64,000 bases of DNA from a bacterium (GCA_965213685.1 CBDBZY010000041.1:352001-416000); one strand, 5' to 3'; numbered from the stretch's first letter, positions 1 to 64,000 are shown. The notes: generated by a model not told the origin, from the sequence alone. Numbers and translations: made by a program.

Positions 1-12138
<12,138 letters not shown>

Positions 12139-12466
12139 CTCCACTCGCTGCCGCAGGAGAGAGGGAGCAGAGGCTGGAGCGATGGAGTGCAGTGAGCGTG
12201 AGGTGCTTCTATTTAGAGCACATGGGCGGAGTTAGTGGTCCAACTGTGTCTACATCATAACATGTTCGTTATGTATATGTGTGTTGGAATGTACAGCTGT
12301 ACGTCGGAGCAGCAAAGAACGTGTCTTTGACCTGTTTGTTAAGTCGAGTGACCGGGCAAGGGCTAGGAACTACTTTACTTCCATCATGCTTGATCTCATC
12401 ACGCAGGAGTGCAGGTGATTCTTAACATTTGATCCCTCACTAGTACTACATGTGCATGACATTGTA

Positions 12467-13237
12467 TAGTCTCGTGAACCAGACCGTATTTCGTGAACGC
12501 GCATGCGCGCACGAAAGGGGGAGGGGAGGAAGGAAAAATACGGTCTGGCCAAACTGGCCAGGTTTTTGTGGAATAAGCTATCTCGCATCGAGATCTCGGT
12601 GCGACCAATCAGATTACTGGTATGCGGTAATCATCTAATACGGAACGTTTGGAACCCAATCAACCTTCGACCTTTACAAGCTTAGCCGGCCCTGCAGATG
12701 CCAGTCTCTGAGTCTAGCTCTATTCTAGCCGTAGTCTAGCCATCATAGTAGCCGTTTCTCCGCCACATGACCGTATGCTATAGTCCCTAGCCTAGCCCTT
12801 ACACGACAGAGCCGCAAACGGGTGACTCCACACTGAGTTTTCTAGGTTTGTTGATCCATAAGAGAGTCGTCCGTTGTTAAAAGGATGGACGTCATCGTGC
12901 TACCTGTGATTCGGAGACCATAGACCGCTCGTTTACCATTTCGTTTACCTATGCGGAGACAAAGCGCGTATTCCGCCACCCAACTAACTAACCCAGCCAA
13001 CCAAGGCGGTGGCATTCAGTAGCTGTACAGTAGGTTTGTGTGTGCCGAAAAGAACAGACTAGCAAAAGCAAGAGCTAGCTGTATCGCTCATGGCGGAGTC
13101 CTCCCGTTGCGGTTGCTTATGTATAGTGTTAAGTTCCTATTGCTAATTATTCAAACGTGACAACATTCCAAGCGGAAACGAAAACCTGGCGAGTTTGGCC
13201 AGACCGTATTTTCCCTACCGTCTGGTTCACGAGACTA
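12467..13237. mobile_element. Academ(H)-type non-autonomous DNA transposon about 330 bp upstream of the CTR9 ATG
   Basis: TIRs TAGTCTCGTGAACCAGAC / GTCTGGTTCACGAGACTA, 9-bp TSD GACATTGTA; absent at the paralogous site near 31.9 kb. Confidence 0.85.
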
Positions 13238-14401
13238 GACATTGTACATGTGTAGGGCTGAGAGACGTATATTTCTAAGCTGTTGTATGTGCTCTTTCCT
13301 TTCTTAATTCTTCTTTCTATTTATAGTGCTTATACATGTACATGTACATGTATATGTGATTTTTCATGTACTTCTCTTTCTGTTTTTTCCCTCCCTCCTC
13401 CCCTCATCTGTCCTTCAACTTCGTTATTCCTTTCCCCCTCTCTCCCTCTCTCCCTCTCTCCCTCTCTCCTGCAGAGTTGGCACTGGAGGAGACAGCACAG
13501 GGCACTAAATACTCACAGAACTGTCAGTGCCATCAAAGCCATCCTGTGAGACATGCACTGCAGTCAGAGACAATTGTCTGTAATTGCTGCATGTCTTCAC
13601 CATGTAGTCACTCTATCCCCCTCTCCTCTTCCTCCTCCTCCTCCTTTTCTTCCTAATTAATCCTCTCTCCTCCTCCTCTTCCTAATAATTAACCTTCCCC
13701 TATCCTCCTCTTCTTCCTCTTCTTCCTCCTCCTCCTCTTCCAGATTTCTCTATCACTCACTCTCCCCCTCCCTCTCTCTCTTATCATTATTGCTGTCTTC
13801 ATCAGTCCAAACACGTGATGTCGCAATCATTCTTATGTTCTGAACAAACTGCTTTTAATCAAAAAAATAATTTTACAAAGATCACAATGCATTAACACAA
13901 CACAGAATATCGGCTAGTGTTGGAATGAGTGTATAGGGATAATAATATATACACCAACACTTCATTATGAAAAATGTGATTTCAATTGTTCCACTATACA
14001 AAGTTTTCATGTTACATAACGTATGCATGTAAACCAGAATCATACTTATACAATCGTGTAATTATAGCAGCTATTTTCACAAACGTTGGGTATAATTAAG
14101 CCAACACACATAATAACAGGTTGTAATGTGCTTTCTTTACTGTAGTAGTATTAACCAAAATGTACGACATAACGTCTAATCTCACATAACACAATGTATA
14201 CATGTACATGTAAACCACAATACACATATTTGGGGATGTAATTAAGACAACACACATAATAGCAGGTTGTAGGAGAGAAGTAACATGTAATGCTTAGCAG
14301 CATACACAATATTAAATGTAAAATCAAATCACTGCAGTAAATAGTGGTAGTTCACATGTACAGTTGTGCACAGTGAGGTGTTATCAGAGAAGCAATCAGT
14401 G

Positions 14402-17400
14402 TTACTCTAATGATCCTACCCACACTTGCTGGGAATACCACCCAACACCCTCCACAGCCCCTCCAGCCACAAGCAGTTCACCAGAGGGAAGTACTGCACA
14501 AGAGGGAGCCCACATTCCCACAGGAAGCTCTCCACACCTGCTCCATCTCTTCCCTTCTGCCTCATATCTGAAGAGCTCCTTTCTCATTGCTGACCCTCCT
14601 ACTAGTAGCAAGTGCTTCTGCAGGGCTAAGAGTGTGGGGCCATATACTGGAGGGGATGGCAGTTCCTGCCATGTTGGGTCAGTGGTGGTGTTGCGAGTTG
14701 CATTTGATATCAGGGTGGGGAGGTGGGCGGAGAACATGTGAGGCTGACCATCACTCCAGTTATATGATGAGATGTATACGTAATCACTAATGATGACTGC
14801 TGTCATGCCCCTACCCCCCATAGGCACTGGCTGTGCACTGTACCACTGGTGAGTGGAGCAGTCCAGGACTTGTACTGTGTCCTTGTAGAGGTACCCACAT
14901 GCCACAATGAGGTATTGCTGGTAGCCCACAGCAGCTGACCATTCTCTACCTGTTGGCATTCTTGGGTAGTGCTGAGTATTCCAGCGGTGACCCTCACTGT
15001 CCCATAATTGGATAGCAGTGCTGCCTCCCTCACCACCAGCTAGTAATAGCTGGTCCTTGACTGATGCCATGGCAAAGCAGCACTCAGTGCTCTTTGGTAG
15101 CTGAGACCACTTCCCCCTACTGGGGTCATACCTCATAACAATGTAGTCATTGTTGTCCTCTCCAGCCTCCCCATTAATGTAGACTTCTCCCTTCAGTGCT
15201 ACTGTGTGAGCATACTGGACTCCAAAGGGCAAGTCCTTTCCTCTCCTCCATTTGAGCGGGAGGGGCCATCTCAGTGGCTGGACCTGGGGCTGTAATGAGG
15301 TGAATGATGCAGGGAGGGAGGGAGGGAGGGAGTAAGGGAGGGATGGAGGGAGAGAGGGAGGTGGAGAGGGAGAGGGAGGAAGACAGAAGGAGTGGTGTAA
15401 GAATAGTGGTATGGAGAGAAGGTGAAAGTGAGGAAAGGGGGAGGAAGGAGAAAGATAATGAATGCACACATGTATATGTGCTGATGACATTCCATGTAAA
15501 CAATTCTGTACACAGGTGTGGTATACATGTAGCTGGGTAGTAATGCAGGAGCTATTGATTAATTAGCTACAAATATAGGTTATACCATGCAGTGGAGGTA
15601 TATACGGGAATTTATACCATGCTTACTATGAATCCTACGATCTGATTGGTCAGTGTGAGGTCCTTTATTTTACTTATTAGACCTCTGACTGTGGAATTTT
15701 GTCACCTGATTGGTCAGATTTACTTATTAGACCTCTGACGGTGGAATTCTGTCACCTGATTGGTCAGATTTACTTATTAGACCTCTGAAGCTACTTATTA
15801 GACCTCTGAAGGCCGTGCGTGTTTGTACACGCTTTCCTCGTCGTAGCCTCGGGGACAAGTCTTGTACGTATCACGCGCAAAGCGTCGCGCGTACGTCGTT
15901 TGCGCGTGGTGTGCGCGCGTCGTATCCAGGCCCGCGGGGCAGACAGTACAGCTATCACGCGGAGCCATGGCGCGCGTGTACGTGCCTGTGTTTGTGCACG
16001 CTTTCTGCCCCGTAGCCTCGGGACAACTGCTGTACGTGTCACGCGCAAGGCGTCGCGCGTAAGTCGTTTGCTCGTGCGTCGTATCCGGAACGCCCGAGCC
16101 CGCAGGGCATAGAGTACAGCTATCACGCGGCCGGAGCCATGGCGCGTGTACGTGCGCGTGCAGTGTATCTGCATGGCATAAATACCTTATACCATGCCGT
16201 GTCGGTATATACGGGAATGCATAAGACCTTGGAAACCTTAGAGACCCTTGCGCTTCGCGCGCGGGTCTCTAAACCGGTTTCCGCGGTCTTATACATTCCC
16301 GTATATACCTCCACTGCATGGTATAACCTATATGTATAAGACCACGAAACCGGTTTAGAGACCCGCGCGCGAAGCGCAAGGGTCTCTAAGGTTTCCAAGG
16401 TCTTATGCATTCCCATATATACCGACACGGCATGGTATAGGGTATTTATGCCATGCAGATGCACTGCACGCGCACGTACACGCGCCATGGCTCCGGCCGC
16501 GTGATAGCTGTACTCTATGCCCTGCGGGCTCGGGCGTCCCGGATACGACGCACGAGCAAACGACTTACGCGCGACGCCTTGCGCATGACACGTACAACAG
16601 TTGTCTCGAGGCTACGAGGCAGAAAGCGTGCACAAACACAGGCACGTACACCCGCGCCATGGCTCCGCGTGATAGCTGTACTCTGCCCCGCGGGCCTGGA
16701 TACGACGCGCGCACACCACGCGCAAACGACGTACGCGCGACGCTTTGCGCGTGATACGTACAAGACTTGTCCCCGAGGCTATAGCGTGTACAAACACGCA
16801 CGGCCTTCAGAGGTCTAATAAGTAGCTTCAGAGGTCTAATAAGTAAATCTGACCAATCAGGTGACAGAATTCCACCATCAGAGGTCTAATAAGTAAATCT
16901 GACCAATCAGGTGACAAAATTCCAGTCAGAGGTCTAATAAGTAAAATAAAGGACTTCACACTGACCAATCAGATCGTAGGATTCATAGTAAGCTTGATAT
17001 AAATATAGGTTATACCATGCAGTGGAGGTATATACGGGAATGTATAAGACCGCGGAAACCGGTTTAGAGACCCGCGCGCGAAGCGCAAGGGTCTCTAAGG
17101 TTTCCAAGGTCTTATGCATTCCCATATATACCGACACGGCATGGTATAGGGTATTTATGCCATGCAGATGCACTGCACGCGCACGTACACGCGCCATGGC
17201 TCCGGCCGCGTGATAGCTGTACTCTATGCCCTGCGGGCTCGGGCGTCCCGGATACGACGCACGAGCAAACGACTTACGCGCGACGCCTTGCGCATGACAC
17301 GTACAACAGTTGTCTCGAGGCTACGAGGCAGAAAGCGTGCACAAACACAGGCACGTACACCCGCGCCATGGCTCCGCGTGATAGCTGTACTCTGCCCCGC

Positions 17401-20400
17401 GGGCCTGGATACGACGCGCGCACACCACGCGCAAACGACGTACGCGCGACGCTTTGCGCGTGATACGTACAAGACTTGTCCCCGAGGCTATAGCGTGTAC
17501 AAACACGCACGGCCTTCAGAGGTCTAATAAGTAGCTTCAGAGGTCTAATAAGTAAATCTGACCAATCAGGTGACAGAATTCCACCATCAGAGGTCTAATA
17601 AGTAAATCTGACCAATCAGGTGACAAAATTCCAGTCAGAGGTCTAATAAGTAAAATAAAGGACTTCACACTGACCAATCAGATCGTAGGATTCATAGTAA
17701 GCTTGATATAAATATAGGTTATACCATGCAGTGGAGGTATATACGGGAATGTATAAGACCGCGGAAACCGGTTTAGAGACCCGCGCGCGAAGCGCAAGGG
17801 TCTCTAAGGTTTCCAAGGTCCTATGCATTCCCGTATATACCGACACGGCATGGTATAAGGTATTTATGCCATGCAGATGCACTGCACGCGCACGTACACG
17901 CGCCATGGCTCCGGCCGCGTGATAGCTGTACTCTGTGCCCTGCGGGCTCGGGCGTCACGGATACGACGCACGAGCAAACGACTTACGCGCGACGCCTTGC
18001 GCGTGACACGTACAACAGTTGTCCCGAGGCTACGAAGCAGAAAGCGTGCACAAACACAGACACGTACACGCGCGCCATGGCTCCGCGTGATAGCTGTACC
18101 CTCTGCCCCGCGGGCCTGGATACGACGCGCGCACACCACGCGCAAACGACGTACGCGCGACGCTTTGCGCGTGATACGTACAAGACTTGTCCCCGAGGCT
18201 ACGACGAGGAAAGCGTGTACAAACACACACGGCCTTCAGAGGTCTAATAAGTAGCTTCAGAGGTCTAATAAGTAAATCTGACCAATCAGGTGACAGAATT
18301 CCACCTTCAGAGGTCTAATAAGTAAATCTGACCAATCAGGTGACAAAATTCCACAGTCAGAGGTCTAATAAATAAAATAAAGGACCTCACACTGACCAAT
18401 CAGATAGTAGGATTCATAGTAAGCATGGTATAAATTCATTTATTATTTCCTTGGCAAGAAGGTTAACCATGTACACTAGGGTAACACACTATCTCATCTT
18501 GTGTGGCTGGCTCACAGGTGGAGGGTGTGCACTGTTCTGGTGTCTGATTATTGAGGAATAGAATGGCCACACCAGTCTCTCCTCTCACACCATATGTGTG
18601 AGTGTCTTCCTCTAGCTCTTCTTCCCTCCCTCTCCCTCACTCCCTCTCCTTCCTCCCCTCTCCTTCCCTCCCTCCCTCTCCTTCCCTCCCTCTCCTTCCC
18701 TCCCTCTCCTTCCTTCCCTCTCCTTCCCTCCCTCTCCTTCCCTCCCACCTAGTGCAGTTTTAGTTTAGAGGGATTTGCAGTTGATTACTTCTTACCATTG
18801 CTGGAGCACTTTTGTTAGTTGCCCTAATTAATTTTGTTATACTTCGATCTCTTAATAGAACTTCAACACAATTCTTTGATTACATATCTCTGATTGCTTG
18901 CTAGTAGGGATGTAGTTAAGTACACAACAACTTACTGTAGTTTTAGTTGCATGTAGTTATAATTAACAACAATACCATTTACTAGAAGGCTGTACAGATT
19001 ACTACAGAATTCAACACAATGACTGCAGTGACTGTGTACAGACATGGCAGTACTGGTTTTAATTAACATTTCTGTGGGCTGTGACAATTAGTGTTGGTTT
19101 AGTGTACTTTTGTTGCGATTAACTACTACAGTGCCACCCTTCTTCCCTTCCTCTCACCCTTCCCTCACACCCTCACACCGTCAACCCCTCCCCTCCTCCC
19201 TACCCTCTCCTCCCCTCTCCCTCCCCTCCTCCTCTTCCTGTGCCATATGATTATGTGTATCTAACCTCTAGCTCTTCTTCCATCCCTTCCATTCCCCCCT
19301 CTCCTTCCCTTCCTACCCCCTCCCCCCTTTTCTCCTCCCTCCTCCTCCCCTCCCCTGGCAGCCCCTTCCCTCCTTCCTCCCCTTCCCCCGTCCCCCTTCC
19401 CTGCTCTCCCCCTCCCCCTTCTCCCTGCCCTCCTCCCTCCCTTCCTTCCTCCCTCCCCCTCCCCTCCTCCCTTCCTTCTTTCACCCTCCCTCACTCCCTA
19501 TCAGTATCTTCCCTCCATCCTTCCTTCATCCCTCCTTCCTTACCCCCTCCCCCCCTCTCTCTCTCTCTTCCTTCTCCTGCTCCCCTCTTTCCTTCCCTCC
19601 CTCTTCCCCCATTTTCTCAATCCTTACATCTCCCCCACCTCCCTCCCTCCCCTTCCCCCTTCCACCCTTCCCTTTACCTTCCCCCCCTCCCTCAATCTCC
19701 ACCTCCCTTCCTCATTCTTCCCTCATACTTCCCTGCCTCTCTCTCTTTTCTCTTTCCCACCCTCCCCCACTCCCTCCCCTTCCCCCTCTCTCACTTCTCC
19801 CCTCATTTCTTCTCATACTCCCCTCACCCTCCCCTCCTCTCTGCCTCCCCCTCCCTCCCCCTCCCTCCCTTCTTCCCCACCTCCCCCTCCCTCCCCCTCC
19901 CTCCCTCCCCCCTCCCCTCCTCTCTCCCTTTACCCTCCCCCTTCCTTCTCCTCCCTCCTCCCTTCTCTTCTGCCTTTTCTTTCACCCCTTCCCCCCCCTC
20001 CTCCTCCTCCCTCTCTCTCCCCCCTCTCCCCATCCCTCCTTCCTCTCCCTCCTCCTCTCCCTCCTCCTCTCCCTTCCTATTCTCAACCTCCACCTCCCTT
20101 CCTTGTTCTTCTTTCCTCATACTTCCCTGCCTCTCTCTCTTTTCTCTTGCCCCACTTCCCCCTCCTCTCTCCCCCCTACCCCCCTCCCCCTCTTCCCCCT
20201 TCCCCCTCTTCCACCTCTCCCCCCCTCCCCCCTCCCCCCTCCCACTTATCCCTTTCCTCTTGACCTTCTCTCTCCCTTGTTCACCCTCCATCCCTCTCTC
20301 GTATATACCTCCCTCCTCTTCTTGTCCCTTCATCCTTCCTTCCTCCACCTCCCTTCCACACTCTCTCTCCTCTCCCATTACACATGTTTCCACACTACTA

Positions 20401-23400
20401 GAGATAGTTATCACTACATGTAAATCACCCACTGCAGTACCTGCTCATGAGCGTTGGCCTGATTAGGAGAGCTCATCTGAGAGGGAGCTTTGGGGGCAGT
20501 CTAAAGGAAAGGATTATCACTGTGAAATATCTAATTGTAAGGAACACTGTAGCAAGGAGAGAATGAATGGCAGAAGAGAGGAGAAGGTCTAGAGGAATGG
20601 GTCTAAATATTAATGTGGTAAGATGGAATGGAGGGGAGAAGGAAGGAGGGAGACTAGGGAGGAGGAAGGGAGGTGGGAAGAGGTGGAAGAGGAGGGAGGA
20701 AGGGGAGGAAGGAGAAGGGGGGAAAGGGGAAGGGAGAGGGGTAAGAGGAGGGAGGAAGGGGAAGAAGGGGAAGAGGAGGGAGGAAGGGGGGAGATAGGGG
20801 AGAGAGGAGGGAAAAAGAGGGAGGGAAAAGTAGGGGGGAGGGGAGGAAGAGGGGGGAGGGGAAGGGGAAGGAGAGAGAGAGGAGGGAAAGGGGAGGGAGA
20901 GGGGGGAGGGGGAGGTAGAGGGGAGGGGAGGGAAAGGGAGGGAGGGGGGAGGGGGGAGGGGGAGGGGAGGAAGACGGGGGAAGGGGAGTGAGGAGACTCC
21001 AGGAGGGGGAGAGGAGGGGGGTGGGGGGGGAAGAAGGGGAGGGGGGAGGGAAGAAAGAGGGCAAGAGGGGAGAGGGAGTGTGGGAGGGGAGAGAAAGGGT
21101 AGAGGAAAGGGGGAGAGTGAAGGGGGGGAGGGGAGGGAGGGGGTAGAAGGCAAAAGGGGAGAAGTGGAGGGTGAGAATGCCCACTGAAAAGGAGGGGGAG
21201 GGAGTGGAGGGGGTGGGGAGAAAAGGGGAAGGGAGGGGAGGGGGAGGGGGAGGAGAGGGAAGGGGGGAGGAGGGGTAAGGAGGGGAGGGGGAGGAGGGAG
21301 GGGGAGGAGGAGGGGAGGCAAAGGGGGAAGGAAGGGGGTTAGGGGGAGGGATGACGGAGGGAGGGTGGAATCAGAGGAGGTGTGACAGGGTCAAAAGGTT
21401 CACCTATTATGTCACGTACGCCATATATAATACGCAGCACTCTGCATGTTTCACCACTGCACCCGAACTTAGCTAGTTGAAAACAGTCTCTATGTGCTTC
21501 GCTTTAGTTTGATGCTATTTTAGTCACCACGCTCTCCACTAGCAAGCCCTTGTGAACGTTGTGAGTATGTATCCCTGTACCTACATCATGCCAAAGGAAT
21601 GTTTGGAGTGTCATTACTACTTGTACATACACATAGGCATAATGTATACAGGTGTTTTTGCGGAGGGTACAGTGGCTAAAATGGCATCAAAACTAAACAG
21701 AACCACGTAGAGACTGTTTTCAACAAGTTACCATCGAGGTAAAGTGGTGAACTTGTCTGCTATACATTCTCGATGGCGCACATGACCATATTAATTTGAT
21801 CTTTTGACCCTGTCGAACCTCCCCTGGGATGGAATGAGGAGGAGTAGAGGGTGAGAGGGAGGGAGAGAGAACAGGAGAATAGCCACAGCTCACAGATCTT
21901 GGTGTGGCTGGAGATGTCTTGTACACTGCAGAATTCTTGCTTGCCTAATAAGGGCAATAAAGAGAGAAGAGAATGAAATTGAATGCTAATCTGCTTTGTC
22001 CTCCTTTCCTCTCTTCCTTGCTTTGTTCCTTTTTGCTTCCCCTCACTATCTTTTGCACTTGGAGCATTACCTGCACATCAGCTTGCTGTGGTCCTTGAGG
22101 GGTCATCTGAGAGTCACCTTTTGGGCTGGGACTGGGCCTAGGGGGAGTCTGGAGGAGACAGGTTTGCTGTGTTTAGTTCATGGCAATAGGACTACTAATC
22201 ATTACAACAACTTTGTGATATGCACCAATCCTATCTGTTTCCTGTAAAAAGTCAGTACTGAGAACTCTATTACTAGAGTCAGTAGCAGGAGGGGGAGGTA
22301 GGGGGGAGAGAAGGGGGGGGGGGGGGGGGGGGGGGGAAGAAGGGGAGGGGGGAGGGAAGAAAGAGGACAAGAGGGGAGAGGGAGTGTGGGAGGGGAGAGA
22401 AAGGGTAGTGAGAACTCTATTACTAGAATCAATAGGATGATGACCAGTACATGAATCGATCTCCTTTACTTGTACACAATCAAGCATAATACACATATAA
22501 AAATACTCACCAACTCTTGTTTGCTCAGATGTTCAACCTCTGCCTTTAGGGACTGATTCTCCTGTGTCAGTTGTTGAACCTCTTGGACCAGTTGTGTGTT
22601 CTTCTTCTCCACTGAATTCTTCTCCTGTTCTTTTGAGTGCACTGCTCGTTGCAGTGATCCAATGTGCTGGTTCTTGGAGAGAATCTGCAGCTCATGCAAT
22701 TCAATCTGCTGGGTTTGCTCCTTCACTGTCTGCACCAACACCAATCTGTCCATGTGACATTCTGCATCATCGATCTCACCCCTGGCTCGCTCTAGTAGCT
22801 GCACCACCTGATCTATCGAGGGCCGATTCCTTGGAAAGTTCCCAAGGCAGCGCTTGATCATCTGCACAAGAGGATGATCATCATGGAACTGCCTGTAGAT
22901 CTGCTGCATGTACTCCTCTCGCCGCTCCAGCTCACTTCGAATGGCTGGTCTTCCACGCTTATCTTCGTACACTTGTGCCAGAACCTTATGGGGGAAGTGT
23001 TGTGTGAGGGTGAAAATGGCCACCACACCCAGCGAGAAGATGTCGATCGTCATGTCGTATCGTGATTCATCTCCCAGGGCCTCTGGGGGCATGTAGATGG
23101 ACGCACCAGGTGCTTTGGTCATGGTGGTTACCCTCATGCTGGGGACAATCCTAGCCACCCCAAGGTCTGCAATTTTGGCTGTCATGGCGGAGTTCAGGAG
23201 AACGTTTCTCGCGGAAAGATCCCGATGGATCAACGGCGGAGAACGACTGTGCAGGTAGCAGAGACCTTGAGCGACGTCGTAGAGGAACGAGTGCTTGAGG
23301 CCCAGGGGGATATCGGGCCGAGTCTCCAGCAGGTCGTGGAGGCTGGTCAGCAGTCGCTCCATCACCAGCGCAGGGAGCCGCGAGCCCGGCAGCACGCAGA

Positions 23401-23674
23401 TGCCGAGAAAGAGGACGATGTGTGGGTGGCGGAGGGTGCTCATGAGTCGGCACTCCTCAACGAACTGGCCTGCCGCCCTCTCCATCTCAGCCTGCGGTAT
23501 TTCGGAGCGGTCTTGGAAGATGTCGTGGATCTTCTTGATGGCGCAGACCGCTCCAGGTATCTCCCCCTCCTCCACGCTGCCGTAGGCTCCTGAGCCGATT
23601 CTTGTGCCGGTTAGTCGCACGTTTTGGAGCTGAAACGCGCTCAGCTCGGGGTAATCGCGAAGGAGATTCGCCAT
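14402..23674 (-). CDS. Kinase-coiled coil-Kelch protein, copy 1 (apparently intact, about 760-775 aa)
   Basis: Exon 23674-22511 encodes a kinase (GSGAYG, CAIK, HRDLSARN, DLG, YMPPE, DIFSLG) plus a heptad-rich coiled coil. Phase-0 linker exons: 22241-22206 (ETDRIGAYHKVV), 22148-22071, 21944-21894, 20500-20441, possibly 18543-18490. Terminal Kelch exon 15289-14402 is 888 nt with GG...Y...W repeats. Linker exons are inferred from AG/GT ends, phase and paralog conservation. Confidence 0.85.
15575..18435. mobile_element. ~710-725 bp element: three head-to-tail copies plus one inverted copy nested inside the first
   Basis: Units start ATAGGTTATACCATGC at 15575, 17005 and 17714 (period 709) and end GCATGGTATAAAT at 18435. 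The inverted copy at 15610-16331 interrupts unit 1 with an AT duplication. Confidence 0.85.
19135..21365. repeat. Giant polypyrimidine then polypurine tracts flanking a 60-nt exon
   Basis: C/T-only run about 19135-20375 and G/A-only run about 20570-21365, with exon 20500-20441 at the switch; paralogous layout at 35350-39020. Confidence 0.9.
21476..21724. mobile_element. MITE with ~55-bp terminal inverted repeats
   Basis: GTTGAAAACAGTCTCTATGTG...TTTAGTTTTGATGCTATTTTAG is mirrored at about 21672-21724. Confidence 0.6.
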
Positions 23675-23676
23675 AT

Positions 23677-24995
23677 CATAGATATTTAACCTCACAGAAC
23701 GGGATAGGAAGCGGATCACGTGATGCTTTACGTACCCGTCTTGAGAAGAGACTCGATCCGCATTGGTAGCTGATTAACACCTTCGCTTTTCAGATTGCCG
23801 ACCGTAAGGAAGAGAAGCAAGCGACTGGATAACGCTCAGATTCCCGAAACGACTGTTCTCCTGCCCTGTTTCCCTGTTCGCTCCGTGGAAGGCTCTCTGG
23901 CAGGTTAATGTAGTACTGTACGGTGTCTAGGTTCTGCTAATACTCTCGCGCTGTAAACTAATCCGCGTTTTGTACGTGTTAGGAGGGAGGGAAGTATCTT
24001 TGTCAGCGTTTAGGGGCGAAGTAGAAGAACTGTTTTGGATTTCAGTATTACTGTGGAGTCCCCCTGAGCTTAAAGTTTTGCATGGGCCCAAAAGAAGGCC
24101 AAAGAACTCAACTTCTTGTCTACTATTGCACATATTAGCGTTCTCACACCTGAAGCAAGCGTATAACTTTGTCAGCAGTTGTTGCTTAAACAAAACCCTG
24201 GACATACATATACTTTGTAAAGGCATGTTCTGCTGTAGTTCCTATTTTGCATGGTGTAAGTGTGAGTCCAAGGGGCCTTTCCAAACATGAGTTACTGACG
24301 TTTGAATTCAGGCACTATTCACACCTACAGACATGTACAGGAGATTTTGGCTGTCAACTCACCAGAAGAATGAGTTCAGGAAGGCAAGAGCAGCACACCA
24401 ACAGGGACAGCAAGGAGTTACAGCAGTGACCCTGACTGTAGAGTCAGTTCAGGATTCAGAGTTGGACCTTTCCCAGCCCTTGTGCCCTCCTGCCCTACTG
24501 ATTGTTAGTGTGCCACTGCAGTCAGTCTCACTCTTCCCTATCTCCCTTGACAAGAGTGTGTACCTTCATGCACCTGTATAATGCATTATTGATGTGTACA
24601 ATAATGCCGCAATAATGGATTTAAAATTTCAATACAGGTTTAATGCTCTGATGAATAGAGTTCTCTGCGCAATCATTTCTTTCGTTGGAGAGTCTGCTAT
24701 GTGTTCTGTTTGTACATTTCCACACATGACTTAACAAAAGTAAATCCACGTATGGTTATGGGGAATTCGGCTTTGATCAACTCCTGGAGTATGTGATGTG
24801 ACAACATAGATAGTAGACCTCGCGAGGTCTACTATCTATGGCTAGAGCAACTTGCGGCGCTGACGGTAGGCAATTGGATTAGGCAACAGCGCTTCCACTA
24901 AATGTTACTGTTTCCGGTACAACGCGGATCGACGTGTGAAGTGGTGTGAATTTAGCTTCGTTTCCAATCCCGTTCCGTGAGGTTAAATATCTATG
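23677..24995. mobile_element. 1.3-kb TIR element (CATAGATA ends, 7-bp TSD; P- or hAT-like) inserted at the kinase copy-1 start codon
   Basis: TIR CATAGATATTTAACCTCAC(A/G)GAACGGGAT, TSD GCCATAT (contains the minus-strand ATG); copy 3 has the empty site near 58085-58098. Confidence 0.85.
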
Positions 24996-25092
24996 GCCAT
25001 ATTGTCGAGTGTTCTCTGTGACAAAATGAACAAACAAGGGCTAGTGGGTGGGGCTGGTTTATTCTTGTCACGTGAGGAGTGAATGCCAATAA

Positions 25093-25956
25093 TTGGCGAG
25101 CGGGAGCGAGCCAACCTGGTGATGTCAACAGTATGGTGGCTATGGTGGCCCACAGGTATATTTGCGACTTTTACCCTTCACACGATACTATATGGTGGCC
25201 CACAGGTATATTTGTATGGTGGCCCACAGGTATATTTGCGACTTTTACCCTTCACGCGATACTCGATATACGGTATGACCGATAATTAGACCCTCGATAT
25301 ACGGTAGGGTGCATTATTGGGACATACGGTATAGAGTGGCGGTCACCGCCGCGGAACAGCGGTCACCGCCGCGAAGGTGGCGGTCACCGCCGCGACACGG
25401 CGGTCAACGCCGCGAAGGTGGCGGTCACCGCCGTGAAGGTGGCGGTCACCGCCGCGAAGGTGGCGGTCACCGCCGCGGCACGGCGGTCACCGCCGCGAAG
25501 GTGACCGCCGTGCCGCGGCGGTGACCGCCACCATCGCGGCGGTGACCGCCACCTTCGCGGCGGTGACCGCCGCCATCGCGGCGGTGACGGCCGTGCCGCG
25601 GCGGTGACCGCCACCTTCGCGGCGGTGACCGCCGTGCCGCGGCGGTGACCGCCACTCTATACCGTATGTCCCAATAATGCACCCTACCGTATATCGAGAG
25701 AGTCTAATTATCGGTCATACCGTATATCGAGTATCGCGTGAAGGGTAAAAGTCGCAAATATACCTGTGGGCCACCACATTGGGCCACCATACCACCATAA
25801 TTTTTCTATAATTATTATAAGACGTACGTGTGACCCCCACTGTGGCTCCACACATACCGTAACGTTCACGTCAGTTCTAATTTAACGCGAATCACACGTT
25901 GCACATCCAGCCCCACCCCCACCCCACCCTCACATTGGCTCGCTCCCTCTCGCCAA
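25093..25956. mobile_element. MITE with TTGGCGAG ends carrying a ~650-bp foldback palindrome with a GC-rich 21-bp minisatellite core
   Basis: TTGGCGAGCGGGAGCGAGCCAA / TTGGCTCGCTCCCTCTCGCCAA ends; arms about 25215-25490 and 25500-25776, core unit GGCGGTCACCGCCGCGAAGGT; absent in the copy-3 upstream region. Confidence 0.75.
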
Positions 25957-26406
25957 CAATGTTCAACATTGTACTAGTATTATGCAATGTATTATGAATA
26001 CCGATATCTAAGGTAACCGCGTGCATATCACTGTGATATTGGTGTTCTAGTGTCATGGTTTTCAGTTGTTCACATGATTATGGCTCTCACTAGCGCAGCG
26101 CTAACATATATCCTCCTTAGTCTCGAGCCAGACGTATTTCAGTGCACGCATGCGCATCGTCCATGGTGAGGAGATTCGTATGTAGATATTATGGAACTGC
26201 AGCAGTTCTTTAGGGAGTAACCTGCACGAAGTGATGGTGAGAGAGAGCCTTCCTTGTGCAACTGTGCCCAATAATAGCAGCTATTATTAGGCATAACAAG
26301 GATGACACTCTCTCACCGCTGTTTCAGGATCTTCTGTGGAGTCTCAAATTCTCAATGTAGGACCAGCCTCTATTATACCATCACTGGACAGTCCATGTCG
26401 TGTTAA

Positions 26407-26984
26407 GGCAGGACGACCCTAAGACATGATTTTGCCTGATTTATGTTTTATTGTATTCTCCTAATGATGCCTGTTAGCGAAATAACGTAGTTTTGGGTGA
26501 TATGTCGGTTCATAGAATTATAAAATTTACGCAATATGCATATCGCTAATTATAGAAAAAAATTTGCCAATAACGGCTAATGCTGCAGAGACGAAACTTC
26601 GGTGGATGATTACTAAGCACGTTGGCTATCTAAGTTTGCTTTAAAAATCCGTGATGAATCTTTCTTTCTAGACATAATTATAATCGTTTTCTTCGTGCTG
26701 CAGAATTTAGAAAAACGGTAGCAAATTCTGCCGTAAAGTAGCAAGCCAAGCCTCGAGCAACCCATTGCGCATAAACTAGTTCACTCCCCTTTGGCGAGCA
26801 TCCACCTCTTCACCGGTTGGCGCCACACAGCGCCGAACGTCCAACGGTAGCGGGAAATATGAATTTTTTTCCCAGCGAATTTGCAACCGCGCCAAAGAAT
26901 TGCTGTCGTTTTAGCGTTGGTAAATGTAGGGGGAAAGCGACGGTAGAGTAGTTGACGAAGAACGCAATCATGACTCGCCCTCCC
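26407..26984. mobile_element. Kolobok-like non-autonomous element (TTAA TSD, GG...CC ends)
   Basis: TTAA|GGCAGGACGACC ... GACTCGCCCTCCC|TTAA; near-identical inverted copy at 60716-61289. Confidence 0.8.
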
Positions 26985-27494
26985 TTAAGATAATTATACG
27001 TGTAAACAATATATCAACTTCTGCATGTGATTACGGCGTAGCAATCCCCCACACATACAATGGTGTCTGTGCTATGTAGACAGCATAATATACATAAAAG
27101 AGGAAGTGTCCTCGTGCACGTGACGCTGGGCTGTCACATAATTATACATGCAGTATGCACCTTGACCACAGAGCTTCCCTTAATCATACAATACTGTAAG
27201 GGAACCAGACGAGACTTCTGCACCATGATGTAATGCTCACTTCTTCAATACTCCCAAGACACTTACTCCTAGCACTATTCTCCATGCTATGCACATGACT
27301 CTAATACATTAACGCGGACGTGTTAAGCATGACATTGTTCGCATGGCTGTAGAGTATATATCCTATTCTGGTGCACTACTAAACATTGATGGTTACTTTA
27401 ACCCATAAATATGGCTACCTCAGTTGCATCTCTCAACACCTGGCACTGAGTGGATGCGTAGAATGTGTAGGTACTGTAGGATATCCTCTAACTA

Positions 27495-28756
27495 CAGTAG
27501 AACCTCCCTGAGCGGACACTCCGAGAAGCGGACACACTCCCTAGAGCGGACAAGGTTTTAGTCACGATTGAAAATCCCATACTTGTAATACATTGGCAAC
27601 CTCCGAGAAGCGACCACCTCTAAACTCCGAACAGCGGACACTATCCTTGGTCCCAAAGCGTTTTTGCAACGTATTTTCACCTCCAGATAGCGGACACTCC
27701 GAAAAACACACCTTGACATTACAGCCCCTCCCGCAATTCAGCCACTCCCACACGTCACGTACCTTGCGCACGAGTTTTATGCATAAACAATAACAACTTG
27801 TAGATCTAGTCTATATCCACGGAAATCAAACTAGTCCACACGTCTTCAGAGAATCACTCTCGTGGCTTGTCAATACAAGGCTTTGTTCCATTAAATTGGT
27901 AAACATACGACATTTCAAGCCCATATCCAGTTCCTCGATATACTTTCCCTCCAGTAACTCTAGTTGGCTTACATCCCTTCTCAAGAACAGTGAAATAATG
28001 GGGGATAGGTTGAAGGAAACATGGCCTGTATACAATTAATTTTGACCTCTCATCACTGCAACAGCATTTCTATCCACACTCGGAATAATCAGTAGGTTCA
28101 GGTATCAGTGTTAGTGAACATTGACTATATACCTCGACCATTATAGACCATTCCAGTCACATGCAGTTATTAAGGCAAATATTAGACAACCTCTGAAAAG
28201 AGGACAACCTCCGAAGAGAGGACAAAGGCCATGGTTAGGCCTTGACACATTAATTATGCTTTTATTTTTTTCTATTCCCTTATACTTGCCATTCATGCCT
28301 ATTAGTTAACATATTATTCTTAAATTATGTTCCAAAATAATTATTTAGTACACAAACAAAATATCTCATTTTCTATTGTGCTAAAGCATGACAGAAACAG
28401 AAATTTAGAGATGATCCCTGCTGGTGGCTAAAAGAGTTCTGTGAAAATGAAAACACCCTTTCTGCAGCAGGAGAAGATGCATATGGCTGAACTAGTAAAA
28501 TGAGTTGGAAAGCTTTGGCCCAAGTCGGCACTTCATTTTTCGGTGATTTTTCCACCATGATACCTTTCAAGAGCACGTGGACATGGAGAAGGGGTTCAAG
28601 GTCAGCTTATTATTCTCACTGGTGTAAAGATTTAGTGATTATTCCAGCATAACTCTCTTATGCTTTTCAATGCCTATTATTCCCAAAATTATGCTAGCAT
28701 AATTTGTCAAGGTCTAGCCGTGGTACCAAAGTGTCCTCTGTTCGGAGGTTCTACCG
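27495..28756. mobile_element. Tc1/mariner (pogo/Tigger-like) non-autonomous element
   Basis: TA|CAGTAGAACCTCC ... GGAGGTTCTACCG|TA with repeated GCGGACAC subterminal motifs; empty site near 63680. Confidence 0.8.
28236..28716 (-). mobile_element. hAT deletion derivative nested in the pogo-like element
   Basis: TAGGCCTTGACA / TGTCAAGGTCTA ends, 8-bp TSD GCC(A/G)TGGT, hAT dimerization-domain remnant WAKAFQLILLVQP..SSPAAERVFS. Confidence 0.8.
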
Positions 28757-30025
28757 TAATGTGGGGAGGAAAAGGCAGTTTACCACTTCATTGAGCATGA
28801 CATAACACTGATTGTCCATGACTATGTGGAATTCGAGTAACTTGCCTGTTGACTGTGTTTCTTGTAATTTTAAGAACTACATCGTCCTACTCCTTATGTA
28901 ATTGTGTTGTACTCTTTTAGTATACATACACACTTATAACGTATTAATTACTATACTATTGGACGTTTGTCCCTCGAGCTCGGTGGGTTCTCAGGCTAGT
29001 ATATACTGCCATACTATAGATATGTTCCGTGAAGTTAAATATCTATGGTCATACGCACTTGAGCTGAACACCTGCTCACACCTGCGATTGTTCGTGAGCT
29101 TTTAGGGGGACGCTGCACGTGGAGAAAGAACACGCACTGCAGCCGCTACTCTTTCCACACCTGAGCTGTATGGTACAGCTCACATAATTATGTGATAGCA
29201 AAATGATTATTTATATGTCTATAGCTACTTCATCCTCTCACTAGACCAGACTGAAACAGCTCTTAGACACGTGCAGATGTCGATAGGGGTTGATTGCTGT
29301 CACGCCGTCAACTACCTCCTTGAGTACTAGTAATATTATGTTATACTGTATCAATGCTTACTAAGATGGTAAGAATGCGGGAGTAGTATCCCTTCTCCTT
29401 CCCCCGTATTCCTCCGCGCACGGGAAAAATACGGCTGGCATGCGAGGCTACTCCGACCTGCATGTGGCATAACGTCACTCAGAGCACGGGCACTGCACTT
29501 CCCGCATGCACGTCACTTGCCCGCCCACGTGATACCCCTCTTCCTTACTCCTCATTCTCCTCCTCCAGTGGTACTTGGAATACTCAGCCATGCAGAAAGA
29601 AGTTCTTGGGTTAGTATAACTAGCCTACCCCTGGCCCTTGCCCCATCAAATGACCAAGTTAATGAGCCAAACTCCCCTCAGGTAATGCTAGTGTCTCTCA
29701 GGCTCAAGTGAGCACTGCTGTACTAGGTGAGCAATTTGATTCTCTACCATATCTGCTAGCAATAATTGTGTAACTTCCACGATCAAGATAGCTGATGTAC
29801 ATGTACAGTATGTGTAAATACTAATAGAGACCACTCACATGTACATGCACAGTCATACAAATTGTTCTCCAGTCCAGTGGCTACATACAGGGCAAAGGGC
29901 GAGTGCAGAGAGCACCAACTAACAATGCCACACACTTTGAATGAATAACATTGTAATGATCAACAGCAGCACACATGTAAGTCCATCTCACAAAACAATT
30001 ATTATGCAGTACATTTTGATAACAA

Positions 30026-30177
30026 TCATTTTGAGGACTCCTCATACACACTCCTCCTGTACTGCCCTCTGTCTGGTAGTATGTACAGGGCAAGACTGCC
30101 AGTGACTGTGGCAGTGAGAGTGAGGAGACCCATCCCAGACACCAGGTGGAGGAGGAGGGTGGGCAGGGAGAACAGGC
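30026..30177 (-). pseudogene. Orphan P2X purinoceptor terminal exon (TM2 plus C-tail)
   Basis: Acceptor CCTCAG| then (G)LFSLPTLLLHLVSGMGLLTLTATVTGSLALYILPDRGQYRRSVYEESSK*, resembling the P2X TM2/C-tail consensus ([32 protein letters not shown]...YxxxKY). No upstream P2X exons were recognised. Confidence 0.65.
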
Positions 30178-30904
30178 CTGAGGGAGGGAGGGAGAGAACG
30201 GGAAGAGAGGGGAGTGGTAGGTAATACATAAATGTCCTACATACTGTACATGCACATGTACAAAAGGGGTTACTGGGGGAAATGCTGCTGAGCCTAAAGG
30301 AGGGAGGTAGGGAGTGAGGTAGGGAGTGAGGTAGAGAGGGAGGTAGGGAGGGAGACTGTAGAAGCTGAAATCAGAACTGATTTGGAGCTAGAGAGTAGTT
30401 GTTTTTGCAGAATAATCTTTTGAAACAAATCACAGTTTTAAGGATAATAATAGGACTAAGAATAGGGGAATAGAATAATAGGTATCAAGGCCTAATAAGG
30501 TCAGTGAAAGAGTCAGCGCAAGCTCTGCCTGAAGCAGGGAAACGATTGATAGGGAAAGGAGGAAGGAATGGGAGAAGGGAGTGAAGGAGGGAGGGAGGGA
30601 GGGAGGGAGGGAGGGAGGGAGGAGGGAGTACATGTACATGTACACTACATGAGTACATGTGCATGATGTATGGGTACACGTACGTACATGTACACATGCG
30701 CACTGCACAGTAGCTTGGCCATGATGTGGCTGCCCTGCAGGAGTCTGCCAGCCTTCAGAGAGTGGCGCTGTCTACCTCACACTGTGCTCCATGCATGAGG
30801 TGAGCCTTCTGCATTGGTGGGAGAGAGAGGGAGGGAGGGAGGGAGGGAGGAGAGAGAGGGAGGGAGGGAGGGAGGGAGGGAGGGAAGGAGGGAGGGGGAG
30901 AGGA

Positions 30905-31231
30905 ATCACCTCATCTCCCTCTGGTAGCTGGTCAATGCCCAATTCAATCACCTGGACACAGGGAAAAGGCTGGCCATGTGCCCATGCACACACTTTACTG
31001 CTCCACACACTACACTGCACACACAATACCAGAATGCACACACATGCATGCACACATGTACATGTATACGTGCATGTGGCTTTGTCGAAAGCCATAGTGC
31101 GCATTGAATAGAACTAGCGTCTTTCTCTCCCTCATGCTCACGCAGAGTGAAGCTCTCTGCAGGTTCACCTCGTCCGTGTCCCTGAGAGGAATCTCTATGG
31201 AGGACGCACCAGGTACGTAGCGCGTGGCCAT
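30905..31231 (-). pseudogene. CTR9: Partial CTR9 duplicate (exon 1 at 31231-31169, intron 1, truncated exon 2)
   Basis: Near-identical to 11815-12138 (MATRYVPGASSIEIPLRDTDE|[16 protein letters not shown]); homology breaks into a (GGAG)n tract near 30905. Confidence 0.92.
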
Positions 31232-33213
31232 CTCCACTCGCTGCCGCAGGCAAGAGGGAGCAGAGGCTGGAGCGATGGAGCGCAGTGAGCGCCAGGTGCT
31301 TCTATTTAGAGCACATGGGAGGAGTTAGTGGTCAGCCATACTCGTGGTCGTCCAGCGGCGTGGTCGGACCAGCAAAGAGCGTGTCTCCATGCGACTGGTT
31401 GTGCGAATGGACTACGCAGGGCAGGGCAGAGAGTCACAGCAATGGGAGATCAGTTATGAGTATGGAGCACAGCCATTGTGGAGAGTGGTGCGGATGAAGC
31501 TTATCGGACACATGTCGTCCTTAGGAGCTGCGAGAGCTGATTAGAGACACTGGCCGGCTCGCTATCGCTCACAAATGGGGCACCAAGGCCCGGATGCCAT
31601 GACCCTACAGCGCACTGCTCTCCATTGTCACCTCGTATCATACAACAGTGTTGTCCCTTCCTCCGCTGCGTGCCTCCCTCCCTGTTTCTCTTCTCCCCTC
31701 ACACTCTCTCCCTCTCCTCCTCCTCCCTCTCCTCATTCCCTTCTCTCTCTCTCACTACGGTATGCAGGACTACAATGTCCAGAGTTGGTTTGACCTGTTT
31801 ATTTGGTCGTGTGACAAGGGCTAGGAACTGCTCTACTTCCATCATACTCCCATCACGCAGGTAAAGAAAAAGAGAAACACAAGGTGTCATTCTCAACACT
31901 TGATCCCTCACTACATGTATATACATGTGGACCATCTGCTATTTATTCTGAGTTGTATTCTTATATGTGTAGGCTTGTTGCTTTGTTTTATTTCTAAGCC
32001 GTTGAGGTTGTTAGAGATGTCTAAGCCAGTGAAGTTGTTATATACATGTATATTTGTATGTATATTAATTTTTCTAGGCTTTTCTCCAAATATTAAGTTC
32101 TAAGCTGTTGAGGTTGTCGTGGATTTTAGTTTGTTTTATAGCGTGTGATTCTTCTTTCTTTCTCCCCTGTTCTCTTCTTTCTTTGATTGTGGTGCACTAT
32201 GCATGTGATTGTTCATGAACATGTACATGTACTTCTCTTTCTTCTCCTCTTCCTCCCTCCTTCCTCCTTATTCGTTCTTCCATTCCTCCTCCCTTTCCCC
32301 TTCCCTCCCTCTCTCCCTCTCTCCCTCTCTCCCTCTCTCCTGCAGAGCTGGCACTGGAGGAGACAGCACAGGGCACTAAATACTCACAGAACTGTCAGTG
32401 CCATCAAAGCCATCCTGTGAGACACGCACTGCAATCTGAGACAATTGTCTGGAATTGCTGCACGTCTTCACCATGTAGTCACTCTATCCCCCTCCTCCTC
32501 CTCCTCCTCCTCCTCCTCCTCCTCCTCCTCCCCCTCCCCCTCCCCCTCCCCTCCTCCTCCTCCTCCTCCTCCTCCCCCTCCCCCTCCCCCTCCCCTCCTC
32601 CTCCTCCTCCTCCTCCTCCTCCTCCCCCTCCCCCCCCCTCCCCTCCTCCTCCTCCTCCTCCTCCCACTCCTCCAGATTTTTCTATCACTCACTCCCCCTC
32701 CCTCCTTCATGTTCTCTCTCATATCATTACTGCTGTCTTCATCAGTCCAAACACGTGATGTCGCAATCATTCTTATGTTCTGAACAAACTGCTTTTAATC
32801 AAAACGTTTTAATCAAACTCTACAAAGATCACAATGCATTAATAACACAACACACATATCAGCTAGTGTAGGATGTTGGAGTGAGTGTATATAAGTAATA
32901 ATAATGCATATACACGAACACTTCATTGTATATATGAACAAGGTGTTTACTACAGTGTACAACCTAACTACAATATGATGTACAGTGAACATGTAAACCA
33001 ATATATTAATTTTAGTTATTCACAAATTAAATGTTAGGGTATAATAATTATCAAGCCAACACACATAATAGGAGGTTGTTTGTAGTGAAGTAACATGTAA
33101 TGCATAGCAGCATACACAAATTATTCAATGTAAAATCAAATCACTGCAATAATTAGTGGTAGTTCAAATGTACAGTTGTGCACAGTGAGGTGTTATCAGA
33201 GAAGCAATCAGTG

Positions 33214-36237
<3,024 letters not shown>

Positions 36238-36267
36238 CTGGAGGAAAGGATTATCACTGTGAAATGT

Positions 36268-38425
36268 GGCGTAAATGCGCCAATTATCGCTGTTTTTTAG
36301 CGATGGGGTTTTCCGACCACATAGAGCGTACGAGACGCGTGAGGTAGGGAAATCCCCTACAGTATGGGCCGCTGTAGCGCGTTTACATAGCTATGTAAAG
36401 CGCAACCTTCACGACGCAAAAACGGACTTTGTGCACCACATCTAGAGTGGCGATAATTGGAAGAGTTGCCCTAAATTCGCCACGTAGAATTTCCCGTATC
36501 AAAAGTGAATGTACAGCGTACAAAAGAAGTCCAAAACAAACATACTTTCAAAGTAGAGACATACTCCACAGTTACAAACAACTTTCAGGACGAGAAGCAT
36601 TGTTGTCACCAAGTGCACACACTGTATGAAAACAAGACCCACAGTCAACCCAAAACACAACTGAAGACTTGCAGCTGGCTGGCTCCCTGGCATTGCACAA
36701 TTTGCAGAGTGTACCTTCATCACTGTCACTGTCACTTGACTCATCTCGAAATCGAGCAGGGAGTTGCTGTATTCTACGTGGTCTGCTTCTTTCCGATGGT
36801 TCCTCTGACTCACTCTGGCAACTTTCAAGGGAGTCCAAGTCCTGATTAAGTGCTCGCTTCTTTCCTTTTTTGGATTGAACCTGATTAGCATTTCTTGCCT
36901 CCTCTCTCTCCTTTTTAGCATTTTCATGTTCCTCCTTCTTCTTCCGTTGTTCCTCCTCTTTCTCTCTTTTTTGTTTCTCCCTCTCTTCCTTCTTGTGCTC
37001 TTGTTCCTCCTTGCGTTTTTTCTTCAACTCCTCTGCCTCCCTCTCCTTTGCATCTTTTTCCTTCATCATATCAATGTACTCATTCTCAGTCATTACTCTT
37101 GCCCTCGTTATCCTCCTCCTCTTGGTGGGTTGGGTTTGAGGATCCATATCTGGGGTGCAGAATACATCAGCAAGATGAGCTGGAACCATGCCTGTCACAA
37201 CTAATGGATTGACAATTGAGGACCCTCGTCCAGATGAAGAGCAAGGTTGGGGGGGGAGTAACAGTGAAAGGAGTTGGGGTATTGCAAACATGTGATGGAG
37301 TGCTGGTCAAAGGAGCACCACCAGGACTAGAAGACAGGGAGTCTGGAATTGGATGTGAAACAATGGAAGACACCACAGGTGAAGGCGTCTCAGGAGCCAA
37401 TACAGATGTCTCTAACAGTGAAAGGAGTTGGGGTATTGCACACATGTGATGGAGTGCTGGTCAAAGGAGCACCACCAGGACTAGAAGACAGGGAGTCTGG
37501 AATTGGATGTGAAACAATGGAAGACACCACAGGTGAAGGTGTCTCAGGAGCCAATACAGATGTCTCTTCAGTTGTGGAGGTATCCGTGCTATCTAGAGAA
37601 GAGTTCTGCAGAGGCTTGTACACGTCTGATGGCTTCATCTTCTTGATGGCAATGGCATCTGGGTTGTATGGAAAAATGCCTGATTTCGAAAACCCCGCCT
37701 TAATATTTGACATTGAAAATGCTTTCTCAAAAGGTTCCTTGACCACTGAGGCAAATTTGCGTTTAGACACTACAAAATTTTTCTTAGCAAAGGAAAGGGC
37801 ACGCACTGACTTAAAAAAAGTTGTCCTTCAGGGACTTAAAAACGGCAACATCCAATGGCTGGAGAGCGTGAATTGAAGTGGAAGACAAAAGAGTATCACA
37901 CCACTCGATTGAGCTACATCAATGAGATCAAGAGTCATGTGTGTCTTGTGGCCATCAATAAACAAAATGACTGGTCGCTGTGGGGCAGCATACACAAGAA
38001 ATACTCTCTTCATCCAGCTCAAGAAAGAGCTCTGAGTCTGCCCACCCTGACTCACTTTTGGCATAAACTGCATCATCAGGACCTCTGAAAGTGTAAGGTC
38101 CTCCTGGAAAAGCTTCTGGATAAATGATCGTTGGTGGGAGTGCAATTCCAGCAGCAGAAGCACCAGAGTAAAGTGATGTGCTCAGTCGTTCCATGAGCTT
38201 GAGCATACGTGTACTTGGCTTTTTTGACTGTCACCACTTTCTCACGAGTGCCATTGAGAGGAAGGAACGTTTCGTCACAATTGTAAAGACGTCGGGGGAT
38301 ACACGTGATCTGTATAATAGCTGCGCATGCTCAAAACTTACACACAATGTTGTGTAAGGCAAGCAAAGCCATATGGCGATAATAGGCGTGGAAGCAGAAC
38401 TGGCGATAATTGGCACATCTACGCT
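36268..38425 (-). mobile_element. Degenerate pogo-type DDE_1 transposon with C-terminal PHD finger
   Basis: TIR GCGTA(A/G)ATG(C/T)GCCAATTATCGC. Frameshifted DDE pieces (ALPPTIIY, ESGWADSELF, PVILFIDGHKTH, NIKAGFSKSGIFPYNPDAI), a coiled coil and a PHD (CKLC...WVDCGSCFHTVC). Internal ~155-bp tandem duplication at 37258-37566; empty site near 20528. Confidence 0.88.
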
Positions 38426-41185
38426 ATAATTGTAAGGAACACTGTAGCAAGGAGAGAATGAATAGGAGAAGAGAAGAAGAGATCTAGAGGAATGGGTCTA
38501 AAAATTAATGTAATAAGGTGGAATGGAGGGGAGAAGGAAGGAGGGAGACTAGGGAGGAAGAAGGGAGGTGGGAAAAGTTGGAGGAAGGGGAAGAGAGGGA
38601 GGTAACAGGGGAAGAGGAGGGAGGAAGGAAGAAGAGGAGGGAGGAAGGGAGAAGAGGAGGGAGGAAGGGGGGAGAGAGGGGAGAGAGGAGGGAAGAAGAG
38701 GGAGGGGGGTGAGGGGAGGGGGGGAGGGGAGGGAGAGGGAGGAGGGGAAGGGGAAGGGGAGGGAGAGGGGAAGGAGAACAGGAGGGAGAGGGGAAGGGGA
38801 GACAGGGGGGAGGGGAGGGAGAGGGAGGGAGGGAGGGGAAGGGGAGGGGGGAGGGAGACGGGGGAGGGGAAGTGAGGGGAGGGGGGAGAGAGGGGAGGGG
38901 AAGAGAGAAGGAAGGGGGTTGGGAGGAGGGATGAGGGGAGGGGAAGGAGGGAGGGGGAGGGAGAGGGGAGGGGAGAGGGGGAGGAGAGAGGGGGGGAGAG
39001 AAGGGAGGATGGGAGGAGGGTAGGCTTCAGCATATTATGCTCGCAATTTTCATGTTTATGCTATGCTTGTGGGGAGGGGAGAGGGAGAGAGGGTGGTAGA
39101 GAGGGCTCAGAGGGGGGAGGAAGGGAGGGGAGGGAGGAGGGGAGGAGGAGAGGATGGGGGAGGGAGGGAGGGAGGGTGGGGGGAGAGGGAGGAAGACAGA
39201 AGGAGAGATATAGGGATATTGCCATGGAGAGAAGGTGAAAGAGAATAGGGGTGAGGAGGAGGCAAGATGAAGATAATTATTAATGAACATATTTTTGTAC
39301 ATCTACATGTATAGGGGATATGCTCCAAGTATGGAACATTGATATACTGCCACAACTTGCTATCTTTGATATCCCACACATTTTTCAGTAATACCTCCAT
39401 AAAGTAATAATATTATAGTTTGTTCAATGTGTAGTTAACTCCAAAAATTTATAAACCTTCTCAAGTACTACTTCACAAGGGAGAGGAAAGAAAGACGGTT
39501 ATGCCTAGTGTGTCCAGTGTATCTTGTATGTCTGGCCTGTCCAGTGTGTCTGTTCAATGATTTTCTAACTGGTACTCCGACCTGTACAGCTCTGCTCAAC
39601 AATATAGGGCTTGTACTATGTAATCAGACATGCATACTCGTCATGTCATCATTGTTCCCACGAAACTTTGTATTATAGCATGTACTTTGCAACCATGTCT
39701 TAAATTTTCTTCATACTTCCAGAGTTGACAATTCTTAAATTACTTGTCTCCTGCCTCTTTTTTTCCACTTTTGGCTTTCAAACTCAACATTTAGAGTTAA
39801 TACAGTAGAAATGCCCATTAATAAATTATTGAGATGGCTTAGACAAAGATATTATAACATGTCTACAGTCCACCCACTGTTCTAGTTTTTCAGCCCCATT
39901 TTCTCTCTTCCTATAATATTGTAATATGTGTACATCACCTCATGAAGAGCTGCATGTCACTCTGTGGCTAGTTCAGTGTGGCATACAGACCTCTTATGCC
40001 TACCCAACGTTTAAAATCTCTGTATATACAGTTAACATCATGTTCTGAAATAAAAGTTCCATTTCTGATTTGCTGATATCATACACTTTTTGTGAAGTTA
40101 CAAAACATTTGCTAAATTGTTAATTGTTTTATGCCGCAATTTAGCAAAAGATATACTAGAATTATAGTCTATTTTACTTAAAAATTGATTAAAAAACAAA
40201 AAGATCAATTGTGAACTATCAATTTCAAAATATTGGAGTTATAAATTCACAAATTTGATAATTAATTTAACTGTTCATAAAATGGTACATTTGTTGTCCA
40301 CATTCGCCGTAATTCCACCAAAATAAAGGATATTGTCACACTAAAATGCTGTATTAGTTATAGACTGTCTGTGCAACTTAGAGGTTTGTAAGCGAAGCCG
40401 CTGACTGCTCTGTAGCCTGAAACGCTTCTCTCACCCGCACTTCGTACGGCTAGGCATACCTAGCCAGGACACAGCCCAAATCACGTGGAAACTCGCGTGC
40501 CTGGGAAGAGGACGATACCAGCCGCCGATCAAATTCCCGGATTGCAGGTAGTACTATAGCCACTGGCTGTACGTGCATGGTGCCCCATCACCCCCTAACA
40601 GCCTGGGAACGAGGCTACAGCGATGAGCGGCACGCCGGTCAGTACGGATTACTGCATGCGCCGTTACACGCCTGGTGTCTAGCTGACATAGCTACACTTG
40701 CTAGGCGCCCCCGTTTACGCAAAGATATAGCTAGCATGTTCCAGGGCTCTCCCTAACGGCTAGGACTCATCCATCCTCACCGTTCTCTCCCTGACGTCAT
40801 TCATATAAAGGCTGTGGACAGCACCCAGGAATGAGGCTATGTCATTCATTATCACTGATACAGACTATCCAAACACATAAGGTAACACTTGCAATAATGC
40901 ATTTCTGATCGAGTTAATCTTTCAACTGTTCTCGTGTTAGAGCAAAGGAAGGATAATCTGGTAGTGCTATTACTAGACACAGGTGTACAAGCTCAGTAAT
41001 CCCTTGAGACTCAATCGCCTCACACCACATCACCAGAGTATCTACATGTATATAGTCATAGATCGTAGAGTGAATGGGTCACACAGTCTCTAATATCTGT
41101 GTTATAGTTCACTCCAGCGCGTGAGGTAGCGTTCGTGTATACCAAATTGACCGCACCCGCGCGGAGACAGTGTAATTAGAAGAGG

Positions 41186-41233
41186 CATAGATATTAGAAA
41201 CACGTAACCGGTTACGTGTTTCTAATATCTATG
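41186..41233. mobile_element. 48-bp perfect hairpin micro-element, 7-bp TSD GAAGAGG
   Basis: gaagagg|CATAGATATTAGAAACACGTAACCGGTTACGTGTTTCTAATATCTATG|gaagagg. Confidence 0.85.
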
Positions 41234-41397
41234 GAAGAGGCGACGTCCTCAAGCATCTGAGGTTGGGCTATCATGGCATGCACGACGCACTCTACCACAG
41301 GTCTCGCGAAGACACGCCTTCCCCGGCCAACCATTCCTATTATCCCGCTTTGAACCCTGACATATGCGAGACAGCTATATGGATGTGTGCGTGTGTG

Positions 41398-41438
41398 CAT
41401 AGATATTAGAGACACGTTACGTGTCTCTAATATCTATG
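41398..41438. mobile_element. 41-bp hairpin micro-element, 7-bp TSD GTGTGTG
   Basis: gtgtgtg|CATAGATATTAGAGACACGTTACGTGTCTCTAATATCTATG|gtgtgtg. Confidence 0.8.
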
Positions 41439-41612
41439 GTGTGTGTGAATCGCCTGGCTGCCACACGGAGAGCTGACTAGTCACCCGCCATGTGTAATGG
41501 ACAAAGACCAGCCTTGCGCAACCATGCCTTCTCGCGCGCGTATACCCGGAGCCACGCCTTGTTTTGCACGAACTTGTAAATCGTCAGGGGAATAAATATT
41601 TCTTCAGTATTA

Positions 41613-42859
41613 GGCCACTGCAAATGAGAGTTTAGTTTCCCGTCCGCCGCCCGCCCCTTCTTGAGAGCGCCGCGTGGTTTGACCATTATTGACCTTTGTA
41701 CTCCATTATTGCGTCATCTTCATTCACGTGATAGCTTCAGAGTACATGTGCGGTGGTTGTCAGTGAGTCCGAGTCTTTTTCCAAGTCTTGTGCAGCTGAT
41801 ATCGTAGTTTCATGTTGTTTTTGAGCGCTTTTGCTTTGATGCTGCTTGTGAACACTTGTGTCTTCGACTCTTGCTGTCAAACCACGCTGTTACGATGGAC
41901 TATTTTGCAAAGCGAGGATGAAAGGTTGTCCTTGACAGATTTTTATGAAAGGGTAAGTTTCTGTACTCTTTACAAATTTGAAACGTGATATTAAGTTGTA
42001 TGCACTGTAGCGGTTGTTAGTCTGGCCCGGTACTGTACAGTGTATGTGTGTTGTATGCACCATACATATACAATATGCACTGCACTGTTGTGCAAATTTA
42101 ATATGGTAATTGGCATTCCAGCTTACCACAAACACGCCTCTGTTGCAAGGTCACCTCAAGGTCTGCTTATGGCTTCTCCTTTATAGGTGGTGCTTCCAAG
42201 GATAGCCACCAGTAGCAGCAAGGAAGATCATCAAGTGGTTGAAGATGTGCGAGTGGGAACTACAAAAGATGCACTGGACAGTGTTGGTGATCATGCACTC
42301 CAAGTCAGTGATGTGACTGCCTGTTTTGGACGATTTATCAAGTACTATGTGAGAGGTAGCTCCACCACTATTCCCCAAGCATCACCAATAGTCAGAAACG
42401 CATTTCAGATCATGATGTGCGCTCAGAAGCAGCAGAACACTGTCAGATTGCCTTCTCCTGTAACTGTTCGTAACAAACGTGATCAACTCTACAATGACCT
42501 TTTGGAGCTTATCAAATCGAAGGAGCTAGCTAAAGGACGTAGTCTATGTTCGACAAATGTCGTGTGAGGACCCAATCGAAAAACTCTATTACTCTGCCAA
42601 GTTTGCGGACATCTGTGTCTACTGTGGTGTTTCTGTAGATCCTTGGAGTGACAAAGAGCCTTACTATCCACAGTGTGAGGGATGTAGAGAAAAACCTCCA
42701 ATTGCTAATGCTAAGAAGTCACATTCAGTTCCTGTTTCTTAGAATTTCAATTTTTTTGTTAATGATATTCATAGTAATGAATAATGGTAATGGTCCGCCC
42801 GCCCGCATCAAATTTCCAGGAAGTCTGGACGGGAAACTAAAGTCTCATTTGCAGTGGCC
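41613..42859 (+). mobile_element. Zator-type DNA transposon, internally deleted
   Basis: 33-bp TIR GGCCACTGCAAATGAGA(G/C)TTTAGTTTCCCGTCC, TTA TSD; coding remnants (RNAFQIMM...RNKRDQLYNDL; CEDPIEKLYY...ICVYCG...YPQCEGC); empty site near 45333. Confidence 0.82.
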
Positions 42860-45800
42860 TTATCTTTGCCTTGTTTGTGGGTATTTGTTTGACGTCATTA
42901 TTTCCGTTAGGGAGTGCCCGGAAACCAGACATTCCCTCAGCATTGTGATGCTTTCCTCACTTCTCCACTACTCCCAAGAGACTCATCTCACGCCACATTC
43001 TCCATGCTATCCAAGCAGCTTCATTGGATACCTAATAAGGAAATTAATGCTAATCGTGTTTGTTTGGACACTGTTTCCTACAAAGCTATTTTAGGGAGTG
43101 CTATTATTACGTACGAAGAACATTGTAGTATGTCTTGAGTACTCAATAAACCACCTCATCATCTCAGCTGCACTCTGGACACTCAGCCTCCACACACTAT
43201 ATCACTACACAGCAATAGTCTGGCGGATATGATCCATCTCATTTTAGGGCAGCGAAGTGCACATTAATTAAGCATGTAAGATTGTGCATACCACCATCAA
43301 TTACATTCAGACAACATTAAACTGACAATAGTTAAACAATGGTGTGTAATTTCATCTATGATTTCAAAACTTAATGCAGCAAACTATCAAACAGAAGTCA
43401 CAAATTTTTAGTTGATCATAAAGAGCTACAATTCCACTATCCTCACAACTTGTGCCAACAACTAATATCAACACAATTATAGAATGCTATAACACTGTAA
43501 TATTATTCCAATCATGCTCATCCACTCTTTATCTCTTATGCAAATAGCATATTATGCGTTAAGATTCATGTATGTCAGATTATCTTCACTTGAGTACACA
43601 CATATATTACACATCTTGGAATAACAAGTTAACAGCAGTGCGATGGTAACTTTCCAAGTCATTCTCTGCAGACATGATGAAGCCTCCACATTCAACACTA
43701 TACTATTCAACAGAGCATTAGTCTAGTAGCCATGTTTTAACACGTGATGCTATAATATTGTGGACTTTCTGTCGTGAGAATTACCTATCATTCTTTCAAT
43801 TTGCTATGCTTACTCTGTTTTCATATCTGTCCTAGATATAGCAGCATAATTATTAACTTTGTTGGAGCGCCACTTCCGCTGCGGCTGCTGCTGCCTCCTT
43901 ATGTTGGGAGATTACAACCTATACATAGCAAAAGAACGATCTATCTCATCTTCTCACCTGCCACAATAGGCGCGATTTGAAGACACGGGAAGGTGTAGAG
44001 ATAAGTTGCTGTCACGTTTCTCAACTGATCCGAGGTGCGATGTCTGTGACTGCGATCGCCCTTCTTGCATGCAGGGAGGGGTCTGGAATCAGACTGTACT
44101 GCTTCGATAGTAAGGTGCTAATGACCCCTCTTGACGTTCTTGACGTGCTGCTAGTCTGCCTGAACGCAACTTTATAGTTATTCCCCAGTTATGACGTCAC
44201 CCAGAGCGTGGATAATGGACATTATTCAGGTTATCCTCATCACGCGTATCACGTTCCACGGGGCTCACCCACACGTCTTCCTCTTCCCACTCAGCCTGCC
44301 TCTCATTTTCTCCTCGGACCTCCCTCGCCACTTTCTATCATGAACGCATGTAGAGCAGAGTCACTCATCTTCTCAGTCCCCCATTCTTCCCACAAAGTAT
44401 CCTCAGTTTCACAGTACAGTGTCTGTCCCACTGCAATGCAAAATAATGTGCGCTGCGTGTGATTGATTACTATCGCACCTAGTACGGGAGTAGGTGTATG
44501 TAGAGATTGCATGGCCACGGCACTCACACCTAGCCTGGCCGTAGAAAATGCGGCTTTTCACGTTTAATATGAAAGCAACATGATTTGTACTAGCACCTTT
44601 CGCCTGACAGCTCAGTAGCATGTTGCTCAAGTTCAAAGCTAGCATGTTCCAGGGCTCTCCCTAACAGCTAGGACTCATCCATCCTAACCGTTCTCTCTAG
44701 TTCTCTCCCTGACGTCATTCATATTAAGGCTGCGGACAGAACCCAAAAATGAGACACTTTACGGACCATTCACCATGCAGGCTATCCAAACACGTAAGGT
44801 AATAATTATTACACACTTACAATAATGCATTCCTGATCTAGTTAACCTTTCACCTGAATATGTTCTTGTGTTAAGGCAAGAGGAAGGATAATCTGGTGGT
44901 GCTATTACTATATAGGCACAGGTGTACAAGCTAATCCCTTGAGACTCACTGTAGGAACAGCCTCCACACACCACATCACCAGAGTGGCTATAGTCCACTT
45001 CTCGTGTTAATTAGAAAGAAAAGCAACCGTAATTCGTAGATGAAACTTAGTGTCGTTCCAGAACCTTCCGCGAACGCAGATTGAGGTCACGTTTGCACGT
45101 TATCTCCGCATTCGCTGGGCATGGGGTCGAGACCGTTGCTCGCGCATGCGCGTTCACGGAATACGGTCTGGTTCACGAGACTAAGGTGAAACAAAAGCAC
45201 ATGGGGTGAAATTGCTGTGCATAACAAATTGACCGCACCTACACAATGGCGTCAGGGCTACAGAGAGTGTATAGTTTGACGTCAGGTTGACCGGCAGCTA
45301 GTAACTTATCAGGGGAATAATATTTCTGTAGTATTATCTCTGTCTTGTTTGTGGGTACTTGTTTGACGTCATTATTCCCGTTAGGGAGTGCCCGGAAACC
45401 AGACATTCCCTCAGCATTGTGATGCTTTCCTCACTTCTCCACTACTCCCAAGGGACTCATCTCACGCCACACTCTCCATGCTATCCAAGCAACTCCAACG
45501 GATACCTAATAAGGAAGTTAATGCTAGTCATGTTGGTTTGCATTTGTACCGGCACTACGAAACACTGTTTCCTACAAAATGTTTAATAGACTATTAGCTA
45601 TTGCGTATGAAGTACATCTTGGGTACTCAATGAACTATCTCATCATCTCAGCTGCACTCTGGAGACTCAGCCTCCACACACTATATCACTACACAGCAAT
45701 AGTCTGGCGGATATGATCCATCTCATTTTTGGGAAGCGAAGTCCACATTTACAAACATTAGGTATGCATGTTAGATTCCATTAATTTTAAACTGACAATT

Positions 45801-46071
45801 AAAAAATTGTGTGTAATTTCAACTATGATTTCAAAATTATTAATAATTATAGCAAAGTATCAAACAGAAGTCAGTTGATCATAAAGACCTACAATTCCAC
45901 CATCCTTACAACTTATGCTAACAACTATATAACATGAACACAACAGTTATAGAATGCTATAACATCATATTCCAATCATGCTCATCCACTCTTCATCTTT
46001 TGTGCAAATAGCATGTTATGCATCAATATTCATGTTACATTATCCTCACTTGAGTATATGCACACAATTAA

Positions 46072-46660
46072 CCCAACACCGATAGTGGACTTTTGGCAAC
46101 AATAACAGCTCCGCGAACTCGTCCGCTTAGCCCTGCGCACAAGCAGCGTGTAGGGGAGTGCCCTATAGCATTGGAATTGGCAGTCTTCAAAGAATTACAT
46201 CATGTTTGCAGTATGGGAATCGGACATTCACAGCGAGAGTTGCGTTCCGTGAAAGAAGCCATACAATCATGCGTGCGCCAGACGGCCGTCACTCGCGTAA
46301 GAGAACGAACTTCAACGAGTATCTACACGCTCTACAGGTACAGGTAGCTACGTGGAGTCCATAGATACGGTGTTAGCCTTGGAAAACTACGCAGTGTAGG
46401 TAAAAGCTACAAAAACCTACGTGTAGTGTCGAACGGGCGAACCGCGAAGTAGGTCGCTATGACGCTGCGCACTGCTTAGCTTGCTTCGTCTGATGGCTTT
46501 ATAGCTGGCGTGTTGAATGCACAGTGGATAGAGATAGTCCTTAGGGACTTAGAAATGTACAGGGAAAGCACCTGTTTTGAATTCTAGGTCAAAGTCTTGT
46601 GCATAACAACATGACCGCCATGTTATTAAAATTGTCTAAATGAATTCCGCTGTTAATGGG
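46072..46660. mobile_element. piggyBac-like MITE
   Basis: TTAA|CCCA ... TGTTAATGGG|TTAA with an imperfect TIR. Confidence 0.5.
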
Positions 46661-47296
46661 TTAAGTTTATTACACATTTTTGCAATAACAAGCAACGTGT
46701 GGGTTATGCACTTTCCAAGAGTGCTTTTCATTGCTTTTCATTCATAATGAAGTTTAATTAGTGATATGCAGGTGGCATAGTTGAAATTATATAATACACC
46801 TAGAGTACGGTTCCTCCATAACTAAGTCTGTGTGCAAAGTTCTAACCAGCCCCCCCCCCCAACTAACTCAGTGTGCCCTGGGCCCTGGCCCTAGCCCCAT
46901 CAAATGACCAAACATCAACCTCATCCCATCAAATGACCAAGGTTAGTGAGCAAATCTGCCCTCGATCAATCGGGTACTGGTATTGCTAGTATCTCAGACT
47001 ATAGTCTTGTTCCAGGTCTTGGTGCAGCTAAGTGAGTACAGTTGCACTATATACATGTAGCTATAGGCAAACAATGAATGTCCACCACATGAACATCCGC
47101 TCAAAATTATGCAACTTCCATGATTCAAGATAGATAATGGCTTTGTACTTGTACATACATGTAGCTATAGAGGCAAACAATTTGAATGATTAACACATCC
47201 ACCTGAAAATTGTATAACTTCCACAAAATTAATCGTGATAATATGCATGTAATTATTATACAAATTGTTCTCCAGTCCAGTGGTTAAACACAAAGC

Positions 47297-47355
47297 TTAT
47301 CCCAGACAGAGGCAGCTCACCAGGCGGAGGAGGAGGGTGGATAGGGAGTACATGC
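47297..47355 (-). pseudogene. Second, truncated P2X-like terminal exon remnant
   Basis: GMYSLSTLLLRLVSCLCLG* is paralogous to 30177-30120; the flank 'atacaaattgttctccagtccagtgg' is shared with 29855-29880. Confidence 0.55.
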
Positions 47356-48287
47356 CTGAGGGAGGGGAGGAGAGAGGGAGAGAGGGAGGGAGGGAGGGAG
47401 GGAGGGAGAGAGAGAGGGAGAGAAGGAGGGAGGGAAGGGAGAGAAGGAGAAACAGGGAAAGGAAAGAGGGAGGAAGGCAATGAGGGAGGAAAGGAAGGAG
47501 GGAGGGAGGAGAGAGTGGGAGGGAAGGAAGGAGGGAGAGGGAGAGAGCGAGGGAGGTATATAGGAGATGGCAAACTAGGAGGAAGGGGGATGGTATGATA
47601 CGAAATGTACACGGCATGTTTGGCACGGAAACAGAGGAGGTGTTTGTGAGAATAATATGGCATGGTGGTCATTCACCTTGTGTTCTCCAGGTTTCTAAGA
47701 CTCACAAAAGACAACCTCATCCCCAACCCAACAGCATCTGCAACAGATGAGAGCATAACATATCATGTCAGGAGTGTATGAGCCACCTAAAGAGTGGCGA
47801 AGGAGCATAAAAGTGCAGTTTATCAAAACCTAATGTGCCGCTGCAGTCATAGTTGAACTGCCGTGGGGCCACTGGCTGGCCTCCAACAACGTGCATATTA
47901 GGAAGTTATGATCCACATAGCGGTGTGGTGATATTATATAAGGTATACGCTCCTTTGCTGCCCTTTGGGTGGCTCATATGTTCCTGAATGTGTACATGTG
48001 TACACTGTACATGTACATGTACACAAACATTGGAGTAGAGTAGAAACTGAGCGGTGCATTGCATCCCCTGGTACTACTTTGAACCATGTGGCATCAGCAT
48101 ATGAATGTACAAGGTACTTACATGTACATGTACGTAGAATGCTCTGAACACGTTATCCCATGTACAGGTACATGTATGTAGGTCACCTAATGTACTTGTA
48201 TTATTTTGGAAGTGTTGGAGTTTCCAGTACATGTACATGTATAGTATGCGTGTGTGTGTAGGGCAGCACAGAGTATGTGTGTAGGGC

Positions 48288-48347
48288 AGCACAGTGTCCA
48301 AAGCAGTCGTCTGGTCCTCCTCATTGTCTGCATACAGTAGCATGCAT
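48288..48347 (-). pseudogene. Degraded CTR9 exon 4 remnant
   Basis: Encodes YADNEEDQTTALDTV versus CTR9 [15 protein letters not shown], with the same TTTCAG|ATGCA acceptor; nearby sequence (~48425-48445) resembles CTR9 intron 4. Confidence 0.65.
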
Positions 48348-51300
48348 CTGAAATGAGGTGGAAAGAGGGGGAGGGGGAGGGGCATAGAGGGAGCAAGTAA
48401 AGTATAGAGAAGAGGAGGGAGGGAGGGAGAAAACCAGGCGCAGAACAACAAGTGTGCGGCCACACAAGTGTACATGTATTTATGCTACATGTACTGTACA
48501 TGTACAGAAGTCTAACCACATGTAACATACAATAGCATACAATAGCATACATGTACATCTGCAATGAGATGGAAAGGGGGGAGGGTAGCAGGGGAAGGAA
48601 AGAGGAGGGAGGAAGAGATCCAGGCACACAACATGTGTGCACTAGCAACTGGCCCACATGTCATGTGTACTTATGCTACCTGTACATGCTGAAGCTGGAA
48701 GTGTGTAGACATACACATTACATTGTATATATATTTTTCTAAGCCTTTGAGGCTGCTGTAAATTGTTCGTACATATCGTGATATTGTACATTTCGGACAT
48801 ACACACAAATGTAACTAATGGTTAATGGGTTAACAAGGAACAGTACAAGTGGGAGGTTGGGGAGAGGGAGGAGGAAAAGGGAAGAACGAGACATTGAGGG
48901 GGTGATGGAGAAGGAGCAACAGCAAAACCACTACCTGAGGGAGGGGCAGGAGATGGAGAGGAAAGGAGGGAGGGGAGGCAGGAGGGAGTGGCTAGTGTGC
49001 ATGATCAGTCCTAGAGACAAGGCAATGCAAGGCTACCACTCTCAGGAACAGGGAAAAAGTGAGATGCCTCACGCAGGACTCAAAACTGCAGCATACATGT
49101 ATGTACATATGTACATACTCAGATGCCGTGGTAGCTTAGTGAATAAAGCACAGTGACATGAAAAGGAATGTTGGGAGTACGTACGTGTACATGGGATCAC
49201 AGTGTGGAGAAGGAGGAAGAGGAGAAGGAGGAGGAGAAGGAGGTGGAGAGGGAGGAGGAGGAGGAGGACTGTGCCTGACCAATTCGTATGACCAGGCAGG
49301 CAAGGTACCATTTCTCGGTCTGCACGTCAGATGAATCCAGGTCCGTGCAAAGGTCTTCTCACGGTCTGGTGGCAGACAGTGCTGGGAGGTGGCAATCATG
49401 TGGCACTCACTGCTCGTGGGGAGAGGGAGGGAGGGAGGGAGGGAGGGAGGGAGGGAGTGTTGGAAGAGCATGTCCAAACATACAGTGCCATACATGGATA
49501 TACATGTACATGTACTGTACATGTACACTGTCCCATGTGTATATTTATACATGTACATGTATTTGAAACAGGAGAGGCAGAGGGACAGGGAGATGAAGGG
49601 AGAAGGGAAGGGGATTGAGATGTACAGTGTAGAGGGTAGGAGGTGTGGATGAATAGAGGATGGATCGAGGGAGGGAGGGGGAGGGAAGGAGAGGATGGAT
49701 GAGGGGGGGGAGGGGGAGGGAGGGGGAGGGAGGGAAGGAGAGGGAGGAGGGAAGAGAGGCATGGAACTTGAGCAGCAGCACAAGCCTTACATGGAAGTGG
49801 AGGGGGTGCACTGTACAGTAGAGGGGAATACTGTGCCAGTAACACAATAGCACACATCACTGGACACCCACCAGCCTCACATGCACACAACACAATGCAC
49901 TACCGCACTGCCCCACCCTCACCACACTATAACAGCACTACAACTGCACTGCTATAGCACTGCACTGAACACACATGGGAGGCAGGAGGGAGTGGCTAGT
50001 GTGCATGATCAGTCCTAGAGACAAGGCAGCGCAAGGGACCACACCTGGGAACAGCTGCTGCTTTTTCCAGAGGAAAAGAGGTGCCTCAAGCGGACTCAAC
50101 CTCCCAACACACTGCGTACTAGGCACATGCTCTACCAGCTGAGCTACCGAGGCAGCCCAGCTGGGCAGGTACATGTACAGGCACTGTGAACTATATAAAT
50201 TGTTGTGTAATGACCTTACGATGTGTGCTCTTTTCTATCAAACTCCTTGTAAGTACACCTACTGAGTTTTTTGTAATATGATCAGTCAGCACTCACCACC
50301 CATACCTTTCTAACATCCTACTGCACTTCCATTCACTTGTATAGCTTTCTTTCATGTGATGATCAAATAGCACAGGGACACCTGTACTAATACACATGAT
50401 AGATACATATGTAGCTACAAACATGGTTTTAGGCTACGCTAACACAGGAGTTGCACAAATAATGATTCAAAAGCAAAACCACAAAGCAAAATAAACAATT
50501 CTCCAATTAAAGCAGCTTGAAGAATTTTGCCAGAGCGAGATCTTCTTCTATAATTTTGTTGCGCCAGAAATTTCTAACTAACTCAACTCTCTCCTCCAGT
50601 TTGCTTTTCATCTTCCTCTTTTCAGTCTGGCGTGCCTCTGCAATATTTCTATAATGTCGAGCTAGTGTTGGAGCTTTATTCCTCTCCTTTCTAGTTCTTT
50701 CCTGCACCGTACCGCAGGTACTGTTGCTGACTTTCTGTTGCAGCTGCAGCCAGGTTTGTTTTCAGAGACTGAGTCACAACAGCATCAAGCAATAGTGGTG
50801 CAGTATCAGAGTCATTTTCCATATTTGGTCTTTGAGCATATAACACTGCTTTACAATCCTGCTTGCCTCAATATTGCGACAAAGAGTTTCATTAGTTCTT
50901 GCTTCTCTAATTCTTGCATACTGTAGTTCTTGATCCTCATTTCTCTTCTTCCTTTCCTCTATTTCTTGCAGGTGAACCACACTAAATTTCACAGTACATT
51001 CATGTTCAACCTCTGCCTTGAGGGACTGATTCTCCTGTGTCAGTTGTTGATTCTCCAGGACCAGTTGTGTGTTTTCTTCTCCACTGATGCAATCTGATCA
51101 TTCTTCTCCTGTTCTTTTGACTGCATTTCTTGCAGGTGAACCACACTAAATTTCACAGTATGTTCATGTCAGCGTTGTTTTATGCCATCCAAAGTACCAG
51201 ACTGCCAACTCTCCTTTTTAGATTTGTGTTTATTTAAATGATAATGCTTTTGCCTATCTTTCTTTATTTGCAATGAACGATGTCTTCTGTGTGTCTGTAG

Positions 51301-51713
51301 AGAAATAATTATATCTATGTTAATAGTTACTGCAGATATGAGGTTAGACATATGTAACTATACACATATATACTGCCTGCTGAATGCTGCCAAGTGGCAG
51401 GCCTCAAATCAGAAATGTGAATACACACATATTTTGGGCTGACCCTTTTGTGTGTTGTTGTAGTACTATTAGTAGATCATAGGCTATTATTAGGTTGTGC
51501 TATTTTTGTATATTCCTATTTAGGTGTACTATATTTGTTGTAGTCTGGAAGTCTGCTGATTTAATACCAGTGTTTACAGTGTCACCTCAGAAATTGCTAT
51601 CTTGTGGTTTGCATGCAGAGTACTGGTTTCCTGTTTGACTACTCAGCTGCATTTGACAGGCTACTGATGAACTTGTATAAACATTTTAAAAGTACACAAA
51701 ACTGTGCCACATG

Positions 51714-51803
<90 letters not shown>

Positions 51804-52674
51804 TCCACACCTGCATACATACGTGTACAAACATACACACATCACATATCCCTGCCTGCCCAACCGCACAGGAGACAGATCTCAGGTCAGAAATGTGGAC
51901 ACAAGTCACACACCCCTGCCTGCCTGACTGCACAAGAGGCAGATCTCAGGTCAGAAAGACACACATCACACATCTCTGACTGCCCAACTGCACAAGAGAC
52001 AAGATGTCAGGTCAGAAATGCGGATGTACATACAATACACACATGTACCCACACGAACATATACACATATACATATCACATATTTCTGCCTGCCTGATGC
52101 AAATAGGCAGATGTCATATCAGGGGCTTACACGTACAAACACCATACACCCTTGTGTGAGATATAGACACTCATCATGTATAATCCATTTACATGGTTGT
52201 AGAAAACAATACCTTAAAAGTGGAATGAAAATTGAGGTTCGTTTCACTTGAGCCACACTGTTACATCTTCGAGGTGTTTCAGTATCACAAGCAGGGAAAC
52301 TTGATGATGATGGAGTGTCAGAAGGGGTGATAGGCCATGTTTTTGAATAAATATCCTGTATAAACATATACATCACCAGGATGAGAGAGAAAGATTAAGT
52401 GTGAAATGGACGGAGGCAGAGATTAGAGCAAAACAGGCTGGCATATATATAGAAAAAGCTCACCACAAGTGCTTTTCCTCCATCAAAAGTAATGCGACAG
52501 CTCTTGGGGAGGCGTCATTCATCATAGACTAGTGCGAGTATCCCACGCTATTCAGCATGTGCATGCGTAGTTGCGTCTTCATCGTACTATTAAACAGCTC
52601 CTCGTGAGTGTTTGTGGTTGCAGTTGCTACCGAGTCCAGTTACATTGCTTTTTCAGTGTGTACCATCCTTCAAA

Positions 52675-54315
52675 ATGGCATCTGGCAACGTTTATGGGAG
52701 AGGAGCTATGTTCACTTCAGGATCCGGTTCAAATGGAGGTGACGGAAGCGATGGAGGATTTGCATGTTCTATACCTACAGTACGCCTCGTTCACATTTAG
52801 TGCAGCCACCCAATCATGAACTAGCTAGATTGAACCAGAATTAGATCAAATGTTCGTGGTAATAACAGAGCAAAAGTCGGCGATAGAGAAAGGTAAGGTG
52901 TGGATGTTATTGGTAAATCAAAACTGCTATATTATAGAATTCCGCCATTTTCTAGATATACAAAAAGTGCTGATTTCAAGCAACAAGTTCAGACATTAGG
53001 GAGAACATGAGTGAAGTCAGAGCATCAATGAAATGACTTCAAGAGTCAAAAAGAGGTCATATACCCAAGGACTTATCTGTAAGGGCATTTTATATACAAC
53101 TTGTTTTGTCCGCTGCAGTTTACAGTTTCCTTTGTTTTGCAGAGGTGTGTAAAAGACGTCCACTCTAATCTAAGTAAGGAAGAACAGTTCAAAGGTTCTG
53201 AATCGTAAGTTTACTAATTGTGATTGGTGTATGCTTTCAGCAACTATCTGCTTTCTTATAGCTATACCAGCACACACAATGCTCAAGTGAAAGAGACTAT
53301 AATGAGTGATATGAAAGTGAAGTTTATGGGCACATACTCACCTGTTAGAATCAAGAGTAAGGATCACATGAAATGTTATATGTAAAATATGTCTGTTACT
53401 AGCTTAGTTCCAAAGGTCTGTGTTTAAGTATTTCCTCATGCCACTGTTATGTGCTAATTGGCTGTACTTCAATTACTACCTAGAGAGCACATCCTGTTTG
53501 AACAATCTTGTTGATAACGCTTCCTCTTAGCTGTGTTACTACAGTAAAAGGATCTCTTGCATACAAAATTTTGGAGCTAAACAGGTCAGATGTTTATGTA
53601 CATCATCAATGCATTATTCCTTGTACCTGCAGGATCCATCCATCGGTGTTACGAAAGTCGTAGAAGACTATTCAATAATCAACAACCTAATCACCTAGAA
53701 AAGACCAAACTTACCAGAAGTACAAAAACAGCAAACCAAAAAAAGGTTTGCAACAAAATTATACGTCTTAATTTCTCCCTTCTCTTTATTGAATGCACAA
53801 AAATGCATCATTCACATGCGTGTGTGTGCAGACACACACACACACACAGCTGTACAGCAGACGAAAAAGTTTCCTCAAGAGGGAAGAGGAAATAAAGAAA
53901 TGGTCTGAGGTAGGTCCAGCCTACATGACAGAGGAGAGTGAAGCTGAGGGAGATACCATTCAATAGCATCCTCTCAAGTGGCGGTCTGAAGGTATGTCAT
54001 TTTCTTTTATCTCTCATCTCTCCTTACTTTTTCTTTTTCTGCGGAACTGAGCAAATGGTCCAAAGGATTGATCATAGAATTGCAAAAGCACCACTGCATG
54101 GAACAATACAGCTGAAGAGGAGGGAGCGTTCTGTGTGGTCCGACTCTGGCCCACCCACAACTTTTCCGAATTGGGCAGTAGATCCTGCCTATCAGAGACG
54201 ATCTACAGTCCTGATTCCATGTAATGAAAGTTTGTCATCTGGCCAAATATTACAGCTCAGTGATTCAGAATCACAGACCACATCAACCCAGGACTCTGAC
54301 TGTAGTAGTGATTAG
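52675..54315 (+). pseudogene. Degenerate multi-exon C14orf93-like gene
   Basis: Exon-like pieces GHIPKDLS|RCVKDVHSNLSKEEQFKGSES|YTSTHNAQVKE..., SIHRCYESRRRLF, LYSRRKSFLKREEEIKKWSEVGPAYMTEESE...HPLKWRSE and ...PPTTFPNWAVD resemble the C14orf93 MSxE/PxWRS C-terminal motifs; in-frame stops are present. Family assignment is from memory of the motif only. Confidence 0.5.
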
Positions 54316-55127
54316 GCTAAGTATTGCATTGTGTTAGATTTGAATTCAAGTTTCTATTTATATTTATTTCGATAATTAAAGAGACCCCCAAGTATATAGT
54401 GTGGTTCTAGTATAAGTGCTCACTAAACAGCATACTGTGTATGCCCATGAAGGTTTTGTCACGATGTGGTGGACGGCACCGTCCTGTATTGCCTGTGGAC
54501 AGGAAGCAGATACCGCTTACACGTCAATGGCGGGCACCGTAAAAATCCCGTATAAATGTTCCCAATACGGACTAATACAAGGTCTGTCCAGAGCTCCGCG
54601 AACGCTGCGATTTACCCCACCTCAAGTTTTATGACAGAATTCATTTGCCATCAGTACGGTATCTGCAATCCGGTACTACACTTCCTGTGAAGAATAACAT
54701 AATATTATATGCACCAACACTTCATTATGAAAAATGTGATTACAATTGCAGTATACAAAGTTTTCCACTAACCTCCTGTTACATGCTGTATACATGTAAA
54801 CCAGATGCTTATAGGTGATATTTTCACAAACGTTTGGGTATAATTAACCCAACACACATAATAGCAGGTTGTATAGTGTGCGCATGCTTTCTTTACTATA
54901 GTAGTGTTAGAAAAATGTATATAATTATGTACATGTAAACCACAATGAACGTTCCACAAATTTGGGGGTGTAAGCCAACACTGCACACATAATAGCAGGT
55001 TGTAGGAGTGAAGTAACATGTATTGCATAGCAGCATACACAAATTATTAAATGTAAAATCAAATCACTAGTGGTAGTTCACATGACATTGTACAGTTGTG
55101 CATAGTGAGGTGTTATCAGAGAAACAA

Positions 55128-58087
55128 TCAGTGTTGCTCTAATGATCCTACCCACACTTGCTGGGAATACCCCCAAACATCCTCCCCTCCAGCTGCAAGC
55201 AGTTCACCAGAGGGGAGTACTGCACAAGAGGGAGCCCACATTCCCACAGGAAGCTCTCCACACCTGCTCCATTTTTTCCCTTCTGCTTCATATCTGTAGA
55301 GCTCCTTTCTTTTCCCCCACCCTCCTACCAGTAGCAAGTGGTTCTGCAAGGCTAAGAGTGTGGGGCCACGTACTGGAGGGGATGGCAGTTCCTGCCATGT
55401 TGGGCCAGTGGTGGTATTGCGAGTTGCATTTGATATGAGGGTGGGGAGGTGGGCAGAGAACATGTGAGGCCGACCACCACTCCAGTGATATGATGAGATG
55501 TATACGTAATCACTAATGATGACTGCTGTCATGCGGTGACCCCCCATAGGCAGTGGCTGTGCACTGTACCACTGGTGAGTGGAGCAGTCCAGGACTTCTA
55601 CTGTGTCCTTGTTGGGGTACCCACATGCCACAATGAGGTATTGCTGGTAGCCCACAGCAGCTGACCATGCTCTACCATTTGGCATTCTTGGGTAGTGCTG
55701 AGTATTCCAGCGGTGACCGTCACTGTCCCATGATTGGATAGCAGTGCTGCCTTCCTCACCACCAGCTAGTAATAGCTGGTCCTTGACTGATGCCATGGCA
55801 AACCAGTGGTCAGTGCTCTTTGGCAGCTGAGACCACTCACCAGTGGTAGAGTTGTATTGCACTATGACATACTCATTGCTGCCCTCCTTAGCAAACCCAC
55901 CTCCAATGTGGACATGTCCTTCAGTAATACAGTTTGGGCACACAAGACTCCAAAGGGCAAGTCCTTTCCTCTCCTCCATTTGAGTGGGAGGGGCCATCTC
56001 AGTGGCTGGACCTGGGGCTATAATGAGGTGAATGATGGCAGGGAGGGAGAGAGGGAGGGAGGGAGGGAGGAGGGAGGAGGGAGAGAGGAGGGAGAGGAGA
56101 TAGGGAGAGAGGAAGAGGGAGAGGCGTAAATGAGAGGAGGGGGTATAGGGGAGGTAGAGACACCAGGGGAGGGGAGGGAAGGAGAGGGGAGGGGGAGGGG
56201 AAAGGGAGGGGGAGGGGGAGGGGAAGGGGGTGGGGGAAGGGGGGGGGAGAGGAAGGGGAGAGGGGGAGGGGAGGGGAGGCGGGGAGGGGGAAGGGGAGGA
56301 GGGGAGGGGGAAAGGGAGGGAGGGGGAAGGGGAGGGGAAGAGGGGGAGGAGGGAGGGAGGGATGAGAGGAGGGGTGGGAGGGATGGGTGGAGGGGAGGGT
56401 GGAATGAGGAGGAATGGAGGGTGAGAGGGCGGGAAGAGGACAGAATAACCACAGCTCACAGATTTTGGTTTGGTTGGAGATGTCTTGTATACTGCAGAAT
56501 TCTTGGTTGTCTGCAAAGAAAGGAAAGAGATCGAGGTGGAGTGAGGCAGGCAAGAATAGAGAATGCTAATCTGCTTTGTCCTCCTTTCCTCTCTTCCTTG
56601 CTTTGTTCTTTTTTGCTTCCCCTCACTATCATTTGCACTTGGAGCATTACCTGCACATCAGCTTGCAGTGGTCCTTGAGGGATCATCTGAGAGTGACCTT
56701 TTGGGCTGGGACTGAGCCTAGGGGGAGTCTGGAGGAGACAGGTTTGCTGTGTTTAGTTCATGACAAGAGATTACTAATCACTACAACAACTTTGTGATAT
56801 GCACCAATCCTATCAGTTTCCTGCAAAGAATCATTACTGAGAACTCTATTACTAGAGTCAGTAGCATGATAACCAGTACATGAATTGATCTCCTCTACTT
56901 ATAAAAATCATGCATATAACAATACTCACCAACACTTGCTTGCTCAGCCGTTCAACCTCTGCCTTGAGGGACTGATTCTCCTGTGTCAGTTGTTGATTCT
57001 CCATGACCAGTTGTGTGTTTTTCTTCACCACTGATGCAATCTGATCATTCTTCTCCTGTTCTTTTGACTCCATTTCTCGTTGCAGTGTTCCAATGTGCTG
57101 GTTCTTGTGTGACTCAATCTGCTGGCTTTGTTTCTTCACTGTCTGCACCAACACCAACCTGTCCATGTGGCATTCTGCATCATCGATCTCACCCCTGGCC
57201 TGCTCCAGTAGCTGCACCACCTGATGGATTGAGGGCCGATCCTCTGGAAAGCTTTTGAGGCATCGCTTGATCATCTGCACAAGAGGATGGTCATCACAGA
57301 ACTGGCTGTAGATCTTTTGCATGTACTCCGCTCGCCGCTCCAGCTCATCTCGAAAAACATGCCTTCGGTGCTCATCTCGGTACACTTGTGCCAGAACCTT
57401 ATGGGGGAAGCGTTGTGTGAGGGTGAAAATGGCCACCACACCCAGCGAGAAGATGTCGATCGTCATGTCGTATCGAGACTCGTCTTCCAGTGCCTCTGGG
57501 GGCATGTAGATAGACGCACCAGGTGCTTTGGTCATGGTGGCTACCGTCAGGCTGGGGACAATCCTAGCCATCCCAAGGTCCGCAATTTTGGCTGTCATGG
57601 CGGAGTTAAGGAGAACGTTCCTCGCTGAGAGATCGCGATGGATCAACGGCGGAGAACGGCTGTGCAGGTAGCAGAGACCTTGAGCGACGTCGTAGAGGAA
57701 CGAGTGCTTGAGGCTCAGGGGAATATCGGGCCGAGTCTCCAGCAGGTCGTGGAGGCTGGTCAGCAGTCGCTCCATCACCAGCGCAGGAAGCCGCGAGTCC
57801 GGCAGCACGCAGATGCCGAGAAAGAGGACGATGTGTGGGTGGCGGAGGGTGCTCATGAGTCGGCACTCCTCAACGAACTGGCCTGCCGCCCTCTCCATCT
57901 CAGCCTGCGGTATTTCGGAGCGGTCTTGGAAGATGTCGTGGATCTTCTTGATGGCGCAGACCGCTCCAGGTATCTCCCCCTCCTCCACGCTGCCGTAGGC
58001 TCCTGAGCCGATTCTTGTGCCGGTTAGTCGCACGTTTTGGAGCTGAAACGCCCTCAGCTCGGGGTAATCGCGAAGGAGATTCGCCAT
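55128..58087 (-). pseudogene. Kinase-coiled coil-Kelch copy 3; kinase and linker intact, Kelch exon has a 1-nt frameshift (pseudogene or assembly error)
   Basis: Exons 58087-56930, 56820-56785, 56728-56651, 56510-56460 and Kelch 56017-55128 (890 nt, not divisible by 3). It reads CTG AAG GA CAT GTC near 55919, versus CTG AAG GGA CAG GTC in copy 2. Confidence 0.75.
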
Positions 58088-58388
58088 AATAATTGTCGAA
58101 CGCTCTCTGTGAGAAAATGAACAAACAAGGGCTAGTGGTTTATTCTAGTCACGTGAGGAGTGAATACCAATAATTATGTTATAAATACCGATATCCAGGT
58201 AACCGCGTGGATATTGTCGTATGTATCACTGTGATATTCGTGTTCGTGTCACGGCTTTACAGCGCAGCGCTAGAGCCACACGTATTTCCGTGCACGCATG
58301 CGCGTCGTCTCATGGTGGTCCACTGAGGAGGTTCGTATGTAGATGTTATGGAACTGCAGCAGTTCACTAGGGATTAGCCTGCATGAAC

Positions 58389-58922
58389 CAAGCCCGTAGG
58401 CAGGGTGGGTGCGTAGGGTGCGTACGCACCCGCCCCGTTTGCACAGAGGTCCACCTTGAGCATTAAAGTTAATGTACGTTGTGTAGTTGTTGCGTAACTC
58501 AGCGTTTTGATGTGCGGAGCGAGCGTGTCACGCCTACTTCCAGTATAATGCGCATGTTTGCCCACATGCTAGTCTCGTGAACCAGATCGAATGCTCATTC
58601 GCAGCGAATCCCTTCCTCCCCTCCCCCTTTCGCTCCCTCATCACGGGACTACGTGGGTACGTGAACCAACGATGCTTGAATTGGAGTCTTTGCTCATATA
58701 AGTAGCATTATATACGTCTGTGTGTACGATACTTAACAGTTTATTGTTGGTAAGTGTACACCACATTTGACAAATGTATATCATCGGCATTATAGTACTT
58801 GAACTAACACACCACTTCATGTAATTGTAACATTCTCTGAATGTGTAACTTAGCCTTATTTAATAAGGTCCACTTAATCAAAAGAAAGCACCCACCCACT
58901 CCGTTTGCTGCCTATGGGCTTG
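58389..58922. mobile_element. TIR MITE (CAAGCCCGTAGGCAG ends)
   Basis: CAAGCCCGTAGGCAG / CTGCCTATGGGCTTG with TGAAC on both sides; empty site near 26225. Confidence 0.7.
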
Positions 58923-59303
58923 TGAACTGATGGTGAGAGAGCCTTCCTTGCACAACTGTGGCCAATAATAGCAACTATTACTAGGCATAACAAGGACGGC
59001 ACTCTTTCACCACTGCTTCAGGATATTCTGTGGAGTCTCAATGTAGGACCATCCTCCATATACCCATCACCAGACAGGACTACCATGTCATATTAGGATA
59101 ATTAACCCTCCCGCGCATGCGCGGAGGGTTATTGTAGTCGGTGTGTGTGTGGTGTGTGTGTGTGTGTGTGTCTTCAGGCATGCGCTGATTTTCTCCGTAA
59201 CCGTAGATGCTGCGTTCTTCAAAGTTGGAGAATAGGAGAAGCGTCGTAGTCTCTTGGAACTCGTGAACTTTGGAGCCGCTCGGTTGATGGTGAGGCTATC
59301 GGT

Positions 59304-59934
59304 ATATGAATTCAGTGGACTGGACTGATGGAGTGGACTACTGGACTGGAGCACTAACTGGAACACTGGAGCCTAGTAGTGTTAGAGCAGGCTATGCGCT
59401 GTATCCTTGTGTAACTCAGCTAAGGCGAACTCTGGATTCAGTTTCAACTTGGCAAAAGCATGGGGTCATTACTTTTTTGGGTGTGGCCTATCATTCTACG
59501 CATGCTCATTGCCGCAGTGGTACAACCATGCTGAGTCTAGCACTGGAGAGAAGTGTACCTTATAATCATGGCAGAAGGCACGCTAGCGGATCCGATTGTA
59601 ATTGAGGACTGTGTTTTATCAAGTCCTGTTAAGCGGATTGCCATGATTGGCAACGATATAAGGTACACTTCTCTTCAGTGCTACTCCGCGTGGTTGTACC
59701 AGCATTGAGCATGCATATAGAATGATAGGCCACGCCCCAAGAAGTAATGACAGCTAGCTCCCCATGCTTTTGCCAAGTTGAAACTGAATCCAGGCTTCGC
59801 CTTAGCTGAGTTATGCAAGGATACAGCGCATAGCCTGCTCTAACACTACTAGGCTCCAGTGTTCCAGTGCCCCAGTGCTCCAGTCCAGTAGTCCACTCCA
59901 TCAGTCCACTCCAGTCCACAGGCTGAATTCATAT
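59304..59934. repeat. Long inverted repeat (~260-bp arms, ~90-bp spacer)
   Basis: 59304-59564 is the reverse complement of about 59657-59934; the ORF track shows mirror peptides. Confidence 0.85.
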
Positions 59935-60646
59935 CATGACCCGTCATGGAGCGAAAGTAACTTTTGTAAACTCGCGTTTTCGAGGTTCCATTAGCTACTA
60001 ATGGAGTGGAAGTGTAAACGGTACGATCTGGTGTCATATATGCAATTGGGAGCTTTTCGGCTCAAATGTGTCCAGCCAAAGCGGCAAGCCTAGCTAGTAC
60101 TTTGGTGCGCACCTATTGGAGAACATTTCGCCTTTTATAGCATGTGTGATCCCATCGATTGCGCACAACCCTTGTCTATTTTTAAACATTTACACATTAC
60201 CTAATGATGACTAAATGCAGAATAAGATCAATGTACCTACCTTCCAGCTTATTATTAACTTAGCTTGTACACCATAATCCTATGCATCATTTGCAAAATC
60301 ATTACCTGCCTCAGCACTACTTCAGCTATTCAAATACCTTAGGATCCATCCTACAGCACATGATGTAATCCTTACATCACCACTTCTATAGCTAGTCTCG
60401 CGAGCCAGCCGTATTTTTCGGTGGGATGAGCGAGCGGGGAAAAATACGTCTGGACACTCTGACCAGCTTTCCGTGAACCTCCGCAGGAATGTAGGAGGCT
60501 CAAATCTGATTGGTTCGTTAGAAATCAAACACATGACTTCCGGCATACCTATCATACTGACCGTATATTTCTATTTAGCGAGTGTGAAATATTGTTTGTG
60601 TGTGCAATGGCTCGCGATTGAGGTACTGTAACTGCAGCCGTTTTAG

Positions 60647-60674
60647 CATAGATATTATTGCAATAATATCTATG
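60647..60674. mobile_element. 28-bp perfect hairpin micro-element, 7-bp TSD GTTTTAG
   Basis: gttttag|CATAGATATTATTGCAATAATATCTATG|gttttag, inside the RecQ frame. Confidence 0.85.
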
Positions 60675-60715
60675 GTTTTAGCGGCCTCCACAACACTAGG
60701 TTACACACGCCTTAA

Positions 60716-61289
60716 GGGAGGGCAAGTCATGATTGCGTTCTTCGTCAATTACTCTACCGTCGCTTTCCCCCTACATTTACCAACGCTAAAACGACAGCAA
60801 TTCTTTGGCGCGGTTGCAAATTCGCTGGGAAAAAATTCATATTTCCCGCTACTGTTGGACGTGCGGCGCTATGTGGCGCCAACCGGTGAAGAGGTGGATG
60901 CTCGCCAAAGGGGAGTGAACTAGTTTATGCGCAATGGGTTGCTCGAGGCTTGGCTTGCTACTTTACGGCAGAATTTGCTACCGTTTTTCGAAATTCTGCA
61001 GCACGACAAAAACGATTATATGTCTAGAAAGAAAGATTTAGCACGGATTTTTAAAGCAAACTTAGATAGCCAACATGCTTAGTAATCATCCACCGAAGTT
61101 TCGTCTCTGCAGCATTAGCCGTTATTGGCAAATTTTTTTTCTATAATTAGCGATATGCATATTGCGTAAATTTTATAATTCTATGAACAGACATATCACG
61201 CAAGACTACGTTATTTCGCTAACAGGCATCATTAGGAGAATACAATAAAACATAAATCAGGCAAAATCATGTCTTAGGGTCGTCCTGCC
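60716..61289. mobile_element. Kolobok-like element nested in the AcademH RecQ fragment
   Basis: TTAA TSD; inverted copy of 26407-26984. Confidence 0.82.
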
Positions 61290-62154
61290 TTAAGCCTGAG
61301 CAGAAGTGTGTGATTGAAGCATTTTTGAAGGGAAGAGACGTTTTTGTTAGCTTACCTACTGGAAGTGGGAAATCTTTATGCTACGCCCTATTACCTGCTG
61401 CTTTTGACTTCTTGCGAGAGGGTGAAAGATCGATTGTTATCCTTGTTAGCCCGCTGTTAGAAGGAGAGCGCGAAGTGCTTGCTTCACTGAATGTACCGCT
61501 GCCCGCAACTCCTACTAGCTCTCCATACCGCCTCACCCCACTCTCAAGGGCAGCATCAAGCGAGCTAGCTTCGGCTCTCAGTTTCTGCAGCTTCTCCAGT
61601 CGCCCGAAGCAACCGCGGTAGACGATTGTCGAACCTCCTGGCGGAAGAAAGACATACAGCGCTCTGATACACTCGTGAGACGACTTCCTTATGTCTGCCT
61701 ATCGGCATCCTTCTAAAGGCGCCTCCTGTCACGAGAGTTCGGTGAGACTGGGCACAGGCCACACAAACAACACAGCTACTTTAATTCACATTCCATGGGC
61801 GTGACCTTCGGCCGTTAAACGTAATTATTAAATTCCTTCGTGGCACGGAAAGCTGGTCAGAGTGCCCAGACGTATTTTTCCCCGCTCGCTCCTCCCACCA
61901 GAAAAATACGGCGGGCTCGCGAGACTATTCTATAGCATGTGTGGTCCCAAATATCTATTTTTTAATGCAATTGCATAAGCCTTTGTCTATTTTTGGAACA
62001 CTTACACATTACACAATTATGATTGCATGCAAGTGAAGCAAAATAAAATGAAATGAGGTACCTTTCATCTTGTACATCACCATGGACACCATGAACATTT
62101 GCACTGGAGATTCCTTTGTCCACTTCATCAAACCTTTCCACCTCTTCAAACGTA

Positions 62155-62969
62155 CAGTGGAACCCCTCTAAAGCGGACACCATAAAGGCATTGGGACCAG
62201 GATTTTTGTCCGTTATAGCGTGGTGTCCGTAGCTCAGGGGGTTTAGGTGTTCACGTGCGTGAATGCGCGCGCATGTAGCTAGTGTCCGTATAGGCTATAC
62301 ACACTCATAGGCTGGGGTCAAGAGGGAAAATCAGTCTGTAGCTAGCGAAAATCTGACTTCACTGGGAATCCAATCGTTCGTGAGAAGCCGCCACGGGTAC
62401 CGTACATCACAGCTACGTAGTTGACCCTTGACCTACGTGAAGATCGTGAGCTTGAATGCTATACTTACCAAGTTGAGTGACTTTGCAACTATTATTGCTG
62501 TATCTACAGTCTAACTTTGGTTTCCGTTATGTTCGCAATATAATGGGTACTTCACAGTACGTTGTAGTTATTGGGATATACGGAGGTGCATGTCCGTAAT
62601 ATAAAATATCGAGGTGTCTGTATCTGAGGGGCTGATTTATGAAACTTTATAATAGGCATGCGTTTGAGACCTTTGATGTGCCTCCGAATAATCGCGATGG
62701 CTGTTTTTCGGGAGTCCAGCATAAAGGGTTTGACTTTACAATATTCCGTGGGTGTGGCTAAAGTGTCCGTTGAGCGGAGTTTTCTAGTATTGCAAGTGTA
62801 CAATTATTGGGGACGGATTACTGTCCGTTATACGGAGTAGCGGGGTGTCCGCTATTCAGGGGTTTCTAATGTATTAAAGTCTATGGAGAAACGATCGGGA
62901 CTTTCAGAATTGTCCGTTATATCGTGGGTGTCCGCCGTTGAGGGGTGTCCGTTAAGCGGGGTTCCACTG
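62155..62969. mobile_element. Tc1/mariner (Tigger-like) MITE
   Basis: TA|CAGTGGAACCCCTCTAA ... TTAAGCGGGGTTCCACTG|TA with repeated GTGTCCG motifs. Confidence 0.82.
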
Positions 62970-63399
62970 TACATTCTGCCATGCTGCATCCATTCCCACA
63001 CTTATGTATGGTTGAGATGAACCAGAAAGACAAACTACTATCATCCCCCTCATAATGGACAATGGAGGTCTCATCATTCTCTTGTAACACTTTAAATGTA
63101 ACTGTCATTATGACAACACAGAATTTTAAGTTAAACTTGATTTGAATCTTGATTCTTATACGTATTGACAATGGTCATTAACAAAATGTGATAATCATTT
63201 TGAAATGCAATGATTATGAAGAAAGTGATACTATTATTGCATGTAGTTATTTAATCAGGCTAACAAAACAACTGCTATACATTCTGTAGTCTTTTATATA
63301 CCTTCTAAATATAGACCTTTCACATGATCAATGAGACTGCCTTGATTTGTCATAGGTATATGGTAGACATAGCAAAGACTGCCATACTGCATGTCTGTG

Positions 63400-63467
<68 letters not shown>

Positions 63468-64000
63468 TGTTTGCAAGTGCAATGTTTGTGAACGCTATTC
63501 AGCAGTGCTAGTCATAAGGCTAACATACACCACAAAGACATGTATCAAAAACGAATGGCATGACTACAGTAAATACATTAATTTTTTCCCCCACCCCACA
63601 TAAAATACATTATTTTTTCCCCCACCCCACCATGATTATGATATAATGCCCCCACACAGAATGTGTAGGGTATCCTCTAAGTGATGTGGGGAGGGAAAGG
63701 CAGTCTATATTACCACTTCATTGAGCATGACATAACACTGATTGTCCATGACCATGTGGAATAACTTGCCTGTTGACTGTGTTTCTTGTAGTATTCATTT
63801 AAGTACAACGTCGTACTACTCCTATGTGATGCCAAATTGTGTTGTACTCTTTTAGTATAATTATTATTGGACATTTAACCCTCGTGCTCGGTGGGCTCTC
63901 AGGCTAGTACTGTTATATGTACTTGAAGTTCAATTCATGAGCACCTGCTCACACCTGCGATTGTTCGTGAGCTTATAATTATAGGGGGACGCTGCATGTA

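Follow-up and report, generated by a model that had tools for sequence, protein, structure and literature searches.

Organization of the locus

The window, a stretch of 64,000 nucleotides, carries on its minus strand three near-identical Kelch exons and two exons encoding a kinase and a coiled coil. The source contig is eukaryotic and sponge-associated and was misplaced by binning in a bacterial assembly; the window contains part of a tandem germline multigene family of a eukaryotic genome, most likely the sponge host's. A complete gene would consist of two exons, the first coding for a cytosolic TKL-group kinase with a ~85-residue coiled coil C-terminal to it, and the second for a six-bladed Kelch propeller. 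The annotated features are as follows.

14202..14401, minus strand: conserved 3' UTR block common to the Kelch exons, with homology 144-201 nt past the stop codon
14402..15289, minus strand: gene 1 Kelch exon, 295 aa + TAA; six-bladed propeller with hypervariable upper face
15290..22510, minus strand: gene 1 intron, ~7.2 kb, containing repeat insertions and low-complexity sequence rich in CT/GA
22511..23674, minus strand: gene 1 kinase and coiled-coil exon, 388 aa, TKL-type, from ATG to the last codon before donor GTGAGT, phase 0
25067..25075, minus strand: second occurrence of the TCACGTGAC motif, in gene 1's displaced promoter block
33214..34104, minus strand: Kelch exon 2, an orphan, 296 aa + TAA, intact, with conserved acceptor and without an upstream kinase exon
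51004..51130, minus strand: kinase-exon remnant (3' coiled-coil part), 128 nt, between Kelch exons 3 and 2
55128..56017, minus strand: gene 3 Kelch exon, in which a GGG run near 55917/55918 has lost 1 nt
56018..56929, minus strand: gene 3 intron, 912 nt, CT-rich, acceptor TTATAG
56930..58087, minus strand: gene 3 kinase and coiled-coil exon, 386 aa, with ATG and donor GTGAGT; coding sequence intact
58148..58156, minus strand: TCACGTGAC, a palindromic E-box-like motif and candidate regulatory element, 61-69 nt upstream of the gene 3 ATG

Both kinase exons match the Pfam profile Pkinase (E = 5.2e-37 for gene 1 and 2.4e-38 for gene 3), and the gene 1 coding sequence is intact with the G-loop, AIK Lys, HRDLSARN and DLG. 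The gene 1 intron has a GTGAGT donor and a TTACAG acceptor, and is homologous to the gene 3 intron (0.9 kb) only at 21826-22287 and over the ~110 nt adjoining the Kelch exon. The donor, GTGAGT, and the acceptor, CAG/TAG, share phase 0, and exon 1 is probably spliced to exon 2, joining kinase to Kelch. For gene 3 the consensus sites, the matching phase and a single-ORF relative, P0003, all point to the intron given above; the Kelch part of P0003 is 51% identical, and its junction carries the WPLPL.WRRGKD motif too. P0029 and a neighbouring 691-aa gene likewise combine kinase, coiled coil and Kelch in one ORF. In contigs of the listed public runs, none of them recorded as RNA, no junction of a kinase exon with a Kelch exon was seen. 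The 30 nt preceding the acceptor have a diversity of 0.023 and are ~4-fold more conserved than silent sites, orphan exons included. The TCACGTGAC motif has just two matches within the window, each upstream of a kinase exon; that at 58148..58156 sits in a promoter block common to genes 1 and 3, and the 25001-25094 block has its homologue in the sequence upstream of gene 3.

All three Kelch exons translate as Kelch, as the initial annotation had stated, but copy 3 is not in one frame in this assembly. Frame 1 meets stops after 'LLKD' owing to the missing G, and the stop codon is two codons downstream of its usual place (TAA to CAA). In public runs X1 and X2 all contigs covering the site carry one extra base behind 55917, and no contig of either run supports the deletion at 55917/55918; a near-twin of this exon at contig position 529850-530731 is intact. 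Kelch exon 2 also has a twin, at contig position 514254-515141, from which it has four nonsynonymous and three synonymous differences. The remnant at 51004-51130 is 96.9% identical to 56950-57077 (blastn) and recurs in the contig's duplicated segment.

The whole contig contains 12 Kelch exons and five kinase exons. Seven of the 12 Kelch exons lack an upstream kinase exon over a distance of ~10 kb, with an eighth too close to the contig end to be judged; three are broken, and one kinase exon of the five is frameshifted. With the segmental duplicates present on the contig, these broken copies bear out the birth-and-death turnover that had been proposed. The suggested gene array is an array of 12 Kelch exons, but one that mixes complete genes with kinase-less Kelch exons, and the pairing of kinase with Kelch holds for copies 1 and 3 but not for copy 2. 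The kinase-less and broken copies also favor a different reading, in which the array is decaying and the variability described below reflects relaxed constraint in mostly dead gene fragments, with no selection for diversity. We consider this quite unlikely, and against it stand the open frame of ~295 codons that nine of the 12 Kelch exons retain at a dS near 0.1, and the conservation ahead of the acceptor in orphans too; evidence from selection is given below.

Kinase and coiled coil

The gene 1 kinase also matches PK_Tyr_Ser-Thr (Pfam, E = 6.4e-36), and its best relatives in the PDB are CTR1 (7.8e-27), TNNI3K (1e-23) and IRAK4 (E ~1e-20); the profile match, with TKL kinases closest, places it in the TKL group. 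The motifs GSGAYGSV, AIKK, FVEEC, HRDLSARN and DLG, which supply the G-loop, beta3 Lys, alphaC Glu, HRD Asp and DFG Asp, are read in all four complete kinase copies, and the kinase is probably catalytically active, judging from its sequence. DLG does replace DFG, as first noticed (KIADLGVAR or KIADLGMAR); this motif is also present in RIPK1. Membership of the IRAK or RIPK family is nonetheless unsupported, because the nearest solved relatives are the Raf-like CTR1 and TNNI3K; no death domain or RHIM was matched by Pfam in the kinase exons. The kinase is conserved, with dN/dS values of 0.20-0.36 that reflect purifying selection. No signal peptide or membrane segment was found in the protein, which starts 26 residues ahead of the G-loop (beginning at residue 27); a further coding exon may lie upstream.

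The coiled coil proposed between kinase and Kelch is supported by a homodimer model with a score of 0.59, against 0.00 for the best control, with agreement between runs in 92% or more of the contacts and a partner pLDDT of 86 or more. Of proteins solved as pairs, 21 out of 30 attain this mark, and of those solved as single chains, none out of 23. Over residues 303-387 the contacts follow a 3-4 spacing, and the predicted assembly is a parallel dimer.

Fold of the Kelch exon

All three window copies match Kelch_6 (Pfam; E = 2.1e-14, 1.2e-12 and 4.3e-13 for copies 1, 2 and 3), as well as Kelch_1 and Kelch_2. The AlphaFold2 model of the gene 1 Kelch exon (pLDDT 96.7, pTM 0.93) has 24 strands in the order D6, A1-D1 ... 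A6-C6, forming a six-bladed propeller, and the profile matches together with the six four-stranded blades place the domain in the Kelch-repeat beta-propeller superfamily. When compared by Foldseek with solved structures, the model best matches Kelch domains, both natural and designed, with E-values down to 8.4e-18. The upper face of solved Kelch domains holds the substrate pocket, which is built from the DA and BC loops (PMC3597819, in excerpt).

At the DNA level the three exons align as almost identical save for short patches, in-frame indels among them. Every framework motif and variable patch quoted in the initial annotation was found in the translations, and the hypervariable Kelch-loop pattern is confirmed.

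Diversifying selection on the upper face

Codon site models were fitted with purpose-written code to nine sequences, one near-duplicate pair among them. The code used F3x4 frequencies, kept branch lengths at their M0 values apart from a single scale factor, and calculated posteriors by naive empirical Bayes. The comparison of M1a with M2a gave an LRT of 188.6, with omega2 = 11.4 and p2 = 0.096 (~10% of codons), and that of M7 with M8, which the initial annotation had proposed, rejected neutrality with an LRT of 190.9, although recombination inflates tests of this kind. Fits to four segments, each with its own tree, lessen this inflation without abolishing it, and gave LRTs of 23.5, 54.3, 45.0 and 37.0.

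Nineteen sites are selected at P(omega>1) > 0.9. Thirteen lie in DA or BC loops, four at the start of strand A (its first 2-3 residues) and two at the end of strand B (its last two), so that all 19 are in or within three residues of these loops, on one face of the propeller as assigned from the DSSP strand topology of the model and the literature. All 12 DA/BC loops are represented, and the 121 columns that make up the termini, the bottom loops and strands C and D contain none of the 19 (hypergeometric p = 3.8e-5).

Measures made by structural class agree. The top loops as defined from structure have a joint dN/dS of 1.51, against 0.36 for the bottom loops and 0.74 for the strands, and variable columns have a pN of 0.41-0.51, compared with a pS of ~0.10 and a diversity of 0.087 over the first 150 nt of the 3' UTR among the Kelch exon copies; loop dN/dS thus exceeds 1 and the loops have diverged beyond the neutral proxies. 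With the variable sites on one face, none of the three refuting outcomes named in the initial annotation has come about. Along the exon, nonsynonymous changes show over-dispersion (index 3.04, reached in 4.3% of 5000 permutations) and synonymous changes do not (index 1.16); the clustering of variable sites exceeds chance. Tree-free minimum changes (N:S) number 107:26 in top loops versus 86:44 elsewhere (Fisher p = 0.012), or 132:30 versus 61:40 when the strand ends are added to the top loops (p = 3e-4). Selected sites are richer than the remainder in Y (13.9% vs 4.5%), W (8.6 vs 4.0) and R (7.3 vs 4.2).

The Kelch framework is weakly constrained, M2a assigning 49% of codons to omega = 1, as decay would have it. 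Private framework changes in the orphan Kelch exons (N:S 42:19) are indistinguishable from the neutral 3.19:1 (binomial p = 0.12), and the array may therefore be decaying in part. Neutral decay of the whole, however, predicts an omega of ~1 throughout, not ~11 at a tenth of codons confined to the DA/BC side, and the framework of kinase-paired exons is under purifying selection (19:15, p = 0.007).

Variation among homologues and recombination

The pattern is repeated in an alignment of 48 sequences (P0001 and 47 homologues at 70% identity or more), in which entropy is above 2 bits at the selected positions and the framework is nearly invariant. Among the 35 sequences that cover 17 of the sites there are 34 distinct signatures. 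Four more distant subfamilies are hypervariable at the same sites, with mean entropies at the 19 sites and elsewhere of 2.56/0.59, 1.98/0.46, 1.21/0.26 and 1.24/0.31, a further point against decay. Kelch paralogues recombine: PHI is 0.257, against 0.309 +/- 0.010 when permuted (as low in none of 2000 permutations), and K366 and K582 cluster together in blade 1 only. The variation is germline and lies between paralogues, with no sign of somatic change, so that the likening of the loops to antibodies holds only as an analogy.

Comparison with known systems

KLHL adaptors (KEAP1, KLHL12, KLHL20, NS1-BP) have the same six-bladed Kelch fold, those of NS1-BP, KLHL12 and KEAP1 being matched by Foldseek at TMq 0.72-0.77, and their pocket loops, DA and BC, are where the variable sites of the kinase-Kelch proteins lie (PMC3597819, in excerpt). 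Sequence identity is just 12-19%, however, and the partner domain here is a kinase; Pfam found no BTB or BACK domain in the scanned window ORFs, and in the upstream exons nothing but kinase domains, which sets these genes apart from the KLHL/KBTBD E3 adaptors, whose N-terminal BTB and BACK domains bind Cul3. By analogy with expanded families of F-box-Kelch or BTB-Kelch adaptors, the proteins might be regulatory kinases whose propellers recruit various host proteins, without recognition of non-self. The solved Kelch examples found by Foldseek all bind endogenous degron peptides on the upper face (KEAP1-Nrf2, KLHL12-DVL1, KLHL20-DAPK1, KLHL3-WNK4), and a fused kinase could phosphorylate the protein bound by its propeller. 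We regard such a role as unlikely. Because partners of endogenous origin tend to be conserved, the binding face ought to be under strong purifying selection, yet this face is the fastest-evolving part, with nearly as many signatures as sequences, a pattern that is a better fit to an arms race or to self/non-self discrimination. KLHL proteins are conserved single-copy orthologues; the kinase-Kelch genes form a diversifying array.

The HNWD NLRs of Podospora anserina (het-d, het-e, het-r) have highly conserved WD40 repeats (PMC12222747, in excerpt). They resemble the kinase-Kelch family in being cytosolic, with a beta-propeller sensor of nearly identical DNA framework, a few fixed hypervariable positions per blade under diversifying selection on a predicted interaction surface, and variants shuffled by recombination or concerted evolution. 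The HNWD propellers differ in belonging to the WD40 rather than the Kelch fold family; their conserved units are repeats inside one gene, not whole six-blade exons duplicated along a chromosome, and their signalling part is HET and NACHT in a fungus, not a kinase and coiled coil in an animal. Pfam gave no NACHT match, and the resemblance is one of mode of evolution, not of NLR membership.

This closest formal analogue, het-d/het-e, is an incompatibility system (PMC12222747, in excerpt), and loci for allorecognition typically show extreme diversity of a recognition surface; the variants could accordingly mark individuals and govern tissue fusion or rejection. We think this very improbable, and it is the weaker half of the original proposal because the protein lacks a signal peptide or membrane segment, so that cells would have to fuse before it could meet foreign cytoplasm. 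Such diversity as is observed is, moreover, between paralogues of one contig, and the loop patch at 55844-55949 recurs in contigs of two other runs unchanged save for one extra base, which argues against hyper-polymorphism at that locus.

Plant kinase fusion and tandem kinase proteins, from wheat and barley resistance genes such as Lr9, Sr43 and Pm4, are also intracellular kinases fused to an unrelated recognition or integrated domain. They offer no more than an analogy, in another kingdom and with other fused domains, and no Kelch fusion is among the matches listed. They are race-specific immune receptors of genetically proven function, whereas for the kinase-Kelch family we infer it. IRAK4 shares the TKL-type catalytic domain. 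A bacterial Hanks-type Ser/Thr kinase, P0004, has an N-terminal kinase and C-terminal Kelch/NanM propellers with the same two Pfam types, but is 25% identical over the Kelch part, has 1007 aa, a hydrophobic segment and two propellers, and is without a coiled coil or any sign of a diversifying array.

Proposed function

We propose that the kinase-Kelch family serves in intracellular recognition of rapidly changing ligands, coupled to phosphorylation, a function that we hold to be reasonably likely; the overall interpretation of the initial annotation is partly supported. The coiled coil would hold two chains as a parallel dimer, with the kinase as conserved output module and the upper face of the propeller as specificity module, made up of six inter-blade DA and six BC loops that would each bear 1-3 hypervariable residues. 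This face probably binds the ligand, which might be a rapidly changing protein from microbes, symbionts or viruses, and recognition would lead to phosphorylation, with either the ligand itself or a downstream partner as substrate. The sources of new specificities would be duplication, point substitution, small in-frame indels and segment exchange between paralogues, with diversifying selection retaining the products.

The concentration of omega > 1 on the probable ligand-binding surface, the 12-exon array and recombination between members place the genes in the operational class of diversifying recognition-receptor families. Sponge 'Kelch motif containing genes', known by that label alone, are down-regulated after MAMP exposure (PMC6208332, in excerpt). 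An immune role for the kinase-Kelch family is our guess; sharp differences between copies on a ligand-binding face are typical of immune-type recognition families.

Kinase and Kelch exons

The three stretches of the window initially annotated as Kelch exons are minus-strand Kelch-repeat exons, and alignment of their DNA reveals long identical runs interrupted by patches of substitutions and in-frame indels; translation and alignment recover all of the framework motifs and variable patches quoted for them. The Kelch and kinase sequences of the window are:

14402-15289, minus strand: Kelch exon of gene 1 (copy 1)
22511-23674, minus strand: kinase exon of gene 1
33214-34104, minus strand: Kelch exon (copy 2)
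51004-51130: 128-nt remnant of the 3′ end of a kinase exon
55128-56017, minus strand: Kelch exon of gene 3 (copy 3)
56930-58087, minus strand: kinase exon of gene 3

Both kinase exons run from an ATG (MANLLRDYPEL...) to a phase-0 GTGAGT donor. The Kelch exons follow a polypyrimidine tract and CAG or TAG, open in phase 0, and end with their own stop and a conserved 3′UTR. The intron between them is 7.2 kb in gene 1, where repeats have enlarged it, versus 0.9 kb in gene 3. Two points depart from the initial annotation. Copy 2 has no kinase exon, the remnant at 51004-51130 being the sole trace of one, and copy 3 does not read through as an exon: it is one G short in a GGG near 55917/55918 and loses its frame here after ~33 codons. 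Because a near-twin of copy 3 on the same contig (C41) is intact, and because all contigs spanning 55917/55918 in two public sequencing runs (X1 and X2) carry the extra base, this frameshift is either a private change or a long-read homopolymer error.

Splicing of the kinase exon to the Kelch exon is predicted, and is supported indirectly by relatives with a single open reading frame. The database protein P0003 combines a kinase C-lobe, a coiled coil and a Kelch domain (51% identical) in a single frame and shares the junction motif, and the same intronless order is seen in P0029 (774 aa) and in a neighbouring 691-aa gene on C41. In public runs searched with 54900-58400, no contig crosses the proposed gene 3 intron; the contigs are very short (80–360 nt), such that alleles are not separable from paralogues, and summed word depths do not measure copy number. 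None of the public runs listed for the locus is recorded as RNA. Each of four runs (X1, X2, X5 and X9) yields 324–572 separate short contigs on this interval at ≥95% identity, and exon framework words have a summed depth (not a copy number) tens of times that of the unique flanks; this suggests that these samples hold many more near-identical copies or alleles than the 12 of C41.

These 12 Kelch exons of this type on C41—nine of them intact—are accompanied by only five kinase exons, one of which is frameshifted and the other four intact. The gene array proposed initially is a mixture of complete kinase–Kelch genes and kinase-less Kelch exons: four of the 12 have a kinase exon 0.9–8 kb upstream, seven have none within ~10 kb, and one lies too close to the contig end. 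The three broken Kelch exons are one that is 5′-truncated with a stop, one with a 1-nt deletion, and one that is badly disrupted. The window's kinase–Kelch–Kelch unit has a duplicate ~122–129 kb away with ~2% silent divergence. The part common to the Kelch copies is a discrete cassette of ~1.2 kb, extending from 60–110 nt before the acceptor to 144–201 nt past the stop. The birth-and-death turnover envisaged in the initial annotation is supported by these broken Kelch and kinase exons and by the segmental duplicates.

More distant relatives are also found in the assembly. The 691-aa gene (L017:328-2403, plus strand; ~348.5–350.6 kb of C41, just upstream of the window) is a single-exon distant paralogue with kinase, coiled coil and Kelch, and since HRG replaces HRD and DFA replaces DFG in its motifs it is probably a pseudokinase. 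Contig C7 carries two further distant kinase–Kelch genes, arranged head to head at 152–155 kb and 161.5–164 kb.

Other features of the window

The remaining features of the window are:

1-12100, minus strand: multi-exon gene with TPR-like repeats; one exon has weak TPR_12 and TPR_1 matches
15669-18376: inserted block of ~2.7 kb in the gene 1 intron, with ~700-bp repeated units in both orientations and 50-nt sub-repeats between them
19100-21400, 35280-36200, 38400-39240, 56020-56680 and others, both strands: CT/GA-rich low-complexity tracts with P/S/L- or G/E/R-rich frames of 150–450 codons
36572-37876 and 42187-43094: ORFs of 126–244 aa between the second Kelch exon and the kinase remnant
61256-61621, plus strand: helicase-like ORF, N-terminal motif I region of a DEAD/DEAH-box or RecQ-like helicase (Pfam DEAD, E = 1.9e-9)

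CA/TG microsatellites lie between the exons of the TPR-like gene, which by eye we take to resemble a CTR9/Paf1-complex subunit. The inserted block, whose ORFs are mirror images on the two strands, appears to be a small mobile element present in nested copies. Open frames in the CT/GA-rich tracts, one of which makes up most of the gene 3 intron, are composition artefacts and not genes. The ORFs at 36572-37876 and 42187-43094 have no Pfam match, and in one of them a lysine/glutamate-rich stretch precedes a tail rich in cysteine and histidine; these ORFs may be remnants of transposons that took the place of the lost kinase exon. The helicase-like ORF may be a host gene exon or part of a mobile element. 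An E-box-like palindrome, TCACGTGAC, has just two matches in the window, at 58148-58156 and 25067-25075 (minus strand), both in the promoter block common to the two kinase genes. Upstream sequence was examined for three other kinase exons, and two of these are also preceded by the motif. Two or more occurrences arise in 10 of 100 shuffles. The motif probably resembles MiT/TFE or USF sites.

Source of the contig

The window covers positions 352001-416000 of C41, a contig of 588,777 bp with 46% GC that belongs to an assembly filed as a single prokaryote genome of 7.97 Mb in 71 contigs. GC content is ~65% in most contigs and 44–53% in several large ones (C64, C18, C41, C16, C51 and C7); about half of the 7.97 Mb consists of such eukaryote-like contigs, with introns and microsatellites, and bacterial genomes of the same genus are 2.9–4.6 Mb. 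A bacterial origin of the locus was rejected: the Kelch exon is present in none of 41 other genomes of the bin's bacterial family, the window genes carry GT..AG introns, microsatellites and CT-rich low-complexity tracts, and the GC content is 46% versus ~65%. On these grounds C41 is a eukaryotic contig binned together with a bacterium. Parts of the locus are present in public runs labelled 'sponge metagenome'—in run X9, 439 contigs align at ≥95% identity, 229 of these at ≥99%—and the most likely source is the genome of the sponge host. Since the record is filed as bacterial, exons of this family have entered protein databases as separate 'prokaryotic' ORFs, and this calls for caution in using such entries.

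Diversifying selection on the Kelch propeller

AlphaFold2, supplied with an alignment of 55 sequences, predicts a six-bladed propeller of 24 strands (pLDDT 96.7, pTM 0.93) in which blade 6 is closed by the N-terminal strand. Foldseek matches are the Kelch domains of NS1-BP, KLHL12, KEAP1, KLHL20 and LZTR1 together with designed Kelch proteins (TMq 0.64–0.77, 12–19% identity).

Alignment columns were classed from DSSP strands alone, before variability was inspected, as top loops (D-to-A and B-to-C), bottom loops (A-to-B and C-to-D), strands, and termini. Using the Nei-Gojobori method on eight non-redundant copies, dN/dS is 1.51 in top loops, 0.36 in bottom loops and 0.74 in strands, with dS ~0.1 across all classes. 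The values for strand A (1.57) and strand B (0.88) are raised because variability extends 2–3 residues into their loop-side ends. Tree-free minimum counts of nonsynonymous and synonymous changes are 107:26 in top loops versus 86:44 in the rest (p = 0.012), or 132:30 versus 61:40 with the strand ends counted in (p = 3e-4).

Codon site models were fitted to the nine intact copies of this one contig (301 columns) with our own code (GY-type, F3x4, IQ-TREE topology, M0 branch lengths and one scale factor). M0 gives an omega of 1.35; M2a (lnL -2821.64) is strongly preferred to M1a (lnL -2915.94; LRT = 188.6, p = 1e-41), with an omega2 of 11.4 at 9.6% of codons, and comparison of M7 with M8 gives an LRT of 190.9 and an omega_s of 10.9 at 9.7% of codons. 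The copies recombine (PHI 0.257 versus 0.309 +/- 0.010 permuted, with none of 2000 permutations as low), and their tree is star-like, with copies K366 and K582 clustering in blade 1 only. The site models were therefore refitted to four segments on their own trees, giving LRTs of 23.5, 54.3, 45.0 and 37.0 (p <= 8e-6 each).

P(omega>1) exceeds 0.9 at 19 codons: 25, 26, 41, 45, 48, 70, 71, 87, 116, 134, 135, 160, 161, 177, 216, 233, 235, 260 and 278, numbered on the product of exon 14402-15289. Thirteen lie in top loops, four in the first 2–3 residues of strand A and two in the last two of strand B; the bottom loops, strands C and D and the termini, 121 columns in all, contain none (p = 3.8e-5). 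Each of the six DA and six BC loops provides at least one. Because the four strands of a blade run up and down, its DA and BC connections must fall on one side, and by this argument from strand topology, as distinct from a measurement on coordinates, the 19 sites would share one face of the propeller. In solved Kelch domains, the substrate pocket on the upper face is made of DA and BC loops (PMC3597819). Residues enriched at these sites are Y, W, R, C and D, in agreement with the W/Y/R-richness remarked on initially, and such enrichment is typical of protein-binding hot spots.

The possibility that the loop patches are older than a homogenised framework is not supported, pS being 0.098 both in structure-defined top loops and elsewhere; the pS of 0.23–0.25 at columns picked for their variability reflects a circular comparison. 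Loop dN/dS, site models, the location of selected sites in or near the DA and BC loops, and a patch divergence above that of silent and 3′UTR sites—the tests of evolution proposed with the initial annotation—all speak for the diversifying Kelch face that it described, and the observation is real and statistically strong.

Variability in homologues

A word-indexed search identified 363 proteins at E <= 1e-30 (length class 162–517 aa), and among the 120 matches listed at least 46 are ≥75% identical to the query. Most homologues are ORFs of ~250–400 aa called on long contigs, that is, the Kelch exon read as a 'prokaryotic' gene. When the Kelch sequence P0001 and 47 homologues of ≥70% identity are aligned, columns are mostly invariant or ≥90% conserved and the hot positions have 2.1–3.4 bits of entropy; 17-site signatures are nearly all different (34 distinct in 35 complete sequences). 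Four further subfamilies, ≥75% identical internally and ~50–60% identical to the C41 type, vary at the same positions, with mean entropies at the 19 sites and elsewhere of 2.56 and 0.59 (n = 28), 1.98 and 0.46 (n = 17), 1.21 and 0.26 (n = 5), and 1.24 and 0.31 (n = 5). An exhaustive search of representatives at 50% identity gave 37 clusters at E <= 1e-30 and 5913 at E <= 0.001, the latter being Kelch proteins in general. No related locus was found in JGI metagenome contigs, and matches in the ESM Atlas are generic Kelch clusters only.

Kinase and coiled coil

The kinase domain is of TKL type, with CTR1, TNNI3K and IRAK4 as its best solved relatives, and its G-loop, AIK lysine, alphaC glutamate, HRDLSARN and DLG motifs are intact. 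It is conserved, as was first proposed: among the four complete copies dN/dS is 0.20–0.36 at a dS of 0.10–0.15, and the few changes are mostly in the C-lobe. The kinase exon product lacks both a signal peptide and a hydrophobic segment, its G-loop starting as early as residue 27. Modelled as two copies, residues 296–388 score 0.59 versus 0.00 for the best control (the score mark is met by 21 of 30 proteins solved as pairs of one chain and by none of 23 solved as single chains), with ≥92% contact agreement between runs and a partner pLDDT of ≥86. Between residues 303 and 387 the modelled contacts stay in register and show a 3–4 spacing, as in a parallel two-stranded coiled coil. The coiled coil postulated between kinase and Kelch is supported, and the model speaks for its dimerisation, with the caveat that coiled coils are a motif familiar to such models.

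Kelch exons lacking a kinase exon

Framework constraint is weak, with about half of codons fitting omega = 1 in M2a and M8. Private framework changes (N:S) in kinase-less exons number 42:19, no different from the neutral 3.19:1 (p = 0.12), versus 19:15 in exons with a kinase (p = 0.007); the difference between the two classes is not significant (p = 0.27). It is therefore probable that some copies are dying, which is what birth-and-death evolution predicts. Wholesale decay is disfavoured by the low diversity of the last 30 nt before the acceptor in six orphan (kinase-less) exons, which is 0.023 versus 0.079 in the first 60 nt of the 3′UTR and ~0.08–0.10 at silent sites; either the orphans are still spliced or this region lies inside conversion tracts.

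That the kinase-less exons are working cassettes, serving as alternative terminal exons or as silent gene-conversion donors, we consider rather improbable. As alternative terminal exons, any of several downstream Kelch exons, each with a phase-0 acceptor, its own stop and a 3′UTR, could be spliced to one kinase/coiled-coil exon, which would yield a receptor repertoire from a single promoter; Drosophila lola and mod(mdg4) provide precedents. As silent donors they would refresh expressed copies through gene conversion, as do the chicken pseudo-V genes. Hints in favour of working cassettes are the excess of Kelch over kinase exons on C41 (12 versus 5), the discrete ~1.2-kb cassette, the low pre-acceptor diversity, the significant recombination, and a similar excess in public data, where among the 120 matches listed per search there are at least 46 Kelch versus at least 19 kinase clusters (90% clustering, ≥75% identity). 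This surplus leaves room for alternative last exons or conversion donors.

Relationship to known systems and possible function

The family comes closest to Podospora HNWD in how it evolves, as a likeness and not as family membership. In HNWD, concerted evolution keeps the WD40 propeller repeats near-identical, and a few codons in each repeat are under diversifying selection on the interaction surface (PMC12222747). Kelch domains of KLHL proteins and KEAP1 share the fold and the binding face, but the family here is without a BTB domain and is not a member of that group; nor does it belong to the plant kinase fusion proteins, which share its logic of an intracellular kinase fused to a recognition domain. 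A hypervariable kinase–Kelch family was not found described in the literature covered, subscription journals being mostly outside that coverage. In a sponge transcriptome study, the genes that respond to MAMPs include 'Kelch motif containing genes' that are not named individually (PMC6208332).

The role as an immune sensor or in allorecognition is an inference, within which allorecognition is less plausible than the recognition of fast-changing ligands inside the cell. Sponges harbour dense symbiont communities, and early-branching animals are thought to depend on expanded germline receptors such as NLRs, SRCRs and TLR-like proteins. The 19 mapped sites offer a direct handle for binding experiments and could aid the design of Kelch scaffolds with new specificities. 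Given the 363 Kelch-exon homologues in one length class at E <= 1e-30 and at least five subfamilies with the same hot positions, the family is likely a major, as yet unnamed part of host–microbe or host–virus interaction in sponges. If this is true, it would represent a structurally different receptor class for early-branching animals—a cytosolic kinase joined directly to a hypervariable Kelch propeller—and an animal counterpart in logic to the fungal NLRs with hypervariable WD40 repeats and to the plant kinase fusion proteins.
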